This document shows positions 1 to 64,000 of a stretch of DNA of 64,000 bases, one piece after another. The position numbers and the translations under genes are program-made. The stretch is from Thermoproteota archaeon. Its GTDB lineage: Archaea; Thermoproteota; Thermoprotei; Gearchaeales; Gearchaeaceae. Below the pieces are notes generated by a model. It searched no databases. It saw only the letters and a list, made by a program, of their open reading frames with translations, and was not told the origin of the DNA. The stretch covers positions 5,404-69,403 of the forward strand of contig JAJPJK010000018.1 in the NCBI GenBank assembly GCA_021324265.1. The letters are read 5' to 3'. Each line of letters begins with the position of its first letter. Position 1 is the first letter of the stretch.

Positions 1-2299
1 AGATTCCTTCAAGCAATTTTTCTCTTGGTACTTGTAATGCGTTGGAAATTGATTCGAGCATACTATCGTATTCCCTAAATTTATCAAGCGATAATGAGCC
101 CGCAGTGAATATGAATCTCTCTATACCGTCTTGAATTCTTTCAGTCTTAATTACCTTGATCATACCCACTTCAGAAGTATTCTCGAGATGTGTTCCTCCA
201 CATGCTTGGTGATCTATATTGTCGATACTAACTACTCTTATTGTTCTTCCTCCCATGACTCCTCCTTGGTAAAGCTTGAAGCCATATCTTTCCTCAGCCT
301 CCTTTCTATCCATGAACCTTGCTTTTACAGGAAGCCTTGAAAGCACAACTTCGTTAGCTATGTTTTCTATCTGTTCAAGTTCTTCTCTTGAAATTTTCTT
401 GTAATGTGTTACATCCAATCTAGCTTTATCCTCTTCCTTCCTAGCACCAGCTTGCCAGATATGATCTCCCAGCACCTTCCTTGCGGCATAAAGCAAGATA
501 TGTGTTGCAGTATGATGACGCATAATTTTAAGTCTCCTTTCTTTATCTATAACGCCCTTAACCGCTAATCCTGATATATCAGAATCTAGCCTATCTACTT
601 CATGGTATATCACACCGCCTTTTTTGTATACAGCCTTAACCTTCAGAACCTTATCATTAACTAAAATGGAGCCTGTATCGAAAATCTGGCCACCACCTTC
701 TGGATAAAAAGCAGTTCTATCCAGTATTACCCATCTTGGCATTATCACCTTCAAGACTTTTGCTTCGAATTCGCTCATGTAAGGATCATCATAATATAAC
801 TGATAGGTTGCAGGGACATCTTTTACCTCAGGAATTTCTTCTTTTTGTTCCTGTTTGGTTGGCTTTTCATGTTTCTCTACGACCTTTGAAAAGAAGTCTG
901 CAGGCATCGATACACTTATTCCCTCTTTTTCAGCCTCCTTTATTACGAAATCAGGATGAATGCCTTGAGAATCATATAACTCAATGAGTTCGCTAGCGCT
1001 GATAGTGTTTTCCTTCTTATTCTTTTTTTCCTTTATGAGATTCGAAACTTCAATCGCAGCTCTGTTCATTAGATTATTGTACTTTTCTTCTTCGATTTCG
1101 AGAATCTCCTTAATCCTTTCCTTGGAACCATGGATATTTTTGAATTTACTCCATAGTCTTATTTGCTTGTTTATTATATCGATGAGAGATGTATCGATAT
1201 TTATAGAGCGCAAATTCTTTAGTGTCTTCCTTATAAGCAATCTCCCCAAATAACCTTCGCCGCTATTTGAAGGGACTAAGCCATCTGCAAGCATGAATAA
1301 TATGCATTTTGTATGATCTAGGATGGCATATGCAGCTTCTAGCTTGGATATGAGATCTTCGATATTTTCTTTCGTTCCTAGACTTTCCTTAATTCTTTTA
1401 ATCACTTCTTGTCTTTTAGCAAGTCCACCTTCACTATACAACACTGATTGCCTTGCATGCTCCATTATCAATTCATCATTTTCCTTAAGCCCAATCTCTG
1501 TTAGTAGTTCTCTGAGAATATCGTCATATAATGCATGGAATACAGTAGGTTTTCCTGTGAGATACCAAGTATATCTTTCCATTCCATATCCAGTATCTAC
1601 GATGAAAATTGGGATATCTACGTAATTTCCATCAACGATCTTGTATTTCATAAACACTAATGTAGCTATCTCAAGACCTTTCGAAGCTACTTCCAAGCAA
1701 GGTCCTGCATTACCTCCCCCCTCCCAAAACTCCTCTATATATGTTACACTGTAGGGATCTATCTTGAATATATTTGTGTTCATTTCATGGCAGAATCTTG
1801 CTGTTTCATCTTTCCAATAAATAACTTTCTCTTTTGTGTTGAAGGCATGATGTGCTGCCATTTCGAAAATAGTTAGATGCCTTCCCGATGTTAACCCTAC
1901 AAGATCTAAGTCTTTCAACCTTATGCATGGTTGCGACATTACCAGCGGATTTGCAGGCGGATCAACTTCTCCACTAGTTACAAAAGGCTGGAATACTGCT
2001 ATGCTAGCTATTGTCAAGTATATATCTTCTCTCCATCTCGCTACAACGGGCCTTGGTTCTATATAAGTGTGGTTCCTTTTCTCGAAGAATTCAATGAAAC
2101 TACTTCTTACATCATCTATGGTGAGTTGAGCATTATGCTTTCCTATGAATGAATAATCATCACAAGGCGCATCTTGACATGTTTCCAGCTCTTTATTAAG
2201 CGTCCAGAAAAACCTCTTGCATTTCTTACACTGCTTCCTTATAAAACCATTTTTCTTGAAAAAATCTAATTGATACTCTTTTTCTCTATCAATCGACAA
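1..2299 (-). CDS. alaS: Alanyl-tRNA synthetase (3' end runs off the window)
   Basis: Hand translation from TTG at 2299: MSIDREKEYQLDFFKKNGFIRKQCKKCKRFFW..., the archaeal AlaRS N-terminus; later FWEGGGNAGP, VDTGYG, FYPEGGGQ and HHTATH motifs. Absent from the ORF track because there is no stop codon in the window. Confidence 0.95.
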   Translation of the reverse strand, partial: MSIDREKEYQLDFFKKNGFIRKQCKKCKRFFWTLNKELETCQDAPCDDYSFIGKHNAQLTIDDVRSSFIEFFEKRNHTYIEPRPVVARWREDIYLTIASIAVFQPFVTSGEVDPPANPLVMSQPCIRLKDLDLVGLTSGRHLTIFEMAAHHAFNTKEKVIYWKDETARFCHEMNTNIFKIDPYSVTYIEEFWEGGGNAGPCLEVASKGLEIATLVFMKYKIVDGNYVDIPIFIVDTGYGMERYTWYLTGKPTVFHALYDDILRELLTEIGLKENDELIMEHARQSVLYSEGGLAKRQEVIKRIKESLGTKENIEDLISKLEAAYAILDHTKCILFMLADGLVPSNSGEGYLGRLLIRKTLKNLRSINIDTSLIDIINKQIRLWSKFKNIHGSKERIKEILEIEEEKYNNLMNRAAIEVSNLIKEKKNKKENTISASELIELYDSQGIHPDFVIKEAEKEGISVSMPADFFSKVVEKHEKPTKQEQKEEIPEVKDVPATYQLYYDDPYMSEFEAKVLKVIMPRWVILDRTAFYPEGGGQIFDTGSILVNDKVLKVKAVYKKGGVIYHEVDRLDSDISGLAVKGVIDKERRLKIMRHHTATHILLYAARKVLGDHIWQAGARKEEDKARLDVTHYKKISREELEQIENIANEVVLSRLPVKARFMDRKEAEERYGFKLYQGGVMGGRTIRVVSIDNIDHQACGGTHLENTSEVGMIKVIKTERIQDGIERFIFTAGSLSLDKFREYDSMLESISNALQVPREKLLEGI

Positions 2300-2305
2300 A
2301 TCAAC

Positions 2306-2620
2306 TTAACCGAAGAGTGCTGAAAGTCCTGCAGATAGCGTTTCCTCTGATACTTCCTCCTTCTTTTCCTCTTTCTTTTCCTCCTTCTTCTCTTCAGCTT
2401 TTGCTTCAGCTTGAGCTGGCGCAGCAACTGGAGCAGTTACAACGGGTGTTGCCTGCTTTAATACCTCTTCCACATTTATCTCCTTAAAGGCAGCAACAAA
2501 CATCTTAACCCTATTTGAATCATAATTTATCCCTGTAGCTTGGAAGATTTTCTCCATGTTTTCCTCTGTTATATCCTTTTTCGCATAGTGCAATAGTAAT
2601 CCAGCGTAAACGTATTCCAT
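2306..2620 (-). CDS. rpl12: 50S ribosomal stalk protein P1/L12
   Basis: MEYVYAGLLLH start, Ala/Glu-rich hinge, GLSALFG C-terminus. Confidence 0.97.
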   Translation of the reverse strand: MEYVYAGLLLHYAKKDITEENMEKIFQATGINYDSNRVKMFVAAFKEINVEEVLKQATPVVTAPVAAPAQAEAKAEEKKEEKKEEKKEEVSEETLSAGLSALFG

Positions 2621-2653
2621 AAATCTCTTTTATCAATTAGGTAATATTAAAGT

Positions 2654-3505
2654 TTAAAGCTTGTCCTTGAGCCTTTGGTATAAGGTCTCTGCTATTATCT
2701 TTGCCTTACTTATGTTTTTAGGAAGAATATCCTTTTCTGGTACTACAAGATTTTCCGCTATTTTCAAATATTCTTGATATGCACGCTGTATAAGCATTGG
2801 CATCACCTCTACTACAGGCAAGCTGGCATTCAATGCAAGCTTAAGTGCATTGCCCTGTGCGTTTTTGATCTCTTTCATCATTTCATCTAGGTCAAGCCTT
2901 ATGTCCTTGATTATTTCCTTGCCATCATAAGCTAATCTAAGGTTAAGGGTTGTCTCGATAGGCTTTATGCCCAAAAGATTTAGCAGTTCAACAACGTCTT
3001 TGCTTATAACTTCTCCTTGTTTAGCCACAACTGTATCTTTGGCTATCCATATTGAGCCCTCAACAATTTTTGTCGGGACTTTGAGCTTGCTGAATTTGCT
3101 CAATACTGGACCGGGCGCTAAGCCTGTATTCCCCTCGGGTACTACGATGTCTTTAGGAGCAATCATACCAGCTTGTGCTTCAGTTGCGATTTTATTTCTT
3201 TGTAAAAAGAGATAAAGTTCAAATGGATTCTTGTTAGTGAATATGAACAAGTTCTGGCCTGTGAGATCAAACTTTGTTCCATGAACTCTTTCTATTGCTT
3301 TCTGAACAAGCCTATTTCTAGCAACTTTAAGCACTGCAACACTTCTTAGTAATTTCCTCATAGTTTGCAGTTCAGCACTACCTACCTTGACAAGCTCTGC
3401 TATTACCATGTACTTGTAATTTTTGAGATATTCTTCCAGCTGAGCAAGTGTTCTGGATTTTACTTCTCTCGTAACTTTCTTTACAGCCCTATATCTTAGC
3501 GACAT
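2654..3505 (-). CDS. rpl10: 50S ribosomal protein uL10 (P0)
   Basis: KVARNRL and GNTGLAPGP motifs; L11-L1-L10-L12 synteny. Confidence 0.95.
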   Translation of the reverse strand: MSLRYRAVKKVTREVKSRTLAQLEEYLKNYKYMVIAELVKVGSAELQTMRKLLRSVAVLKVARNRLVQKAIERVHGTKFDLTGQNLFIFTNKNPFELYLFLQRNKIATEAQAGMIAPKDIVVPEGNTGLAPGPVLSKFSKLKVPTKIVEGSIWIAKDTVVAKQGEVISKDVVELLNLLGIKPIETTLNLRLAYDGKEIIKDIRLDLDEMMKEIKNAQGNALKLALNASLPVVEVMPMLIQRAYQEYLKIAENLVVPEKDILPKNISKAKIIAETLYQRLKDKL

Positions 3506-4158
3506 TATTTGATCCTTATAGGTTCACTCATTGTCTTTTTAATATAAATACTTGCAATCCTTCCCTTTCCTGCAGCCCTCTTATTAACTTCCTCGATTAC
3601 GCTCAATGCATTTTCCTTTAGGGCTTTTATTTCCATCCCCTCTTTCCCTATAGCACAAGCTATTACTGGTTGGCCTTTCATCCTAATCCTGATACTCTGC
3701 TTGAGATCTTCAATCAATCTTTGAACAGAAACATTTGGAGCGAGTACTTGGGGCAGTTTGCCTCTACTTCCTAAATAAGGTCCTAAAAGTTTACCTACAA
3801 GTGGCATAAGATCTGGCTGTGCAAGGAAATACTTATAGTTCCTAGCTAATTTCTTCAATTCACGCTTATTTCCCTGCAATTTTTCTAGATCGTTTCTCCT
3901 CAGCACGAGATCAGCGCCTGCTTTCTGTGCTTCATTTGCGATATCCCTTTCTGCTATGACACATATTTTATTATTCAAACCAGCTATTGGATTTGGCAAT
4001 TTAATGATTCCTGAAAATTTATCGGCATCTTTTTTGGGGTCAATACCTTCGAACGAAACTATTATTTCATAGGTTTGTTTAAACCTTCGTTTCTTTGATT
4101 GTTCTAATTTTTTGATTGCATCTTCAAAATTCCCGATGATTTCTTCAGCTTGAGCCAT
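3505..4158 (-). CDS. rpl1: 50S ribosomal protein uL1
   Basis: KRRFKQTYE, LGPYLGSRGKLP, KKTM motifs; synteny. Confidence 0.96.
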   Translation of the reverse strand: MAQAEEIIGNFEDAIKKLEQSKKRRFKQTYEIIVSFEGIDPKKDADKFSGIIKLPNPIAGLNNKICVIAERDIANEAQKAGADLVLRRNDLEKLQGNKRELKKLARNYKYFLAQPDLMPLVGKLLGPYLGSRGKLPQVLAPNVSVQRLIEDLKQSIRIRMKGQPVIACAIGKEGMEIKALKENALSVIEEVNKRAAGKGRIASIYIKKTMSEPIRIK

Positions 4159-4160
4159 GT

Positions 4161-4646
4161 TTACTCTTTGAATAATTCATCATAGAGTCCTTTATCTATT
4201 TCCTTCTGAACTTCCCTAGGATCTTTACCCTCAACAGTTATACCAAAGCTAACGCATGTTCCAAGTATCTCTTTAGCTGCACTTTTTAAGCTTTTGGCAA
4301 GCAAATCTTTCCTCTTTATTTTAGCTATTTTTACGATTTGTTGAATTGACAAATTTCCTACTTTTTGCTTTGCAGGTGAACCAGAACCTTTCTCCACTTT
4401 GAGCTCATTGAGAAGAAGCGCCGCTGTTGATGGGACTCCAATTTCTACTTCATATTCTTTCGTTGTTGGATCTACATTGACAATTACTGGTACCCTCATA
4501 CCTGCGAAGTCCTTTGTAAGATCGTTAATCTTTTTAACTATATCCATAACGTTTACGCCAAGCGGATTCAATGCTGGCCCAATAGGCGGGCCTCCCGTAG
4601 CTTTCCCTCCTTCTATCTCAAAATTGAAGGTCTTGAATTGCGGCAT
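4161..4646 (-). CDS. rpl11: 50S ribosomal protein uL11
   Basis: GGKATGGPPIGPAL motif; GTCVSFG. Confidence 0.97.
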   Translation of the reverse strand: MPQFKTFNFEIEGGKATGGPPIGPALNPLGVNVMDIVKKINDLTKDFAGMRVPVIVNVDPTTKEYEVEIGVPSTAALLLNELKVEKGSGSPAKQKVGNLSIQQIVKIAKIKRKDLLAKSLKSAAKEILGTCVSFGITVEGKDPREVQKEIDKGLYDELFKE

Positions 4647-4657
4647 AACTTATCCCT

Positions 4658-5137
4658 TTATTTTTTGATTATTTTAATGTAGTCTACAGGTAGATTTATA
4701 GGTATTGGTGTCACAGAATCTTTAAGAACAACAGTTACTTCTTTCTTGTTTTGTTCAACGCGAACAACTTCTGCTGTGCTTCCTTTGAAAGGTCCCCATA
4801 CTATCTCAACCTCTGTACCTTCCCTTATCTCACCCATCATTTCCTTAGGAACTAGGAAGTGCTCAATTTCCTTGATTTCTATTGCTCCTCTTACGTGTCC
4901 TCTTACATGCTTCAGCCCATAAAACAGCGATATTACATCCGTTTTGCTTTTGGCTTCTACAAGTACGAAAGATTTCATTTCATCTAGAGTTAAGATGGAA
5001 TAAATCCCAGAGTTAGGACCTAAATTCTTAGCTTTTTCTGCAGCGATCATTCCAATCAAGTTTTCGTAACCTGCAGTAACCTTTACTGCGTATAACTTCC
5101 TTTTTGTTTCACTACCACCTTCCTTTTCTGCTTCCAT
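4658..5137 (-). CDS. spt5: Transcription elongation factor Spt5/NusG
   Basis: NGN domain (YAVKVTAGYE) and KOW (VEIVWGPFKG); between secE and rpl11; start placed at ATG 5137. Confidence 0.94.
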   Translation of the reverse strand: MEAEKEGGSETKRKLYAVKVTAGYENLIGMIAAEKAKNLGPNSGIYSILTLDEMKSFVLVEAKSKTDVISLFYGLKHVRGHVRGAIEIKEIEHFLVPKEMMGEIREGTEVEIVWGPFKGSTAEVVRVEQNKKEVTVVLKDSVTPIPINLPVDYIKIIKK

Positions 5138-5390
5138 AATAATAAACCACCAAAGTAATACCAACTATTATAGTTATCGCAAATAAGGCAATCTGTGGGA
5201 CTATCGAAATATTTTGAAATGACTCAAGTCCCACGGCGACTAAATTTATCATGAAAGCATAAAGGCCAACAGCAAAGATGCCCAGCAGTGTTATCTTCAT
5301 CATTAATCTAAATTCATCTCTAGTAGGTTTGCTGGCCAAATTGAAAATATTTCTTATCGATCGAATTAACTCTCTTACTCTCTCTGACAT
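5112..5390 (-). CDS. secE: Protein translocase subunit SecE/Sec61-gamma, with an extra C-terminal TM segment
   Basis: KPTRDEF motif followed by a TM helix; ftsY-secE-spt5 neighbourhood. Confidence 0.88.
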   Translation of the reverse strand: MSERVRELIRSIRNIFNLASKPTRDEFRLMMKITLLGIFAVGLYAFMINLVAVGLESFQNISIVPQIALFAITIIVGITLVVYYYGSRKGRW

Positions 5391-5401
5391 AAACAATAAA
5401 T

Positions 5402-6340
5402 CTAGAACAAAGCTACTAATATAGCTTTACTCGTATGCAGCCTGTTTTCTGCTTGGTCAAATGCTAGTGATCTGTTACTATATACCACATCTGCAGTGAT
5501 TTCTTCTCCCAAATGCCATGGGCCGCAATGCATAAAGTATGCATTCTCTGCAACGTCCATAAGTTTGGCATTGACTTGATATTTGGCGAGTACTCTAAGC
5601 CTTTCCTCCCTCTCATTCTCCATTCCCATCGATACGAAAACATCAGTATAGATGATATCCAAATCCTTTACTGCGTTTATGTCTTCTGTAATTTTTATCT
5701 TCGCATTTGTCTTGTTAGCTATGCTTAACGCTCTTTCAAGAACACTTTTCTTAGGCTGATATTTGTTAGGTCCAATAAGCCTTATCTCCAAGCCTAAGAT
5801 GGCACAGGCATATGCTAAGCTCGTAGCAACATTATTCGCTGTATCTCCGATGAAACCGAGTTTGAGCCCATCTAGCTTTCCAAATTTTTCATATGCCGTA
5901 AAGAGATCTGCAATTATTTGACATGGATGTTCTTCGTCGCTCAATGCATTGATCACAGGTCCTCTAAACTCTTTTGCAAAGCTATATAGAATTTCGTGCC
6001 CGTAGACTCTCAATATAAGTCCATCAAAATACCTATCAAGAACCTTTGCAGTATCTTCGACAGTTTCTCCTCTGGCTATCTGCATTTCATTCCAGCTAAA
6101 GTAATATGGAATGCTGCCTAGCTCATGAATTGCAACAGAAAATGATGATCTCGTCCTCGTTGAATGCTTTTGGAACATCAGTGCAATTTTCTTATCAGCT
6201 AAATAGTTGAGATTTTTTACACCAATTTTGCTAAGCTTTTTCAAATATGCTGTTAACTCTAGAAGATCTAGGATTTCCTGTTTACTTAAATCTGTTATAG
6301 ATATCAGATCTCTTCCTCTTAGGCCTTTAATTGTTTCCAT
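5402..6340 (-). CDS. argF: Ornithine carbamoyltransferase
   Basis: STRT, HPCQ, DVFVSMG and HCxP motifs. Confidence 0.92.
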   Translation of the reverse strand: METIKGLRGRDLISITDLSKQEILDLLELTAYLKKLSKIGVKNLNYLADKKIALMFQKHSTRTRSSFSVAIHELGSIPYYFSWNEMQIARGETVEDTAKVLDRYFDGLILRVYGHEILYSFAKEFRGPVINALSDEEHPCQIIADLFTAYEKFGKLDGLKLGFIGDTANNVATSLAYACAILGLEIRLIGPNKYQPKKSVLERALSIANKTNAKIKITEDINAVKDLDIIYTDVFVSMGMENEREERLRVLAKYQVNAKLMDVAENAYFMHCGPWHLGEEITADVVYSNRSLAFDQAENRLHTSKAILVALF

Positions 6341-7238
6341 TCCCCAATATCTTATTTACTATCCACTCTCTTTTAGCTATCATGAAGTCTTCATATTCGG
6401 TACCGTTGCTAATGAATACAATGGGTTTTTTCGTTTCATAAGTTATGGAAAGTGCAACGCCTCCTTTATCATCTGCATCAACTTTCGTTAATATGAATCC
6501 ATCGTAGCCAACTTCTTTAGCGAATATTTCTGCCTGTCTATAGGAGTCGTTGCCAGTAAGGCTATCAACGACTAAAAAAACAGCATCAGGTTGAATAACT
6601 CTTACAAGTTTCTTCATTTCTTCCAGTAAGTCACGATCAGTTTGCATTCTCCCAGCGGTATCAATTAAAACTACATCAATACTTTTTTTTGTAGCTAGCT
6701 GTACTGCATCATATGCTACGGCTGTAGGTGAGGCACCGTATTTGTGTTTAACGATCTCAATGCCTAGTTTCTTTGAATGAAGCTCTAGTTGTTCAATTGC
6801 GCCAGCCCTGAATGTATCTCCACATGCAATAATCAGCGAATAATTTTTTTTCTTAAGCAAATATGCCAGCTTTGCTATCGCAGTTGTTTTGCCTGTACCG
6901 TTTATACCTAAAAAAACTATCACGAAAGGCTTTTCTTTCTTCTCTTCAATCTTTCTGAAAAGATCATAACTTCCTATGTTTTCAAGCAATTCTTGCAACT
7001 TGTTTTTAAACAAATCCTCTATAACATCCTCGATCTTATCAAATCTGCCAATTTTCTTTCCAAGCAATTCCTTTCTAAATTCTTCAGATATTTTCCTAGC
7101 GACGTCAGCAGTTACGTTATTCTCGATAAGCTTTAGTTCAAAATCCCATAGGGTAGCTTCCAAATCTTTCTCGCTTATTTCTTTAGTAGAAATAGCCTCT
7201 TTTAAATTAGAAAAGGCCTTCTTTAATCCCTCAAACAT
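6327..7238 (-). CDS. ftsY: SRP receptor FtsY
   Basis: GINGTGKTT, DTFRAGA, DTAGR, TKVD..KGG. Confidence 0.97.
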   Translation of the reverse strand: MFEGLKKAFSNLKEAISTKEISEKDLEATLWDFELKLIENNVTADVARKISEEFRKELLGKKIGRFDKIEDVIEDLFKNKLQELLENIGSYDLFRKIEEKKEKPFVIVFLGINGTGKTTAIAKLAYLLKKKNYSLIIACGDTFRAGAIEQLELHSKKLGIEIVKHKYGASPTAVAYDAVQLATKKSIDVVLIDTAGRMQTDRDLLEEMKKLVRVIQPDAVFLVVDSLTGNDSYRQAEIFAKEVGYDGFILTKVDADDKGGVALSITYETKKPIVFISNGTEYEDFMIAKREWIVNKILGNGNN

Positions 7239-7657
7239 TACTTCTTTTCGCTTAATTCATTGATTTCGTTTTCCAACCTTGCAATAATTAAGCTCAATTC
7301 TTCAATAACTTTGCTCGTATTGTTTATAGCCTCATTTATCTTTGCCTTTTTCCTATTTAAAAAATCCAAGGCCTGCTCTAAAGTATATTCAACGTAAACC
7401 TTTGCACCTATATTAACCAAAATTTTTTCGTTCTTATCATAGTTGAATTTTACAAAGGAACCGCTTCCTATAGGAGCATATAACTCAACTTTTTCTTGAT
7501 TCTCGCTTCTAATCGCTTCAAAACTATTGATAGCGTTTTCTACATCGTTGAGCAATACTCGAGCTGTTTCGAGATTACCTCTATAGCTATTCAAAAGCTC
7601 TCTGTAGTATTCATATTCTAGAACCTTCTTATTGAGCTCAACTTCCTTATTGCTCAT
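7238..7657 (-). CDS. pfdA: Prefoldin alpha subunit
   Basis: Coiled coils flanking PIGSGSF and VNIGAKVYVE hairpins; upstream of ftsY. Confidence 0.93.
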   Translation of the reverse strand: MSNKEVELNKKVLEYEYYRELLNSYRGNLETARVLLNDVENAINSFEAIRSENQEKVELYAPIGSGSFVKFNYDKNEKILVNIGAKVYVEYTLEQALDFLNRKKAKINEAINNTSKVIEELSLIIARLENEINELSEKK

Positions 7658-7690
7658 CGTCCTTATTTCTAATCTCCTCTCTCTATATAT

Positions 7691-8365
7691 TTACTTCTTT
7701 GCGAGACCGAATACCTGCTCTATTTTGGCAATCTCAGCACCTGTTGTTAGTCCTCCAACAACGGCTCCCTTTTCATTTATCACAAGCCCAAGCTTAATTG
7801 CAGAACTACCCCTGTTTATAGTACCTATATCTCCTTCAGTATCGAATATTTCTCTGAATAATTTCAATGCGCTTTCATCGAAAAGTGGCGAAGCTAAAAA
7901 ACCCTTATCGTTGACAACTAGAAAGGAAGCAAGCTTTCTATTTTCAGCTGGCAAAATAGCTATGCTTTTGACCTTAAGAACGTCCTTGATGAAATTTACC
8001 TCATCTTCAGTGAAGTCTGCATGAAGCACAGCGCCTTTAGAATTTGCACTTATTAAGTTACCGAGTGCATTGAATTTAGTCCTTAGTACAGCGACTTCAT
8101 CAAAGTATGATTTCAAAACGTCTATCTCCTCTTCTGTAGCACTCCATGGCAAAAGCGCAGCCCTTGAGTTTGCTGCAATGAAGATTCCTACAAGACTACT
8201 TTCTGATATCGTTATCTCTTTTACCTCTATTTCAAGCGTTTCTTCAAATATCCTTTTGTATTTTTGTTCTGCACCCTTACAAATAAAGCAGTATTTATTG
8301 TTGGCGAACGAAAAAGCTCCTATGAGCTCGGAGTTAAAAATAAAATTTCTCGAAGTACCTACCAT
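7691..8365 (-). CDS. eif6: Translation initiation factor 6 (aIF6)
   Basis: SSLVG, NALGNLISANSKGA, GTINRG, TTGAE motifs. Confidence 0.95.
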   Translation of the reverse strand: MVGTSRNFIFNSELIGAFSFANNKYCFICKGAEQKYKRIFEETLEIEVKEITISESSLVGIFIAANSRAALLPWSATEEEIDVLKSYFDEVAVLRTKFNALGNLISANSKGAVLHADFTEDEVNFIKDVLKVKSIAILPAENRKLASFLVVNDKGFLASPLFDESALKLFREIFDTEGDIGTINRGSSAIKLGLVINEKGAVVGGLTTGAEIAKIEQVFGLAKK

Positions 8366-8751
8366 CAGCTACTTAAGAAGACCAGCGCCCTATCCTTAGT
8401 GGTTAAGAATACTCTTAACTTAACTTTGCTAGGTGGCTTCTTAACACCTTTTTCCCATATTTTTTCGTTTAGCTTACTATCTATCCAAACTTCTTTTTGC
8501 TTTGTATACTTTTTAGTTAATTCTCTAACTAAATTTACTGCTTTCTTTCCTCTCTTTAATATTGGTGCCTTCTTAGAATCTCTAAGATTTAATATTAGAA
8601 TCCTTTCCTCCTTTATGTTCTCATCTTCAAATAAGAGTTCCTCTCTAACCTTCTTTAAGATTTCATCCTTTACCTCTTCCTCTTTTACTTCTTCTACCTT
8701 TTTCTCTTCTTCTTTTACCTCCTCGATTTGCTGCGTTGTTTCCTCGCTCAT
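8365..8751 (-). CDS. rpl31e: 50S ribosomal protein eL31 with acidic N-terminal extension
   Basis: LNEKIWEKG..KPP motif; synteny. Confidence 0.93.
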   Translation of the reverse strand: MSEETTQQIEEVKEEEKKVEEVKEEEVKDEILKKVREELLFEDENIKEERILILNLRDSKKAPILKRGKKAVNLVRELTKKYTKQKEVWIDSKLNEKIWEKGVKKPPSKVKLRVFLTTKDRALVFLSS

Positions 8752-8753
8752 TT

Positions 8754-8918
8754 TTAAGGCTTTATCCTAGATGTCTTCCAAGTCCTTCTCCTGTTATGTC
8801 TCCTCAGTCTTTTTCCTCCTATTCTTGTTTTAGCCGTAACCCATACAGGAACTGGTTTACTTAGCTTACCTTCTCTAGCCAACTTCTTCTTTCTTACTAG
8901 TGTCTTATTCCTTGCCAT
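8754..8918 (-). CDS. rpl39e: 50S ribosomal protein eL39 (54 aa, not in ORF track)
   Basis: Hand translation MARNKTLVRKKKLAREGKLSKPVPVWVTAKT...RRRTWKTSRIKP. Confidence 0.93.
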   Translation of the reverse strand: MARNKTLVRKKKLAREGKLSKPVPVWVTAKTRIGGKRLRRHNRRRTWKTSRIKP

Positions 8919-8919
8919 T

Positions 8920-9267
8920 TTATTCCTTCCTCAATATCCTTATCTTAGTTTCTTGTGTAGATGTTATAGATTTAAGTATTTTCTTTATATCTTCTTCGTC
9001 TAGCATGCCCTTTATTCTTCCAGCACTTGCGAGCTGAATTAAATAGAGCTCCAGTTGATCCGCGAGTTCAGGCTTGACCAATCTTATATTTTCCAGTCTA
9101 CTTCTTGCATCTGGCGTCAATATTCTCCTTAAAATCGCTTGCTTTCGTTCTTCTATTTCTTTCCTTTCTTTTTCCTTTTCATAAGCTTCAGCAATTCTCC
9201 TCTGATATTCCTCTAACTTCCTTCTTCTTAGTTCTTCTAGCTCTTTATCCTCTTCCATCTTTACCAC
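8920..9267 (-). CDS. PDCD5-like dsDNA-binding protein
   Basis: ELEELRRRKLEE...ILTPDARSRLENIRLVKP; between rps19e and rpl39e. Confidence 0.92.
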   Translation of the reverse strand: MVKMEEDKELEELRRRKLEEYQRRIAEAYEKEKERKEIEERKQAILRRILTPDARSRLENIRLVKPELADQLELYLIQLASAGRIKGMLDEEDIKKILKSITSTQETKIRILRKE

Positions 9268-9724
9268 CCGGCAAATATTTTGTCAACTCGGGATTCGTTT
9301 CCAATATTTCCTTGAAAACCTTAGATGAGACTTTACTCACCAATGATTGTCCTTTCTCTGTCAAAACCCTACCTTTCTCTGTCTTTTTCACCAGTCCTGC
9401 GACCTCAAGCTGTTGTAATATTTTCCTAGTTATCGCTCCACTAGCTTTGTGATGATGTTCCATCCTTTTCTTAAACTTTTTCCTTCCACCATAGATCGTA
9501 CGAAAACTCTCTACGCTCAAAGGTTGTTTAATATATAATTTTCTCAGCATTGCTGCAGCACGTATATACCACCAATTATCCTGAATTGGAAGCCTTTCCC
9601 TCGAAGGTGAAGTTTTTACGAATATAGACCAAGGTGGGGGAGAGATTTCTTTAAAATTTTCTTTTATATATTCAGCTAACTCATTTATCAACGAATCTGC
9701 TGGAACCAATCTGGGGTCAACCAT
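9245..9724 (-). CDS. rps19e: 30S ribosomal protein eS19
   Basis: PPWSIFVKT, WWYIRAAAMLRKLY, YGGRK. Confidence 0.97.
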   Translation of the reverse strand: MVDPRLVPADSLINELAEYIKENFKEISPPPWSIFVKTSPSRERLPIQDNWWYIRAAAMLRKLYIKQPLSVESFRTIYGGRKKFKKRMEHHHKASGAITRKILQQLEVAGLVKKTEKGRVLTEKGQSLVSKVSSKVFKEILETNPELTKYLPGGKDGRG

Positions 9725-9740
9725 AAGAGTTGCTAGTGAT

Positions 9741-10098
9741 TCAATCTTCTTGCGCTAATTTAAATCTTATCGGTTTAACAAGCTCCTTTCTTATTTTTCT
9801 ACCGCATTTCAAGCAAGTAGTAATGAGCTTTATGTTTTTTCCTTTCCCAACAATTCTGATCTTTGCTCCTCTTGAAGGTATTAGTAATGATAAACAATTC
9901 TTACAATACATGTTTTTAAACCACGAAGGGAAATTCAAGTTATATTTCCTTTTTAACGCTAATGCGATCTTCAAACAATTCCTTGAGAATTCAGGATCTT
10001 TATCAAAGCTTTCCAGTGATCTCTTTATCAATATCCTAATCCTTTGCCTTGCGATATCCTTCTCTATTAATTTCTTTTTCCTAACTATTTTTCTTCAC
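9741..10098 (-). CDS. rnp4: RNase P protein component 4 (Rpp21); apparent frameshift just after the start codon
   Basis: CKNC...LIP...CLKCG zinc ribbon; the conserved IARQRI helix is in frame upstream of the tracked TTG; GTG at 10098 is out of frame by one base. Confidence 0.85.
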
Positions 10099-10139
10099 TA
10101 ATTTTTTAATCAGTACGCTACATAATTAATTTAGTTCAT

Positions 10140-10213
10140 GGCCCGGATTGAGTAGCCTGGTAGCTCGTAGGCCTGTGGAGCCTATTGCATGGGTTCAAAT
10201 CCCATTCCGGGCC
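10140..10213 (+). tRNA. tRNA-His(GUG) with genomically encoded G-1
   Basis: Cloverleaf: GCCCGGA/TCCGGGC acceptor, TAGGC-CT-GTG-GA-GCCTA anticodon arm, TTCAAAT T loop, discriminator C. Confidence 0.93.
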
Positions 10214-10215
10214 TT

Positions 10216-10287
10216 GGGCCGGTAGTTCAGCGGTAGAATGTCCGTTTCGCATGCGGAAGGTCGAGGGTTCAAATCCCTCCCGGTCCA
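10216..10287 (+). tRNA. tRNA-Ala(CGC)
   Basis: GGGCCGG/CCGGTCC acceptor with G3:U70, anticodon CGC, TTCAAAT T loop. Confidence 0.96.
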
Positions 10288-10326
10288 TAACGCATATAAA
10301 GCTTGTAGAAAAATAGTCTCAGTATT

Positions 10327-11568
10327 GTGTCTGATAATATCAGCGAAAAAGAGCTCATTCGATTGAGAAGGCTAGTTAGGATTCTGAAAAGCAAAGAGGG
10401 AAGGGGTACTGAATTGATATCGTTATATATACCAGCAGGAAGACAAATCGGCGAAGTAGCAAATTTGCTCAGAGAAGAATATTCTCAAGCCGGTAATATC
10501 AAGGATCGCAATACAAGGCATCATGTTCAGGAGGCGCTAACGAGCATTATGCAACGGCTGAAGCTATTCAATAAGGCACCTGATAAAGGTTTGATCGTCT
10601 TCGCTGGTTATGTAGCAGGTGAAGTTTTGGGCGATGAGAAGATGGAGATCTATCTTCTAGAACCTCCAAAGCCAATATCTACATATCTTTACAGGTGCGA
10701 TTCTCGTTTTCATACAGAGATACTTGAAGAAATGATTAAGGTAGGTAATGCTTATGGACTTGTGACCATAGATAGAGAGGAATCATCATTCGCCATTCTT
10801 GAGGGATCTCAATTGGATATCTTGGAAACAATAACTTCAGGTGTTCCAGGGAAGCATAGGGCAGGAGGTCAATCTGCTAGGAGATTTGAGCGAATTATCG
10901 ATATCATGGTGCATGAGTTTTTTAAGCGAATCGGTGAAAGGATGGTAAAGTACTATATGGCTGAAAGAAAAATCGATGGGATTGTTGTAGGAGGCCCTGG
11001 GCCTACTAAGTATGACTTCCTCGACAAGGACTATATTCCTGCTGATTTGAAGAAGAAGATCCTTGGGGTATTAGATTTGGGTTATTCAGGAGAAGAGGGT
11101 ATATATGAGCTCTTAGAGCGCAGCAAGGAACTCTTGCAAAAAGTCGAATACATAAAGCAAAAAGAGGAATTCAACAATTTCCTAAATCTTCTTAAAGATA
11201 ATCCAAAGGGTCTTGTTATAGGCATAAAAGAAGTCATGGGGGCAGTGGCTAAAGGGTCGTTGGAAAAATTGCTCATGCTTGAAGATGTTACAATTCTGAC
11301 TGTTAGTTATACCTGCACGAACTGTGGAAATAGCGAAACGGTTACTGAAGCAACGGAGGACATGTTTTCGTTTAAGCAATCATTGAAATGTAGCAGATGT
11401 GGCTCTCAAAACATTAAGATAGTAGCTGAGAGTGATGAGACAGATAATATAATAGAAAAAGTGTTTGAAAGCGGGGGCGAGGTCATATACATTAGTAAAT
11501 CATTGAATGAGAGCTATTCTTTAGCTAAAACATTCGGAGGCATTGTAGGGATTCTTAGGCAAACATGA
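10327..11568 (+). CDS. prf1: Peptide chain release factor aRF1
   Basis: GTELISLYIP, NIKD, YRCDS, GGQS motifs. Confidence 0.97.
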   Translation: MSDNISEKELIRLRRLVRILKSKEGRGTELISLYIPAGRQIGEVANLLREEYSQAGNIKDRNTRHHVQEALTSIMQRLKLFNKAPDKGLIVFAGYVAGEVLGDEKMEIYLLEPPKPISTYLYRCDSRFHTEILEEMIKVGNAYGLVTIDREESSFAILEGSQLDILETITSGVPGKHRAGGQSARRFERIIDIMVHEFFKRIGERMVKYYMAERKIDGIVVGGPGPTKYDFLDKDYIPADLKKKILGVLDLGYSGEEGIYELLERSKELLQKVEYIKQKEEFNNFLNLLKDNPKGLVIGIKEVMGAVAKGSLEKLLMLEDVTILTVSYTCTNCGNSETVTEATEDMFSFKQSLKCSRCGSQNIKIVAESDETDNIIEKVFESGGEVIYISKSLNESYSLAKTFGGIVGILRQT

Positions 11569-12242
11569 GGAAAATTGTGCTGAAATTGGGAGGTCATTTG
11601 CTTTTTTCAAAGCCTGATTCCTTCAAAGATTATGTAATAGTGCTTGATAAAGTGCTTGCAGATTTCAAAAACCTTTTCATTGTAGTCGGTGGCGGTCAGA
11701 AGGCTAGGGATTACATTAAATTGGGAAGAGAATTGAATCTCAGTGAAGCATATCTCGATCAGCTAGGAATCATGATAAGTCATGTGAATGCCTTTTTGAT
11801 TTACTCTTATCTTATAAGGAATCATCGAGTTAAGTTCGTTACAAGCTGGGAGGAATTCATAGAGCTTGCTGGTTCTGATTACGCTTTAATTTCAGGCGGT
11901 CTTCTCCCTTCAATTTCTACCACAACTGTAGCGTGTTTGATGGCCGAGGCTACAAATGCAATGTTATTGTATGCCACAGATGTAGAAGGAGTTTATGACA
12001 AAGATCCCAAGAAACATGCGGATGCAAAACTTTTCAAAGAAATAGAAATCGAAGACCTTATCAAAGTATTAAGAGATACTCAAGACATGAGGGCTGGGCA
12101 GTATAAACTTTTCGATCAGCATGCTTTGGATATAATGAAGAGGTCTAAAATACCTGTTCGTGTTTTCAATGGGCTCAATGTTGAAAATATTATTAGAGCT
12201 ATTAAAAATGAAAATATTGGAACCTTAATATACTATAAATAG
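11565..12242 (+). CDS. pyrH: Uridylate kinase
   Basis: VLKLGG, VVGGG..AR, TDVEGVYDKDP. Confidence 0.92.
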   Translation: MRKIVLKLGGHLLFSKPDSFKDYVIVLDKVLADFKNLFIVVGGGQKARDYIKLGRELNLSEAYLDQLGIMISHVNAFLIYSYLIRNHRVKFVTSWEEFIELAGSDYALISGGLLPSISTTTVACLMAEATNAMLLYATDVEGVYDKDPKKHADAKLFKEIEIEDLIKVLRDTQDMRAGQYKLFDQHALDIMKRSKIPVRVFNGLNVENIIRAIKNENIGTLIYYK

Positions 12243-12243
12243 T

Positions 12244-12329
12244 GCAGGGGTGCCCGAGCTAGGTCCAAGGGGCGGGACTCAAGATCCCGTGGCTAAAGGC
12301 CATCGTGGGTTCAAATCCCACCCCCTGCA
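12244..12329 (+). tRNA. tRNA-Leu(CAA)
   Basis: GCAGGGG/CCCCTGC acceptor, CGGGA-CT-CAA-GA-TCCCG, long variable arm. Confidence 0.96.
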
Positions 12330-12352
12330 TGAAAACCTCAAAGAAACCCTTT

Positions 12353-13090
12353 TTATGGACCTACTAGAATGCGCATCAAGCCTTTTTCATCAACAATGTT
12401 CATCCTCTTTATTTTCATCTGAACAACTCTTGCGCTATCATGTCTAACTCCAGCAATTAAGGCAATTTCCTTCAGTGTTAAATACTTAAGTCTTGCTTGG
12501 CCAAGCATTTTCATGACAACAAGCCTCTTCAATCCTTGCCTCTCATAAATCTTGATTCTTTCTTCGAATTCTTTATATCTTCTGAAAAGATTGTTTTTTG
12601 CAAGGTTAAACATCTTCGCTACTTTATCAAAACTCATGTTTATGTTGTTTTTTCTAAGGTAATACATAAGGGCAATCGCTTCGAAAATTGGCTCTGCTCC
12701 GTTACCGTTCAAGAAGACCTTTGCTACATTCTTATATGCTTTGCCAATCCTCAAGAATTCGTCATTCATCAATTCTTTGTGTTGAGTTCTGATCATCTCA
12801 TAAATTCTCATCCTCAGCTCCTTGCTATTATTCTGTTCCATAGCTGTTAGTTTTAACCTTGCAAGCATTCCATCTGTTAATTTCTTGCTATACTTCTTAG
12901 GCAGCTTAGCCTTCTTTAGGATTTTTGTATATGTTATTTCTTTTTTCATCTTTCTCTTCTTTGCTTCGCTTCTTGACTCAGAGAAGGAATATATCCTTAT
13001 TTCGCTTAGCAGTCCACATTCTGAGCATACTAAGAATTCTGATTGGTCAGCTTTTACTAGCTTTCCTCCACATTCTTCACAAGCGCTCAT
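12353..13090 (-). CDS. Divergent transcription factor B (TFB/TFIIB) paralogue
   Basis: N-terminal CEECG...VCSECG zinc ribbon; cyclin-repeat-like segment AIALMYYLRKNNINMSFDKVAKMF..LFRRYKEF; C-terminal HTH LTLKEIALIAGV. Confidence 0.75.
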   Translation of the reverse strand: MSACEECGGKLVKADQSEFLVCSECGLLSEIRIYSFSESRSEAKKRKMKKEITYTKILKKAKLPKKYSKKLTDGMLARLKLTAMEQNNSKELRMRIYEMIRTQHKELMNDEFLRIGKAYKNVAKVFLNGNGAEPIFEAIALMYYLRKNNINMSFDKVAKMFNLAKNNLFRRYKEFEERIKIYERQGLKRLVVMKMLGQARLKYLTLKEIALIAGVRHDSARVVQMKIKRMNIVDEKGLMRILVGP

Positions 13091-13287
13091 TCCTTGATGA
13101 AATATATCGTTCTGTATGAGAGCTTCTTGTACTTTACTCCTGGCATTTTGATTAGATGCTGGCTAACTTTCTGAGGAGTAGTTTCTATGCCTTTAGCTAA
13201 TAGATAAGCGGTGATATCCTCAGCGGTAGCCTTTCCAAGCTCCAGCAGTGATTTGTAAAGCATAGCTTTAAAGTAAATAGTATCCAT
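13087..13287 (-). CDS. Small winged-helix DNA-binding-like protein
   Basis: 66 aa; pattern ATAEDITAYL...TTPQKVSQHL..M followed by a beta wing; 4-bp overlap with the TFB paralogue. Confidence 0.6.
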   Translation of the reverse strand: MDTIYFKAMLYKSLLELGKATAEDITAYLLAKGIETTPQKVSQHLIKMPGVKYKKLSYRTIYFIKE

Positions 13288-13321
13288 CGTATGATACTTG
13301 AAAAAAGGTATAAAAGCAACT
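13288..13321 (-). promoter_or_regulatory. Putative leaderless promoter with non-canonical BRE (shared motif, copy 1)
   Basis: AGTTGC-TTTTATA-CCTTTTTTCAAGTATCATACG-ATG; TATA ends 21 nt before the ATG. Confidence 0.55.
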
Positions 13322-13745
13322 AGAGCTCTGCTACGGATATTACTCCAAGAGAAATACAGAGAATTCTAATATAATTTATATTATTATTAATAATTAGTGT
13401 ATTAGAAAAGTTAAAATTATAAAAGATATAACTTCCATTAAAATTTTTTATAATATGATTAGGGTCATTGAGCTCTAGGAAGATCTTCTTGCTTAACCCA
13501 ATATAATTTTTTGTGATGTAAATCCAGGCGCCTTGAGGCAAATAAATCTTTATTGTAAGCGAGCTCAGAGGCTGACTGTATACGAATTGAATTGCATTAT
13601 TTATTTCTTGAACAGCCCTTAGCAACGCTTGATCTTCGAAATAGTTTTTGTCTAAGTATATAAGTGGGAGGCTGTTTATGAACGCTAACGAAATGATTGC
13701 TAAGAGCGTGAATATGACAAGGTAATCAGAAAAATTGGCTGCCAT
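13320..13745 (-). CDS. Minor pilin-like protein
   Basis: Single N-terminal hydrophobic helix then polar beta-rich domain; last gene of pilus operon. Confidence 0.65.
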   Translation of the reverse strand: MAANFSDYLVIFTLLAIISLAFINSLPLIYLDKNYFEDQALLRAVQEINNAIQFVYSQPLSSLTIKIYLPQGAWIYITKNYIGLSKKIFLELNDPNHIIKNFNGSYIFYNFNFSNTLIINNNINYIRILCISLGVISVAEL

Positions 13746-14434
13746 TATGCAAAGAGCCAAAGAACTATGTTCTCTTGATTCTTAATTTCAATAAGTAACT
13801 TATCTTTGTATGTACCATCAAAGATCAGGGTAAAGAAATCTCCGCTTCTTTGGGCAACAAAATCTACAACGCTTCCTTGTGAATAGGCAGTTATATTATA
13901 GCTGGAATCCTTAATTTTCAAATCTTCGCTTATGATATAAACACTTGAGATAAAGATTGTAATGTAGTAGTAAACCCCTATACTTGTATTTGAAGCCCTT
14001 AGGCTTGCATCGAAGACATAGCTAGTTATGTTTGCAAGAATTGTGTTGTTTTCTTGAACTTTAGCTCTGAACGAAGCGCCTTTTCCCTTTAGGCAATTAG
14101 ACGTTATTTCGAAATCAAGGTTTGGCATTGTCCCGAAACTGCTATTTTTGAATATGACTTTTAGATTGCTCGTTGCTTGGTTCCAGTATGTTTTGGCATC
14201 ATTGGTAGCTTTCTGGGAAGCCAAAGCGCAGTCTATATTACCATTTAAGAGATCATGAAATGTTTTATTCGTTGCATATGATAGCGCAGAGGTATAAAAT
14301 GAGAATATCGTTGAAGTTTTCGTTTCCTCCTCATCATCTATGACATATACTTGTAGCCTTAAGTTGGTGAAAGCGAGCGCTATAATTATTAACGATATCA
14401 CGAAAGAAGTTAATATAAGTGCTTGGCCTCTCAT
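13745..14434 (-). CDS. Minor pilin with class III signal peptide
   Basis: MRG|QALILTSFVISLIII prepilin cleavage pattern. Confidence 0.75.
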   Translation of the reverse strand: MRGQALILTSFVISLIIIALAFTNLRLQVYVIDDEEETKTSTIFSFYTSALSYATNKTFHDLLNGNIDCALASQKATNDAKTYWNQATSNLKVIFKNSSFGTMPNLDFEITSNCLKGKGASFRAKVQENNTILANITSYVFDASLRASNTSIGVYYYITIFISSVYIISEDLKIKDSSYNITAYSQGSVVDFVAQRSGDFFTLIFDGTYKDKLLIEIKNQENIVLWLFA

Positions 14435-14435
14435 T

Positions 14436-14843
14436 TCAACTAATCGCTAAGACAATGATTAAAATGTTTGAAGGACTGTTTCCGTTCACTGCTATATAAG
14501 AGGACTCTGAATCTGCGTCATCGAAATAACTTCTTTGATAACTCCACATCAAATACCAGCTCGAGTTATAAAGAGAGATTCTAAAACCATATTCTACAGG
14601 GATGATAGCTTCGGTTGCGTTAACTATCAAGAAATAGTTGCCTTTGAATACTTCTCTAAGAATTCCCGTATAGAGCAAATAAGCTAGAGTCTTTTCAGCA
14701 AGATCCTTTTTTTCCGTTTTGCTTCTAATCATTGCATTACTTGCGAGATATGGGTTTATGAAGAACATCGTCATAGTTAAAAGCAAACAAGCTAGTAGCG
14801 CTTCAATAACTCTTGAGATTGCTCTATGGCTGGCCATATACAT
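14436..14843 (-). CDS. Minor pilin with class III signal peptide
   Basis: HRA|ISRVIEALLACLLL pattern. Confidence 0.72.
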   Translation of the reverse strand: MYMASHRAISRVIEALLACLLLTMTMFFINPYLASNAMIRSKTEKKDLAEKTLAYLLYTGILREVFKGNYFLIVNATEAIIPVEYGFRISLYNSSWYLMWSYQRSYFDDADSESSYIAVNGNSPSNILIIVLAIS

Positions 14844-15228
14844 TTACCTCTATTACTACGAGGGTGTAGCTGGAATTCATGAATGCTCCCAAAGCCTTTG
14901 CTTCGCCTATGAAGCTAGGCAAGCTTGAATTTTTAGGATAAGTACCGTTCTTCAACAAATACACACTTTGTTCGTAGATATATATCCAGTATCTTATCAT
15001 TATGAATATCTTGGCATTTATTTTGTAGAATGAAGGTGTTGCTACGCTATCATTTAGGTGCTTCGTTGAAATTATGTTATCTCTTATCGCAATTGCATAT
15101 TCCAACAAGATAGATCCAATCTTATCTTCATCGTTTGCTGAAAGATAGATGTTGATGCTGAATAATGACCAGCTAAGCACCAATAAAAACAATGCTATAC
15201 CAAGGATAGTTTCTATCGAGCTCTCCAT
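14824..15228 (-). CDS. Minor pilin-like protein
   Basis: MESSIETILGIALFLLVL N-terminal helix; overlaps neighbours in the operon. Confidence 0.65.
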   Translation of the reverse strand: MESSIETILGIALFLLVLSWSLFSINIYLSANDEDKIGSILLEYAIAIRDNIISTKHLNDSVATPSFYKINAKIFIMIRYWIYIYEQSVYLLKNGTYPKNSSLPSFIGEAKALGAFMNSSYTLVVIEVNVYGQP

Positions 15229-17099
15229 TATGGAACTTGGAAAATACTCATCATGTTAGTTATGCTGAGCGAGATAAAGCAGATCATACCGCATAGGATT
15301 GCGTTCTTCGCACCTTCTACACTATTTCCTTCAGCATATCCTCCTAGAAACCCTAAAAAAATAGAGTTGAGATATCCTGCAACCGAAACAAGTTCTTTTA
15401 TGCTTGAAAATGGGATGTTGAGATTCAATAAATTAAAAGAATAAACCATTGTGCTTGCTTGAGCGATAATATTAAACGTTGATACGAGGCTACCCAGCAC
15501 AGCTAGCGAAATTCCCAATGAAAAGCCCAGTAGAGCTGTAATCATATAGCTAGAAAATCTGAAGAATTTCGTCCTCATCTTGTAAATCTTTCTTATGCTA
15601 TCAAGCCTGTACACAAAATCAGCAAATTCTTCCATTGTAGCAGAATCTAGGGCAACCTTATCGCATTCCTCTAATGCTATGAATACCTGTTTAAAGAAAC
15701 TTGGTAGCTTTTCTTTTTCCAGTATTTCCTCCACTGATATGCCCAGCATTCTAAGTAAGCTAATTTTCCTTAGGAAGTCTCCTGCATATTCATATCTCTC
15801 ATGTATCTTATCAATGGCTTGGTAAAGACTATTGCCTTTTTTAACTTCTTCAGCTAAGTCTCTCACTATATTCGGTAGCTCATTCAATAATCTTTCATTC
15901 TCAATTGAGCTTTTTCTATGCAATAAATAGTATCCTATAAGCAAAAACATTGCGCTTGAAAAGAAAGTCATGCTAAGATTAAGAAAGCCCATGAAATTGA
16001 GTATGAAAAAAACAATTGGAGGAAGTAAAAGCAAGTATACTCTACTATCATGCTTCAATCCCATCCTCAGAAAGGGCAATGCGTAACCTTGTATCATAAA
16101 AAAGAAGAGAATGAAGAAAACCGATGGAATTAAAAATAGCGTTGCGAAAAGCATGGAAAAAGTATTGCCTTGCATGAAGAGAAGTGTCATCATTGAAGCG
16201 ATGGGGAGCAAAATGAAGACGATGAGTTGAGCTGCCAAAAGCACATTGAATCTATCTATGAACTCCTCGATCTTTTTTTCAAAAACTTTGAAGGTTTCCT
16301 TCATGTATTCTTTCATAATCGTATAGATCCCTGAGCCTAAGCTTATCGCAGAAATTGCCTGAAGTAATTTTTTGACGGATTCATCTCTTACAATTTTTGC
16401 ATAAAGCGATATTGCATCTATGGGACCTATAGCTAGGAAAGTCTTAAGTCTCTCAATTTGCCTATAGATCCTGTTGAAGCTAGGGAACAATCTCAACTTT
16501 CCAAGCGTGTTTATAGCTGAATAAGGATGTATGTTCGCTGCAGAAAAAGCAGTGATGAACATACTCGCTACAGGCAATTCTCTGCTTATTTTAGAAGTGA
16601 ACTCTCCTTCCTTTATCGCAGGTAGTATCAATAAGTAGCCCAGTAAAAGGAAAGGGATGATGGATATGATCAATAAAATGAGTAGATTTGCTAAATTGCT
16701 TCCGATATCGTTCAAAAATATGGAAAACAATACGAAATTCAATATAAAGGTCATTATCGAAGTGAATAGCACGCTCAATATCAGCTCGTTATATTCCGCC
16801 GGAGTGTATCCTAGCTCCGTGTAATAAAGCCGGCCATAATTTTTATCGTTCTCCTTTTTATATATTTTGGTAAAGAAAAAGAGAGTAAATAAGTTCGATA
16901 AGATTGTAATAAGTAAGTATGAAAATATCCCATACAATAATACAAATAAATTTGATGAAAATATAAAAATAAATAAAGAATAAATAACAACTGGAAGCTT
17001 TATAACAAATTTTATACCAAGCCTTTCTTTTTTAAGAATAAGCTTCAAAATTTTACCCTTTTTGTTCTCTTCTTCAATTAAAACGATCTCCTCACTCAT
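15228..17099 (-). CDS. Type IV pilus membrane platform protein (TadC/ArlJ family)
   Basis: Multi-TM protein with two T2SSF-like repeats (ISRELPVA...; LLNELPNIVRDLAEEVKKGNSL); directly after the ATPase. Confidence 0.88.
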   Translation of the reverse strand: MSEEIVLIEEENKKGKILKLILKKERLGIKFVIKLPVVIYSLFIFIFSSNLFVLLYGIFSYLLITILSNLFTLFFFTKIYKKENDKNYGRLYYTELGYTPAEYNELILSVLFTSIMTFILNFVLFSIFLNDIGSNLANLLILLIISIIPFLLLGYLLILPAIKEGEFTSKISRELPVASMFITAFSAANIHPYSAINTLGKLRLFPSFNRIYRQIERLKTFLAIGPIDAISLYAKIVRDESVKKLLQAISAISLGSGIYTIMKEYMKETFKVFEKKIEEFIDRFNVLLAAQLIVFILLPIASMMTLLFMQGNTFSMLFATLFLIPSVFFILFFFMIQGYALPFLRMGLKHDSRVYLLLLPPIVFFILNFMGFLNLSMTFFSSAMFLLIGYYLLHRKSSIENERLLNELPNIVRDLAEEVKKGNSLYQAIDKIHERYEYAGDFLRKISLLRMLGISVEEILEKEKLPSFFKQVFIALEECDKVALDSATMEEFADFVYRLDSIRKIYKMRTKFFRFSSYMITALLGFSLGISLAVLGSLVSTFNIIAQASTMVYSFNLLNLNIPFSSIKELVSVAGYLNSIFLGFLGGYAEGNSVEGAKNAILCGMICFISLSITNMMSIFQVP

Positions 17100-18681
17100 T
17101 TATTTCACCAATTTCTATGCCTACTTCTTCTTCTCCCAGTCTTTCAGTTAGCCCCTCTTGATGTTCCTCATTGCCTGTTTCAAAGGACTTAGGATTTTCG
17201 TAAAATTTCCATATAAGCTGTGTTACTGTTCTATAATCTAGGAGGTCTTCGTTCGTTTCAGCTTCTTTTTTCAACCTAGAGAAGAATTTATACCTCAATT
17301 CAATCTCTGTTAGTAATTTCTTTTCATCCCATCCTCTTTCCTCCATTATTATTTTACTTGTAGGTAGTTTAAGCAATCCTTCTTCGTCTATTCTTTTGAA
17401 GCTATCATCTTGACTATTGAACTTAGCTACGCTATGAAATCTAGCTCTTTTTCTCTCCAATGATATTTCAAAGTCGAAGAAATCGGAGACCCTTCTTAGG
17501 AATACCTTTCTTGGAACACCTCTTTCATCTTCTTTTATCATGACATATTTTTTCACACCAACTAGCGCGTGTAGGGCTGAAAGGCTTCCTATATCAACTT
17601 TTATAGGCTCTGATAATAACCTCTCTATCGCTGTTGTGTGAGATTCTGCATGGAAGGTCGTTAAGCCACCATGTCCAGTCATTATTGCCTGAGCCCATAT
17701 TTTTCCTTCTTCACCCCTTACTTCTCCTACTACTAGATAATCACCACTCATTCTTAATGCATGCTTTACAAGCATGAACATGTCTATATTGCCCTTTTCA
17801 TCAATAGTCAAACTCTCTCTCGTTATCAAGGGGATCCAGTAAGGATGAGCTAGCCTAATTTCTGGAGTATCTTCTACTGTTATGATAGTTGCTCTCTCGT
17901 TTATACAGTTTGCCAGTGCATTGATCAAACTGGTCTTCCCGCATCCCATGCCTCCATATACTAAAATTGCTTTCTTGTGTTCTATGAGTAGCATCGACCA
18001 TGCAGCGATCCAAGGGTCTATTGTATTATTCACCAGTAATCTAGTCATACTCCAAGGTCTTTCTGGAAACTTTCTTATCGTTATGCTTGAACCTTTATGA
18101 CCAACTTCCTTTTTGTATGTAAGCGTGACCCTTGTCGTATCAGAGGTCCTTATCGATAACAAAGGTTTAAAAGCGCTTATACTTTTGCCACTCCTATATG
18201 CGAACTTCTCTGCATAGAGGTTAATTTCTTTTTCATCCAAAACAACATTCGTTACTAGTTTATCATAATCCGAGTGCACCACTCTTGCAGGTACATCTGG
18301 GCTAGGAACTTGTACATCTTCAACCTTAGGGTCTTTAACCAATGGATCAAGAGCTCCAAATCCAAAAATTTCTCTTTTAAGGAAATAGATTGATCTTTCA
18401 TTTTTAATACCAAGTCTTCTAAGCTCTTTTTCGAAGTTGGAATCGTCGTTGATGTTTACAGCGCGTACTTTAAAGAGCAAATATTCAAGTGTTTCTCTTA
18501 AAGAATTAAGTTCTGCATCACTTATGGGAGGGTCCTCAACCAAGTATTTTCCATTAGCTGTTATGAAAATATGAGATAAACCAATTCTATATTCATCAAT
18601 AATCGTTTCATTAGAGAGTGATACACGATTGATTTTGAAAAGTGAATAATTTGAGAAAAAAGAATTTGTAAACATATTCAC
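17092..18681 (-). CDS. Type II/IV secretion (pilus assembly) ATPase, CpaF/ArlI family
   Basis: Walker A GGMGCGKT, Asp box TVEDTPE, Walker B VVGEVRG, His box GHGGLTTFHAES. Confidence 0.95.
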   Translation of the reverse strand: MNMFTNSFFSNYSLFKINRVSLSNETIIDEYRIGLSHIFITANGKYLVEDPPISDAELNSLRETLEYLLFKVRAVNINDDSNFEKELRRLGIKNERSIYFLKREIFGFGALDPLVKDPKVEDVQVPSPDVPARVVHSDYDKLVTNVVLDEKEINLYAEKFAYRSGKSISAFKPLLSIRTSDTTRVTLTYKKEVGHKGSSITIRKFPERPWSMTRLLVNNTIDPWIAAWSMLLIEHKKAILVYGGMGCGKTSLINALANCINERATIITVEDTPEIRLAHPYWIPLITRESLTIDEKGNIDMFMLVKHALRMSGDYLVVGEVRGEEGKIWAQAIMTGHGGLTTFHAESHTTAIERLLSEPIKVDIGSLSALHALVGVKKYVMIKEDERGVPRKVFLRRVSDFFDFEISLERKRARFHSVAKFNSQDDSFKRIDEEGLLKLPTSKIIMEERGWDEKKLLTEIELRYKFFSRLKKEAETNEDLLDYRTVTQLIWKFYENPKSFETGNEEHQEGLTERLGEEEVGIEIGEINE

Positions 18682-19187
18682 CTTTGAACTACTGCTATGA
18701 AAGGTATAGTGCCTGCTGTTGTTTGTATTACGCCATTGACTTGCGTTAGCGATCCAATGGAAACATTATTAAAGGTAGCGGTAATGGTTTGAGTTTCACC
18801 TGGGTTTATACTGGAGCATTGTTTAGTTGTTGTTGTAGTAGTAGTTGTCCCAGCATTTGTTGTGGTTGTTACAAAACTTACAGAACAATTATTAGACGAT
18901 GCAGTACTTGTGGTACTTCCTGTTATAGTCTGAATATATATTCCTGTTATGTTAGCTTGTAGATTACCTACATTCTTTAATGTAATGTACAAAACAACAT
19001 TGCTACCTTGTACTTGCAAGGTAGGTGTTCCTACAACGATAATATTTGCTTGCTTACTCGTAGAAATACCTAATCCGTAAAGCCAAGAAATTACCAGTGC
19101 AGCTATGCTTATCGATGCTATTACTAGAAGTATTGTTATTATCGGTGCAGAGATATCTCCTCTCTTGTTCTTAATTAGTTTCCTCAT
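18678..19187 (-). CDS. Probable major type IV pilin
   Basis: KNKRG(D)ISAPIITILLVIASISIAALV class III signal; ITLKNVG and INPGET Ig-like strands; Thr-rich loop between two Cys. Confidence 0.88.
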   Translation of the reverse strand: MRKLIKNKRGDISAPIITILLVIASISIAALVISWLYGLGISTSKQANIIVVGTPTLQVQGSNVVLYITLKNVGNLQANITGIYIQTITGSTTSTASSNNCSVSFVTTTTNAGTTTTTTTTKQCSSINPGETQTITATFNNVSIGSLTQVNGVIQTTAGTIPFIAVVQR

Positions 19188-19597
19188 CTCACTATATTAG
19201 GGGGTATATAAAGAGGTGATGGTTTTGTTATGTAGACAATTCCATTTACGTATTGGAAAACTACTATGTTTGAACTCACAGTTCCATAAACGTTCAAAGG
19301 TGAAGGCATTGTTTCATTGATTCCGTAATAAGATATAATAAGGATATTAGTCCCATTGCCTCTAAGATAAACATATTTATTTAAAATTAATGTTATGTTC
19401 TCATTTTTATTATATTTCTGTCCATCATAATATATTTTTTGCAATATGTTTTTTATTTTATAATATATTAAATTAAATTCAAGACTATGATCACTATAAT
19501 AATAGAAGAAGTAAATATTCGAAGATAAAGAAATCAGCAATGCTGAAATGCAAAGCAAAGCAACAGTATTGAGGATCTCGATTATAGCTCTATCCAT
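19184..19597 (-). CDS. Minor pilin-like protein
   Basis: MDRA|IIEILNTVALLCI class III-like N-terminus. Confidence 0.68.
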   Translation of the reverse strand: MDRAIIEILNTVALLCISALLISLSSNIYFFYYYSDHSLEFNLIYYKIKNILQKIYYDGQKYNKNENITLILNKYVYLRGNGTNILIISYYGINETMPSPLNVYGTVSSNIVVFQYVNGIVYITKPSPLYIPPNIVR

Positions 19598-20286
19598 TAT
19601 ACAGCCTGCTGGATCAAGTTCACCTTAATACCTATTAAATAGAAGTTGATTATCGATCTATCATTTATTTTCAAGGAATAAATTGTAGATCCATTGATAT
19701 AGAAGCTCAGCATGAATCCTAGTTGAAATATCCTCGTAAGCGTAACAGCATTCTTTTGTGATTCTATTCTGATCGAATTTTCACCTGTTATTTTTCCTGT
19801 AAAATTGAAATTGAGTATAGATACATAGAAATTATAGATTGTTATGTTTTCTAGCCCAGTTTTGTTTACTTCTATATTCAATGTAGCAATGATAGTTGTG
19901 TTTATTTCCCTAATGGGCTGGGAATTTATAGAATAGAGATCATTTTGGCTGTATTCACATATATTGGAGAGACAAAGCATATACAAGTTCAAGATCCAAC
20001 TAAGCGTTTCGTTGGGCAAGCCTATAGAGAAATTAAAAGCAGTTTTCTGGATGTTTATACTCAATCCTCCAAGATTCAGAATCTTGATGTAATTCTGTTC
20101 ATTCGTAAAATAAATATCATTCAATGTTTCCTTCAGCATTTTCGAAGCTGTTTCAGGATCTATGCTTGCAACCCTACTCGAGTAATCATATTGGTGTGCA
20201 TTAAGGAAACTTAAGATCATGAAGGAAGATATGATCAGTATTGAAACTACGCTTAAGATCTTAATGAGTGTTAATGATATGTTCAT
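19597..20286 (-). CDS. Pilin-like / membrane-anchored surface protein
   Basis: One N-terminal TM helix, Asn-rich beta ectodomain; coupled within the operon. Confidence 0.6.
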   Translation of the reverse strand: MNISLTLIKILSVVSILIISSFMILSFLNAHQYDYSSRVASIDPETASKMLKETLNDIYFTNEQNYIKILNLGGLSINIQKTAFNFSIGLPNETLSWILNLYMLCLSNICEYSQNDLYSINSQPIREINTTIIATLNIEVNKTGLENITIYNFYVSILNFNFTGKITGENSIRIESQKNAVTLTRIFQLGFMLSFYINGSTIYSLKINDRSIINFYLIGIKVNLIQQAV

Positions 20287-21716
20287 GGCCAGCTGTTGTA
20301 GTATAGGATTATGTTTGAATAATCACCTGTTATGAGGATCTCATTTGTACTATTTAGCACAACTTTTATTTCTAGCATATTATATTGGAAGTTTGCTTGT
20401 ATCGCCAATCTTGCATAACCTTGATTGTCTGTCAATGAATAGGATATCGGGACGTTGTCTGCTAGCAAGATGACGGTAGAATTTGGAATGGGACTGAAGT
20501 CACTTAATCTAATTAACTTTATGGTCACGAAATTTTTATCATGAGTCAATACTATGCTTGCAACAGTATCCCATGCTAGGTTTGCTGCATAGCTATTAGG
20601 AATAAGCCCTCCATCATAGTACTGAGGATAGAAGTTCAAGATTCCATACAAAGCTCTAAGTTTATTCACTATAATCCCTTTGTTGAGTGTGAAATTCAAA
20701 TAGCCATTCTTATCGCATGCAGGTGAAGACATGGAAAGCCCCCTTAAGTTTAGGCTTATTACGTTCTCCTTGCCGATCACCATTCCTGAATTATCGGCCC
20801 ATTGAAGAGCAAATTTTACGATATAAGCATCGCTAGTATCGTATATATTTACAACCTTCGGTAATACACCCATGACTTTTACTTCAGTCGAGTTAAAAGC
20901 TGAATATGTGTAATTTTGGGTTGAAAAGGTTGTTCTTATAGTGATCTTAACATTACTGAAGATACTGAGGTATATATAACCAGTCGAATTGGGCAGCCCC
21001 AGTTCATAATTTCCTTCAGGAATCGTTATATTGACAATTAGCGATTTCGAGGGTGTAAACTGTATTGTTTTATTCAATTCAATGGTATCTACAGATGAAA
21101 CTTCACTTCCAAGCCTTTTGAGTATTAGGCTGCTGGTTTTCACCAATGTATTAATTGTTAGATTTCCTTTGCCTAGATAGCTCGTACTAGGGAAATTTAT
21201 AGTAAGTTTAGCCTCAATTTTTATCTTCTCCAGCGGTAGAAAAACCTTTCCAGCTTCATTGTTGATCGCATCCTCGATGGTAATATTTATGCTACTATAG
21301 CTTGAACCTATTTTAGAAACAATGAAATAAAGGCTAGCATAAGCTTTTCCTCCGATGACTTGTATTACATAAAGGTTGCCCGTGAACGTGGCTGTAGTAT
21401 TTGCTGATAAAGGATTTGCGATTTCAATATCATATGAAGCACCCCATGAATTGAAAATGTATCCAGAAGGGAAAATGGCAGTTATTCTATGCTTCCCATA
21501 GGGGTATGCTATTATATCGCCACTTTGATGAAACTGGTTGTCTATATAAACTCCGAAGCCTGAACCTGTTAGCAAGACAATATTGTTTCCAGTCATTGAA
21601 TAAACGCCTATTTTAAGCATAATGCTAGTTGTATCAGCACTTAAACTATGAACATTTGATGGTATGATATATAATAGGATCACCAAAATGAAAATCCAAG
21701 TTTTTAACTTCTTCAT
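20283..21716 (-). CDS. Secreted beta-rich surface protein, putative adhesin
   Basis: Sec signal peptide; PSGYIFNSW repeat-like motif; C-terminal Ig-like ..PIPNSTV..LTDNQGYA; many N-x-S/T sequons. Confidence 0.65.
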   Translation of the reverse strand: MKKLKTWIFILVILLYIIPSNVHSLSADTTSIMLKIGVYSMTGNNIVLLTGSGFGVYIDNQFHQSGDIIAYPYGKHRITAIFPSGYIFNSWGASYDIEIANPLSANTTATFTGNLYVIQVIGGKAYASLYFIVSKIGSSYSSINITIEDAINNEAGKVFLPLEKIKIEAKLTINFPSTSYLGKGNLTINTLVKTSSLILKRLGSEVSSVDTIELNKTIQFTPSKSLIVNITIPEGNYELGLPNSTGYIYLSIFSNVKITIRTTFSTQNYTYSAFNSTEVKVMGVLPKVVNIYDTSDAYIVKFALQWADNSGMVIGKENVISLNLRGLSMSSPACDKNGYLNFTLNKGIIVNKLRALYGILNFYPQYYDGGLIPNSYAANLAWDTVASIVLTHDKNFVTIKLIRLSDFSPIPNSTVILLADNVPISYSLTDNQGYARLAIQANFQYNMLEIKVVLNSTNEILITGDYSNIILYYNSWP

Positions 21717-21750
21717 CGAAATTCTTTTTTAAATCGCTATTTAAGCCACT
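21717..21750 (-). promoter_or_regulatory. Putative leaderless promoter of the pilus operon (shared motif, copy 2)
   Basis: AGTGGC-TTAAATA-GCGATTTAAAAAAGAATTTCG-ATG; TATA ends 21 nt before the ATG. Confidence 0.6.
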
Positions 21751-21847
21751 GAGAAATTTTGAGATAGAACTAGATGAAGGACTTAAATCTCTTTCTTATT
21801 TAAACCATTGAGAAGTTTTATAATCGATCTTCAATAATAAAAAATAA

Positions 21848-21933
21848 GCGGGGGTACCCGAGCCAGGTCAAAGGGGCAAGCCTGAGGCGCTTGTGCGGTA
21901 AGCGCTGCGTGGGTTCAAATCCCACCCCCCGCA
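21848..21933 (+). tRNA. tRNA-Leu(GAG)
   Basis: GCGGGGG/CCCCCGC acceptor, CAAGC-CT-GAG-GC-GCTTG, long variable arm. Confidence 0.96.
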
Positions 21934-22002
21934 TTTTCTTGTATTCTTTTTAGTAAGGATGATGCGGTAGATTAAAATGTCAATGTGATTATTTTCCTGC
22001 TT

Positions 22003-22734
22003 ATGTATTTTGAAACCTTAAACAAAGTTCCCGAAGATCTGAGGGAAAAGATAAAAGAACTGTATTCCAGCGATCCTTTAACTTACGTTTATCTATATTA
22101 CGACTTAATCACTCCAGAAGAGTCAAAGGATACTGCACTGGCTTTGAATGATGATTCAATGGTTCTTATCTATAGCGGGCTTGGAAGGAATGACATTCTG
22201 CTTTACGGAAATGGAGTAGAACTCATCCCCAATATAGATATACATAATATTCAAACCTTTAATGTTAAGAGGCTTGACCTTCTAGAGAAAAAATTCCCCC
22301 ATATGAAAGCGATAAAATATATCGACATGATATGTGATTCGCCTAGCACTAGCGATGTTGCAGTGAGGCTTGATGAAAAGGACATTGATCAGCTCGTTTT
22401 CATAAAGAAATTGTCCACAGGATCTGGTTCAATCGAAAGGGTAAAGAAAATCCTTAAAAAACCTGTCTTTGGAGTTAAGGTGAAAGAAAAAATTGTTTCC
22501 ATTGGCCAGATATCGGTGAACTTGCCTGAGGTTTGGATCATTGGCGGAGTGTTCACCCTTCCAGAATACAGAGGTATGGGCTATGCTGGTGAAGTTGTGA
22601 AGGCGCTGGCCTGGGAAGCTAGAAGAAATGGAGCCTTGCCACTTCTCCATGTTAGAGAGGATAACCTCCCAGCTATTAGAGCTTATTCAAGAGTAGGCTT
22701 CAAAGAATTGAGAAGGCGATGGTGGCTAGTTTGA
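22003..22734 (+). CDS. GNAT family N-acetyltransferase
   Basis: GVFTLPEYRGMGYA acetyl-CoA motif; NLPAIRAYSRVGF. Confidence 0.9.
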   Translation: MYFETLNKVPEDLREKIKELYSSDPLTYVYLYYDLITPEESKDTALALNDDSMVLIYSGLGRNDILLYGNGVELIPNIDIHNIQTFNVKRLDLLEKKFPHMKAIKYIDMICDSPSTSDVAVRLDEKDIDQLVFIKKLSTGSGSIERVKKILKKPVFGVKVKEKIVSIGQISVNLPEVWIIGGVFTLPEYRGMGYAGEVVKALAWEARRNGALPLLHVREDNLPAIRAYSRVGFKELRRRWWLV

Positions 22735-22800
22735 ACAGCATTCGGGCTTTGAAGATCTTCTGTACTGAATCAATGGATAATAATCCAAGTAAGCCATGTT

Positions 22801-23028
22801 GTGTTATTATTGAAGATGGCCCCACCAAATATAATGAATAAAAGAATTCGATACACAGCTCTCGGTTCTATTTTCGAGTTATCCTCTAATAGAACGGAAT
22901 TGCATTCGATCCATACAGGTTGGAGGGAAGGTAAATGGGAGGAAGCCATGAAATATTTTGAAAATGCATGGACATCTGCGCTTAAGCAGTTCAGAGCAAT
23001 GCACCGAAACAAGTTGGTTCATTCATGA
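22801..23028 (+). pseudogene. Remnant of an SRPBCC/AHSA1-like domain gene (C-terminal part)
   Basis: TELHSIHTGWREGKWEEAMKYFENAWTSAL resembles the SRPBCC C-terminal strand and helix; no intact N-terminus. Confidence 0.5.
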
Positions 23029-23083
23029 TCTCAATTTAGTATTTTAAGATTACTTTTGAGTTTCATAGTCATAGGATTTTCGC

Positions 23084-23464
23084 TTATTCATAAAGTTCGA
23101 TCCATATTCCGTTAGGATCCTGTATGTATATCCATCTAGCAGTATCACTTTTTACTTCCAGAATGGGTTTTATGCCATGCTTGCCAAGAGTTTCGAGGGT
23201 TTTTTCTATATTATCTACCTCGAAGCCTAGATGATCTAACTCTTCTCCAGCGGTATAAGACTTATAAAATTTACTGTTTTCTGGATAGAAATTTAATTCG
23301 AGTATGTTATTTCCTTTGGACGACTTTAGTACTGCGATTTCACCGCCTGTCTCTGCTATTTTAGTTCTGTGAATTAATTCCATCCCAAGCAGTTCTGTAT
23401 AGAAGTATATTGATATATCTAGATTTTTTACCCTTATTCCAGTATAGACAAAATTTGTACCCAT
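23084..23464 (-). CDS. VOC / glyoxalase family protein
   Basis: GIRVKNLDISIYFYTELLGM, LELN, HLGFEV, DPNGIWIEL. Confidence 0.92.
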   Translation of the reverse strand: MGTNFVYTGIRVKNLDISIYFYTELLGMELIHRTKIAETGGEIAVLKSSKGNNILELNFYPENSKFYKSYTAGEELDHLGFEVDNIEKTLETLGKHGIKPILEVKSDTARWIYIQDPNGIWIELYE

Positions 23465-23529
23465 AATGAACTTTAGAAAAAGTCAAAGTATATCTATTTT
23501 GTCGTAGTATTGAGAGGCGTATTTATTGT

Positions 23530-23930
23530 TCCTTCAATGAAAAGCCATGTAGAATTATAAATAACAAAAATCTTCTTTTTCTAAAAGCTTTATTCTAACT
23601 ATATTCCTGAATTTTAAGTACAATCTATAAATAGAGAAAGTAAAGAATGTAGAAAACCATACATCAAATCTCAAATAACCAAGTAGCTGGGCCTGAATCC
23701 AGAAGAGAGGGGCTTATACAATGCAGAAATTCGCGCCTATTATTAATTGAATGGTTCTTCCGAATTCTAAGGTCTGAATTTTTGGATATTGCACATTCTT
23801 CCCTTTTAGGTGAGCGATAGCTAATGAAATCAATCCTTAAATCACAAAGCACATCAACCATATATCTATTGCAAAAATGGGAGATGCGAAATCCTAAAAG
23901 CCTGTACCAAGCAAAAAGAACATGCTATTA
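23530..23930 (-). pseudogene. Possible decayed membrane-protein gene
   Basis: One minus frame reads MFFLLGTGF*DFASPIFAIDIWLMCFVI*GLISLAIAHL...LIIGANFCIV*APLFW: hydrophobic blocks broken by three stops; boundaries approximate. Confidence 0.3.
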
Positions 23931-24075
23931 ATTTTGATTGTTTGTTTTTCTTTAGGTCGATCACAATTCTCATTCTGTAGTTCATTGAAATGATTGGAAA
24001 TATGGAAGACTATAGCAAGGAAAAATGCTTGGTGTAACCCTGTATTGCTTATAATTTCTGATACTAAATTTTATC

Positions 24076-26558
24076 GTGCAAAGATATAGCGTTGAGATAA
24101 GCGTTGAGAAGGAGTATGATGATCTCCTAGGAGAGAAGATGGTAAATGGTGCAAAGATCGATGTTAAAGAAACCATTTATGAGTTATTCGCTGAGTTTGA
24201 ACCAAAGATAAAGCATGCTTTGTGCAATAGAAGGGCTTGGCTCGATTTAAAGGAAAGTGTAAGAAGAAAAGGTTCCTTACCAGCTTGGGATAGCAAGTTC
24301 GAAGATGCAGATGGAAATATCTTGACTTTCAAGGAGATCGTTCAAGGTCTTATCGATAATTTCCATGGTAAAAATACCACTCTGCGCTGGTGTTTGAACG
24401 AACATGTCCCAATACCAAGCGAAAGTCATCCCTTGAAAAATCCTGGGCTTGAGATAACGGGTCCTTGGCATCCCTTGAGCAGAGCTTTTAATCAGTTGAA
24501 TGCGGATGTAGCTGTAGCTTTCGAAGATGAAGAAGACGCTTCGCCAGCATGGTATGTACCGTATGGTTCGAACGAAAAATATCCCTCTGTTTGGGAGGCC
24601 AGAAGGAATGTTAAAAGAGTAATCGAGGGAAGCATTCCTGAGATTTACTATGAAAAGGGTAAGGAGTACAGGCTTTTAAAACCAAGGAACAAATGGCCCG
24701 CAATATTCCATAGGCTTCCGAGCATTCATCTCTTAGATGAAACTGTAAAAGTTAATGGAAAGCCTGTGCCTGCGATCATCACTTCTCTTGTAATATACGT
24801 GCTCAATAACTATGATAATTTGGCTAAATTAGGTAAGGGAGTTAACTTTTATCTTCCCAAAATTCAATTCCCTCAGGAGGCCCTTATTGTTGAGAAAATG
24901 TTTAGAAGGATTGAAGGGAAGATAGGGGTGAAAAAAGGTACTTTGAAGGTTGCCATTTTGTACGAAGAAGGTATAGCCGGGCTATATTTCCCAGTAATCC
25001 TTTGGATCCTCAGAGAGAGATTGATAAAATCCAGCAATGGAAGATGGGATTATCTAGCGAGCCTCATAGAAATGTGGAAGGATGAAGCGGTCTTTCCAGA
25101 TCCCCAGAATATTACTATGACTTCTCCTAATATGATGGCCTATCAGAGATACAACGCGCTCATGTTGCTCATGGCTGGCATGAAAAACGGAGAACCAGAT
25201 GCTGCACCTGTAGGTGGGATGGCAGCAGTGATGCTTTATCCTAAGACAGATCCCTATGCAAGATATAGATTCAATCAAAAGGCGTTAAGAGATATAAAGC
25301 TGGATAAGCTAAGGGAAAGGCTGATAGGCTTGATATTCGTTTCTGAAGAGAAAATAGATGCGCCTGTAACGCTTGAGGACATACTTCAAGGTAAGTTTAA
25401 AGGAAAACTCTATGACATGTTCAGACAAAGTTGGGTTGCTACGAAAGAAGAATCATATGTTGAGGCCGGCAATGAGCCGCTGAGAGCTAAACTGGAGGAT
25501 CTCCAAGCAATCATAGATAGAAGGGTAGAATACGTAGAAGTTGGCGGTAATAAATTCCCAACCGTAGCCAGTGGTTTGACTCCTGAGGAAAAGGCTCGCT
25601 TCATCAACTTGGGTTTGCTCAACAAAGAAGGCAAGATAACTCCTTGGGTGATACATAGATATTCAATTACGGAGCCTGAGCAACTCTACTCTAAAGAGTT
25701 ATGGAATGGCAAGGATCTGTGGGAAGCCCTATATAGCGTGCCTATGGCGATATTACCATCGAACACATTCAGCATGCATTTTACATGATCGCAAACTATG
25801 GCTTCCAGATCCTCAACGGCAACCTTGCTGCTGCCATCGATGATTACGAACTTAATCAGAGATTCATGAATGATTTAGCTACATATAGAATCTTCGTTAC
25901 TTGGCTCTGGACTTTGCTCAAACACAAAGCTAGGATAACAAGAAATGGCTATTTGAAAGGACCGCAGAGGACAGAAAATGGTGTAATTCTAGCAAAAAAC
26001 CTCATTGAAATATCCAAAGGTACAATTTTCGATGAAGAACTTTTCAAAAAAGTCTGGGAACAGCACTACGAATGGACAAAGATGTTCTATGAAGATTATG
26101 ACAGAATCGTTGCTAAACGCTTAATCGAGTACTTTAAATTAAACCTGAGTAACGAAAGCTTAATGGATGAAATCTTGGCTTCCATCTCTAAGGCATACGC
26201 TGCAGGTCCATTCCTTAATTATTCCTCTGAAGCAGCGGCAAAAGATATTAGCGAGCTTTTAGGGGTTGAGCAAAAAAATGTAGAAGAGATCATAATTCAA
26301 AATGCACCTAGATTTGATAGATCTAAGGCTGATGTAATAATGGATGTGCTTTACAAGCTCTTGCTTTCGAAGAGCTACTTACAGCATAACTCCAGATTCT
26401 TGTTTGCAATAGCGAGCACAGAGCCTACAAAGCAGCGGTTGCTTCTCGATGTCATCTTGAACTATTCTAGAGAAGAAGTATTGAAGAAGGTTGAGCGCGG
26501 AGAGCTTGAAACTGAGATATTACAAATATATGATTACGTATATGATTATAAAGACTAA
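24076..26558 (+). CDS. aceB: Malate synthase, Sulfolobus-type; split by a single-base frameshift near 25740
   Basis: LEITGP, DEEDAS, YLPK, NGRWDY, GGMAA in part 1; MNDLATYRI in part 2; convergent with isocitrate lyase. Confidence 0.88.
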
Positions 26559-27829
26559 AATTGGTGTTTTTCAGTTGACTTCGTCAATGCCTTAAGGACA
26601 GATTTCTTTTCATGAATTACATCTGAAACTTCATCGTAATAATTAACTCCGACGTAGCTTTGATGCTTCACAGCTCTAAATCCTTCTTTTTCAAGCTCAA
26701 ACTCTTTTTGCTGGAATTTAGCATATGCCAACATTCCTTCCTTTAAAATTGCTTTTGCTAGCTCGAACATAGAAGCATTGAGTGAATGGAATCCTGCGAG
26801 TGTAATGAATTGGAACTTATATCCCATCTCTCCAAGCTTGTTCTGGAATGTTGCTATCGTATCAGCATCAAGGTTCTTTAGCCAATTGAAAGAGGGCGAA
26901 AGGTTGTACATTAGTATTTTTCCAGGAAACTTGCTATGTATTGCATCTGCAAATTTCCTCGCTTCCTCAAGATCTGGCTTGGATGTTTCAAACCAAAGCA
27001 TATCGCTATACGGCGCATATGCTAATGCTCTTTCTATGGCCATCTCCAATCCACCTTCTACTTCATAAAATCCTTCCTCAGTTCTACTCGTGCCCGTGAT
27101 GAACTTTGCATCTCTTTCATCTATATCGCTAGTTATGAATTGTGCGCCTATTGCATCAGTTCTAGCAATGATTATCGAAGGAACACCGCATACATCTGCT
27201 GCTAATCTTGCAGCTATAAGCATGCGTATGAATCTACTTGTTGGCACAAGTACCTTACCTCCTAGATGACCGCACCTTCTTTCGCTAGTAGATTGGTCTT
27301 CAAAGTGAACACCCGCTGCACCGGCTTCAATCATTGCTTTCATGAGTTCGAAAGCATGTAAAGGTCCTCCGAAGCCAGCTTCTCCATCGGCAACAATGGG
27401 GATGTAATAATCTATAGCATTTCTTCCTTCAAGCATTTGTATCTGATCTCTTCTTTGAAGCGCCTTTACTATTTTCCTGATAAGGATTGGTGCGCTGTTG
27501 GATGGATAAAGCCCTAGATCAGGATACATATTTCCTGATTCATTATTATCTGCAGCAACTTGCCATCCACTAACATAGATGGCCTTGAGTCCAGCTTCAG
27601 CCATCTGAACAGCTTGGCTACCAGTGAGGGCGCCCAAAGCGGTCACATAGGGCATGCTCGTTAAATATCTCCATAGTTTAATAGAACATACTTTGGAAAC
27701 CGTGTATTCAATCTTTAACGACCCTCTTAGCTTTAGGACATCCTCTGGATTATAGGGCCTAACAATTCCTTTCCATCTCTCTTCCCTCCATTGGTTTTCT
27801 ATTTCTTCCAGTTCTTCTATATTTAGCAT
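26555..27829 (-). CDS. aceA: Isocitrate lyase
   Basis: [47 protein letters not shown]. Confidence 0.97.
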
Positions 27830-27885
27830 TTTTTTGTCTACAACTTAATACTCCTATTTAACTTTTAGTACTCTTTAATTAGTGC

Positions 27886-28368
27886 TCAAACTTGAACATT
27901 AGCTTCTTCCTTAGCTGTATGCAGTACTAAGCATGTAAGCGTTTTTTCTATTCCCTTCATCCCCCTCAATTCATCTACAACGAATCGACCAATGCTTTCT
28001 ACATCTTTATGCTTAGCTTTTATGAGGATATCCCAGTCTCCGGTTATAATATGGACTTCCTGAATGTTTGGTATTTTACTTATTTGTCTAACAATTTCCC
28101 TCTGGGAAACGCCTTCTGTTTTGGAGAATGAAGCGAAAATGAATGCGGTGACTGGCATACCAAGTTTGGCATGATCAATTATCACAGTATAGTTCTTTAT
28201 TATTCCTGAACTTTCCAGTTTTTTCAACCTTGAATATAATGTAGTAGCAGGAATGCCTATCTTCTTAGCAATTTCCTTTACTGGTCTTCGGCTATCTTCT
28301 TCCAATTCTCTTAGGATCAGCCTGTCTAGCTTGTCAATATTCACGTAATTTTTACGATTTTTCCCCAT
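27886..28368 (-). CDS. Lrp/AsnC family transcriptional regulator
   Basis: DKLDRLILRELEEDSR HTH plus RAM domain (ITGDWDI); true start may be GTG at 28344. Confidence 0.95.
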   Translation of the reverse strand: MGKNRKNYVNIDKLDRLILRELEEDSRRPVKEIAKKIGIPATTLYSRLKKLESSGIIKNYTVIIDHAKLGMPVTAFIFASFSKTEGVSQREIVRQISKIPNIQEVHIITGDWDILIKAKHKDVESIGRFVVDELRGMKGIEKTLTCLVLHTAKEEANVQV

Positions 28369-28408
28369 TTAAATCTGTATTTTTTGTAAAAATTACGAAA
28401 TTTTTTCG
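28344..28408. promoter_or_regulatory. Three 13-bp semi-palindromes, probable Lrp operators
   Basis: CGTAA-TTT-TTACG (28344-28356), TGTAA-AAA-TTACG (28385-28397), CGAAA-TTT-TTTCG (28396-28408) between divergent lrp and asnA. Confidence 0.7.
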
Positions 28409-28444
28409 GAAAATTTTTTATTAACTCCCAATGATGATTGTATT

Positions 28445-29563
28445 ATGTACTCAAAGGTTGAGCAGCAATTCAAGTTTCCAGAGCCAAAGGATTATGCTGA
28501 TGACATCTTCAAGATAGTGAGTAATCCTTTAATGCAAAAAATCTACAAAATATATGATCTCGTAAGTAGCTACATTCGTGAGTTTCTAAACAAGGAAGGC
28601 TTTCAAGAATACAAGGCAGTAATAATTGGTCCTGTAACTGATCCGGGCATAAGAGGTGCAAAACAAGTATCGATAGACTACTACGGTAGAGAATACAAAA
28701 TAATGAGCAGCGCAATATTATATAAACAACTTTTATCGATTGCGAATAAGAGTGCAGGTGGAAGTGGAAAAATCTACTTCTTTGCAGATAACATAAGACT
28801 TGAACCTTTGGAAACTGCTAGTACAGATAGACATCTCGCAGAATTCATACAAGTCGATTTGGAAATATTTGGTGCTGATCATCATGAAGCCATGAATGTT
28901 GCCGAGCGTCTTCTGAGCTATGTTATTGAGCGGGTGAAAAGTAGAGAGGAACTCAAAGAAATCTGGAACTATTTTGAACCTTATCGTTTATCGAGAGGGC
29001 TTAAGAGTCGCAAATCGTTGAAAGAATTCAATCCTCCCTTCAAAAGATATACGCATAAGGAAGCTGTTGATTTCTTAGCAGATTATTTGTCTTCGCATAA
29101 AGAGATATTGGATGAAATGAAGAAGCTCTTCGGTTATAAACCAAAGGAGTTGAGCTATTCTTCAGAGATCCCTTGGGAATATGAATGGTTAATGTCATAC
29201 TTGCATTCAGAGCCTTTCTTTATTCATGATTATCCAAGAGGGTCAAGAGGTTTCTATGATAGGGAATATCCAGACAAGCTTGGTCTGTTGATGGATTTCG
29301 ATTTACTTTATCCAGAGGGCTATGGTGAGGCAGCTTCGGGTGCTGCGAGGGAGTACGAGTTGTCTAAAGTAGTTCAGCGCATGAAGGAGACTGGTGAAAA
29401 GCTTGAAAAATATGCATGGTATTTGGATTTCTTGAAGAAGTATTCAGCTCCTACTGCTGGCTTCGGGATAGGACTGGAAAGACTTGTCCGTTATATTTGT
29501 GGTCTTCCAAGCATATATTTGAGCATACCAACACCTAAAATACCAGGAGTTTATTCTCCTTGA
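28445..29563 (+). CDS. asnA: Archaeal asparagine synthetase A (AsnRS catalytic-core paralogue)
   Basis: Class II aaRS motifs (RLE..RHLAEF, GFGIGLERL) without the anticodon-binding domain. Confidence 0.88.
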   Translation: MYSKVEQQFKFPEPKDYADDIFKIVSNPLMQKIYKIYDLVSSYIREFLNKEGFQEYKAVIIGPVTDPGIRGAKQVSIDYYGREYKIMSSAILYKQLLSIANKSAGGSGKIYFFADNIRLEPLETASTDRHLAEFIQVDLEIFGADHHEAMNVAERLLSYVIERVKSREELKEIWNYFEPYRLSRGLKSRKSLKEFNPPFKRYTHKEAVDFLADYLSSHKEILDEMKKLFGYKPKELSYSSEIPWEYEWLMSYLHSEPFFIHDYPRGSRGFYDREYPDKLGLLMDFDLLYPEGYGEAASGAAREYELSKVVQRMKETGEKLEKYAWYLDFLKKYSAPTAGFGIGLERLVRYICGLPSIYLSIPTPKIPGVYSP

Positions 29564-30948
29564 AGTATAGCGATTATCCAGTAGAAGAAATCATAAGGAG
29601 AGCTAGGCTTGGAAGGAGAGCAATATATCCTTTGATTCTCAAATATGGTCGCTTCTCTATTCATGGATTAAACATTTTCACCGAGAATAAAAGGTTCCAT
29701 GATCTTGATGACATCATCTTAGTCCCCCCTCAATTTACGCCAAGACGATTAAAGAAAGCTATTGAACTCGCTACAAGAGAACCTGTATTCTTTGATGTTA
29801 ATACTAAATCCATGATCGGAGGATTTGAAGTCGATTTACCTATCGTTCAATCTTCAATGGGGAGCCAAGATGACTGGAATAGAGTAGCTGTCTATGCAGC
29901 TATTGCATGTGCTAAAGCAGGAATAATATGCGGTATAGGAGAAAATGTATCCAGTACTTGGGGCTACGATAAGAGGAAAAAAGCAGATCAACCATGTTTC
30001 ATGGAAAGAGCTTTAGCATTTTTGGAAAATTCAAAATGTGGAGGTCTTGTTATACAGCAGAACGAGGAAGAAGCCTTCGATGAACTTTGGAACAAGATAT
30101 ATTCGGATAAAAGATTTGATCGATATATTCAAGATGGAAGAATAGGATTTGAGATCAAAGCTGGACAAGGTGCAAAGCCCGGTCTTGGAGGGGAGAAGAT
30201 CGTAGATAGAAATCAAGCACTAGCTTTAAAGCAAAAATACTACATATATCCAGATCCCGAGAAGATTGAATCAAGCTATTATGAACGTCACTCTTCTCCT
30301 GATATCTTCACAGAGGAAATTCTTGAATATCGAATAAGGAAGCTTAAAAACGATTATCCAAGGGTTAAGGTATGGGTAAAGACTGGCCCCTTTAGGGATC
30401 TTGAAAAAGTATTCGAAATTTGTAGCAAAGCTGGAGCTGACTGCTTAGTCATAGACGGTAAGGAAGGAGGAACAGGCATGAGTCCTACTGTAGCACTAAA
30501 AGATCTAGGTTTGCCTTTAATTGCATGCTTCATTATAATTCGTAAAGCTAGGCAAAAAGGTTTCAATCTTCCTGTTGTAGTATCTGGCAGATTGTATAAT
30601 GGCTCTCACTTAGTGAAGGCATTAGCGTTAGGGGCAAATGGAATTGCTATGGGAAGGCCGTTCTTGCTTTCAGCATATGCTTATAGGTTTTCTTCTTTTG
30701 TGATATCTAAGGAACTTTACAAAAATCCGTTTATAGGCTTTTTAATTGATCATTTCTTTAGACCAAATAAAAGCTCAGTCAATTTCGTGGAAAACTTCAT
30801 TGAGAGCGTTAGAATCGAAGCTCAAATGCTAACATCTGCACTTGGCAAGTACGATTTGAACGAGCTAGCAAAGGAAGATTTGGCGACCTTAAATGAAAAT
30901 CTCGCTAGAGCTCTAGGAGTAAATTACATCTATGAGCCGATTTCCTAA
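29560..30948 (+). CDS. FMN-binding glutamate synthase family protein (GltB2-like)
   Basis: EIKAGQGAKPGLGG, IDGKEGGTG, KALALGA..MGR. Confidence 0.9.
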   Translation: MKYSDYPVEEIIRRARLGRRAIYPLILKYGRFSIHGLNIFTENKRFHDLDDIILVPPQFTPRRLKKAIELATREPVFFDVNTKSMIGGFEVDLPIVQSSMGSQDDWNRVAVYAAIACAKAGIICGIGENVSSTWGYDKRKKADQPCFMERALAFLENSKCGGLVIQQNEEEAFDELWNKIYSDKRFDRYIQDGRIGFEIKAGQGAKPGLGGEKIVDRNQALALKQKYYIYPDPEKIESSYYERHSSPDIFTEEILEYRIRKLKNDYPRVKVWVKTGPFRDLEKVFEICSKAGADCLVIDGKEGGTGMSPTVALKDLGLPLIACFIIIRKARQKGFNLPVVVSGRLYNGSHLVKALALGANGIAMGRPFLLSAYAYRFSSFVISKELYKNPFIGFLIDHFFRPNKSSVNFVENFIESVRIEAQMLTSALGKYDLNELAKEDLATLNENLARALGVNYIYEPIS

Positions 30949-32097
30949 CTATTTTATTCTTCTGATGATTTGGGGATATGCTATGAAGTTTATGAGCATG
31001 AGCATAAGCGTGTATTGCAATATGTTCTGGTTAAGTCCATAACTTAATACAGCGAAATTGGCTATTAGGAAGGAAATTTCTCCAGGAACACTAATTGAAA
31101 TAGCAACCTTAGAAGCTACTTCCTTACCATAACCATTTAACCAGAGCATTGTATAAGCGGGCAGAAATTTAGAAACTATGAGTATTACATATAGTAAAAT
31201 TATAGGTTCGAAGTTGGAAAAGTTCCAAATATTCATAAAGAATCCTGCATAAAGAAAGAATATTCCCGCTACGATTTCTTCTAAAAATTTGAAATTCTCC
31301 TCTAATTTTTCTCTCAATTTCAGAGTCGATAAAGTTACACTCATGAGCAATATCGCTGTTATAGGCGTGATTAGAATGTAAGTACCTAGGTAAGCGATGG
31401 CAAAGGCTAAAGCTATCGTTAATAGCATAGCTAAGTTTTCATCAACACTCGCTATAATCTCGAAAATTTTAGGGAAAGCATAGCTCCCTCCTATCAGCAA
31501 TAATCCAGTGAATAATGTAACAAGGCTAAGTTGAGTTGAAAGTGATATGTAATCAACGTGTATGCTTATGAGGATCCCGAGTATAGATAAAACTATCGCA
31601 AACATTACATTTTCTACTAAGCATATCCCAGTTGCTATGGAAGCAAACATTTGCTTCGACAGTTTTTCTTCTTGAATGGTACGGAGCGTCATCGAGATGC
31701 TGCACGGCACTAAAGAAGCTGCCATCAGTGCAGCTTCAATCGAGGAAAAACCAAGGAGATATAAGCAAACTAAGTATATCGCGCTTACAGAAAAGAAGAC
31801 CTCTATGAGCGTTGTGACAAACACTATATTAGCATAGCGCCATATCCTAGCAAGCGGAAATTTAATGCCTAGGCAAAGAAATAGGAATAAACTTGCAATT
31901 GTATAGGCTATAGCTATTGCTTGTCCGTTATTAATCAACTTGAAATTTAGTGAGGAGAAGGTATACATGCTGGCTAGGATGCCTGTTATCAAGTAAGCTG
32001 TAATAGTAGGTTGCGTTAATTTCCTGAACAATAAGCCTAATGAGAAAGCAATCGCAAGCGTAATCGTTAGATCTATTAATCTCGAATCAATTATCAC
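30949..32097 (-). CDS. Cation:proton antiporter (CPA2/Kef-type membrane domain)
   Basis: About 12 TM segments; QPTITAYLITG and PGEISF motifs. Confidence 0.85.
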   Translation of the reverse strand: MIIDSRLIDLTITLAIAFSLGLLFRKLTQPTITAYLITGILASMYTFSSLNFKLINNGQAIAIAYTIASLFLFLCLGIKFPLARIWRYANIVFVTTLIEVFFSVSAIYLVCLYLLGFSSIEAALMAASLVPCSISMTLRTIQEEKLSKQMFASIATGICLVENVMFAIVLSILGILISIHVDYISLSTQLSLVTLFTGLLLIGGSYAFPKIFEIIASVDENLAMLLTIALAFAIAYLGTYILITPITAILLMSVTLSTLKLREKLEENFKFLEEIVAGIFFLYAGFFMNIWNFSNFEPIILLYVILIVSKFLPAYTMLWLNGYGKEVASKVAISISVPGEISFLIANFAVLSYGLNQNILQYTLMLMLINFIAYPQIIRRIK

Positions 32098-32146
32098 AAA
32101 ATGAATAGCAGATATTTTTTAATTTGCTTTTCTAAATTATAATTTA

Positions 32147-32219
32147 GCCCCGGTAGCTAAGCTGGCATAGCATCCGCCTTGTAAGCGGAAGGTCGCGGGT
32201 TCAAATCCCGCCCGGGGCT
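32147..32219 (+). tRNA. tRNA-Thr(UGU)
   Basis: GCCCCGG/CCGGGGC acceptor, TCCGC-CT-TGT-AA-GCGGA, TTCAAAT. Confidence 0.96.
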
Positions 32220-32243
32220 TAGAAATAGAAATAAAACTATATC

Positions 32244-33614
32244 ATGTATAAGGTTTCTATGAATGCTGATTTAGGAATCATAGGTCTTGGTTCAATGGCT
32301 GAGAATCTGATAATTCAACTTTCCAATAAAGGTTTTAGGGTTTCATTGTATAATCGAACAGCAGAAAAGCTCAAGGATTTCGTTTCAAGGAATGCTGGGC
32401 TTAATATAATAGCTAATTACGATCTCAAATCTTTCGTAAACTCTATTGAAAGACCAAGAAAAATTTTCCTATTGATCAAAGCAGGTGAAGCTGTAGATAA
32501 TATGCTTATTTCTCTTTCTCCTTTCCTTGAAAAAGGAGATATTATCGTTGATTGTGGCAATTCACATTTCAAGGATACGGAAAGGCGATTCTCAGAGTTT
32601 GATAAAAAGGGCATTAAATACTTAGGCGCTGGAATAAGCGGAGGAGTTGAAGGAGCTAGAAAGGGTCTTAGCATAATGGTAGGAGGCGATAGGCTTGCCT
32701 ATGAAACTCTAGCTCCAATTTTCGATTCCATATCTAGTAGATATAATTCTAGGCCTGCGCATGGATATTTTGGAAAGGGAGGTGCTGGACATTTTGTAAA
32801 AATTATTCATAATGGTATCGAATATGCTCTAATAGAGAATATCGCAGAAACTTATTTCCTCTTGAAAAGTATTGGAAAAGGCAATGAAGAAATATCAGGC
32901 ATCTTCGATGATTGGTCAAAGCGAGAGCTAAAATCTTATCTTCTTTCAGCAGCTTCTGAGGTTTTGAAGTTAAGGGAGGATGGAAATTTCCTCGTCGATC
33001 TTATATTGGATAAAGCAGAGCAGAAGGGTACTGGAAGATGGGCATCTGAGATATCCTTGGAACTTGGTATCCCAGCTCCATCTATATGCTCAGCAGTAAT
33101 TTCAAGAACAATTTCAAGCTTCAAGGAAAGAAGACTCTTACTTTCAAAGACTTTAGAAATACGTAAGAAAAAGCCTAACGTAGAGGAGCATGAAATTTAC
33201 AATGCTCTCTTACTATCTAATATCGCAGCATATGTTCAAGGTTTTGATATTATGAGGAATGCAAATGAGTACAGTTTTAATTTAAAGGATATTATGCATG
33301 TTTGGCAAGGAGGAAGTATCATAAGGAGCCTTTTAATCGAAAGGTTTATGTTGGAAAAAAGTGATGACCCTTTAAGTTGGGGCTATGTCCTCAATACGCT
33401 ACAAACCCATTATAGCGATTTCCTAAAAGTTGTTTCTGAAATGAATGCATGTGCACTTCCAGCATTAGTGTTCTCTTCTTCTTTGAACTATTTCATCTAC
33501 TTTTTCTCTCCTATTTTACCTGCCAATATAACACAAGCCTTGAGAGATCATTTCGGAGATCACGGTTTTCAAAGAATAGACAAAACTGGTGAGTTCCATC
33601 TAAATATTCGCTAG
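32244..33614 (+). CDS. gndA: 6-phosphogluconate dehydrogenase, decarboxylating, long form
   Basis: GLGSM, YNRT, DCGNS, SGGVEGA, GHFVKIIHNGIEY, KGTGRW, QALRDHFGDH. Confidence 0.94.
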   Translation: MYKVSMNADLGIIGLGSMAENLIIQLSNKGFRVSLYNRTAEKLKDFVSRNAGLNIIANYDLKSFVNSIERPRKIFLLIKAGEAVDNMLISLSPFLEKGDIIVDCGNSHFKDTERRFSEFDKKGIKYLGAGISGGVEGARKGLSIMVGGDRLAYETLAPIFDSISSRYNSRPAHGYFGKGGAGHFVKIIHNGIEYALIENIAETYFLLKSIGKGNEEISGIFDDWSKRELKSYLLSAASEVLKLREDGNFLVDLILDKAEQKGTGRWASEISLELGIPAPSICSAVISRTISSFKERRLLLSKTLEIRKKKPNVEEHEIYNALLLSNIAAYVQGFDIMRNANEYSFNLKDIMHVWQGGSIIRSLLIERFMLEKSDDPLSWGYVLNTLQTHYSDFLKVVSEMNACALPALVFSSSLNYFIYFFSPILPANITQALRDHFGDHGFQRIDKTGEFHLNIR

Positions 33615-34982
33615 TTCCTTTTTTTCGTTTTCTATTAGTTCCAGTAATCTCCAATACAATTTCTCAGAGATTATTTCTTTGACCACGATATCTTCCAGTT
33701 TATCTCTATCGAGAATTTTTATTTCGCCGCTACTTTTTTTCACCATGTCGACTTCAAGATCTATGTAACTTATTGCATTAGGATAGATTTCAATAGGCGT
33801 AGAAAAATTCGAATAAATGCCAATTAGCTCACCCCCCTTTCTATAATAATGTGTCCTAGTAACCATGGAGCCAAGCTTGTACGTAGCTACAGCATAATCC
33901 CCGATTTCTTTCTTTGCTTCCAAGCCATCATAAACTCCTGTACCTTTTAGATTTCTCATCAAAGTCACGCTTTTATCTTTTGGATCTGAAGCGATTATTT
34001 TACCCGGTGATAGCTTAATCAATCTTCCATTCGGTTTAAAATGGAAAATGTTCATTAACTTTCCAACTTTAAAAACCTCAGTGAATATACTCTCGTATAG
34101 GTTTTCCTCTATCTTATCAATACCATGGCTAAGCAGATTCTCTGCAAAATGTATTAATGTATTCATCCCTTCACCCCAGCTCCTAAGATAATGATGGCCC
34201 TTAACTGTTGGAATAACCTTATTTCTTATTTCATCAAGTTTACTCTTTGATTCGTAGCTCAGATATATTTCGCAATATTCAATTCCTTCATGAAGGACCC
34301 CCTTCGATTCAGTCTTATTCTCTAAGAGAGTTTTGCATTTCGCTAACAATTGCTCCAATTCATCCTTAATCTCTTTTTCATCACTATTTATGCATGTTTC
34401 GAAGAAGACGGCACCCCATCCAGGAAGCAATGTTTCTTTCGCTAAGGATAACAGTTTCTTTCCTTTCCAGTTATTCAATATATGCTTTGGTATGACCACA
34501 TCTCCATTTTGGACTAACATAGAATATTTCCCGCTTGCACATACGCCAGGAGAAAAAACTATATCATCTTCAAAAATCGGTTCCCTTACAGAGACCAAGA
34601 GTTTACTTCCGACAGGAAACCTGCCCCATATATATCCTTGAATAGTACCGATGTCCACCTTAGATCTTTTATCGCTTTCTTCTATCACCTCAGCCAATGC
34701 TGTAAGCCCTAAGTTGATCTTGCTTTTCCTAATGACTACAGGATCGAGTTCTTCCTTTATTATCTGTAATATTTCCTTAACTACTATGCTATCCCCGAAG
34801 AGTTTAAGACCGAAAGGTGTAGGATTTGATATCAGCGCAGCAGACCACTGGGAAGAGAATTTTTCTAATCCTAAGCGCTTTGCTATCGTCTTCGAAGGAA
34901 AAGCTAATTCGAAACCTTTATCTAAGAAAAGCCTTGAAATCGCTGTACTATATATTCCTTGAATATAGACATTCTTAGGCAT
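33600..34982 (-). CDS. fau-1: FAU-1 / DUF402 ribonuclease
   Basis: GIYSTAI N-terminus, GHH, YDGL, YIDLEVD. Confidence 0.9.
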   Translation of the reverse strand: MPKNVYIQGIYSTAISRLFLDKGFELAFPSKTIAKRLGLEKFSSQWSAALISNPTPFGLKLFGDSIVVKEILQIIKEELDPVVIRKSKINLGLTALAEVIEESDKRSKVDIGTIQGYIWGRFPVGSKLLVSVREPIFEDDIVFSPGVCASGKYSMLVQNGDVVIPKHILNNWKGKKLLSLAKETLLPGWGAVFFETCINSDEKEIKDELEQLLAKCKTLLENKTESKGVLHEGIEYCEIYLSYESKSKLDEIRNKVIPTVKGHHYLRSWGEGMNTLIHFAENLLSHGIDKIEENLYESIFTEVFKVGKLMNIFHFKPNGRLIKLSPGKIIASDPKDKSVTLMRNLKGTGVYDGLEAKKEIGDYAVATYKLGSMVTRTHYYRKGGELIGIYSNFSTPIEIYPNAISYIDLEVDMVKKSSGEIKILDRDKLEDIVVKEIISEKLYWRLLELIENEKKELANI

Positions 34983-35245
34983 CAGTCTTTTACTTGTTCA
35001 AGAACACTTATTGCCCTCCAGATTGCAGTCCTAGCATAAACGGGCAATGTAGGATCCTGTGCAACTTCTTCAAGCCTAGAAATACTACTAGCTGATTTAA
35101 CTGAATATGAGGTGATTTTTTTATCCTGAAGTTTGTCAATAGTTTCTTTACATGCTTCTTTCAAATTTCTAGGTAAGGCAGGATCTTTAACTAAGTTATT
35201 GAGCAAATCCACCACCATCCTTATTCTGTCCTCATTACTCTGCAT
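34982..35245 (-). CDS. UPF0147 family protein
   Basis: DPALPRN ... DPTLPVYARTAIW. Confidence 0.9.
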   Translation of the reverse strand: MQSNEDRIRMVVDLLNNLVKDPALPRNLKEACKETIDKLQDKKITSYSVKSASSISRLEEVAQDPTLPVYARTAIWRAISVLEQVKD

Positions 35246-35313
35246 TTTACTTTCTTCTTATCCTCACATGAATATAAAAAAATATGTCTTGAAGTGCATT
35301 ATGGCTATGTAGC

Positions 35314-35673
35314 ATGTCGCAAAGTCCGCGTGAGGAAATATACAAAAAAATGGCTGAATTGCTTAAGGCTGGAAATACAATGCTAGCTGAATCATGCCCT
35401 GATTGCAAAGTTCCTCTCTTCAAGATGAAGGATGGTAAGATAATTTGTCCTTCATGTAATAGGGTTGCAATATACGTAAAGCATGGCGAAGAAGAGAGCG
35501 TGAATAGATATCAAGTCATAGAAAAATTGATATCAACAGTTACTGGGAAATTGGTTGAGATAGAATCGGCTATAGCAAATGAATATGACGAGGTTAGGTT
35601 GAAGAATAAGGTCGATCTCATGATATCTTTGCTAGATGCTTATGAAAAGCTCTCTAAACTAAAAGGATCATAG
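35314..35673 (+). CDS. UPF0148 / SSSCA1-like zinc-ribbon protein
   Basis: MAELLKAGNTMLAESCPDCKVPLF...CPSC. Confidence 0.9.
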   Translation: MSQSPREEIYKKMAELLKAGNTMLAESCPDCKVPLFKMKDGKIICPSCNRVAIYVKHGEEESVNRYQVIEKLISTVTGKLVEIESAIANEYDEVRLKNKVDLMISLLDAYEKLSKLKGS

Positions 35674-35675
35674 TA

Positions 35676-36281
35676 ATGAAGGGTCACTTCATCGTTTTCG
35701 AAGGTATAGATGGCGCTGGTTTAACTACAAATAGCAAGTTTCTAGTAGATTGGTTAAATAGCATAGGTATAAGGGCTTGGTATACTAAGGAGCCTACGCA
35801 GGGAACGATAGGGCTATACATTAGAAAATTGCTAAAAAGTGGAGCAGATCCCTTTCTCCTGACGCTTCTCTTCACTGCTGATAGAAAGGAGCATATGGAA
35901 AATGAAGTAATTCCCAAAATCAGGGATGGTATCTTTGTAGTATGTGATAGGTATTTGTTCTCTACCATAGCTTATCAGTCAGCACATGGGGCAAAAGAAG
36001 AATTGATAAGAAGACTTAACAAAAATTTCCTCAAACCTGATCTGGTATTCCTGTTAGACATCGATCCTTCAATTTCATTGAATAGAAAGCAAGCTGAGAA
36101 GGAAAGCTATGAAAGAAAAGAATTTCTAGAAAAGGTTAGAAGGAAATTCCTTGAACTTGCTTCTGATGAAGGTTTTATCGTAATTCCTACCGACAGACCC
36201 TTGAATGAAATTCAGGAGGATATTAAGAAAGTTATGAAATATTTTTTAGAAGAGGTGGGTTATGCTCAGGAAAAAGTTTAA
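35676..36281 (+). CDS. tmk: Thymidylate kinase
   Basis: FEGIDGAG, KEP, LFTADR, CDRY..STIAYQ. Confidence 0.95.
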   Translation: MKGHFIVFEGIDGAGLTTNSKFLVDWLNSIGIRAWYTKEPTQGTIGLYIRKLLKSGADPFLLTLLFTADRKEHMENEVIPKIRDGIFVVCDRYLFSTIAYQSAHGAKEELIRRLNKNFLKPDLVFLLDIDPSISLNRKQAEKESYERKEFLEKVRRKFLELASDEGFIVIPTDRPLNEIQEDIKKVMKYFLEEVGYAQEKV

Positions 36282-37503
36282 GACATGGGGGTTCATCAAA
36301 GATCCTATTCATGGCTATATCTCTATATCCGAAGAAGATAAACGCTTAATAGATACTCTTGAATTCCAAAGGTTGCATAGGATAAAGCAGTTGCCTTTAG
36401 CGGATTACGTTTATCCCGGTGCGGTGCACAGTAGGTTTGAACATTCACTTGGCGTCATGCACCTAGCCTCAATGATCATGGAAAATTTGCCGTTAGAAAT
36501 AGGCGAGGAAGAAGCTAGATTGATAAAGTTTGCTTCATTATTGCATGACATAGGTCATGGACCTTTTTCCCATCTCTTTGAATATTTTACAATCAATAAG
36601 CTCAAGATGAATCACGAAGAAATAGGCATGCGCATCATTGAAGAAAGTAGTATAGCAGATATACTGAAGGATTTTTCTGTAGATCCTTCAAAGATAGGCT
36701 ACATTATAACTGGCAACAAAGTCTTTTTGAGAAAATTCTTACATCAAATAACGAATAGTGGTATAGATGCAGATAAGTTAGACTTCATTAAAAGGGATAA
36801 TTTTCATAGCGGTGCTGGTTATGGAGGGATAGATACCGATAGGTTAGTAACTACGATGGAAGTATATAATGAAGAGCTCGCGATAAATTCAACTGCGATC
36901 TTTACTTTTGAGCTTTTCATCATGGGAAGAATAAAGAGCTTCGAGGCTATATATTATCATAAGACGATAAGGAGTGCTCAGTTGCTTCTATTGAGGGGTA
37001 TTGAGGAAGCTTTCAAGGAATTTGGATTTATGGAAAAGTTTGATGTTGATAGCTACTTAGCATTGGATGACTACACTACATGGGTCGAAGTAAGTAGAAG
37101 CAAGGAAGGAAGCCATTTCCTTGAAAGGCTTGCAAAGCGTGACCTGCTGAAGAGTGCCTTTGAAAAAAAATTCATAATGAAAAGCAAGAAAGATGAGATG
37201 ATGAAGATTCTTTCAGAGGCTAAATCCGAGATTGCTAAGTTAACAGATATGAATGAAGATATGATATATCTGGATCTTTCTATACTACCTTCTGTCCCTT
37301 ATCATAATTCATATATCAAAGATCCTTTTGAGATACCTGTTTTCGATAGCAAAACTGGCAAAGTTAGTAAATTCTCAGAGATTTCACCTTGGATTGAAAC
37401 ACTTAAAGGTTATCTGAATATACTTAGAGTGTATACGGATAAGGATAAGCGCGACCGCGTATCACTTGCATGTCAAAAAGTCTTTAATAGATTATCTATT
37501 TGA
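36262..37503 (+). CDS. HD-domain phosphohydrolase (SAMHD1/dNTPase-like)
   Basis: DPIHG, QRLHRIKQL, HSRFEHSLG, LLHDIGHGPFSH, DADKLD. Confidence 0.93.
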   Translation: MLRKKFKTWGFIKDPIHGYISISEEDKRLIDTLEFQRLHRIKQLPLADYVYPGAVHSRFEHSLGVMHLASMIMENLPLEIGEEEARLIKFASLLHDIGHGPFSHLFEYFTINKLKMNHEEIGMRIIEESSIADILKDFSVDPSKIGYIITGNKVFLRKFLHQITNSGIDADKLDFIKRDNFHSGAGYGGIDTDRLVTTMEVYNEELAINSTAIFTFELFIMGRIKSFEAIYYHKTIRSAQLLLLRGIEEAFKEFGFMEKFDVDSYLALDDYTTWVEVSRSKEGSHFLERLAKRDLLKSAFEKKFIMKSKKDEMMKILSEAKSEIAKLTDMNEDMIYLDLSILPSVPYHNSYIKDPFEIPVFDSKTGKVSKFSEISPWIETLKGYLNILRVYTDKDKRDRVSLACQKVFNRLSI

Positions 37504-38842
37504 TCAATCCTGAATCCCTAAGTATTTCAGAAATTCTTTCTTCTCCTACAGGTATCTTTGACTTTTTGAATTTTTCTAAGGGTTTTCTGTAACTCATCGT
37601 TGCATCTATTCCAAGCTTACTGCCCAGCCCTATATCTTGTTCGGATGAAGGATCTAAAGTAGAGACTGTTGCATCTGGAATTATCAAGATGCCTTTTGCA
37701 GGATTTAAACGTGTAGCTAAGGCCCAATTGACTTGATCTGGATCATCAGGATCTATGTCATCATCCACAACAATTGCTATCTTTAAAGAAGAATGAGCTG
37801 CGAAGCAGGCTGCGATTACATTTTTAGCATCTCCTTCTCTCAATTTTCTTATCGATGCTACTGCTATTAGCCAGCCACAACCGCCTTTAATTAACCTCAC
37901 TTTTCTCACATATGGCACAACCCTTTCAACGTATTTCCTTATCATCACCTCTCTCCCAAGACCCATAAGTAAAAAGTGTTCGCTGCTAGCAGGCAGTATA
38001 TCTTGATATATCGAATCTTTGGCCGCATATATCTTATTGATATGGACTACAGGCTGTTTTCTCACGACATCTGCCGTACCGGTAAGATCAGTGAAAGGGC
38101 CTTCTTCCACTTCTTCAAGAGGGTCTATATAACCCTCCATTATTATTTCGCTTTCTGCCAAAGCTAATACACCGTTTTCACATCTAAATTGATGGAGACT
38201 TCCGTTAAGCAATTTATTCGCAACATGGATGTGATCCACTTTATATCTTGGGCTTAGGCCAGAGGATAAATAAACTGCAGGATGAGCTCCAATACAAATC
38301 GCTATGTTTAATACTTTTTTTCTCTTTTTTGCTTCCTGAAGCATAGCGAATAGATGTCTAGGTACTATTCTTATAGCGAAGGTTTCATCATCTATCTGCA
38401 TTAACCTGTGGATTGAAGCATTTTGGAAATTTTCATCTTCATCTTTAGCGATTACAATGCCAGAAGTTATGTAATAGCTTTTTTCGCTTTCATAGTGTTT
38501 AGTTATAGGAAGATCTGATACCTTCAAGGTTGTATCGGGCTTAAAAGCAGGGCCTTTAGTTATTTCACATACCATTGGATTTTCAGTAGCGTTGTAAATG
38601 ATATCATGGTAGTTCTCCTCATCAGCGCTGAATGAAGATAATAATCTCTTTCTTTCTCCACAAACATTGCCAACAATCTTCATTTCCTTGCCCTCCACTT
38701 CTTCAAAAAGAACGATTTTATCTTCCATTCTTTGCAAGATAGCTGAAGTTTCGTATTCTCTTCTGACCTTTGTCTTAATTTTTACTAATTCACCTCTTCG
38801 ATTCTCATATTCAAGATAATCTTTGAGATTATTTATGCCCAC
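37496..38842 (-). CDS. UbiD family decarboxylase (possibly anhydromevalonate phosphate decarboxylase)
   Basis: NASIHR, EGPFTDLTG, VVDDDID, WALATR, KLGIDAT. Confidence 0.9.
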   Translation of the reverse strand: MGINNLKDYLEYENRRGELVKIKTKVRREYETSAILQRMEDKIVLFEEVEGKEMKIVGNVCGERKRLLSSFSADEENYHDIIYNATENPMVCEITKGPAFKPDTTLKVSDLPITKHYESEKSYYITSGIVIAKDEDENFQNASIHRLMQIDDETFAIRIVPRHLFAMLQEAKKRKKVLNIAICIGAHPAVYLSSGLSPRYKVDHIHVANKLLNGSLHQFRCENGVLALAESEIIMEGYIDPLEEVEEGPFTDLTGTADVVRKQPVVHINKIYAAKDSIYQDILPASSEHFLLMGLGREVMIRKYVERVVPYVRKVRLIKGGCGWLIAVASIRKLREGDAKNVIAACFAAHSSLKIAIVVDDDIDPDDPDQVNWALATRLNPAKGILIIPDATVSTLDPSSEQDIGLGSKLGIDATMSYRKPLEKFKKSKIPVGEERISEILRDSGLIK

Positions 38843-40688
38843 AGAACCTTATAGCGACTTTAGACTTATATTTGAGTTGAATCCCTTCTTATACTTCCCT
38901 TACGGTGAATTCAAGAAAAAGCAAAAAGAATTGATAGAAAAAGTTTTCGAAGCAATACTCAAATCGAAAATCCTATTTCTAGAGGCTCCAAGCGGTTTTG
39001 GAAAGACAATTTCTTTACTTACAGGTGCATTTCCATTCGTAGATCTAAATAACGCGATATTGATCTTTGTAGCAAGGACTTATAGAGAACTCGATCGTAT
39101 TGTTGAAGAGATTCGTAAAATCCCTAATCTTAAGAATGTAAAATTTGCTGAAATCAGGGCAAAGCGCGAATTTTGCATAAATAGTAATATTAAGGATATT
39201 ACGAAAAGCGCTGAAACTTTCAATCATCTTTGCGCTTACGCGATAAGAAGCGGCCAATGCTTTTATTTCGAAAATTTCAAAAAGAAGGCCATTAAGATTC
39301 ATGATTTCCTGAAGGAAAAAAGAGGATTTAGCTTTGAAGATGTATTTGCGTTAGGCGTGAATTTAAACATTTGCCCCTATGAGCTTAACTCTGCGCTACT
39401 ATATAGTTCGAATGTTATTTTGCTTACATATACTTCTCTAATGAATCAATGGCTTCGCGCACAAATTTCTGAGCTCATGAGTAAGTATGAAAAAAAGATT
39501 TTGATTTTAGATGAAGCACACAACCTCTTGGATTTATCTGTAAATTATAGCAATATTGAAATTAATTTAACTTCATTGATTGAAGATATTAAAGATAATA
39601 AATCACTATATCCTTTCATTTTTTCATTGATTAATCTTATTGAAAATGAATCTGGGTCATCAAATTTCAAAAAGATATCTAGCTATGAGTTTTATAAAAA
39701 ATTCGTCTCTAAGTTCGGTTTAAACGTAAATGATCTCTATGACATGCTAGTCAGGCAGCAAACTAGTCGTTGGTATGATACCACAATACAGCTTTACAAT
39801 TTATTGATCAATATGTTGAAAGCTGAGAGTTTAGGTAATTTTTACGTTCTTAAGAAAGGCAGTTCTTTAATTCTTGGCTTTTATTCATTCGAAGGTGAAA
39901 AAGCTATAAATGATATTCTTTCCATGTTTGATGCCATAATTTTTTCCTCTGCAACATTGCGTCCCATAGAACCTTTACTTAGCAAAATTAAGATGCAAAA
40001 TAAGGAATTTGATTTCTTTGATATCACCGAAGTGGATCTTGCGTTGAGATCTATTGTAATAAGAAATTTAACAACTAGATATGTAGAGAGAAATACAGAG
40101 CTTTATGCATCCTTTGCTGAATTAATTTCAGAAGCTTCCATAGCCACCAAGGGTGGTCTAGCTATTTTTGTGGCTTCAAGTGAGGTAATGAAAGGAATAT
40201 TATATGCAGGTTTGGGAAATCTGATAAACAGGGATCTTTTGATTGAAGATCCAAAGCTGGATTACGAAGGGATAGTTAAATTGGTTGAAAACTTTAATGA
40301 GAAACCGGATTCAAAGGCTTTATTGGCTATACAAGGCGGCAGAATTTCTGAAGGAGAGGATTTTTCACGTGATTCCATAAAAACTGTTATCATTATAGGT
40401 ATTCCCTTTGAAGAACCTTCGCCTCTGATCAAAGAAAAGATAGATTATTATGAGAAGATTTTCCCTGGGAAAGGCTTGGAGTATGCATATATTTTGCCAG
40501 CCATAAGAAAAGTGATCCAATCAATAGGACGTGCAATGAGAAGAGAAGGATCAAATCTGAACGTAATCCTTGCAGATGGTAGGTATTGTAGCGAAAGAAT
40601 TTTTAAGTTACTACCTAGTTGGTTGGTGAAAGATGCAATCGTTATCAATTATGTTAAGGGCAAATTGAAAAGAATGCTTTATGAATGA
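38823..40688 (+). CDS. xpd: XPD/Rad3-like Fe-S DNA helicase
   Basis: APSGFGKT, four Cys (FC..LC..C..CPY), DEAHN, SATL, SEG, QSIGRAMR. Confidence 0.9.
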   Translation: MRLFMPTEPYSDFRLIFELNPFLYFPYGEFKKKQKELIEKVFEAILKSKILFLEAPSGFGKTISLLTGAFPFVDLNNAILIFVARTYRELDRIVEEIRKIPNLKNVKFAEIRAKREFCINSNIKDITKSAETFNHLCAYAIRSGQCFYFENFKKKAIKIHDFLKEKRGFSFEDVFALGVNLNICPYELNSALLYSSNVILLTYTSLMNQWLRAQISELMSKYEKKILILDEAHNLLDLSVNYSNIEINLTSLIEDIKDNKSLYPFIFSLINLIENESGSSNFKKISSYEFYKKFVSKFGLNVNDLYDMLVRQQTSRWYDTTIQLYNLLINMLKAESLGNFYVLKKGSSLILGFYSFEGEKAINDILSMFDAIIFSSATLRPIEPLLSKIKMQNKEFDFFDITEVDLALRSIVIRNLTTRYVERNTELYASFAELISEASIATKGGLAIFVASSEVMKGILYAGLGNLINRDLLIEDPKLDYEGIVKLVENFNEKPDSKALLAIQGGRISEGEDFSRDSIKTVIIIGIPFEEPSPLIKEKIDYYEKIFPGKGLEYAYILPAIRKVIQSIGRAMRREGSNLNVILADGRYCSERIFKLLPSWLVKDAIVINYVKGKLKRMLYE

Positions 40689-40728
40689 TTACTTGAATGC
40701 TTTTTAGAATGCAATGCTTATTTAGGAT

Positions 40729-41949
40729 ATGGATAAAGCATCCTTATCAAGGCTTTTCTCAAAACAACTCAGCAAGCTCCGTCTTTCGCCCATAAGAAAA
40801 GTTGCAGCGATGTTGGATGAAGCTGCAAGCAAACAAGATATAATTTCTTTTGGAGGTGGTGCTCCTAGTCTTCTACCTCCCAAAGAACTTATCGAAACAT
40901 TTATTGAAGATCTTGAAAGCAATCCAGCAGATTATTTCAAATATACAAGTACTCGTGGCGCTCTAGCTTTTAGGGAGAAAATAGCTCAAGATGTTAAGGA
41001 ATACAGCGGTGTCGATTATGACCCAGCGAAAGAGATTATAGTAACTGAAGGGTCTACAGAAGGTATCTTTTTAGTTCTGGCTTCACTCTTAGAAGAGGGA
41101 GACGAAATAATTTTGACAGATCCGACATATTTGGGATATTCTGAAATAATCTCGATGTTCAAAGCGAAAGAAGTTAGAATAAAGCAACTGAAGGAGCATG
41201 GTTATCAACCATCACTCGAAGAGCTTGAAGAAAAGATCAACAGTAAGACTAAGGCCATCCTAATAAATACTCCCGAAAATCCTACAGGAAGAATACTTTC
41301 CAGTGACGTAGCCAGAGGGATCGTTGAGATAGCGAAAGATAAAGGTATATTCGTAATAGTAGATGAAGCCTACAAACACATTGTATACGAAAAGGAAAAT
41401 ACTTATCTTCAAAAAATCGATAAGGAAAATGTCATATCAGTATGTTCATTTTCAAAAGAAGCCTCTTCTCCAGGTTTCAGGTTAGGTTATGTTTGTGCAA
41501 ACGAAGAGGTTATCACAAATCTTGAGAAGATAAAACAATTCGTGACACTTTGCTCTAATATGGTTGGACAAAAAGTGTTGATGAATTATTTAGCGAGCGA
41601 AATAAAACGGAGATATTTGAAAGAAGTCGTGATACCCACTTACAGAGCAAGGCGTGACTTCATGCTTAAAATGATTAGAAAATATCTCCCTGATTCGAAT
41701 GTTAGCACTCCTGAAGGTGGATTTTATGTATTCTTGGATTTAAGGCCATGGCTGGGCAATAAATTCGAAAACGATGAAGATGTTATGTTTGATCTCTTCA
41801 AGCGGAAAAAGCTTGTAATAATCCCTGGTTCTTATTTTGGAAAAATGGGTAAAGGGAGTTTCCGTTTAACTTTTGTTTCAGAAGATCTTGATAGAATAGA
41901 GGAAGGTATAAGAAGACTAGTAGATTATTTAGAAACAGATGCAGTCTAA
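40729..41949 (+). CDS. PLP-dependent aminotransferase class I/II
   Basis: NPTG, DEAY, SFSK..PGFRLG. Confidence 0.93.
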   Translation: MDKASLSRLFSKQLSKLRLSPIRKVAAMLDEAASKQDIISFGGGAPSLLPPKELIETFIEDLESNPADYFKYTSTRGALAFREKIAQDVKEYSGVDYDPAKEIIVTEGSTEGIFLVLASLLEEGDEIILTDPTYLGYSEIISMFKAKEVRIKQLKEHGYQPSLEELEEKINSKTKAILINTPENPTGRILSSDVARGIVEIAKDKGIFVIVDEAYKHIVYEKENTYLQKIDKENVISVCSFSKEASSPGFRLGYVCANEEVITNLEKIKQFVTLCSNMVGQKVLMNYLASEIKRRYLKEVVIPTYRARRDFMLKMIRKYLPDSNVSTPEGGFYVFLDLRPWLGNKFENDEDVMFDLFKRKKLVIIPGSYFGKMGKGSFRLTFVSEDLDRIEEGIRRLVDYLETDAV

Positions 41950-44533
41950 AGTTGATTACGAGGAAGAAGAGGAGTATGAGGCTGAGCAAGAAGAGCTTAG
42001 AGAAGAGGCAACAATTTATGAGGCAGAATCTCCTCTCAATCTAGGGCGTAGTTATATTATATCAGTAACTTATAGCGGTAAAAAAAGGTGTGCACTTGTT
42101 AAGCTATATGAACCTAATGAAGGGAAGATATACTATTGGTATGATAATACTGGCCATAAACCTTATTTTTACACCGACGTTCCTGAGGAAAGATTAAGGA
42201 CTGTAACTGCTGTTGCATTACATAGAGGTCTTCTAGGATTCGAGAAAGTTAAGCTTTATGATGCGCTACATGATAAGGTTGTAGAGCTCACTAAAATAAT
42301 CACAAAAGATCCTCTTGCAGTAGGCGGTTCTCAAAATTCTTTGAGAGAAATAATACCCGCAAAAACTAACGGGAGAGTTTGGGAGGCAAATATCAAGTAT
42401 CACTCAAGCTACATCTATGACCGCGGTCTTATCCCTGGCGCACCTTACAAAATTGTAGATGGTGATTTGATACCTGATTTTGAGGAAATTTCTCACAGTG
42501 AGTTGGAAGAGCAATTTAAGGATGAAGAAAAGGAATACTTTTTAGCGCTGAAGGAATGGTTGAGAATTTTAAATCAACCAGTCCCATTGATCAAGCATGT
42601 AGCGCTAGATATAGAGGTAGAAATGGAAACTCCTACCTTGATGCCCTCTCCTAAAAAAGCAGAAAATAGGGTGATTGCAGTTTCTTGTGTAGGAAGTGAT
42701 GGTCTGAAAAAAGTATTCCTTCTGAAGCGAAACATAGAAATGGGGACTAAGCCTAGCGATCTCGATGGAGTAGATATAGAATTAATCGATAATGAAGTTG
42801 AACTCCTTTCTAAGGTCTTTAAGATAATCGCAAGTTATCCTCTTTTGATCACTTTCAACGGTGATAACTTCGATTTAACCTACCTATTTCATAGGGCTCA
42901 AAAGCTAGGAATCCCAAGAGAGCGTATACCTATAGCTCTTGGCAAAGAGATTGCGCTAATAACTCCTGGTGTTCATGTAGATCTTTATAAATTCTTCCAT
43001 AATAAGGCAATTCAAGTTTATGCCTTCAGTAAGAAATATGATGAGGTCGATTTGAATTCAATAAGTAAGGCCTTGCTAGGCGTTGAGAAAATTGTTCTAA
43101 AGGACTTCATTAATTCTCTTCCTTTGTATGAGCTCGCTGCGTACTGCTATAGAGATGCTTGGCTCACATATTCGTTGGTCAATTTCAATGATCGCTTGGT
43201 TCTGAAGCTCTTCGTAATACTTATGCGAATAACCAAGCTTCCCATCGAAGATGTGACAAGGATAGGTATATCTAACTGGATAAAAAGCATGATATCCTTC
43301 TCATTGAGAGGCTCAAAGATTCTAATATCTAATAAGGATGAAATCGAGGAAGCTAAAGGAAAGCTCGCTACCACTGCTATCATAAAAGGTAAGAAATATC
43401 TCGGAGCTAAGGTCATAGATCCTGTACCTGGGATACATTTCAACGTTGTTGTCGTTGACTTCGCTTCGCTTTATCCTTCTATAATCAAAATATGGAACAT
43501 TTCCTATGAAACAGTTGATTGTGTCCACGAAGAATGCAAAATAGAAAGATTGCCTGGAATATCGCATTGGGCATGTAAGAAAAGAAGAGGTGTTTTCAGT
43601 ACACTTATTGGTAGTCTTAGAGACCTTAGAGTAGCATGGTATAAACCTCTATCTAAGAGGCCTGATTTGGACAAAACCACAAAGTCACAATATGAGGTAA
43701 TCCAAGCTTCAATAAAAGTCATACTCAATGCTGCATACGGTGTCCTCGGTGCTGAATCGTCTGATCTTTATTCACCTGCAGCTGCTGAGAGCGTGACTGC
43801 GATTGGTCGATATAACATAGATAAAACTATAGAAATTGCAAAAAGTATGAATTTAGAAATTATTTATGGCGATACGGATTCTCTTTTCATAAAGAATCCT
43901 CCACCGAATACGCTAAAGGAATTCATAGAAGAAGTTGAGCATGTATTGAAAGTTGATTTAGACATAGATAAGACCTACAAATATGTAGTGTTTTCACAAA
44001 GAAAAAAGAACTATTTCGGAATAACAAAGGAAGGAAATGCTGATATCAAAGGCCTGTTAGGTAAAAAGAAGCACATACCGGAGTTCGTTAAAAAGACTTT
44101 TTATGAGATCATTGATATCCTAAAGGAAATAGAACGTGTAGAAGATTTCGAACCAGCAAAAGAAAAGATCAAGAAACTAACTTATTCTCAATATTCTCTG
44201 CTTAAATCTGGGAGGATTTCCCTTTCAGATCTTGCAATCAAGGTTATGATGAATAAAAACATAGAAGACTACAATAAAACCACTCCTCAACATGTAAAAG
44301 CTGCTTTATTATTGAAGAATTTCGGAATCGAGGTCAAGGCTGGTCAAAATATTGCATATGTAAAGGTTAGGACTGCAGAAGGTGTTAAGCCTGTGCAGTT
44401 AGCTAGGTTAGACGAAATAGATGTCAATAAATACATAGAGATGATGAGGAGCAGTCTTGAGCAGTTATTGGAACCCTCTGGTATCGATTTTGAAGAAATA
44501 CTAGGTACTAGTTCGCTAGGTAAGTTTATGTAG
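41939..44533 (+). CDS. polB1: Family B DNA polymerase, crenarchaeal PolB1 type
   Basis: DNTGHKPYF N-terminus, ExoI DIEV, FNGDNFD, DFASLYPS, YGDTDS, KKNY, PQHVKAA. Confidence 0.95.
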   Translation: MQSKVDYEEEEEYEAEQEELREEATIYEAESPLNLGRSYIISVTYSGKKRCALVKLYEPNEGKIYYWYDNTGHKPYFYTDVPEERLRTVTAVALHRGLLGFEKVKLYDALHDKVVELTKIITKDPLAVGGSQNSLREIIPAKTNGRVWEANIKYHSSYIYDRGLIPGAPYKIVDGDLIPDFEEISHSELEEQFKDEEKEYFLALKEWLRILNQPVPLIKHVALDIEVEMETPTLMPSPKKAENRVIAVSCVGSDGLKKVFLLKRNIEMGTKPSDLDGVDIELIDNEVELLSKVFKIIASYPLLITFNGDNFDLTYLFHRAQKLGIPRERIPIALGKEIALITPGVHVDLYKFFHNKAIQVYAFSKKYDEVDLNSISKALLGVEKIVLKDFINSLPLYELAAYCYRDAWLTYSLVNFNDRLVLKLFVILMRITKLPIEDVTRIGISNWIKSMISFSLRGSKILISNKDEIEEAKGKLATTAIIKGKKYLGAKVIDPVPGIHFNVVVVDFASLYPSIIKIWNISYETVDCVHEECKIERLPGISHWACKKRRGVFSTLIGSLRDLRVAWYKPLSKRPDLDKTTKSQYEVIQASIKVILNAAYGVLGAESSDLYSPAAAESVTAIGRYNIDKTIEIAKSMNLEIIYGDTDSLFIKNPPPNTLKEFIEEVEHVLKVDLDIDKTYKYVVFSQRKKNYFGITKEGNADIKGLLGKKKHIPEFVKKTFYEIIDILKEIERVEDFEPAKEKIKKLTYSQYSLLKSGRISLSDLAIKVMMNKNIEDYNKTTPQHVKAALLLKNFGIEVKAGQNIAYVKVRTAEGVKPVQLARLDEIDVNKYIEMMRSSLEQLLEPSGIDFEEILGTSSLGKFM

Positions 44534-44834
44534 CCTTAATTGCATCCTTTATTATCTGTTTAGCTTTTTCCAGGTCTGGCTTCCCTTCGCTGTCTAATGG
44601 TACTCTACCCATTAAGAACTTGATTTTTCCGCTATCGTCTTGTAAAAAAACTTGCGGAACCTCAACTCCTCCGAATTCATCCTTGACTCCATAGTTAACC
44701 AAGAATTCCCAATCTTCTTCCTTTATTTCGATTTCGATATTCATCTCTTTTGAGATCTCCTCCACTATTTTCTTAACATATTTAGATGAAGCTTCCCATT
44801 CCGCTATTACAGCTATGATTTTCTTAGCGGCCAT
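44526..44834 (-). CDS. Conserved crenarchaeal thioredoxin-like-fold protein without CxxC
   Basis: EEDWEFLVNYGVKDEFGGVEVPQVF with cis-Pro-like motif. Confidence 0.6.
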   Translation of the reverse strand: MAAKKIIAVIAEWEASSKYVKKIVEEISKEMNIEIEIKEEDWEFLVNYGVKDEFGGVEVPQVFLQDDSGKIKFLMGRVPLDSEGKPDLEKAKQIIKDAIKAT

Positions 44835-44864
44835 GAGAATTCATGAGGCTTGTTGTATTTTAAT

Positions 44865-45572
44865 TTATTGTTTTAGAAGAAAACTCACGAAGCCTAAACT
44901 GAGATCTCCAAAAACTATTGTGAAAGGTATAGAGATTGCAATGTAAACCAAAAAAGGTTGCGCTTTCTCATACCATTCACACACATATTCTTTCTTTTCG
45001 AAATCGAATTCTCTAATATCCGATCCTAAATTTAGTTTGCCATTCTTAAGTGCTGGCACGTAAAACTTACTCTTATAATACTCTTCTTCACTCAACTTTT
45101 GGGAAAATATGAATAGCATGACTTTCCTTGATATCGGAGTTTTTTTATTGAAGAGCTTTTTTTCTTTGATGTACTTGTTAACGTTGTGAAAGACATTTAC
45201 GAATATGTAGAATGCAGATATTATCACAGAGTTGAAAACGATTGAAATGGGGAAAACTGGCATAACGGGTAATATTGTTTCAAATGGCGAGTATGGAATA
45301 GCTATAGATAACGTCCAGATTGCCTTAGCATCAGCTCCTCCGAATTTGAAAACATAATATAAAAGGATTCCAAACAAAAAACATGGAAGGAAGTTGATGA
45401 TTAGTTTCATTAAACCTAGCATGTAAAAAGAAGAAGGTAAAGTTAGAATCGCAAGGATTATCCATAATCTGTCTTCTACCTCGCGTTTTTTAATATCCTT
45501 GAATGTAGCAATCCCAAAAGCAATCATCGTTATCGTAAGGTTGTAAAAGATCAGGATCTCTCTTAAGTCCAC
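44865..45572 (-). CDS. Prepilin/prearchaellin peptidase (A24, PibD/FlaK-like)
   Basis: DIKKREV first Asp, FGGADAK GxGD-type motif, C-terminal PFLVYI; start placed at GTG 45572. Confidence 0.9.
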   Translation of the reverse strand: MDLREILIFYNLTITMIAFGIATFKDIKKREVEDRLWIILAILTLPSSFYMLGLMKLIINFLPCFLFGILLYYVFKFGGADAKAIWTLSIAIPYSPFETILPVMPVFPISIVFNSVIISAFYIFVNVFHNVNKYIKEKKLFNKKTPISRKVMLFIFSQKLSEEEYYKSKFYVPALKNGKLNLGSDIREFDFEKKEYVCEWYEKAQPFLVYIAISIPFTIVFGDLSLGFVSFLLKQ

Positions 45573-45614
45573 GATAAAGTAAATTTTTTTAAAGTATAAA
45601 GGCTCCCTAGTAAT

Positions 45615-46049
45615 ATGCATCCTTTAAAATCAACTGTTATAGCATACTTCGTCATAATGCATGGCATTACAACTGCCTATGCTATATTCGTTCTTCAAAC
45701 AAGTCCCTTTATAACCTTTCTAATTGCATCTATAGGTTCGCTTGTATTACTTTTGATTTCTTCTACAATTTTTTTAGATAATGTTGTTTTAACAAAGAGA
45801 GCTAAAAACAAACACTACCTCATATTTCATCTTTTATTCACGATCCCCATCACGCTTTTTTACTATCTACCAGTTTTCTATTCGAAAACGATCATTAAAG
45901 CAATAGGTTATGTCTTTCCCTCCATAGCTCAATACCTATTATGGCTCTCTTATAGCCCGGCTTATGCTTTGTTTATTTATCCACAATTTATAATATCTAT
46001 GATACTAACTTTATTTGTATATTACTATTTAAGAAGTATAAAAAAATAA
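45615..46049 (+). CDS. Hypothetical membrane protein (about 4 TM)
   Basis: Hydrophobic ORF filling the gap. Confidence 0.6.
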   Translation: MHPLKSTVIAYFVIMHGITTAYAIFVLQTSPFITFLIASIGSLVLLLISSTIFLDNVVLTKRAKNKHYLIFHLLFTIPITLFYYLPVFYSKTIIKAIGYVFPSIAQYLLWLSYSPAYALFIYPQFIISMILTLFVYYYLRSIKK

Positions 46050-47375
46050 TTATTCAGCTGTAGTTATATTTATATTTTCAACAAGTGCATAAGGAACATA
46101 TGTTGGTGTGTTTACCTCCCACCACTGGATTGGATATACACTTTTAGTTAATCCTTTAATGTTGTTCAAAATGTTTAGGAAATTGTCGGTAAGCCTTGCT
46201 CCCAATAAAGGCTGTTTAATTTCTCCGTTTTCAACCAAGAATATTCCATCCCTGAGTATAGTAGAAAAATCCCCTAACTGGTAATTCTGGAATCTCAAAT
46301 ACCAATTGTTTACAATGAACAAGCCACGTTTAACTTCTTTGAGGATCTCCTCTTCTCCAAAGTCACCCGCTTCTACATGTATAGACCAAGGATGAGGTGT
46401 TATTAAGCCGGCATTTCCTGTAGTTTGGGTATTGAATTTCTTTGCTGTAGTCAAATTGTGCAGATATGTTGAGAGCACGCCTTTTGAAATAATTTCCTTC
46501 CTTTTAGTTGGTATTCCTTCTTCATCGAACCTTGTATAGCCTGCAGATTTTTCGTTTAAAGGATCATCTATTAATGTTATATTTTCACTCCCAACCTGTT
46601 TGTTGAGTTTTCCTGCAAAATATGAATATCCCGCCTCCACGCCATACGCTGAAGTTGCGAATGCGATGTGCTCCGCTAAGCTAGCAAATATCATAGGTGC
46701 AAAAACAACTGTATATTTACCAGGATTTGCTTTCTTATGATTTACGTTTATTTTGCATATTTCACTAGCCTTATTTACAACAAGTTTCCAATTGAGATCG
46801 CTTAGATTCCTTGAAGTATATGACCATTGACCTGTAGAAGTTGAGTCTAGGAAACATCTATGATTTAACATTGCGCCTGATCTTTTGTCCTCCAGATAAA
46901 GCCCATTTGAGTTCCAGTATTTTACTTCTAGATAATTGATCTGTAATGTTCCGGCCACTCTTTTAACACCAAGGCTTAAGCTCTCATTTATAATCCCTTC
47001 AACATAACTCAAAGAATTTTCTTCAGCTTTTTTTATTTGCTCCTCAGGTTCCAAAATTTTCGGATAATTGAACTTTTCTTTTGGAAGGCTTACGTAAACT
47101 TCTTGTTCTTCTAGTTGTCTAAGCATCTTAGTTAAATTTTCAGCAAGTTGGGAAGGTTCGAAGTAAAGATCGTTGATTTGAGTTATAAGCCTCCTTTTGT
47201 TTTGTCCTATGCTAATGGAAATTAAAGAATCTTTATTGATGATAGGTATCATTATCTCGTTATTAGCATATCTCATTAGAACGGTATGGGTGTTTCTTAA
47301 GGTTGCGATGACATCCTCTACACCTTTCTCCTGTAAATTCTTAACTAAGGTTTCTATTTTATTTTCTACGCTCAT
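46050..47375 (-). CDS. TldE/PmbA family protein
   Basis: FDEEG, TTGNA, GDFST motifs; paired with TldD. Confidence 0.9.
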   Translation of the reverse strand: MSVENKIETLVKNLQEKGVEDVIATLRNTHTVLMRYANNEIMIPIINKDSLISISIGQNKRRLITQINDLYFEPSQLAENLTKMLRQLEEQEVYVSLPKEKFNYPKILEPEEQIKKAEENSLSYVEGIINESLSLGVKRVAGTLQINYLEVKYWNSNGLYLEDKRSGAMLNHRCFLDSTSTGQWSYTSRNLSDLNWKLVVNKASEICKINVNHKKANPGKYTVVFAPMIFASLAEHIAFATSAYGVEAGYSYFAGKLNKQVGSENITLIDDPLNEKSAGYTRFDEEGIPTKRKEIISKGVLSTYLHNLTTAKKFNTQTTGNAGLITPHPWSIHVEAGDFGEEEILKEVKRGLFIVNNWYLRFQNYQLGDFSTILRDGIFLVENGEIKQPLLGARLTDNFLNILNNIKGLTKSVYPIQWWEVNTPTYVPYALVENINITTAE

Positions 47376-48787
47376 TTTATCCACAAATTTCTTGCTCTTA
47401 CAGTAGGTCCGCCAAACCAAACGGGCACGCCCTGCATTGGCTCACCTTTACCACAGTTACCTGCTTCAAATTTTAAATCTTTGCCAACTGCATCGATACT
47501 TTTATAAAGTTGACCAGTAGTTACTTCTAAAACTGGCCCCCTCAATAGCCCCTTTATTTCTCCATTTTCAATCAAGTATGCTTCCAATCCGCCATATTTC
47601 TGATTCCATCTTCTGTCATCGATATTCCATTCCATATACGACTTAAAGTAAACACCTTTCTTAACATCTTCGATTAATTCTTCGAAGCTATAATCGCCCG
47701 GCTCAATATATGTATTAGCCATTCTTATCAAAGGTTCATTGAAATATGCAGTAGATCTAGCTGAACCATTACTTTTCAGCGATAATTTAGCTGCATATTC
47801 TTTATTTAATAGGAATTCTTCTACAACGCCATTCTTAATTAAATACCGCTTTCTTGCTGGTACCCCTTCTTCATCGTACACATAGAAACCCAAGGATTTT
47901 TCTATGAGCGGGTCATCACATATTGACAACACGTCGCTACCTATCTTTTCCTTTTTGAGCATATCAACCTTTAAATATGATTCTCCTCCCTGTGCAGCTT
48001 CTCTTCCGAGTATTCTATCTGCTTCGAAGGGATGACCACAAGATTCGTGGGAAATTAGGCCTGTAATTTCACCATCGATGATTACATCATAATAGCCAGC
48101 TTCTTTGAGCTTTTCACCTTGATCTAGGATTTTCCCCAAAACTTTAGCATCCTCTATAGCTTTTTTCTCGATCTCCAATTCCTTTAAGTATTCTAGGCCT
48201 GAAGATCCCCCCTCAGATTGCATCCTTTGCAATACACCTTTTTGTGGATCTATTGTAGTAAAGAATCTGTAAACAGTTACATAGGGAATTATATGCGTTA
48301 TCTTTGACCCATCACTATTAACATATCCTCTTTCTTGTACTGCTCCTGTATAGCCCAATACTCTCATCGATGTCCTTTGTTCAGTTTCTAGAATTCTTTT
48401 GTCAAGTTCTTTCAGATCTTTTATTATGTCATCGACATCTGTGTTGACCGGGTCGATCTTAGGCTTGACAACTATTGTATCTTTATAGGCCCTTGTTCTT
48501 TCAATTGTATTTACTCCTCCTTTAGAATTGGCTCTAGCCATCTTAACAGCCTTTTGGGCGCATTCAATTACGCTCTCTTTAGTTAGAACGTTTGTAGATG
48601 CAAAGCCAAAGGATTTATCTACTAATACTCGAACACCTATGCCTCTGTATGCATTCAGACTTGAACTTCTTATTTTGCCATTTAATAATTCGAGATGAAC
48701 CAACTTGGCGTTTTGATATTTTGCCTCAGCGTACTTTGCACCATTTTTAAGTCCTTCTTGAACAGCAAGCTCTAGTAAATCTTCCAT
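47372..48787 (-). CDS. tldD: TldD family metalloprotease
   Basis: HESCGHPFEAD, YDEEG, RMANT, CGKGEP. Confidence 0.93.
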   Translation of the reverse strand: MEDLLELAVQEGLKNGAKYAEAKYQNAKLVHLELLNGKIRSSSLNAYRGIGVRVLVDKSFGFASTNVLTKESVIECAQKAVKMARANSKGGVNTIERTRAYKDTIVVKPKIDPVNTDVDDIIKDLKELDKRILETEQRTSMRVLGYTGAVQERGYVNSDGSKITHIIPYVTVYRFFTTIDPQKGVLQRMQSEGGSSGLEYLKELEIEKKAIEDAKVLGKILDQGEKLKEAGYYDVIIDGEITGLISHESCGHPFEADRILGREAAQGGESYLKVDMLKKEKIGSDVLSICDDPLIEKSLGFYVYDEEGVPARKRYLIKNGVVEEFLLNKEYAAKLSLKSNGSARSTAYFNEPLIRMANTYIEPGDYSFEELIEDVKKGVYFKSYMEWNIDDRRWNQKYGGLEAYLIENGEIKGLLRGPVLEVTTGQLYKSIDAVGKDLKFEAGNCGKGEPMQGVPVWFGGPTVRARNLWIK

Positions 48788-48818
48788 TACTGGAATAATC
48801 GTAGAGATAAAGATATTT

Positions 48819-49403
48819 TTATCGAAGATTATCCAAATTGAAAATCAATCTGAGAATAGCTGCCGTATTTCCAAAAAGGAATATGATAAGTAAAACGATG
48901 TCAATTGATCTAACGTAAATGGGATAGAATAAAGCGCCTAGTATAAGTAAAATGATTCTATCTGCTCTCTCGCCTATTATCGTTTTAGCCTTTACTTTGG
49001 ATTGTTCAATGTTTAGCTCAAGCTTAGCTCTAACATAGGATGGTATCATGCTTCCAAATATTGCAAGTACGATGAAAAGCCAGTCAGCGAGTTTAGCTAG
49101 TCCTATTGCAGCTAAAGGAACGAAATCTGAATATCTGTCTAGGACTGAATCGAGAACATTACCCAGTTTAGTTTCCTTACCTCCTTTTCTTGCTACTATA
49201 CCGTCTAGCACATCCATAATACCTGTGAAGGCAAGAAATATCGCACCCAATATGGGGTTTCTAAAATAGAAGAAGACTGCTGAAATTAAGGATAATAAAA
49301 ACCCTGCAAGCGTAAGCATGTTTGGCTCTACGTTTATTCTTATTAAATATGCCGCAATCGAAGAAAGTAACTCTTCTATTCTTTTCCTTAAATAACCCAG
49401 CAT
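48819..49403 (-). CDS. CDP-alcohol phosphatidyltransferase (archaetidylinositol phosphate synthase-like)
   Basis: DVLDGIVAR...G..LDSVLDRYSD signature. Confidence 0.92.
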   Translation of the reverse strand: MLGYLRKRIEELLSSIAAYLIRINVEPNMLTLAGFLLSLISAVFFYFRNPILGAIFLAFTGIMDVLDGIVARKGGKETKLGNVLDSVLDRYSDFVPLAAIGLAKLADWLFIVLAIFGSMIPSYVRAKLELNIEQSKVKAKTIIGERADRIILLILGALFYPIYVRSIDIVLLIIFLFGNTAAILRLIFNLDNLR

Positions 49404-51001
49404 TAAGATATGCTGCTTTTTATCAGCTTAAGAATTCTATCCTTTTCCGCAGCCTGAATTAGTGATACTAACTTTGGTCCACTATCCTTGCCAAGTATAA
49501 TGTTGTAGAGTAATCTAAAGCCTTCTTTTGGCTGAACGTCATTGGTTCTGATCGTATTATAAAGTTTCGTTTCTAGCAAAGTAACGTCTTTACCATCCCA
49601 ACTCTCTATTATTGCATAGATTTGTTCCAACAGCTTTCTTTCTTTTTCATTAAGCTTAGCTTTAAATCCCTCTTGTACCTTATCTTGAATTCTGATTCTC
49701 ATATTTTCGGGAGCATATTTTTCAACCCAGTAAGATACTTTTGCAGAATATTTATCTAAGAAATCTAAATCTTCGCTGCTCACTTCTTTCTTTACGTATC
49801 CTATTCTTTCGAGCTTTCTTAGTAGTTCTTCTTTCCTATTTTCCTTGGGAAGAATTTGAACTAGGATGGCTAAGATTGTATATGGTACTTGGATCCCAAT
49901 CTTCTTGGGCGCATTGAAATCATTTGCTGCCTCATAGCTAAACTTGATATCGTAGATCAGGTCTTTTACGGGAGGTTCTTCTAATCCGAAGTATATCCTT
50001 TCTGCTTTATCATATTCTTCATGGATCTGTGGGACAGTTGTTGAAGGATTGAAATCAAGGTGAGTTTTTTCCTTTGATATGACATACCAATATTTTAAGA
50101 CCTCTGGCCTTCCTACTCGTAACCACTCATCAACATCAAATGAAACACCTTCTGAACTACCCATTGGCTCTCTTTTTCCTTCCTTTATTAAGCTCACCCA
50201 TTCATAAGCTAACCCTTTTGGATATTCTAAACCAAATACTTCCTTGTATAGCTCATTACAACTATCTCTACTACCTCCAGCAGCCGCATGATCTTTTCCA
50301 TAAAATTCTATATCAACTAGGAAAGTATACCAAAGGCTAACCCATTCTGCACGCCATTCAAGCTTTCCATAATTTATCCTAGTTTTCCCTACATGGCTAC
50401 ACTTCTGGCAGCTGTATTCAACTTCTTCACCGTTTATCGAATTGACCCTAGTAGTCAATATATTATGGCATTTTTCGCAAAGTGGTTTTAATGGGACCCA
50501 ATTCGGGGCCAATTTTTCTCCTTTATACTTGTTCAGAACTTTCCTAGCTTTTTCCCTGTTGTCTATGAATATTTTTATAGCCTCTTTCATCCTAGGATGG
50601 TTTTCGTAGATTTCATGAGTAAAAACTGGCCTCGCTGTTATACCATATGCTTCGTAGGTTGTTTTGTAAGGTTCGTAAAAATGCTCAACCCAGTTTTTAT
50701 GGCAGCCTTTTGGATCTTCTACGTTTAATATTCTAACGCCCTTCCATTCTTCAATGAACTGTTTCGTGACTAAGGGTTCCTTGGCTTTCAAAGGATCTTG
50801 TGTATAGATCACCACGATATGATCTACTTCCTTTCCTTGTCTCCTAAGCATTCTTGCTATCATTGAGGGGTAAATTACCTCTCCTCTTAGCTTACCTATA
50901 TGAATAGGGCCCGATACAGCCATTCCTCCACTGACAACATAGCGATCCTTGTTATCCTTTAGTACCTCGTCTACAAATCGTTCAAGCCAGTTCTTGACCA
51001 T
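49403..51001 (-). CDS. lysS: Lysyl-tRNA synthetase class I
   Basis: SGPIHIG, GKDH, MGSSEG, GPKL. Confidence 0.95.
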   Translation of the reverse strand: MVKNWLERFVDEVLKDNKDRYVVSGGMAVSGPIHIGKLRGEVIYPSMIARMLRRQGKEVDHIVVIYTQDPLKAKEPLVTKQFIEEWKGVRILNVEDPKGCHKNWVEHFYEPYKTTYEAYGITARPVFTHEIYENHPRMKEAIKIFIDNREKARKVLNKYKGEKLAPNWVPLKPLCEKCHNILTTRVNSINGEEVEYSCQKCSHVGKTRINYGKLEWRAEWVSLWYTFLVDIEFYGKDHAAAGGSRDSCNELYKEVFGLEYPKGLAYEWVSLIKEGKREPMGSSEGVSFDVDEWLRVGRPEVLKYWYVISKEKTHLDFNPSTTVPQIHEEYDKAERIYFGLEEPPVKDLIYDIKFSYEAANDFNAPKKIGIQVPYTILAILVQILPKENRKEELLRKLERIGYVKKEVSSEDLDFLDKYSAKVSYWVEKYAPENMRIRIQDKVQEGFKAKLNEKERKLLEQIYAIIESWDGKDVTLLETKLYNTIRTNDVQPKEGFRLLYNIILGKDSGPKLVSLIQAAEKDRILKLIKSSIS

Positions 51002-51288
51002 TAGAAATACCTTTTCTCCTTTTCTCTTTCTTCTTCAGATCTAACCTTCCTAATTCCTCTGAATACTGCACAGGATACACAATATACCACTGTAACGGGT
51101 GCCTTGATTATCCTAGCCCCTTTTTTCTCCAATTCCGCTGCAAGTTGTGGATCTAAGAAGGATTGGTCCTTAGTAACTTTTATCGCTTTTCCTCTGGGAA
51201 TAAGCCTGCCGCATCCATCACAGGATAACAATGAATCCCTTCCTTTAGCTCCCTTAGCTCTTCCTCTGCTCTTCCTCTTCTTCGGCAA
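51001..51288 (-). CDS. rps26e: 30S ribosomal protein eS26
   Basis: MPKKRKSRGR..CDGCG..PRGKA..CVSCA. Confidence 0.96.
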   Translation of the reverse strand: MPKKRKSRGRAKGAKGRDSLLSCDGCGRLIPRGKAIKVTKDQSFLDPQLAAELEKKGARIIKAPVTVVYCVSCAVFRGIRKVRSEEEREKEKRYF

Positions 51289-51341
51289 TATAACTCACCA
51301 TACAATCTTAGTTTTGTAGATTAATAATCTTTCCTAGCCTA

Positions 51342-52757
51342 CTAATATTTTTTTGCTAGATATCCTATTTTCTCAGTCTCCTTTGAACATACAATACAGA
51401 AACCCTTAATCCTTTGCTTAGCATCGTAGCCTATGAATCTTGTACCTTTGACGCTTTCTTCAACATGCATTCCGCATTCTTCATTTGAGCATATGTTGAA
51501 CATTGCTACCTTTCCACTGTTTATAATATTCTCAAGATCTGATACTTTCTTGACCCTTTCAATCCTACTAAACATTTCATTTCTTATTTTTTCCCTCAAC
51601 TTAGTTTCCATTTCTATGAGAGCGCTTTTTAAACTCTTGAAAAGCGCATCAAGCTCAATAACACTTTTATTTCTAAGTCTCGTCGCTATGGTTACCTTTC
51701 TTTCCTTTAATTCCTTAGGTCCCACTTCAATTCTAATAGGTATGCCTGCTCTCTCCCATTCATAAAATTTCTCTCCAGGCGTTTTATCGGGATCGTCATC
51801 TAAAATTACTTTATATCCCGCAATTTCAAGGATTTCCTTGATTTCATTCGCGTATTTTGAGATTTCAGCTTTGTTATATTCATAATATATGGGCACGATG
51901 ACGATTTGAATAGGTGCGATGCTTGGCAGCAATATCGCTCCTGTATCATCTGCATAATGGATAATCAGTGAGGCTACAGCTCTTTCGGAGATCCCATAAC
52001 TAAGCATATATAACCAGTCGTATTCTCCATTTTTCTTCATGAATTTAGCATCAAATACTTTAGAGAAGCTCTGCCCTAAGTAATGCACAGAACCTATCTG
52101 GAGTGTTTTCCCATCGGGCAAAATCGTATCAAATGTGACAGTGATCTCGGCGCCTGGAAATCTATCCCAAGCAGGTCTTTCTGGCGTTATATAAGGTATT
52201 CCTAGTCTGTCGAAAATCTCTTTATAAGCGTTGTAAGCTTCTTCGAATTGCAGTAATGCATCTTCCCTTGATTCGTGAAAAGTAAATGCTTCCTTGAATG
52301 TGGTGACTTCTCTCACTCTTATCATAGGTCTTGTAGCTTCAGTTTCATATCTAAAGATGCTTACTATTTGAAAGACTTTCAAAGGTAGATCTCTATACGA
52401 AGAAATTCTATCCTTGAATACATATGTCATAGCAGTTTCACTTGTTGGCCTCAAAGCCAACTCTATATCAAGTTTTGTAGTCCCTCCCTTCGTTACCCAG
52501 TATACCTGTTCAAGAAATCCTGCAATGTGCTTTGCCTCTTTTTCAAGCATGTCTTTAGGTATGAGCATCGGCAGAAGAACTTCTTTATGCCCTGTCTTAT
52601 AGAGTACTTCTCTGATTATCTCTATTACACGTTGCCTAATTTCAAAACCATAAGGTAACCATATCCCACAACCTTTTACGGGATACTTGCCATACTCATA
52701 AATCTTAGCTGATGTGAGTATCTTGTCGAATCTCTCGATCAAACTTTCTTCTTCCAT
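51342..52757 (-). CDS. proS: Prolyl-tRNA synthetase (archaeal type)
   Basis: [27 protein letters not shown]-terminal zinc site. Confidence 0.96.
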
Positions 52758-52795
52758 CTATCTATTTTATTAAGCGCAAACTTAAAAAACGATGA

Positions 52796-53566
52796 TCATT
52801 CGACGCTTTTCCTTGCCCATGTTATGTAACCTGTATGGGCTATCATGGATGTTTTAGGTCTGAGCTTTTCAGGTTCAGCTTGATATTCCCTTTCGATTAT
52901 TTCTGTGACATGAATGTCAACGAAATTTTTTTCTCTTAGTGCTCTAACAGTTTTTTCTATTTGATTTACTGTAGGAGAAAAAACTACGATTATTCCTGAA
53001 TCTCTAAGTGATCTATAGGCGTTTTCTAAAACTTCCCAAGGGTCAGCGATATCAATTACTATAGAATCTACATTTTCTTCATCTATGCCTTCCTTAGCAT
53101 TCTTTAGCTTCAATGTAACGTAATTGCTTAGCCCCAACTTTTCAATGTTCAATTTAGCTAGGTTAAAGAATTCTTCTCTCATCTCATAGGAGTATACATG
53201 TCCTTCTGGTCTAACTAACGAGGCTAAGACACAAGTTAAGGCACCACTACCTGTTCCGATTTCTACAACCTTTGATCCGCTAGTTATTCCTGATATCAGT
53301 GCTATGTATCCAGCATCCTTTGGGTAAATTATCTGCGTTTTCCTTGCGAGTTTTATTATGAAATCTCTAATCGTTGGCTTCAAAAGAAGGAAATCCCATC
53401 CGCTACTGCTTTTGACACTTGAGCCATATCTTTTTCCTATTATCTCATCGATTAAAATGAAACCCTTATGTGTGTGGAATTTATTACCCTTCTCTGCTTT
53501 TACAAGATATTTTCTTTTTTCATCTAGGTAAAGTAGCACGTAGTCATTTTCCTTAATGCTATCCAT
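52796..53566 (-). CDS. trmI: tRNA (adenine-N1)-methyltransferase
   Basis: TQIIYPKD, EIGTGSG, HTGY. Confidence 0.94.
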   Translation of the reverse strand: MDSIKENDYVLLYLDEKRKYLVKAEKGNKFHTHKGFILIDEIIGKRYGSSVKSSSGWDFLLLKPTIRDFIIKLARKTQIIYPKDAGYIALISGITSGSKVVEIGTGSGALTCVLASLVRPEGHVYSYEMREEFFNLAKLNIEKLGLSNYVTLKLKNAKEGIDEENVDSIVIDIADPWEVLENAYRSLRDSGIIVVFSPTVNQIEKTVRALREKNFVDIHVTEIIEREYQAEPEKLRPKTSMIAHTGYITWARKSVE

Positions 53567-53756
53567 ATTTCTCCTTCATTTTCAGTTTTTTAACTAATTC
53601 GCTAGCGATATATGCGTTATCGAAGATTCCATATTGAACACTATTCGCTACATTGAATTTCTTCCCACATCTGCTGCACATCCTAGTTTTGTAGTGAGCA
53701 TAAAACGCTTGAATCTCACCGCAATTAGGGCATTTAGCGACTCTTATCTTACTCAT
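53559..53756 (-). CDS. Small zinc-ribbon protein (DUF1922-like)
   Basis: CPNCG...KTRMCSRCG. Confidence 0.8.
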   Translation of the reverse strand: MSKIRVAKCPNCGEIQAFYAHYKTRMCSRCGKKFNVANSVQYGIFDNAYIASELVKKLKMKEKYG

Positions 53757-53920
53757 CCACTCAATTTCTTCTCTATTTCCTCTACCTTTTTTAATAACAA
53801 ATCTAGTTTCTTATCGATACTGACTATCCTTCTAACTATCTCAAGCTCATAATCTCTATTAATTCCACCTAAAATATCTGGTCTATTAGATAGCAATTTT
53901 TTTAGATCATCCTTCTCCAT
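53753..53920 (-). CDS. Small coiled-coil hypothetical protein (55 aa, not in ORF track)
   Basis: MEKDDLKKLLSNRPDILGG...IDKKLDLLLKKVEEIEKKLSG; ATGA overlap with the next gene. Confidence 0.65.
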   Translation of the reverse strand: MEKDDLKKLLSNRPDILGGINRDYELEIVRRIVSIDKKLDLLLKKVEEIEKKLSG

Positions 53921-53954
53921 AATAAGATAAGTCTTGAGTAGGTAAATAACTTAA

Positions 53955-54515
53955 ATGAGCTTTTCAGATTTTTTGCAAAAAACGTCTGAATCAAAGATGA
54001 GATTGTTATTTATAAAAAAGGTGAGCAGAAAATCTGTCTTCATGAATATTTTGAATTTGTTACAATCGCCGTATTATTCAGGAGTTATCCTTGGAATAAG
54101 TGTTATGTTAAAATACGGCGAATTCTTGTCCAACTTCCTTTCAGACTGTTATAGATTAAACGTGAAATCTGTATTGGATTTTCCTATAATATCTGGCTTT
54201 ATAGAAGAAGAGCTATTCACCTTTATTTCTAATCTAGGTTTCGACGCTTTGATAACACTACCTGATGCAGAAATAAGCAAGTTCATTAGAAAGCATGGAA
54301 TGGGTCTAATCTGTTACGGTTACGTAGAAGGAAGAGCATCGCTCAATGAACTAATTTCAGCAAATTTAAGAAATATAGACTGCGATGGTATTTTCACATT
54401 AAATGCCAATAAGGAAATGATCTCGTTACTAAAAATAAATTTTAGAAAAGTAACTATGAATCTGGGCGAAGTAAAAGGCGATATCGAGATTGAAATTTTT
54501 AGGGACCTAACATGA
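53955..54515 (+). CDS. Degenerate OMP decarboxylase-like protein
   Basis: PyrF-like layout (MSF..RL, G..G..L.YG, VLDF, GFDALI) but no DxKxxD. Confidence 0.5.
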
Positions 54516-54678
54516 TCTTCAGTCTTTCATCTAACTTCTTTGTTTCCTCTTCTTTCCTAAATAGATCAAGCAATGCAAATCTTATCAATTCACTTCTACT
54601 AGTGAATCTACCTTGTTGAATTAGTTTATCTATTCGCTCCAGATAAGCCTCCGGTAACTTTATTGAGATTATCTTCAT
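54499..54678 (-). CDS. Ribbon-helix-helix regulator (CopG/CdrS-like, 59 aa, not in ORF track)
   Basis: [39 protein letters not shown]. Confidence 0.88.
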
Positions 54679-54726
54679 ATTACCTCGGTATTACTATCTT
54701 GGGTCTGATAAAAGTATTATCTTCTT

Positions 54727-55587
54727 ATGAAGAGAGCTAACTTTAGAATGGCTTTTTCATCACAAAAAACTAGAATACGCACAAAAAAACGCACTCCTGA
54801 GCGCTTAAAGTTTCAGTTAAGCCTTCTTGATGAGATCGCTTATGAAGGTTTTCCATCTAACTCTTTTATACTGATTTCTGGTGAAGGCGGAATTGCCAAG
54901 TCTACGATACTTCAATGTTTGGCCAACAAATTTATAGAAAGTCGATTTCCATGCATATATCTTTGCGTCGACGAGCATCCTTTATCTGTTTATCAGAACA
55001 TGTGCTTACATGGATTCAAGTTAAAGAAATACTTGAAGAAAGGAATCTTTCAGTTCATCGATCTGTTCACATATAAGTTGAATTTGCAGAATGAAGAATT
55101 CGATTTCTTGAAAAATTCTCTTGTAGTAAATTATCCCATCAATTGGCAGAGCTTGCTCAATACGGTTGTATCTTATGTAACGCTTTTAGAATCAAGATAT
55201 GGGAAGGCATTAGTGATAATAGATTCTCTTACAGAGTTGTTGAATAAGTTAGATGTTAATTCTGTTCTCGATTTAATGAAGGCATTAAGATTTGAGATTT
55301 GTAAGAAAAGGAATCATCCAATCTTTGCTAGCTCCCATTTCGGGATAAAGACATTCGAAGAGTTTGAGCAAATACTCGAGTATCATGTAGACGGCATCAT
55401 AGATTTGAGATATGATCCCGTAGCTATGCAGTATGGATCATTAGTTAAGCAGTTGCGTATAAGAAAACTTCGTGCTTCAAGATACCAGAGCAAATGGTAT
55501 TCTTTTGATATTGGAAATGGTGATTTGATAAAGTCAGAGGTTGATACTATTCCTCAAAAGTTAGGGAGCTTAAATATCAATTTATAA
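54727..55587 (+). CDS. KaiC/RAD55-like RecA-superfamily ATPase
   Basis: GFP..ILISGEGGIAKS (variant Walker A), VIIDS, DGIIDL, RIRKLR. Confidence 0.85.
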   Translation: MKRANFRMAFSSQKTRIRTKKRTPERLKFQLSLLDEIAYEGFPSNSFILISGEGGIAKSTILQCLANKFIESRFPCIYLCVDEHPLSVYQNMCLHGFKLKKYLKKGIFQFIDLFTYKLNLQNEEFDFLKNSLVVNYPINWQSLLNTVVSYVTLLESRYGKALVIIDSLTELLNKLDVNSVLDLMKALRFEICKKRNHPIFASSHFGIKTFEEFEQILEYHVDGIIDLRYDPVAMQYGSLVKQLRIRKLRASRYQSKWYSFDIGNGDLIKSEVDTIPQKLGSLNINL

Positions 55588-55602
55588 AGACTATGTAGAG
55601 AG

Positions 55603-55911
55603 ATGACCGAAAATGAAAAACTGAGCAGACTAGTTGTTGAAGCGTTATTATTGTTGGAGGCGATACCAAAATTTTATGGCATCAATTTAACTGAAGAGAA
55701 TGTCGAAAGCGTTCTCTACTTGGTCTATGGCCTTAATGAGAAGCAAGCCATTACTTTAATTGAAACTTCACGAGGCAAAGTATTCGAAGATTCAGCATAT
55801 GTAGTAAAAAAAGCCAGAAAGGAGCTATACAAGTTTTTAAGCTGCATGGGTAAAATAGTAGTAGTAGAGGCTTTCTTTGAAACTGGTGCATATGAATTCA
55901 GAACAACTTGA
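55603..55911 (+). CDS. Hypothetical protein
   Basis: 102-aa ORF co-oriented with neighbours. Confidence 0.55.
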   Translation: MTENEKLSRLVVEALLLLEAIPKFYGINLTEENVESVLYLVYGLNEKQAITLIETSRGKVFEDSAYVVKKARKELYKFLSCMGKIVVVEAFFETGAYEFRTT

Positions 55912-56260
55912 GAAATACGTGGTAAGCGTCGTAGAGAATGATAAGATCTTGTCAAAAATAGAGTTAATAAGGCATTTAAATCCCATCCTTATTGAAAGGA
56001 TTGTTCGTGTGCTACCTTTATCTTCCTTTATTTTAGTCCTTAAGGACAGAATACTGCTGAAGGTAACAGCCAACTATGGTGTAGCGAAGAAAAAGACCAT
56101 CCATGAAGTAGGCGATGTGGCTTTTGACTCGCTTAATAGCGCAATCATAATTTATACAGATAAAAGCGTTGATGAATTTGAGAATATAGGAAAGGTAAAG
56201 GAGGGACTAGAAAATCTCTATAAGTTAAAAACTGGTAATTTAGTTCTCCTTAAATTATAA
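55877..56260 (+). CDS. Cyclophilin-like fold protein
   Basis: ELIRHLNP..LP...GDVAF..N.IGKV pattern. Confidence 0.6.
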   Translation: MKLVHMNSEQLEKYVVSVVENDKILSKIELIRHLNPILIERIVRVLPLSSFILVLKDRILLKVTANYGVAKKKTIHEVGDVAFDSLNSAIIIYTDKSVDEFENIGKVKEGLENLYKLKTGNLVLLKL

Positions 56261-56596
56261 CTGAATGAAATCTGGTTTTTTGAATAATGTAATTATTGGT
56301 ATCGATATGTAACCTGCTTTAGTCTTATCCGCAAAAGTTATGCTCTCACCAGTTTCATCCACTTTCACGAGGATGTATTTACCTTCTTCTTTGTCAGTGC
56401 AATAATAGAATATAGGTACGCCATTCAAGTTGAAGTAATCATGAAATATAGCAAGCAACCCGTAATAATTTTCTTGTTCATACTTGAAATGAATCACATA
56501 AGCGGGTTGTCCTAGACTTATCATAAGAGCTGCGAATCTCGCAATATCTGATATTGAAGCCACCCTTATAGAATACAGCGGTCTTATTTCGGACAT
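56255..56596 (-). CDS. Conserved crenarchaeal hypothetical protein
   Basis: V.SISDIARFA, DYFNLNGVPIFYY, IPII pattern. Confidence 0.7.
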   Translation of the reverse strand: MSEIRPLYSIRVASISDIARFAALMISLGQPAYVIHFKYEQENYYGLLAIFHDYFNLNGVPIFYYCTDKEEGKYILVKVDETGESITFADKTKAGYISIPIITLFKKPDFIQL

Positions 56597-56677
56597 TACT
56601 TTAGAATGACTGTTCAGCCTTATTTCTTTATCTTTTTAACCTTAATGGGGGGTTAAAGGGGGCGGAGTAGTTCACTA

Positions 56678-57220
56678 TTATCTCCTCAGTATTTCTGTTT
56701 TGCTATTCAGTTTTACTCCGAAAAAATAAGTTAGCGCTGGAACAATGATGATGGTGCTTATGATACCGAAATAAAAGTAGGCTTGGAAGGCTACATTAAA
56801 ACTCGTTCGGAAAGTTATGGAATTAGCTAAGGATGATATCCATGCATAAAACGAGGCTGATATAAGGCATGCTAACACATTTACAACGATATGTGTTTTC
56901 TTCTCAGGTTCTTCCTTAAATAACACATTATGGAAAAGCAATACCATTGCAGTCGCAATGGAAAATAAAATAGAAAGTTGGACTGGCATTTTGATGATAT
57001 AGGAATAAGCAAAATATCCTATGAAACCGCCCAGAAGAGAAGAGTATTTCGTAGCGTAAGGAGTTACCAAAAAGATTAAGAAAAAAAGAGGCGCTACTGC
57101 GCTAATAAAATTATTTTGGAAAGGTAAATAGATGATAAAATAATTTATGAGTGGTATTAATATTATTAATAAGATAGTTCCTATAATCCCTTTCTTAAAA
57201 TTAGAAATTTTCTTAAACAT
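56678..57220 (-). CDS. Membrane protein, possibly ECF S-component-like
   Basis: About 5-6 TM segments, 180 aa, GGFIG motif. Confidence 0.55.
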   Translation of the reverse strand: MFKKISNFKKGIIGTILLIILIPLINYFIIYLPFQNNFISAVAPLFFLIFLVTPYATKYSSLLGGFIGYFAYSYIIKMPVQLSILFSIATAMVLLFHNVLFKEEPEKKTHIVVNVLACLISASFYAWISSLANSITFRTSFNVAFQAYFYFGIISTIIIVPALTYFFGVKLNSKTEILRR

Positions 57221-57242
57221 AAAAAATTAAAAAATTTTTCTT

Positions 57243-57596
57243 CTACTTTACTTTTTCTAGATGTATTTCGATAATTGATACGTCTCTTGCTTTTTCGCCT
57301 TCTCCGACTCGTTCTGTACCAATTTCAATCTTGGATACTGCAACAGCGCCTGGTAGGAATTTGTTCTTTAATATTTCCACAACATCGACGGCCCTCGAAA
57401 TGTTGGAGCCTCTAGCCTTCAAAACAGCTTTGCTGGATCCTCTTTGGAACTGCATCAGTGTAGCTACGACATAACCCATTATAGGCTTTTTGCCTATTAA
57501 CACAGTATTTTCGGGGATCGCTGTTCTCCTCTTTTCCTGTTCACCAACAACCGGAACGCCTTCGGATCTAGATTCTTCAGCTGACATGTTTCTCAC
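57243..57596 (-). CDS. albA: Chromatin protein Alba
   Basis: IGKKPIMGYV, KARGSNISRAVDV, VSIIEI. Confidence 0.96.
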   Translation of the reverse strand: MRNMSAEESRSEGVPVVGEQEKRRTAIPENTVLIGKKPIMGYVVATLMQFQRGSSKAVLKARGSNISRAVDVVEILKNKFLPGAVAVSKIEIGTERVGEGEKARDVSIIEIHLEKVK

Positions 57597-57636
57597 TCGT
57601 TAATAGAAAATTAAGATAGAGGTTACTTATAAATGT

Positions 57637-58875
57637 TTAGCTTCTTTGGTTTGAGTCTATGAACTCTCTTATTCTTTCGATCCCTTCTTTGATTAACTCA
57701 GGATTAAGCACTCCTGGAGATATGGATAATCTTGTCCATCCGTCCATTCCAAAGTCGATGCCAGGCGCTAAAGCTACTCTAACTTTCTCAAGTAAGTGTG
57801 TGCAAAATTCCCTAGAATTCGGATTTACAGAAGAGTGATTAAAGAAAAGGTAGAATGCACCTTTTGGTTCATTGAGGTAAAACTCAGGAATTTTGTCCCT
57901 TAGATATCTATAGCTCATAAGTGCTATTCCTTGGTAGGTCTCATTCCCTCTTTCAATGAATTCTTTTAAGCTCTTTATGTTATCCTCTTTTGAGATCATC
58001 TCAGCGAATACTTTTTGTATAAAACCGTTTGGGCATAAAGTTTTAAGTTGTTCTACAAGTTCGAAGTTTCTTATCATTTCTTTTGAAGCTATAACATATG
58101 CAAGCCTTAAACCTGGTATTCTCAATTCTTTCGAAAATGTACATATGAATATTTCATGTGGCTCCACAGCATTACTGAAATAACTTGGTTTCTCGGTGTA
58201 GCAGAATCCTCTATAAGCTAAGTCTGTTATCAAGAAGACCCCTTTTTCTTTAGCAATCTCAGAGATCTCGTTGAAGAGACGATCGCTAATAATTTGTCCG
58301 TCAGGATTACCTGGGCTTGCCAATATTATTGCTTTTGTTTTATCATTAACGAGTTCCTTCAATTGTTCAATGTTTGGCCCATAGGTGTAGTCATCTCTCA
58401 GTAAATTCCAATATTTAATTTTAACGTTCAGATTTCCTACAAAATAGGATTGTCTTGAAAAGTTCAAATAATGAGGTTTGGTGAGGATTACTTCATCGCC
58501 TTCATCTAATATAGCTTCCAATACTGTGAGGGCTATTTCAGTACTCCCGTTTGAGATCAAAATTTCACTTTCATTAATATCCCTACCATAAATCCCCTTC
58601 TCATAGTCTACGATTGCCGTTAATGTTTCTGTCAAACCTCTCGTAGGTCCATATTGAACAGCCCTTGAAAATTTTTCCTCGTTACTTATTACTTCTAACA
58701 TTGCCTCCTTTAGTAAAGAAGGAGGCGGATCCTGAGGCCATCCTCCAGCAAGATAAATCAATTTCTTTCCTTCCTTTGTTCCTCTTTTAGTGAATTCTTC
58801 TAAAAGATTCATGATTTCTCTTAGTGTATTTGGGTTGTTTCTCAAAAACTGAGCCTTTTTGGATGTTCTAGGCAT
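57637..58875 (-). CDS. PLP-dependent aminotransferase class I/II
   Basis: GNPDG, DLAY, TFSK..PGLRL. Confidence 0.92.
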   Translation of the reverse strand: MPRTSKKAQFLRNNPNTLREIMNLLEEFTKRGTKEGKKLIYLAGGWPQDPPPSLLKEAMLEVISNEEKFSRAVQYGPTRGLTETLTAIVDYEKGIYGRDINESEILISNGSTEIALTVLEAILDEGDEVILTKPHYLNFSRQSYFVGNLNVKIKYWNLLRDDYTYGPNIEQLKELVNDKTKAIILASPGNPDGQIISDRLFNEISEIAKEKGVFLITDLAYRGFCYTEKPSYFSNAVEPHEIFICTFSKELRIPGLRLAYVIASKEMIRNFELVEQLKTLCPNGFIQKVFAEMISKEDNIKSLKEFIERGNETYQGIALMSYRYLRDKIPEFYLNEPKGAFYLFFNHSSVNPNSREFCTHLLEKVRVALAPGIDFGMDGWTRLSISPGVLNPELIKEGIERIREFIDSNQRS

Positions 58876-58916
58876 AAAATTTAAGAAGCTTGAAAATTAA
58901 TTAAACCTATCGGCCA

Positions 58917-59240
58917 ATGGAAGTAGTATTTAGCGCACTTCTTATTTCGAAGACAATGTTTAGGGATAATAACGAATGGTATGTAAGACTTGAATTTTCG
59001 CAGGAAAAAGGGACGCCTCCTACTATTTCAAATCCTTCGATGGATCCTGCATTACAAGGCATTATACCCATTATGCAACAAGTTATGAGGAACATAATTC
59101 CTCAAGCTTCTTTAATGCCTAGATTGATTCTGATCTTGAGAGAAGACGAATGGGAAAAACTTGAAAATAAGCCAGATATAGGAGATGAAGTTACTATAAA
59201 ATTCTCTGATAATAAAGAAATAAGCTTTAGAAAAAGTTAG
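58917..59240 (+). CDS. Arcadin-1 homologue
   Basis: SK....YVRLE..EK, P..QQVMR, PRLILILREDEWE.L..DIGDEVTI, matching the Pyrobaculum arcadin-1 pattern as recalled. Confidence 0.8.
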   Translation: MEVVFSALLISKTMFRDNNEWYVRLEFSQEKGTPPTISNPSMDPALQGIIPIMQQVMRNIIPQASLMPRLILILREDEWEKLENKPDIGDEVTIKFSDNKEISFRKS

Positions 59241-59503
59241 GAAATTTCTGCTAGATATTCTTTACCTGTATCTGATCCTCTTTTTACCAGAAAAGGTAGC
59301 TTGCCTGCTTCAAGTTCTAAGGCCGCTATTTTTATTGGGTCTGTTAAGTTCTCCGGTACTTTGATTAAAGGCTCTGCACCTTGTAAAAGCTGCATCGCTC
59401 TTATCCCTATGAGCCTAGCTCTTTCGTATCTTATATCCTTGTAAGGTATATCAAATAAAGTAGGCAATTCTAATTTCTCACGTGTTTTTTTCTTAGAATT
59501 CAC
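59237..59503 (-). CDS. rpo6: RNA polymerase subunit Rpo6 (K)
   Basis: RYERARLIGIRAMQL..GA, IAALEL..GKLP; start placed at GTG 59503. Confidence 0.93.
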   Translation of the reverse strand: MNSKKKTREKLELPTLFDIPYKDIRYERARLIGIRAMQLLQGAEPLIKVPENLTDPIKIAALELEAGKLPFLVKRGSDTGKEYLAEIS

Positions 59504-61139
59504 CCGGCGGGGGTGTTTCTTCGCCTCCTTCACGTTTACCTTTCTCAGGTTTTGAAGGTGCTGCAGATATTATATCATCTATCCTTAGAATCATTATAGC
59601 AGCTTCGGTTGCTGCCCTTATAGCTTGCAATTTAACGTTTGCAGGATCTAATATTCCTAACTTGGCCATGTCTTCTATTGAACCATCCAGCACGTTTATA
59701 CCGTAGTAGTACTTTCCTTCTGAATGCATTGCTCTCAGTTTAACTATAGAATCTATTGGATCCATTCCAGCAGTTTCTGCAAGGATAGAAGGTATCACTT
59801 CCAAGGCCTCAGCAAATTTCATTGCAGCCAATTGTTCTTTGCTAGGCAATCCTTTTGCGAAATCCCTTACTTTTAAAGCGAGTGAAGCCTCTATTGCACC
59901 TCCACCAGGGAATAATTTTCTCTTTTCCAATGCATTTTTACATACATGTAAAGCATCCTTTAATGCTCTTTCAGCTTCATCCACTATGAGTTCAGAACCT
60001 CCTCTAATCAATATGGTAACAGCCTTGGGATTCTTGCAACCTTCAATAAAGAGCATCTTTTCTTCTCCAACCTTCCTTTCCTCGACGAGTTCTGCAAAAC
60101 CTAGATCTTCTGGCTTTATATCCTCAATATCTGTTATTATTCTTGCACCTGTAGCCCTTGCTATTTTTTCCATATCACTTTCCTTCACTCTTCTCACAGC
60201 AAGGATGTTTTTCTTCTTCAATAAGAACTGGGCTGTATCATCGATGCCTTTTTGGCATATTAACACATTAGCGCCTACTGAAGCTAGTTTATCAACCATT
60301 TTCGCTAGTATCTTAGTTTCCTCATCTAAGAAACTCTTCATTTGTTCAGGTGAGGTTATGCTGATCTTAGATGAGATTTCTGGTTTTTCAATTTCTAAAG
60401 GCGCATTCAACACTGCAATTTTAGCATTTCTCACAAGCTTTGGCATTCCTGGGTGAACTACTTCTTTGTCTATCACTAAACCTTTAATAAGTTCAGTTTC
60501 ATCGAGAGATTTTCCTTTCCTTTTCTCAAGCTTAATATAATCTATATTAATCCTTGTTTCACCATTTACTTGTTCAGCTACTTGAAGGCATGCCTGCAAT
60601 GCTAGATCAGCGAGTCTTTCTTTGTATTCACTTATCGCCTTGCTATACATAGATGTCATAATAACCTTCTTAAGTGTTTCGTAATCTTTCTCGCCAAGCT
60701 TGATCGCCATTTCGTCCATTTCTTTGATTACGAATTCTAATGCTTTCCTGTATCCATCTATAATAGTAGTTGGGTGTACGTTCTGCAAAAGAAGTTCTTC
60801 AGCCTTCTTCAAAAGTTCGCCTGCCAATACGACCACTGTGGTTGTTCCATCACCTACTTCAGAATCTTGAGCCTTTGCTACTTCTACGAGCATTTTCGCT
60901 GCCGGATGGTTTATCTCCATTTCCTTTAAAATTGTAGCTCCATCTCCAGTTATAGTAACATCTCCTAGGCTGTCTACTAGCATTTTATCTAATCCTCTTG
61001 GTCCTAAGGATGTTTTCAGAACTTCTGAAAGTACTTTTGCTGCAGCGATATTCACATCATAAGCTTCCTTACCTAATGTCCTCTTTGTCCCCTCCTTGAG
61101 TATTAAGAAAGGAACAGTTTGTCCAGAAGCCTGCGCCAT
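59493..61139 (-). CDS. ths: Thermosome (group II chaperonin) subunit
   Basis: [21 protein letters not shown]. Confidence 0.97.
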
Positions 61140-61195
61140 ATCAATTACTTATTTGGGAACATTAGTTATTTAAATTTTTCTAGCCATAATCTAGT

Positions 61196-61387
61196 GTGGC
61201 CGAAGACGAGCGCGAAATTAAGAAATATACAGTCTATATAACAACAATATTTTTAGTATTGTTTATAATATACGACATTATAGCTAGTATAGTAGATTAT
61301 ACTTTATCACAAGATCTACTATATTTTCTTATATTAATAACAGCTATCCCTTTCGTACTTTCACTAGTTAATTATTTTAGGAAATAA
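61196..61387 (+). CDS. Small two-TM membrane protein
   Basis: 63 aa with two hydrophobic helices. Confidence 0.55.
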   Translation: MAEDEREIKKYTVYITTIFLVLFIIYDIIASIVDYTLSQDLLYFLILITAIPFVLSLVNYFRK

Positions 61388-61397
61388 TCCTGGGATT

Positions 61398-61431
61398 GCG
61401 TGGTTAAATACCGATTTCAAAGTATTAGTCG
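61398..61431 (+). promoter_or_regulatory. Putative leaderless promoter (shared motif, copy 3)
   Basis: GCGTGG-TTAAATA-CCGATTTCAAAGTATTAGTCG-ATG; TATA ends 21 nt before the ATG. Confidence 0.6.
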
Positions 61432-61767
61432 ATGTTCGAAAAGTCTTGGTTGAGCATTTTGATGTTAATATTAATAATCAGCAAGGCTGCAATGGCCATT
61501 GATTCAAATAGCACAAATGATCCTTTTGAGTGGTTAAAAAGCATTTTCGATAAAGGTATAACATCCGTAGAGAATTTAGGCAGTTATTTATTGATCAAGA
61601 TTGTAGAATTACTGCTTTTCATTTCTAGAATTGTTTATATCTCCGTTGGCATAATAGGAGCCATATTATGGCTTTCTCATCTTCAACCGCTGAAGGGTAG
61701 GAGAATGGTGATAGGGGCTTTATTCCTTGCCTTGGTAACAGAATTCCTAAAGGTTATCTTAGCTTAA
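61432..61767 (+). CDS. VirB2/TrbC/CedA1-like pilin candidate
   Basis: Signal peptide ending AMA, amphipathic helix, TM-basic loop (QPLKGRRM)-TM hairpin, 111 aa. Confidence 0.55.
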   Translation: MFEKSWLSILMLILIISKAAMAIDSNSTNDPFEWLKSIFDKGITSVENLGSYLLIKIVELLLFISRIVYISVGIIGAILWLSHLQPLKGRRMVIGALFLALVTEFLKVILA

Positions 61768-62245
61768 CGGTCATTACATATGCATCTTCGCCATCGCTGT
61801 AATAAGAGGGTATTTTATTGGTCACTACGAAATTGAATTTTTTATATAAACTTATTGCGGGATAATTAGTGACTCTAACCTCTAAATAAAATTCATTTAC
61901 TTTTTTCTTAGTCAATCTTTCTATAGTGGTCTTGATAAGTGAGGAAGCGATGCCTTTCCTTCTAAATTGATCTAATACAGCTATTGAAATTAAGTGGCCT
62001 TTCTTGACCAATGAAAGCCCAAAATTTGAAAAGCCAAATTCTATTCTACTCATACTATAGCCTGCTATGTATTCTAGATCGTCCCTTTTAACTATTCCTA
62101 CAAGGAAGAGATCTGGAAATTCCTCTAGATGGTAATAAAAATAATCAATTGAATAGTTTTCTGGCAGGGCTCTCCTGTTAATTTCTACTACAGTAGGAAT
62201 GTCTTCTCTCTTTACTTCTCTTACAAATATTGTTTCGTTTTCCAC
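61754..62245 (-). CDS. ard1: Protein N-alpha-acetyltransferase (Ard1/RimI)
   Basis: LPENY, GHLISIAV, LEVRVTN, YYSDGEDA. Confidence 0.94.
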   Translation of the reverse strand: MENETIFVREVKREDIPTVVEINRRALPENYSIDYFYYHLEEFPDLFLVGIVKRDDLEYIAGYSMSRIEFGFSNFGLSLVKKGHLISIAVLDQFRRKGIASSLIKTTIERLTKKKVNEFYLEVRVTNYPAISLYKKFNFVVTNKIPSYYSDGEDAYVMTVKLR

Positions 62246-62287
62246 TCCAATTTAATACACATTCAACAATAGTATATATGTGTTGGC

Positions 62288-63331
62288 ATGGTTGACAATC
62301 AAGAACTAAAAGAAATTATAGAGATCGTTAACAAGTATGTGCCGGTGCTACTCTACGAAACGGAGAGAGATAGGATTGTAGTTCAGATCGGCGAGGAGAT
62401 TCTACAACCTGAAAATTTCAGAAAATTGAGATATGAAATTCAAAATAGGGGCTATCTAATTCTTGCAAAGCCTACTGCAGCTAAAAGCGGGTATTATTTT
62501 GAGATCTTCAAATTCAACATATCTACTTCAACCTCTAGGAAGTTGCCTTTGGCTTTGTTTTTCGCTACGGGCGTTACTATTTTTCTATCAGGGTATTTCA
62601 TACTATTTCCTTCTGTGTTAGTTTATTCCATAATATATACATTTGCAGTACTTTGTGTTCTTGGAATCCATGAGTTGGGCCATTACTTCATGGCTAAATT
62701 CTATGGTTTGAAGGTATCATTACCCTTTTTCATTCCCGGCTTTCCGTTTGGTACTTTTGGCGCGATAATAAGGTTAAGAGAACCTTTCTCGGATAGGCTT
62801 CAAGCTTTTGATGTAGGTATTGCAGGCCCTCTCCTAGGTCTAGTTCCTTCAGTTGTATTCCTATTGGTAGGCATGAATTTCTCTACTTTCTCTACTAGTA
62901 CATCCAACCAAGGAGCTATAACATTTGTCCCATTCCTCATGCAATTGATATTCTCAGTATATATACCGCAAGGTGCCACTCTTCTTCTTCATCCTCTAGC
63001 TTTCGCTGCTTTTTTGGGTCTCTTAGTGACTTTTCTCAACATGACACCGATTTCTCAGCTTGATGGAGGTCATGTAATAAATTCCTTGATAGGTAGCAAC
63101 TACGTTGCTAGATATATTTTAGCTCTTGCTTCTTTCGCTATATTAGTATATACGCAATTCATTGCAATGGCTTTCCTAGCACTTTTTCTTATGTTCTTTA
63201 ATATAGAACCACTAAATACCGTAAACGGCTTGGACAAAAAAAGAAAAATGTACGGTCTCTTCTTCTTGGCTATATGGTTGCTTTTAGCTCCTTGGCCAAT
63301 ATCAAACTATAGTTTAGGCACGCTCGAATAA
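62288..63331 (+). CDS. Site-2 protease (M50) family
   Basis: HELGH, GTFGA, AGP, NMTPISQLDGGH. Confidence 0.94.
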   Translation: MVDNQELKEIIEIVNKYVPVLLYETERDRIVVQIGEEILQPENFRKLRYEIQNRGYLILAKPTAAKSGYYFEIFKFNISTSTSRKLPLALFFATGVTIFLSGYFILFPSVLVYSIIYTFAVLCVLGIHELGHYFMAKFYGLKVSLPFFIPGFPFGTFGAIIRLREPFSDRLQAFDVGIAGPLLGLVPSVVFLLVGMNFSTFSTSTSNQGAITFVPFLMQLIFSVYIPQGATLLLHPLAFAAFLGLLVTFLNMTPISQLDGGHVINSLIGSNYVARYILALASFAILVYTQFIAMAFLALFLMFFNIEPLNTVNGLDKKRKMYGLFFLAIWLLLAPWPISNYSLGTLE

Positions 63332-63886
63332 TACCTCTTGTTGCTTAAGCATTTTATAGACAGTTTCGACTGCATTCTTCACATCTTCTTCTTTCTTTGC
63401 ACCTGTGCATACCATATTACCTGAGCTGAAAATAAGCATAACTACACGTGGATTTTGAAGTCTGAAGATTAGACCAGGGAATTGTTCTGGCTCATACATA
63501 GTATTTTCAAAAAGTGCAGCGGCCTTCTCGAGATTTACTTCAGCATTCAGCTGAGCTGACGCAACGATGTTCTGAATTTGTATTCTTGGATTTGGTGCTA
63601 AGTGAATTCCTCTAGCCTTGAGTTTGTTTATTATAGTCTCAACGGCTTTGTATACTTCTTTCTCAGATCTAGCGCCTGTGCAAACCATCTTACCTGAGCT
63701 GAATATGAGCGTTGCCGTTTTTGGCTTGTTCAACCTGAAAACCAATCCCGGAAACTGTTCAGGTCTGTATTCAACCATATCTTCCATAGCTGTAGCAACT
63801 TGTTGTAGATTTATACTGTGGCCAAAAGATATCGAGGCCACTACATTTTGTATCTCGTACTTGTATTTTCCCCTAAATGCGACCAT
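63314..63886 (-). CDS. tbp: TATA-box binding protein
   Basis: Two repeats of IQN.VAS...Y.PEQFPGL.FRL..P....LIFSSG.MVCTGA. Confidence 0.98.
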   Translation of the reverse strand: MVAFRGKYKYEIQNVVASISFGHSINLQQVATAMEDMVEYRPEQFPGLVFRLNKPKTATLIFSSGKMVCTGARSEKEVYKAVETIINKLKARGIHLAPNPRIQIQNIVASAQLNAEVNLEKAAALFENTMYEPEQFPGLIFRLQNPRVVMLIFSSGNMVCTGAKKEEDVKNAVETVYKMLKQQEVLFERA

Positions 63887-64000
63887 AGAAGTTCAATTTA
63901 TAAAATTATTTCACACATATATAAAATGCACTATTAGTTTTTTTGCTTTGTGGGATGAAAATGAGAATGATCAATAATAAAACCAAAGCAAAATAAAGCT

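What the first reader, a model, noticed from the sequence alone, without database searches (positions are those of the whole stretch)
12353..13287. Divergent TFB paralogue with a rewritten BRE-recognition helix, coupled to a wHTH gene at the end of the pilus locus
Seen: a 245-aa protein with a TFIIB zinc ribbon and a Lys-rich stretch replacing the B-reader/linker. It has one recognisable cyclin repeat, then a shortened second repeat that keeps the HTH (LTLKEIALIAGV-RHDSARV). Established: canonical TFB has roughly TQ.EIA..AGV-TEVTIRNR here, and this helix contacts the BRE; Sulfolobales TFB3 lacks these core domains. Inference: unlike TFB3, this protein could bind DNA itself with altered BRE specificity. 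The 66-aa wHTH overlapping it by 4 bp may be a partner.
Basis: partly seen in the sequence, partly recalled or inferred. Interest (0 to 1): 0.75.

Follow-up and report, generated by a model that had tools for sequence, protein, structure and literature searches.

The report
Truncated TFB-like regulator with wHTH partner
A small, fast-evolving relative of the archaeal transcription factor TFB is made together with a tiny, probably DNA-binding partner protein next to a pilus gene cluster, an arrangement of a kind already described in other archaea.

Summary
Both ORFs are real: 245 aa at 12353-13090(-) and 66 aa at 13087-13287(-), overlapping by ATGA. The 245-aa protein belongs to a tiny family (12 clusters among 5.8 billion proteins) in hot-spring Thermoproteota. 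Its TFIIB ancestry is likely but weakly supported. Pfam Zn_Ribbon_TF matches 12 of 12 members and the TFIIB repeat 6 of 12, all below gathering score. Foldseek ranks TFIIB, Brf and Orc6 entries first (best E 5.7e-4, TM below 0.4).

The architecture is a C4 ribbon, a Lys-rich linker, one five-helix cyclin-like domain and a 62-aa C-terminal helical HTH-like tail. No test shows that this tail is a truncated second cyclin repeat or a rewritten BRE helix, and it is the part that varies most between subclades. TBP binding was not tested.

The 66-aa protein is 80-88% conserved. Its stop overlaps the TFB-like start in 6 of 6 genomes, and a complex model supports binding (0.63; best control 0.00). The pair has its own conserved TATA box and sits at the 3' edge of a type IV pilus-like locus in every genome examined.

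TFIIB homologues in archaeal pilus loci (Makarova 2016) and TFB3 control of ups pili are already known. This is a new variant of a known kind.

The parts
12353..13090 (-). Gene for the 245-aa TFB-like protein (stop codon at 12353-12355)
   Evidence: ORF. It has 12 homologue clusters of about 250 aa. Orthologues occur in 6 genome loci.
12992..13090 (-). Residues 1-33: C4 zinc ribbon of TFIIB type
   Evidence: C4, C7, C22 and C25 are invariant. PF08271 matches 12 of 12 members, best E 5.5e-5, with no listed score reaching the 29-bit cut-off. The model shows three strands.
12875..12991 (-). Residues 34-72: Lys-rich, poorly conserved linker where TFB has its B-reader and B-linker
   Evidence: It holds 13 K and 2 R of 39 residues, and identity to relatives is 23-46%. 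pLDDT is 42-53 for residues 31-50.
12542..12826 (-). Residues 89-183: five-helix cyclin-like domain containing the family's most conserved HTH (153-180, ...NNLFRRYKEF...)
   Evidence: Helices are at 89-106, 110-126 (kinked), 133-147, 154-160 and 165-183, with pLDDT above 90 from residue 111. PF00382 sub-threshold matches map here in relatives.
12356..12541 (-). Residues 184-245: C-terminal four-helix tail with the HTH-like motif 204-230; predicted docking site for w66
   Evidence: Helices are at 187-195, 206-213, 217-229 and 235-243. The predicted interface residues are 178-199 and 239-244. Residues 204-230 vary between subclades.
13087..13287 (-). Gene for w66, a 66-aa probable winged-helix protein
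   Evidence: ORF. It is 80-88% identical in 5 loci. PF01316 (ArgR DNA-binding domain) matches 5 of 6 orthologues below threshold, best E 0.0043. Partner pLDDT is at least 87 in the complex model.
13309..13314 (-). TTTATA box, with 21 nt between its last base and the w66 ATG; probable own promoter for a leaderless or near-leaderless w66/TFB-like transcript
   Evidence: Sequence. TTATA is invariant at this position in 6 of 6 aligned loci. Its role as a promoter is inferred.
13320..21716 (-). Upstream type IV pilus-like locus of ten genes on the same strand (secretion ATPase, polytopic platform-like protein, pilin-like proteins)
   Evidence: PF00437 at 9.5e-27 for 17092-18681. T2SSF at only E 0.056 for 15228-17099. 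Hydrophobic N-termini. Gene order is conserved in relatives.
21729..21744 (-). TATA-containing near-palindrome TTAAATAGCGATTTAA ahead of the first pilus-locus gene; a candidate regulatory site (speculative)

Best explanation
The 245-aa protein is a lineage-specific, truncated descendant of TFB/TFIIB. It has a C4 zinc ribbon, a Lys-rich linker, one complete cyclin-like domain and a short C-terminal helical HTH-like tail.

It is co-transcribed from its own TATA promoter with the 66-aa winged-helix protein w66, and the two are translationally coupled. They form a heterodimer in which helices 1-2 of w66 pack on helix 187-195 and the C-terminal helix of the TFB-like protein. That leaves the w66 recognition helix and wing free.

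The pair acts as a dedicated transcription regulator, most likely of the adjacent type IV pilus-like operon. The HTH surfaces place it on promoter DNA and the TFIIB-type ribbon contacts the RNA polymerase dock. It therefore helps (or blocks) pre-initiation complex formation alongside the housekeeping TFB, much as TFB3 does at the ups pilus promoter. It does not replace TFB.

Shown here: gene structure, conservation, gene coupling and architecture. Supported by prediction only: the TFIIB-like fold and the heterodimer. Inferred: DNA binding, RNA polymerase contact and the target genes.
For: TFIIB ancestry:
- PF08271 matches 12 of 12 members and PF00382 matches 6 of 12, in the right order.
- With the full-length model (pLDDT 80.7), Foldseek ranks 1-29 are all Pol II/III initiation-complex, TFIIB-core or Orc6 entries. 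The best is 7zwd_M at E 5.7e-4, prob 1.00.
- The core model (pLDDT 86.5, pTM 0.75) again ranks them first: all 19 rows of ranks 1-20, prob up to 0.98.
- The viral library gives TFIIB-annotated proteins, and the Atlas leads point to TFIIB clusters.
- A source names 2 of the 12 clusters TFIIB/Brf1.

Partner:
- The w66 stop overlaps the TFB-like start in 6 of 6 genomes, by 4 or 8 nt.
- w66 is 80-88% identical across loci.
- The complex model scores 0.63 against a best control of 0.00. That mark was reached by 58 of 80 solved complexes and 2 of 110 mismatched pairs. The runs agree in at least 93% of contacts and partner pLDDT is at least 87.
- 13 of 14 w66 interface residues are invariant against 32 of the other 52 (Fisher p=0.02).
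- Neither protein has a sequence relative among solved structures, so the pass is unlikely to come from memory of a solved complex.

Own promoter: a TTATA core is invariant in 6 of 6 loci; in the window it lies 21 nt upstream of the w66 ATG.

Link to pili:
- The pair follows the pilin-like genes in 5 of 5 loci that extend upstream. The platform gene is present in 4 of 4 and the ATPase in 4 of 4.

Precedent:
- TFB3, a truncated TFB, activates the ups pilus operon and needs its Zn ribbon (PMC6101594, passages).
- TFB3 cannot replace TFB and acts in trans with it (PMC7289017, passages).
- TFIIB homologues are the most common predicted regulators in archaeal T4P loci (PMC4858521).
Against: - No TFIIB match whose score was listed reaches Pfam's gathering score; one search gives only best E-values for the other members.
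- Sequence and profile searches of the PDB find no TFB.
- Foldseek TM-scores stay below 0.4, and the core model has no hit at E<=0.001.
- The alignments behind the folds are shallow (12 and 7 rows), as are those behind the complex (6 and 5 rows).
- Interface residues on the TFB-like side are no more conserved than their surroundings (permutation p=0.29).
- All six genomes are one lineage in which the flanking housekeeping genes (eRF1, amino-acid kinase, tRNAs) are just as syntenic. Adjacency to the pilus genes may be inherited gene order and not a functional link.
- The pair's separate promoter means it is not simply part of the pilus operon.
- No DNA target, RNA polymerase contact or TBP contact was tested.
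Confidence: 0.5

Rival explanations
1. The protein is a true alternative TFB. Its cyclin domain binds TBP and its C-terminal HTH is the second-repeat BRE-recognition helix with rewritten specificity, so it nucleates initiation complexes on a special promoter class.
For: The ribbon, linker and core are in TFB order. That helix differs between the two subclades, as a specificity determinant might. A TBP gene lies in the window at 63314-63886.
Against: The tail has only four short helices in 62 residues, not a five-helix cyclin repeat. No second PF00382 stretch was found in the four proteins with a listed match. The internal-repeat hhalign gave P=0.15. The core does not superpose on TFIIB cores as a two-lobed unit (TMq 0.30-0.38). 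The B-reader/B-linker region, which TFB needs to load template DNA (PMC7289017), is replaced by an unconserved Lys-rich stretch. The predicted w66 interface occupies part of the tail.
Confidence: 0.15
2. It is a transcription regulator unrelated to the pilus genes. The pair regulates other genes, or acts globally, and sits beside the pilus locus only through inherited gene order.
For: It has its own TATA box. All neighbouring genes, housekeeping ones included, are syntenic in the six genomes, so adjacency carries little weight.
Against: It lies on the same strand, 32 bp from the last pilin-like gene. Its divergence (38-51% over full-length matches) resembles that of the pilin-like genes (29-48%), not that of eRF1 (55-84%). 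In the literature, regulators including TFIIB homologues recur inside T4P loci.
Confidence: 0.2
3. It has no transcriptional role. It is a cytoplasmic accessory of the pilus-like machine and uses the ribbon and helical domains only for protein contacts. This follows the idea raised for clade 4D systems.
For: Makarova et al. raised a repurposed function for T4P-like loci that carry a single-cyclin TFIIB homologue. TFIIB similarity here is weak.
Against: This locus, unlike 4D, has a full set of pilin-like genes. The partner looks like a DNA-binding winged helix. The conserved RRYKEF-type HTH is typical of TFIIB repeats (Pfam mapping).
Confidence: 0.1
4. It is the remnant of an integrated virus or mobile element that carried its own TFB-like factor.
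For: The 9.5-kb block is bracketed by two tRNA-Leu genes. The nearest Atlas feature clusters are viral hypothetical proteins, scoring 0.90, which is a lead only. Some archaeal and giant viruses encode TFIIB-like proteins.
Against: No integrase was seen and there are no att-like partial tRNA repeats; the only long repeat is the pair of tRNA genes themselves. GC content is unremarkable. The same block, with the same tRNAs, is present in relatives as divergent as 38% identity. PHROGs gave nothing meaningful.
Confidence: 0.05

Closest known systems
Canonical archaeal TFB / eukaryotic TFIIB (arCOG01981; PF08271 + 2 x PF00382)
   Same: It has an N-terminal C4 ribbon, a linker of similar length, then a cyclin-like helical domain with an HTH ending in an RRYKEF-type motif. 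Foldseek ranks TFIIB-family entries first. arCOG01981 proteins are also found in many T4P loci.
   Different: It has only one cyclin-like domain. The B-reader/B-linker region is unrecognisable and Lys-rich. A 62-aa tail stands in place of a second repeat. All Pfam matches whose scores were listed are below threshold, and there is no sequence hit to solved TFB or TFIIB structures. It has a predicted obligate small partner.
Sulfolobales TFB3 (truncated TFB paralogue)
   Same: It is a truncated TFB paralogue linked to a type IV pilus operon. TFB3 activates ups and ced genes and needs its Zn ribbon (PMC6101594), and it works with TFB, not instead of it (PMC7289017). That is the working model adopted here.
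   Different: TFB3 is described as a ribbon plus a coiled-coil motif. This protein keeps a cyclin-like domain and an HTH tail, is encoded beside the pilus locus, and comes with a wHTH partner.
arCOG05559, the single-cyclin TFIIB homologue of clade 4D T4P-like loci in Pyrobaculum/Thermoproteus
   Same: It has a Zn finger plus a single cyclin domain, is encoded in a T4P-like locus and occurs in Thermoproteota (PMC4858521).
   Different: arCOG05559 genes are about 480 nt, or about 159 aa (supplement), against 245 aa here. 4D loci have only an ATPase and a 4-5 TM protein, no pilins, and RPB8 nearby. This locus has seven pilin-like genes, a protein with 12 hydrophobic segments and no RPB8. Sequence relatedness was not tested because no arCOG05559 sequence was at hand.
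Winged-helix domains that touch TFIIB-type cyclin lobes in eukaryotic initiation complexes, and TFE-alpha (winged helix + Zn ribbon); recalled, not tested
   Same: A winged-helix module is paired with a TFIIB-like factor. The gene order wHTH then Zn ribbon echoes the TFE-alpha domain order.
   Different: Here the winged helix is a separate 66-aa protein predicted to bind the C-terminal tail, not the ribbon. No homology to TFE or TFIIF was found.

Membership tests
TFB/TFIIB family | N-terminal CxxC...CxxC zinc ribbon of TFIIB type (PF08271) | tested here: inconclusive
   The four Cys are invariant. PF08271 matches 12 of 12 members, but no listed score reaches the gathering score (window protein 20 bits against 29; best family E 5.5e-5).
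TFB/TFIIB family | B-reader and B-linker motifs between the ribbon and the core | not testable with these tools
   No profile for these motifs was available. The region (34-72) is Lys-rich, 23-46% identical within the family and of low model confidence.
TFB/TFIIB family | Two cyclin-fold repeats (2 x PF00382) | tested here: not met
   There is at most one PF00382 stretch per scanned protein with a listed match, mapping to about 86-180. The tail of 62 residues has four short helices. hhalign of repeat against tail gave P=0.15.
TFB/TFIIB family | Fold similarity of the core to solved TFIIB/TFB cores | tested here: inconclusive
   TFIIB, Brf and Orc6 entries fill the top ranks (prob up to 1.00 and 0.98), but the best E is 5.7e-4 for the full-length model and 0.10 for the core, with TMq no higher than 0.38. 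One local fit to an entry containing Brf1 (8ffz_H) covers 67 columns at rmsd 2.4 A.
TFB/TFIIB family | Binds TBP and reads the BRE through the HTH of the second repeat | not tested
The window's TBP (63314-63886) was not modelled with it.
TFB3-type truncated TFB | Zn ribbon plus coiled-coil motif, with the cyclin core absent | tested here: not met
   A five-helix cyclin-like domain is present at 89-183. The TFB3 description comes from PMC6101594.
arCOG05559 (single-cyclin TFIIB homologue of 4D loci) | Zn finger plus a single cyclin domain | tested here: met
   The architecture matches, but this protein is about 85 residues longer.
arCOG05559 (single-cyclin TFIIB homologue of 4D loci) | Sequence membership in the arCOG | not tested
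arCOG05559 (single-cyclin TFIIB homologue of 4D loci) | Locus of 4D type: ATPase plus a 4-5 TM protein, no pilins, RPB8 adjacent | tested here: not met
   There are seven pilin-like genes, a protein with 12 hydrophobic segments, and no RPB8 among the neighbours.
Winged helix-turn-helix (w66) | Three helices followed by a beta-hairpin wing | tested here: inconclusive
   PF01316 (ArgR DNA-binding domain) matches 5 of 6 orthologues, best E 0.0043, below threshold. TIGR01529 gives 0.0026. There is no PDB sequence hit and no separate fold was run. Partner pLDDT is at least 87 in the complex model.
Archaeal type IV pilus-like locus | Secretion ATPase, platform protein, pilins with class III signal peptides, and a prepilin peptidase | tested here: met
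   The ATPase matches PF00437 at 9.5e-27. The polytopic protein has only a weak T2SSF match, E 0.056. Seven small proteins have an N-terminal hydrophobic helix, e.g. MRGQA..., judged by eye. Peptidase_A24 matches at 1.7e-8 at 44865-45620.

The most novel reading that the evidence does not exclude
This is a two-subunit TFB-like factor. A separately encoded 66-aa winged helix docks onto the truncated C-terminal lobe of a one-cyclin TFB relative, standing where the lost helices of a second cyclin repeat would be. It supplies the sequence-reading surface, so promoter choice is delegated to a detachable subunit while the ribbon still recruits RNA polymerase. That would be a modular, sigma-like solution for promoter selection in archaea, tied to surface-filament genes.
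Probability: 0.2. Interest if true: 0.7.

Novelty: new variant of a known kind. Interest (0 to 1): 0.45.

Why it matters
How archaea achieve promoter-specific transcription with TFB paralogues is only partly understood, and the TFB3 mechanism is still called poorly understood (PMC7289017). A naturally minimal TFB relative (ribbon, one cyclin-like domain, small tail) that appears to need a winged-helix partner would be a compact system for two questions: which TFB parts suffice for activation in trans, and how specificity is added. It would also give a candidate regulator for one of the many uncharacterised, fast-evolving pilus systems of Thermoproteota. Its reach is limited: the family is confined to one uncultured hot-spring lineage, and every functional statement is inference.

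Tried and rejected
- Sequence and profile searches of solved structures found no TFB or TFIIB and nothing significant. These used the window protein, the family profile, P0007, the distant protein P0011 and the w66 profile.
- Bridging to canonical TFB failed. P0011 (287 aa, E 1e-3 to the query, PF00382 at 8.7e-4) turned out to be an orphan. A family-profile search of 5.8 billion proteins at E<=10 returned only the same 12 clusters. P0010 is a 1356-aa tandem-repeat protein and was dropped as spurious.
- The internal-repeat test of the cyclin domain against the tail paired the two HTHs, but at P=0.15.
- The Atlas search with w66 gave no usable lead.
- PHROGs gave only weak, incoherent matches.
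- The mobile-element idea was set aside.
- A first alignment of the pilus-operon upstream regions used wrong start coordinates and was uninformative. It was redone by eye.
- treekit offers only NCBI ranks, so the lineage could not be placed below 'Thermoproteota archaeon'.
- The only paper naming the single-cell genome used it as a tree tip.
- Two literature searches for a TFB-like/winged-helix pair in pilus loci found nothing specific: 0 papers and 9 unrelated papers.

Left unchecked:
- TBP binding, because only one complex job was allowed.
Full report
**What is there**

The window carries a 245-aa ORF at 12353-13090(-) and a 66-aa ORF, here called w66, at 13087-13287(-). The w66 stop and the next start share ATGA. 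The window is chromosomal DNA of a low-GC archaeon (about 36-40% GC). It holds ribosomal protein genes, eRF1, family B DNA polymerase, TBP, Alba and arcadin-1. There is no canonical TFB in the window.

A tRNA-Leu(CAA) gene at 12243-12330(+) lies between the converging amino-acid kinase gene and the 245-aa gene.

**The neighbourhood**

Upstream on the same strand are ten genes (13320-21716):
- A secretion ATPase at 17092-18681 (PF00437, 9.5e-27).
- A 623-aa protein with 12 hydrophobic segments and only a weak T2SSF match (E 0.056).
- Seven small proteins with an N-terminal hydrophobic helix, for example MRGQA..., which I read as pilin-like.
- A 477-aa protein with a signal-like N-terminus.

A prepilin peptidase gene lies elsewhere in the window, at 44865-45620. 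'Pilus locus' is therefore a fair description.

**The family**

- A word-seeded search of 5.8 billion proteins found 7 clusters.
- An exhaustive phmmer of 1.84 billion representatives found 5 hits at E<=0.001. One (P0010) is a spurious tandem-repeat protein. Another (P0011, 287 aa, E 1e-3) is a distant orphan.
- A family-profile search at E<=10 returned 12 clusters in all, each 245-259 aa.
- A scan of 185,579 species genomes gave six loci, all labelled Thermoproteota or Crenarchaeota archaeon.

This is a real, conserved, but very narrow family.

**Is it TFIIB-like?**

By curated thresholds it is not:
- The window protein has only a 20-bit PF08271 match (cut-off 29) and no PF00382 match at E<=1.
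- NCBIfam gives nothing.
- Sequence and profile searches of the PDB find no TFB.

The weak signals nevertheless agree with each other:
- PF08271 matches 12 of 12 members (best E 5.5e-5). PF00382 matches 6 of 12 at E<=0.1 (best 2.9e-4).
- Wherever PF00382 coordinates were listed, there is a single stretch, mapping to about residues 86-180 and ending at the profile's end.
- The AlphaFold2 model from 12 sequences (pLDDT 80.7) shows a three-stranded ribbon, a disordered stretch at 35-51, helices, then a well-defined five-helix unit at 89-183 and four more helices to the C-terminus.
- Foldseek against the PDB puts Pol II/III initiation-complex entries, TFIIB cores, Brf2 and Orc6 at ranks 1-29. The best is 7zwd_M at E 5.7e-4, prob 1.00, and P. 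woesei TFB 1ais_B is at rank 36. The tool does not name the chains inside the large complexes. I take them to be TFIIB or Brf chains from recall.
- A second model of residues 72-245 (pLDDT 86.5, pTM 0.75) again ranks those families first, but with no hit at E<=0.001, TMq 0.30-0.38 and rmsd 12-15 A.
- The viral library and the Atlas point the same way.

I rate TFIIB ancestry at about 0.85. The evidence is fold ranking and sub-threshold profiles, not a significant alignment.

Three results count against calling it the BRE helix of a shortened second repeat:
1. No TFIIB-repeat signal falls in 184-245, and hhalign of the cyclin domain against the tail aligns HTH to HTH only at P=0.15.
2. The cyclin domain and tail do not superpose on TFIIB cores as a unit.
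3. The helix is not a family constant. Residues 204-230 are 67-89% identical to the window protein in the five near clusters but 22-30% in the six far ones. The HTH inside the cyclin domain (151-183, with NNLFRRYKEF) stays at 55-82% throughout and is the most conserved segment.

Which canonical repeat the surviving cyclin domain corresponds to is unresolved. The linker (13 K and 2 R of 39 residues, 23-46% identity, low confidence) shows nothing like a conserved B-reader or B-linker, the elements TFB uses to load template DNA (PMC7289017, passages). TBP binding was not tested.

**The partner**

- w66 is 80-88% identical across five loci, while the 245-aa protein is 38-51% identical over full-length matches.
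- Its stop overlaps the next start by 4 nt (window, L001, L002) or 8 nt (L004-L006), that is in 6 of 6 genomes.
- Five of six orthologues weakly match the ArgR winged-helix domain (best E 0.0043).
- The complex model supports binding but does not show it. The score is 0.63 against a best control of 0.00, a mark reached by 58 of 80 solved complexes and 2 of 110 mismatched pairs. The runs agree in at least 93% of contacts and partner pLDDT is at least 87. My own shallow alignments were used, so those counts hold only roughly.
- The interface joins w66 residues 16-38 (end of helix 1, helix 2, start of helix 3) to residues 178-199 and 239-244 of the 245-aa protein. Most of the w66 recognition helix and the wing are left free.
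- 13 of 14 w66 interface residues are invariant against 32 of the other 52 (p=0.02). On the other side, conservation is not enriched (p=0.29).

**Expression signals**

The 32-bp gap before w66 holds TTTATA at 13309-13314, with 21 nt between it and the ATG. A TTATA core is invariant at this position in 6 of 6 loci. I infer an own promoter giving a leaderless or near-leaderless bicistronic mRNA.

**Association with pili**

The pair follows the pilin-like genes in 5 of 5 loci that extend upstream (L003 starts inside the gene). The platform gene is present in 4 of 4 and the ATPase in 4 of 4, one of them cut by a contig end. The four distal genes are present in 3 of 3.

The flanking eRF1, kinase and tRNA genes are equally syntenic, and all the genomes are one lineage. 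This shows persistence, not an independent functional link.

**What is already known**

- Makarova, Koonin and Albers (PMC4858521; abstract, sections 14 and 16, supplement search) reported TFIIB homologues as the most common predicted regulators in archaeal T4P loci. These are arCOG01981 (two cyclins) and arCOG05559, a single-cyclin form of about 159 aa in pilin-less clade 4D loci of Pyrobaculum and Thermoproteus. This lineage is not in their table.
- A 2026 survey repeats the 4D remark (PMC13705601, passages).
- TFB3, a truncated TFB, activates the ups pilus operon, and truncated TFBs occur in 16 crenarchaeal genera in three classes (PMC6101594, passages).

**Verdict**

The BRE-specificity interpretation is unsupported. 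The partner idea gains support. This is best filed as a new architectural variant (one cyclin-like domain, an HTH tail and a coupled wHTH subunit) of the known theme of a TFB paralogue attached to a pilus system.

Noticed in passing
window 21729-21744 and 61404-61417: The TATA box ahead of the first pilus-locus gene sits in a near-palindrome, TTAAATAGCGATTTAA. The 14-nt core TTAAATASCGATTT recurs exactly once more, also with 21 nt to an ATG, ahead of a 111-aa membrane protein gene (61432-61767). At up to 2 mismatches there are 7 sites against 3.13 expected, and 2 of 100 shuffles reach 7. It may be a shared operator. Conservation of the second site in other genomes was not checked.
   Followed up: partly
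window 12243-12330 and 21848-21933; L001, L002, L005: Two tRNA-Leu genes (CAA and GAG, same strand, 72% alike) bracket the whole pilus-plus-regulator block. The same arrangement is seen in relatives: CAA in 6 of 6 loci and GAG in the 3 of 3 loci that reach that far. There are no att-like partial repeats, and no integrase was seen.
   Followed up: yes
L004 2913-2928, L005 10735-10750, L006 5347-5362: In the far subclade, the 3' end of the TFB-like ORF runs about 16 nt into the converging tRNA-Leu(CAA) gene. This gives a shared ...AGGGI tail that is the complement of the tRNA acceptor end. Either the true stop is earlier or the genes really overlap.
   Followed up: partly
window 10327-11568: The eRF1 homologue carries a CxxC...CxxC insertion (about residues 328-364) inside domain 3, picked up as weak zinc-ribbon matches.
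   Followed up: no
window 10140-10288: tRNA-His(GTG) and tRNA-Ala(CGC) lie head to tail, with no gap in the ARAGORN coordinates. The pair is also adjacent in L001 and close together in L003, L005 and L006. It may be a co-transcribed tRNA pair.
   Followed up: no
window 24076-28368: Malate synthase-like and isocitrate lyase genes lie close together (with an unassigned 257-aa ORF between them), next to an Lrp/AsnC regulator. This looks like a glyoxylate-shunt cluster.
   Followed up: no
window 54727-55587, 58917-59240, 63314-63886: A KaiC-like ATPase, arcadin-1 (a crenactin-system marker) and TBP lie in the last 10 kb. This TBP is the natural partner to test against the TFB-like protein.
   Followed up: no
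protein P0011 (not in the window): This 287-aa orphan has a TFIIB-type ribbon and a sub-threshold TFIIB repeat. It is the only protein outside the family with E<=0.001 to the query, apart from the spurious P0010, and it has no relatives of its own in 5.8 billion proteins. More such one-off truncated TFB-like proteins may exist.
   Followed up: partly

Follow-up and report, generated by a model that had tools for sequence, protein, structure and literature searches.

A maintained class of leaderless core promoters at an archaeal pilus locus with a truncated TFB: a candidate regulon for cell contact and DNA exchange

Why should a type IV pilus operon, a pair of putative regulators and a distant gene for a small pilin-like protein, all on one contig of an uncultured Thermoproteota archaeon from a hot spring (Gearchaeales), start from core promoters that look alike all the way to the ATG? 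A preliminary description of the window, by which we mean the whole stretch of 64,000 nucleotides analysed here, took this likeness as the sign of a regulon in which a TFB paralogue encoded at the locus reads a BRE of its own, GT(G/T)G instead of an A-rich stretch. On re-extraction, the three promoter strings are found verbatim, at the coordinates and on the strands claimed (Table 1), and they share the layout described, namely a 7-nt TATA element from -28, then 21 nt and the ATG, with a CG-ATG end in 3 of 3. Pairwise identities amount to 20, 19 and 21 over the 34 nt, with 14 of the 34 columns of the trio alignment invariant, and to 12, 9 and 14 over the 21 nt downstream of the TATA element, the last value being the '14 of 21' reported for the small pilin-like gene and the regulator pair. 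GT(G/T)G is indeed present at all three sites, but the copy before the small pilin-like gene lies one base nearer the TATA box. The contrasting promoter of the thermosome gene (59493-61139; Cpn60_TCP1, E 5.5e-190) also reads as described. The promoter of the regulator pair, whose first gene encodes a winged-helix (wHTH) protein, begins right where the operon gene before it ends with its stop codon, the intergenic gap being 32 nt.

Table 1. Positions of the promoters, genes and borders discussed in the text, numbered within the window.
Feature	Position	Strand	Remarks
Pilus-operon core promoter	21717..21750	-	AGTGGC + TTAAATA + 21 nt, ATG at 21716
Regulator-pair internal promoter	13288..13321	-	AGTTGC + TTTTATA + 21 nt, ATG at 13287
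Small pilin-like gene promoter	61398..61431	+	GCGTGG + TTAAATA + 21 nt, ATG at 61432
Thermosome promoter, canonical contrast	61140..61195	-	GAAAAA-TTTAAATA
Type IV pilus operon, ten genes	13320..21716	-	
169-aa class-III-signal pilin of pilus operon	18678-19187	-	
FlaI/T2SSE-type ATPase of pilus operon	17092-18681	-	
UpsF/TadC-like platform protein of pilus operon	15228-17099	-	
66-aa putative winged-helix protein	13087..13287	-	overlaps mini-TFB gene by 4 nt
245-aa mini-TFB	12353..13090	-	Zn ribbon, linker, one cyclin repeat, C-terminal HTH remnant of second repeat
111-aa protein	61432..61767	+	signal-peptide-like N-terminus and two hydrophobic helices
tRNA-Leu(CAA)	12243..12330	+	module border, TFB side
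tRNA-Leu(GAG)	21848..21933	+	module border, ~100 nt past pilus promoter

So could the likeness be that of any three leaderless genes? Genome-wide, TATA-like heptamers are most frequent at -30 to -28 relative to start codons; a spacing of 21 nt is therefore generic, just as the preliminary description had cautioned. Counted from the TATA box, the generic promoter also carries 46-64% A at the four positions -6 to -3 and 56% T at -1, and it is unusual for this genome to have a non-A stretch where the BRE would be: at most one A together with at least two G is found in 11 of 195 strict promoter candidates, and the trio accounts for three of the 11. Among all chance tests, the nulls of which were built on our own crude gene calls, the column-background-weighted similarity gives 5 of 39,085,222 triples (618 candidates) scoring at least as high as the trio; with the TATA box fixed at exactly -28 (136 candidates), the trio ranks 2 of 409,772 triples, and the 9 such candidates on the window's contig, forming 84 triples, bring the selection-corrected expectation to ~4e-4. 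Under a shift-tolerant score with one strict promoter per gene, the trio is reached by 0 of 100,000 random triples (z=5.7). These three tests demonstrate a likeness that is real and exceeds generic leaderless-promoter features. An unweighted count of invariant columns among 45 strict candidates is less discriminating, with 88 of 14,190 triples tying or beating the trio. When a PWM is built from two sites, the third ranks 4th, 5th or 21st of 2.9 million genome positions, counting the two training sites and the tested site itself; the same procedure confined to the 6 nt that precede the TATA element detects little likeness (ranks 9,450 to 1,201,511 of 2.9 million).

The scan for further promoters proposed in the preliminary description led to genes of the kind it had anticipated. 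The three-site PWM scores the trio at 39.7 bits or more and nothing else in the genome above 17.1 bits, so the added members have only part of the pattern; gene-start matches above 8 bits are 4 of 33, and they precede RadA, a CedD/VirB4/HerA-like ATPase, a small pilin and a PD-(D/E)XK nuclease. Closest to the trio among the 618 candidates are the promoters of RadA (about z 4.4), located outside the window, and of the 77-aa pilin (about z 3.7), which has a class-III signal and belongs to a second pilus-like locus, also outside the window. The pattern TWWAWA[CG]C[GT]WTTT occurs 27 times in the genome, and the five occurrences at gene starts are those of the trio, RadA and the nuclease. When 233 promoters are ranked by likeness to five promoters, the ATPase comes first (186.5) and the nuclease second (180.6), followed by a gap (159.1). 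We count these two as members less securely: the ATPase, for which CedD is the best family match (E 1.2e-31, below the cut-off) and VirB4 and CedB come next, has a promoter that replicates weakly in relatives (rank 2 of 47 in G001, 8 of 71 in G007), and the nuclease is one of a multi-copy family, with membership read in the window's own genome (G000) only. The genes picked up beyond the trio are functionally coherent. The second pilus-like locus opens with a gene for a 325-aa TFB, in the promoter of which the pattern was not found, and a TATA box followed by [CG]C alone precedes 21 genes of mixed function.

The promoters of the wHTH gene, the small pilin and the CedD-like ATPase are situated at, or inside, the last part of a gene that lies upstream in the same direction. 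In archaea, oligo-T signals termination, and the T-runs of these three members could partly reflect termination or coding.

Is the class maintained in relatives? In G001 (same genus) and G007, neither of which was used in picking the genes, the orthologous promoters are again mutually alike. The five-gene set is reached by 0 of 100,000 random sets in G001 and by about 1 in 100,000 in G007 (p=1e-5); in G007, trio (p=0.004) and quartet (p=1.3e-4) stand out as well, and in G001 the quartet does (p=0.017) but the trio alone is not significant (p=0.095). The relatives being kin, the tests are not fully independent, and their nulls, based on our own gene calls, draw on 356 kb and 364 kb of sequence rather than on entire genomes. 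In G001, the nearest neighbour of the wHTH promoter is the small-pilin promoter, and so is that of the pilus promoter, leaving aside the operon's own alternative start. The TATA flank, furthermore, has changed in a concerted way: to TTTATAC(C/T) in the G000 promoters of wHTH, RadA and the small pilin there corresponds TTTATATC in those of G001. The pilus promoter orthologues of G001 and G002 retain (C/T)TAAATA, GC or CC, a T-rich stretch and AAAA; the regulator-pair promoter has GC or CC before the TATA element in all six genomes and G at -1 in five of them; and in the family of the small pilin-like gene (G001-G005, G007, G008), TTAAATA with a non-A upstream stretch recurs. What persists in orthologous promoters is the absence of an A-rich BRE and, usually, a G/C adjoining the TATA box. 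GT(G/T)G, to which the preliminary description had drawn attention, is not kept in that form, nor are the exact words GTGG, CCGATTT and CG-ATG retained in the orthologous promoters examined.

The pilus operon also encodes a 477-aa secreted protein and several pilin-like small proteins, and its proteins match Pfam T2SSE (E 9.5e-27) and NCBIfam FlaI (E 3.2e-73), UpsF (E 2.7e-23) and UpsA (E 0.0032), all three NCBIfam matches falling under curated cut-offs. It is syntenic as a whole in G001, G002 and G007, where both tRNA-Leu borders are arranged alike, and partially in G005 and G008. All 6 loci examined contain the regulator pair in synteny, and it is a fixed part of the pilus module. The wHTH gene is the most conserved of the module (80-89% identity across two genera vs 26-77% for neighbours) and is translationally coupled to the mini-TFB gene; its product has weak likeness to the ArgR DNA-binding domain only (NCBIfam E 0.0026; Pfam E 0.034). 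The mini-TFB was correctly recognized as a TFB paralogue: PF08271 is matched at E 5e-4, below cut-off, and hhalign places residues 2-235 on canonical TFBs (99.0%, E 8.5e-18), which demonstrates a Zn ribbon followed by one cyclin repeat and the remnant of an HTH. C4, C7, C22 and C25 are invariant. The family is narrow, with 7 proteins, and 3 representatives reach E<=1e-30 in a set of 1.84 billion.

The 111-aa protein belongs to a family that 29 of the 41 genomes from the taxonomic class encode, and 5 of 14 family members touch PF04956 (TrbC/VirB2; best E 0.0013), the window's own protein having no match. It shares with VirB2/TrbC, CedA1 and TedC the small size, the N-terminal signal-like segment and the two hydrophobic helices, and with VirB2/TrbC the weak PF04956 matches among relatives; CedA1 and TedC are reported to be pilins of two helices, and TedC to have its signal peptide cleaved (PMC9905601). 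As points of difference, a sequence search against solved chains found no relative of it, and VirB4- or VirB6-like genes were found beside the gene neither in the window nor in two further genomes that were inspected, in which a radical-SAM protein is encoded next to it. The VirB2 label given to it earlier is accordingly weak, and the protein may be called VirB2/CedA1-like by architecture only.

It is well supported by these sequence comparisons that the three sites represent a genuine class of leaderless core promoters which evolution has maintained, with no A-rich BRE, G/C by the TATA element, TTAAATA or TTTTATA, usually C/G-C and then a run rich in T, the start codon some 21 nt away and often G at -1. 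The class marks, in G000, the pilus operon, the regulator pair, the VirB2-like gene, RadA and the small pilin of the second locus. We lean towards the view that these genes form one co-regulated programme of cell contact, DNA uptake and recombination, which would be functionally analogous to the Sulfolobales DNA-damage regulon (Orc1-2/TFB3 acting on Ups pili and Ced). Under such a scheme, weak BREs would leave the class promoters off with the housekeeping TFB, and the locus-encoded pair would provide the missing recruitment; what the pair does, and which way regulation runs, we infer. Autoregulation of the pair is plausible because its own promoter belongs to the class, and for the same reason there could be positive feedback. 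Of the preliminary interpretation, the promoter likeness, the scan prediction and the TFB derivative stand; the GT(G/T)G word does not persist in that form, and the VirB2 label is weak. An 'independently wired' regulon is plausible given that, by eye, just 1 of 3 upstream regions shows the A(N)TTTC element of Sulfolobus.

Which protein would read these promoters? It is possible, at odds short of even, that a conventional factor, either the 66-aa wHTH protein or an unlinked Orc1-2-like one, binds over the core promoter, the mini-TFB being a target and a sequence-blind co-activator like TFB3. The likeness resides mostly in and downstream of the TATA element, not in the 6 nt upstream, and the wHTH gene, coupled to that of the mini-TFB, is the best conserved of the module; in the published accounts, moreover, the Sulfolobales regulon is set by Orc1-2 on ANTTTC with TFB3 as co-activator (PMC6061795, PMC6101594) and weak-BRE promoters are activated via TFB recruitment (PMC5817253). 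Against it, the wHTH protein is near-invariant and the promoter words differ between genomes, its DNA binding rests on the weak ArgR matches, ANTTTC is confined to one upstream region, and inspection revealed no dyad symmetry or fixed word outside the TATA flanks.

Rather unlikely, in our estimate, is the reading closest to the preliminary one, in which the mini-TFB would replace the housekeeping TFB and, in a sigma-like and autoregulated fashion, read the non-A, G/C-containing BRE-position sequence through an altered C-terminal HTH. In TFB/TFIIB structures, the segment ending the second cyclin repeat reads the BRE, and hhalign sets residues 201-231 of the mini-TFB (LKYLTLKEIALIAGVRHDSARVVQMKIKRM) on this segment (...TQ.EIA...VTEVTIRNR.KEL), with most residues of the recognition helix altered. 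The Zn ribbon and first cyclin repeat, needed for a seat in the complex, are kept, the helix differs between the two genera as the BRE-position sequences do, and a fast-evolving reader fits the changing promoter words better than does the wHTH protein. However, the second cyclin repeat is mostly gone, so that the HTH may no longer have the geometry that sets it on the BRE; a shallower first comparison put another conserved HTH-like segment, residues 131-180, on the BRE-reading region (only 28% probability); no consistent BRE word is derivable within or across genomes, and the 6 nt preceding the TATA element contribute little of the likeness. Furthermore, the only studied truncated TFB, TFB3, is described as not binding DNA in the published text on it (PMC6101594).

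That there is no common regulation, and that the promoters merely share a style (strong or short-spaced leaderless, a terminator-promoter junction, inherited chance similarity), we regard as improbable, for although the spacing and TATA box are generic, the unweighted column count is equalled or beaten by 88 of 14,190 triples, the G001 trio is not significant, TATA with [CG]C precedes genes of mixed function and three members follow a co-directional gene with possible oligo-T termination, in the weighted tests the trio is extreme among triples that number from hundreds of thousands to millions, the orthologous sets of G007 and G001 are outliers again despite diverged sequences, the genes picked up are coherent in function and the TATA flank changed in concert.

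Both ingredients of the favoured co-regulated programme have published precedents, namely TFIIB homologues in archaeal pilus loci (PMC4858521) and the Sulfolobales regulon in which TFB3 activates ups and ced (PMC6101594). As the latter is portrayed (PMC5817253, PMC6101594, PMC6061795, PMC11868833), the resemblance extends to a type IV pilus operon, Ced-type components and a truncated-TFB gene under a common promoter signature, to weak pilus-promoter BREs (the ups promoters having weak BREs and requiring extra factors; PMC5817253), and to cell contact and DNA exchange for recombination, here as a predicted function. In Sulfolobales, however, A(N)TTTC lies upstream of the BRE and is bound by Orc1-2, whereas the likeness here is inside the core promoter; TFB3 is described without an HTH and with a coiled coil (PMC6101594), whereas the mini-TFB has one cyclin repeat and an HTH remnant and, unlike TFB3, is encoded within the pilus module with a wHTH partner. 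RadA, which is in the class here, figures with other homologous-recombination genes of Sulfolobales in a discussion of TFB3-independent DDR genes (PMC6101594).

Bacterial ECF-type alternative sigma factors are autoregulated, and the proposed logic of a locus-encoded initiation-factor paralogue with its own promoter in a small regulon resembles theirs; this is an analogy only, the archaeal complex needing TBP too and promoter reading by the mini-TFB being putative.

Among the nearest known relatives of the arrangement are the pilus-locus TFIIB homologues arCOG01981 and arCOG05559 of Makarova et al. 2016, the latter with a single cyclin domain and assigned to subclade 4D of the Pyrobaculum-Thermoproteus group (PMC4858521). 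They too are predicted regulators with a Zn-finger, in one case single-cyclin, in a Thermoproteota T4P-type operon (PMC4858521, PMC13705601), and G000 has two such pairings of TFB and pilus locus, that of the window and one on contig C15. Subclade 4D is described, where that paper treats it, as lacking pilins (PMC4858521), whereas the operon of the window has a full pilin set; and where the passages on the arCOG01981 and arCOG05559 loci describe no promoter class or target set (PMC4858521, PMC13705601), a promoter class is given here.

The promoters of the pilus operon, of the gene pair encoding a 66-aa putative winged-helix protein (wHTH) and a 245-aa TFB derivative (mini-TFB), and of the VirB2-like gene (hereafter, the trio) are built in the same way: each consists of a 7-nt TATA element at -28 to -22, followed by 21 nt and the ATG, all three end in CG-ATG, and 14 of the 34 alignment columns are invariant. 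The three strings reported in the preliminary description occur verbatim in the window, on re-extraction too, and the identity claimed there between the VirB2-like and wHTH sites at 14 of 21 downstream positions is likewise borne out. [quoted passage not shown] The wHTH site lies immediately 3' of the stop codon of the last pilus-operon gene. In the interval separating the pilus promoter from tRNA-Leu(GAG) there is a second TTTAAATA, some 46 nt away from the tRNA gene; it could be the promoter of that tRNA, read on the other strand.

Coordinates of the promoters, genes and loci discussed (positions without prefix refer to the window; C-numbers alone are contigs of the source genome; G002, G005 and G007 are other genomes of the class)
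Feature	Location	Strand	Remarks
Pilus operon promoter	21717-21750	-	trio
wHTH/mini-TFB promoter	13288-13321	-	trio
VirB2-like gene promoter	61398-61431	+	trio
wHTH gene	13087-13287	-	66 aa
mini-TFB gene	12353-13090	-	245 aa
VirB2-like gene	61432-61767	+	111 aa
tRNA-Leu(CAA)	12243-12330	opposite to module	flanks the module
tRNA-Leu(GAG)	21848-21933	opposite to module	flanks the module
Second TTTAAATA	21790-21808
TBP gene	63314-63886
RadA gene	C20:42606-43559
Small-pilin gene	C15:119849-120082		77 aa
Second pilus-like locus (L081)	C15:118408-124260		minus strand, outside the window; 325-aa divergent TFB, 134-aa coiled-coil protein, 567-aa T2SSE-type ATPase, two membrane proteins, 77-aa pilin, two unknowns
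Promoter pair, first gene	C11:126928-127506		192-aa protein
Promoter pair, second gene	C18:33464-33784		106-aa membrane protein
Promoter group of three genes	C13:43984-44844; C20:32855-33559; C15:93272-94201
RadA paralogues (~235 aa)	G002:C5:47691-48389; G005:C14:19450-20133; G007:C33:145936-146622

How far do these promoters depart from the genome background? The source assembly comprises 1.45 Mb in 25 contigs, with about 37% G+C, and the window corresponds to C5:5404-69403; our crude gene calling yielded 1,519 genes. A search for sequencing runs containing this stretch listed two of DNA and none of RNA. Relative to start codons, the distribution of TATA-like heptamers has its maximum at -30 to -28; leaderless transcription is therefore common and a spacing of 21 nt generic, in agreement with the caveat originally attached to it. 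Generic promoters have 46-64% A at the four bases -6 to -3 from the TATA box, and T at -1 in 56% of cases. Among 195 strict promoter candidates, at most one A and at least two G in the six upstream bases are found in 11, including the trio and the small-pilin gene of contig C15; G at -1 in 19; and [CG]C after the TATA box in 16.

Could the likeness of the three sites be fortuitous? With matches weighted by column rarity, only 5 of 39,085,222 triples (618 candidates) score as high as the trio. When the TATA box is required exactly at -28 (136 candidates), the trio is second of 409,772 triples, 6 SD above the mean, and the first is formed by the RadA, VirB2-like and wHTH sites; as the contig of the window holds nine such candidates, the original choice was one among 84 triples, and hence the expectation is about 4e-4. 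In leave-one-out scans of 2.9 million positions with a two-site PWM, the third site takes rank 4, 5 or 21, a rank that includes the two training sites and the tested site itself. An unweighted count is less extreme, with 88 of 14,190 triples tying with or beating the trio. Sub-elements taken alone as a signature (the BRE hexamer; the 8 nt after the TATA box; BRE, TATA and 3 nt) proved unspecific, with leave-one-out ranks from 59 to 1,201,511 of 2.9 million, and TATA plus [CG]C alone precedes 21 genes of mixed function. A CTAGTT hexamer found upstream of each site, though not at a constant distance, was judged a chance occurrence, allowing for the number of possible hexamers.

The promoters closest to the trio in the source genome are those of RadA and of the small pilin (77 aa, N-terminus of the class-III-signal type), which complete a set of five genes. 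Scanning the genome with a PWM built from the three sites, as had been proposed, gave 33 other matches above 8 bits, none above 17.1; the four located at a candidate start codon belong to RadA, the small pilin, a 356-aa ATPase and a 304-aa protein. The ATPase has DUF87/HerA and TrwB matches, and in NCBIfam it is closest to CedD (E 1.2e-31, below the cut-off), with VirB4 and CedB next; the 304-aa protein combines DUF3782 with a PD-(D/E)XK domain. The pattern TWWAWA[CG]C[GT]WTTT occurs 27 times, and the five occurrences at gene starts are those of the trio, RadA and the PD-(D/E)XK nuclease. Furthermore, in a ranking of 233 promoters by likeness to the five-gene set, the CedD-like gene comes first and the nuclease second, followed by a gap. 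The small pilin resides in a second pilus-like locus, the first gene of which encodes a 325-aa TFB paralogue; the pattern is absent from the promoter of that first gene.

Other promoters of this genome also resemble each other. Those of a 192-aa protein and a 106-aa membrane protein share ...AAAAAAATGGGAG.A.TC.. from the TATA box to the start codon and are among the top pairs in both the weighted and the -28 tests; they could represent another small regulon or a shared leader. A further group of three has TGGCTTTATAGGC around the TATA box in two promoters and CGGCTATATAGGC in the third, and includes the top-scoring pair of the weighted test (618 candidates).

The nearest genomes comprise Thermoproteota MAGs together with 'Crenarchaeota archaeon SCGC AAA471-B05', a single-cell genome. 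Synteny of the module as a whole (pilus operon plus the 66-aa and 245-aa genes) extends to three other genomes of the class (G001, of the same genus, G002 and G007) and, in part and on short contigs, to two more (G005 and G008). In the window, the 9.4-kb module is flanked by two tRNA-Leu genes on the opposite strand, and the same bracket is found in all four genomes in which both ends are seen (the source genome, G001, G002 and G007; loci L014, L015 and L016), which may reflect a conserved gene order or the vestige of an ancient insertion between tRNA genes. The exact words of the preliminary description are not retained in the orthologous promoters. These keep the TATA type and a T-rich stretch, are devoid of an A-rich BRE (G/C usually adjoins the TATA box) and frequently have G at position -1.

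For replication, stretches of G001 (356 kb) and G007 (364 kb) were examined with a similarity test that tolerates shifts, the background being one strict promoter for each gene. In the source genome, this test gives z 5.7 for the trio and z 8.2 for five with the small pilin. In G007, the respective values are p=0.004 for the trio, p=1.3e-4 for four with RadA and p=1e-5 for five with the small pilin, and in G001, p=0.095, p=0.017 and 0 of 100,000; these figures come from kindred genomes, with nulls drawn from partial genomes and gene calls of our own, and G007 windows containing N were left out of the neighbour analysis. Across a coherent gene set, the shared cis element is enriched at promoters and maintained in the orthologous ones, the trio alone in G001 giving a weaker result. 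In that genome, the nearest neighbour of the wHTH promoter is the small-pilin promoter, which is also nearest to the pilus promoter, the operon's own alternative start excepted. The wHTH, RadA and small-pilin promoters carry TTTATAC(C/T) in the source genome and TTTATATC in G001, a concerted change. The CedD-like promoter replicates weakly (G001, rank 2 of 47; G007, rank 8 of 71). In three relatives, a RadA paralogue of about 235 aa is encoded at a distance of 4-6 kb from the VirB2-like gene; the equivalent position in the source genome would lie past the contig end. There is good support for a conserved promoter class linking the pilus, the regulator pair, the small pilins and RadA, in which the membership of the Ced-type ATPase and of the nuclease is less secure.

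With regard to the products, the operon encodes an archaeal type IV pilus, combining a FlaI/T2SSE-type ATPase (T2SSE, E 9.5e-27), a TadC/UpsF-type platform and a class-III-signal pilin with the N-terminus MRKLIKNKRGDISAPIITILLVIA; the UpsF (E 2.7e-23) and UpsA (E 0.0032) matches are both below the cut-off. The VirB2-like protein, with a signal-like N-terminus and two hydrophobic helices, is present in 29 of 41 genomes of the class. PF04956 is matched by 5 of 14 relatives (best E 0.0013) and not by the window's own protein; the putative VirB2 assignment, which draws on these weak matches in relatives, is itself weak. A search of solved chains by sequence gave no match, its atlas neighbours are without names, and a locus search with this protein as the query returned 0 relatives. 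Linkage to VirB4/CedB and VirB6/CedA is absent, the neighbours in the window being a thermosome gene, GNAT and an M50 peptidase. Orthology with CedA1 by synteny was ruled out in two other genomes (G013 and G033), where the gene's upstream neighbour is radical-SAM-like. In public collections this protein begins at residue 11 (101 aa); the start at 61432 offers a better signal-like N-terminus, a match to orthologue length and a 21-nt spacer after the TATA box. The VirB2-like gene and the TBP gene are 1.5 kb apart, the latter being arranged tail to tail with the M50 peptidase gene. The wHTH protein is 80-89% identical across two genera and shows a weak likeness to the ArgR DNA-binding domain; solved structures searched by sequence yielded nothing meaningful for it or for the mini-TFB.

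The mini-TFB possesses the N-terminal Zn ribbon with four Cys typical of the TFB family, but not the full pair of cyclin-fold repeats (PF00382 twice). On its own, it gives a sub-threshold TFIIB Zn ribbon match (PF08271, E 5e-4, below the gathering score), and C4, C7, C22 and C25 of the ribbon are invariant in 11 sequences; the closest Zn ribbon is that of the C15 TFB (hhalign 94.4%, E 8.6e-8). Against nine canonical TFBs, hhalign aligns residues 2-235 (99.0%, E 8.5e-18): the match takes in the Zn ribbon, the linker and one cyclin repeat, which is co-linear with repeat 1; most of the second repeat is deleted, and the last ~30 residues of the latter, the helix-turn-helix (HTH), appear to be kept with altered residues. 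Residues 201-231 align, in sequence, with the BRE-contacting segment of TFBs but differ from it in their residues. This deeper alignment supersedes a shallower one (28% probability) that placed the end of the second cyclin repeat at residues 131-180. The family profile retrieves bona fide TFBs over query residues 2-183, and the atlas neighbours are TFIIB-type, with weak TM scores. The family is very narrow (7 proteins in one search; 3 representatives at E<=1e-30 among 1.84 billion), and across 41 genomes of the class, matches from outside the family of the source organism are confined to the Zn ribbon. Pfam gives no match for the last 70 residues, nor does NCBIfam for the whole protein, and a PF00382 search of the source genome finds five other TFB-type ORFs (one below the cut-off), the mini-TFB not among them. 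Other TFB-type genes of this genome encode a 319-aa protein (the housekeeping TFB) and, next to it on C4, a 214-aa cyclin-only one, a 307-aa protein on C20 and a 198-aa protein on C9.

By analogy with Sulfolobales, it is natural to suppose that the members of the promoter class would be co-regulated. But which protein might read these promoters? It is conceivable, even if we consider it rather unlikely, that the mini-TFB, with its Zn ribbon, single cyclin repeat and re-tooled BRE-type HTH, encoded with a winged-helix partner at the end of the pilus operon, would be a promoter-selective initiation factor that recognizes the non-canonical sequence around the TATA box and so defines, in sigma style and with positive autoregulation, a regulon for cell contact, DNA import and RadA recombination. 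The apparently retained but altered HTH speaks for such a role, as does the fast evolution of the protein alongside the changing promoter words; against it stand the absence of most of the second cyclin repeat, the small information content of the BRE position and the precedent of TFB3. If true, this would be a second, independently built counterpart of the Sulfolobales TFB3/Ups/Ced circuit, with specificity carried by the TFB paralogue itself, and would bear on the long-standing question of whether archaeal TFB paralogues select promoters as bacterial sigma factors do. A compact, testable system is offered by a small number of short and clearly delimited promoters, conserved in two genera, together with the TFB derivative of 245 aa, which has a putative HTH in the BRE-reading place, and its 66-aa partner. 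The case suggests that a single transcriptional switch may join adhesive pili, DNA uptake and RadA recombination not only in Sulfolobales but also, differently wired, in an uncultured hot-spring lineage of Thermoproteota.

TFIIB homologues are the commonest predicted regulators in archaeal T4P loci (Makarova et al. 2016, PMC4858521), and a single-cyclin TFIIB form is described for subclade 4D of Thermoproteales (PMC4858521; echoed in PMC13705601). Our limited search found no description of a core-promoter signature common to such genes, which does not establish its absence. CedD is a VirB4-related ATPase required for DNA import (PMC11868833), and VirB2-like pili are formed by CedA1 and TedC (PMC9905601). 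The Sulfolobus ups promoters have weak BREs and require A(N)TTTC at -44 to -39 (PMC5817253), a motif bound by Orc1-2 (PMC6061795). By eye, only the pilus promoter of the trio has such a motif upstream, AATTTC (roughly -42 to -37, counted from the ATG), and none is seen in the ~100 nt upstream of the wHTH/mini-TFB pair; TFB3's own promoter, by contrast, carries ANTTTC. TFB3, the best-studied truncated paralogue and one described as not reading DNA, activates ups and ced and depends on both its Zn ribbon and its coiled coil; 13 genera contain truncated TFBs alongside Ced (PMC6101594). As depicted there, the TFB3 of Sulfolobales has no HTH and has a C-terminal coiled coil, whereas the mini-TFB retains an HTH-like segment and in this differs from TFB3.
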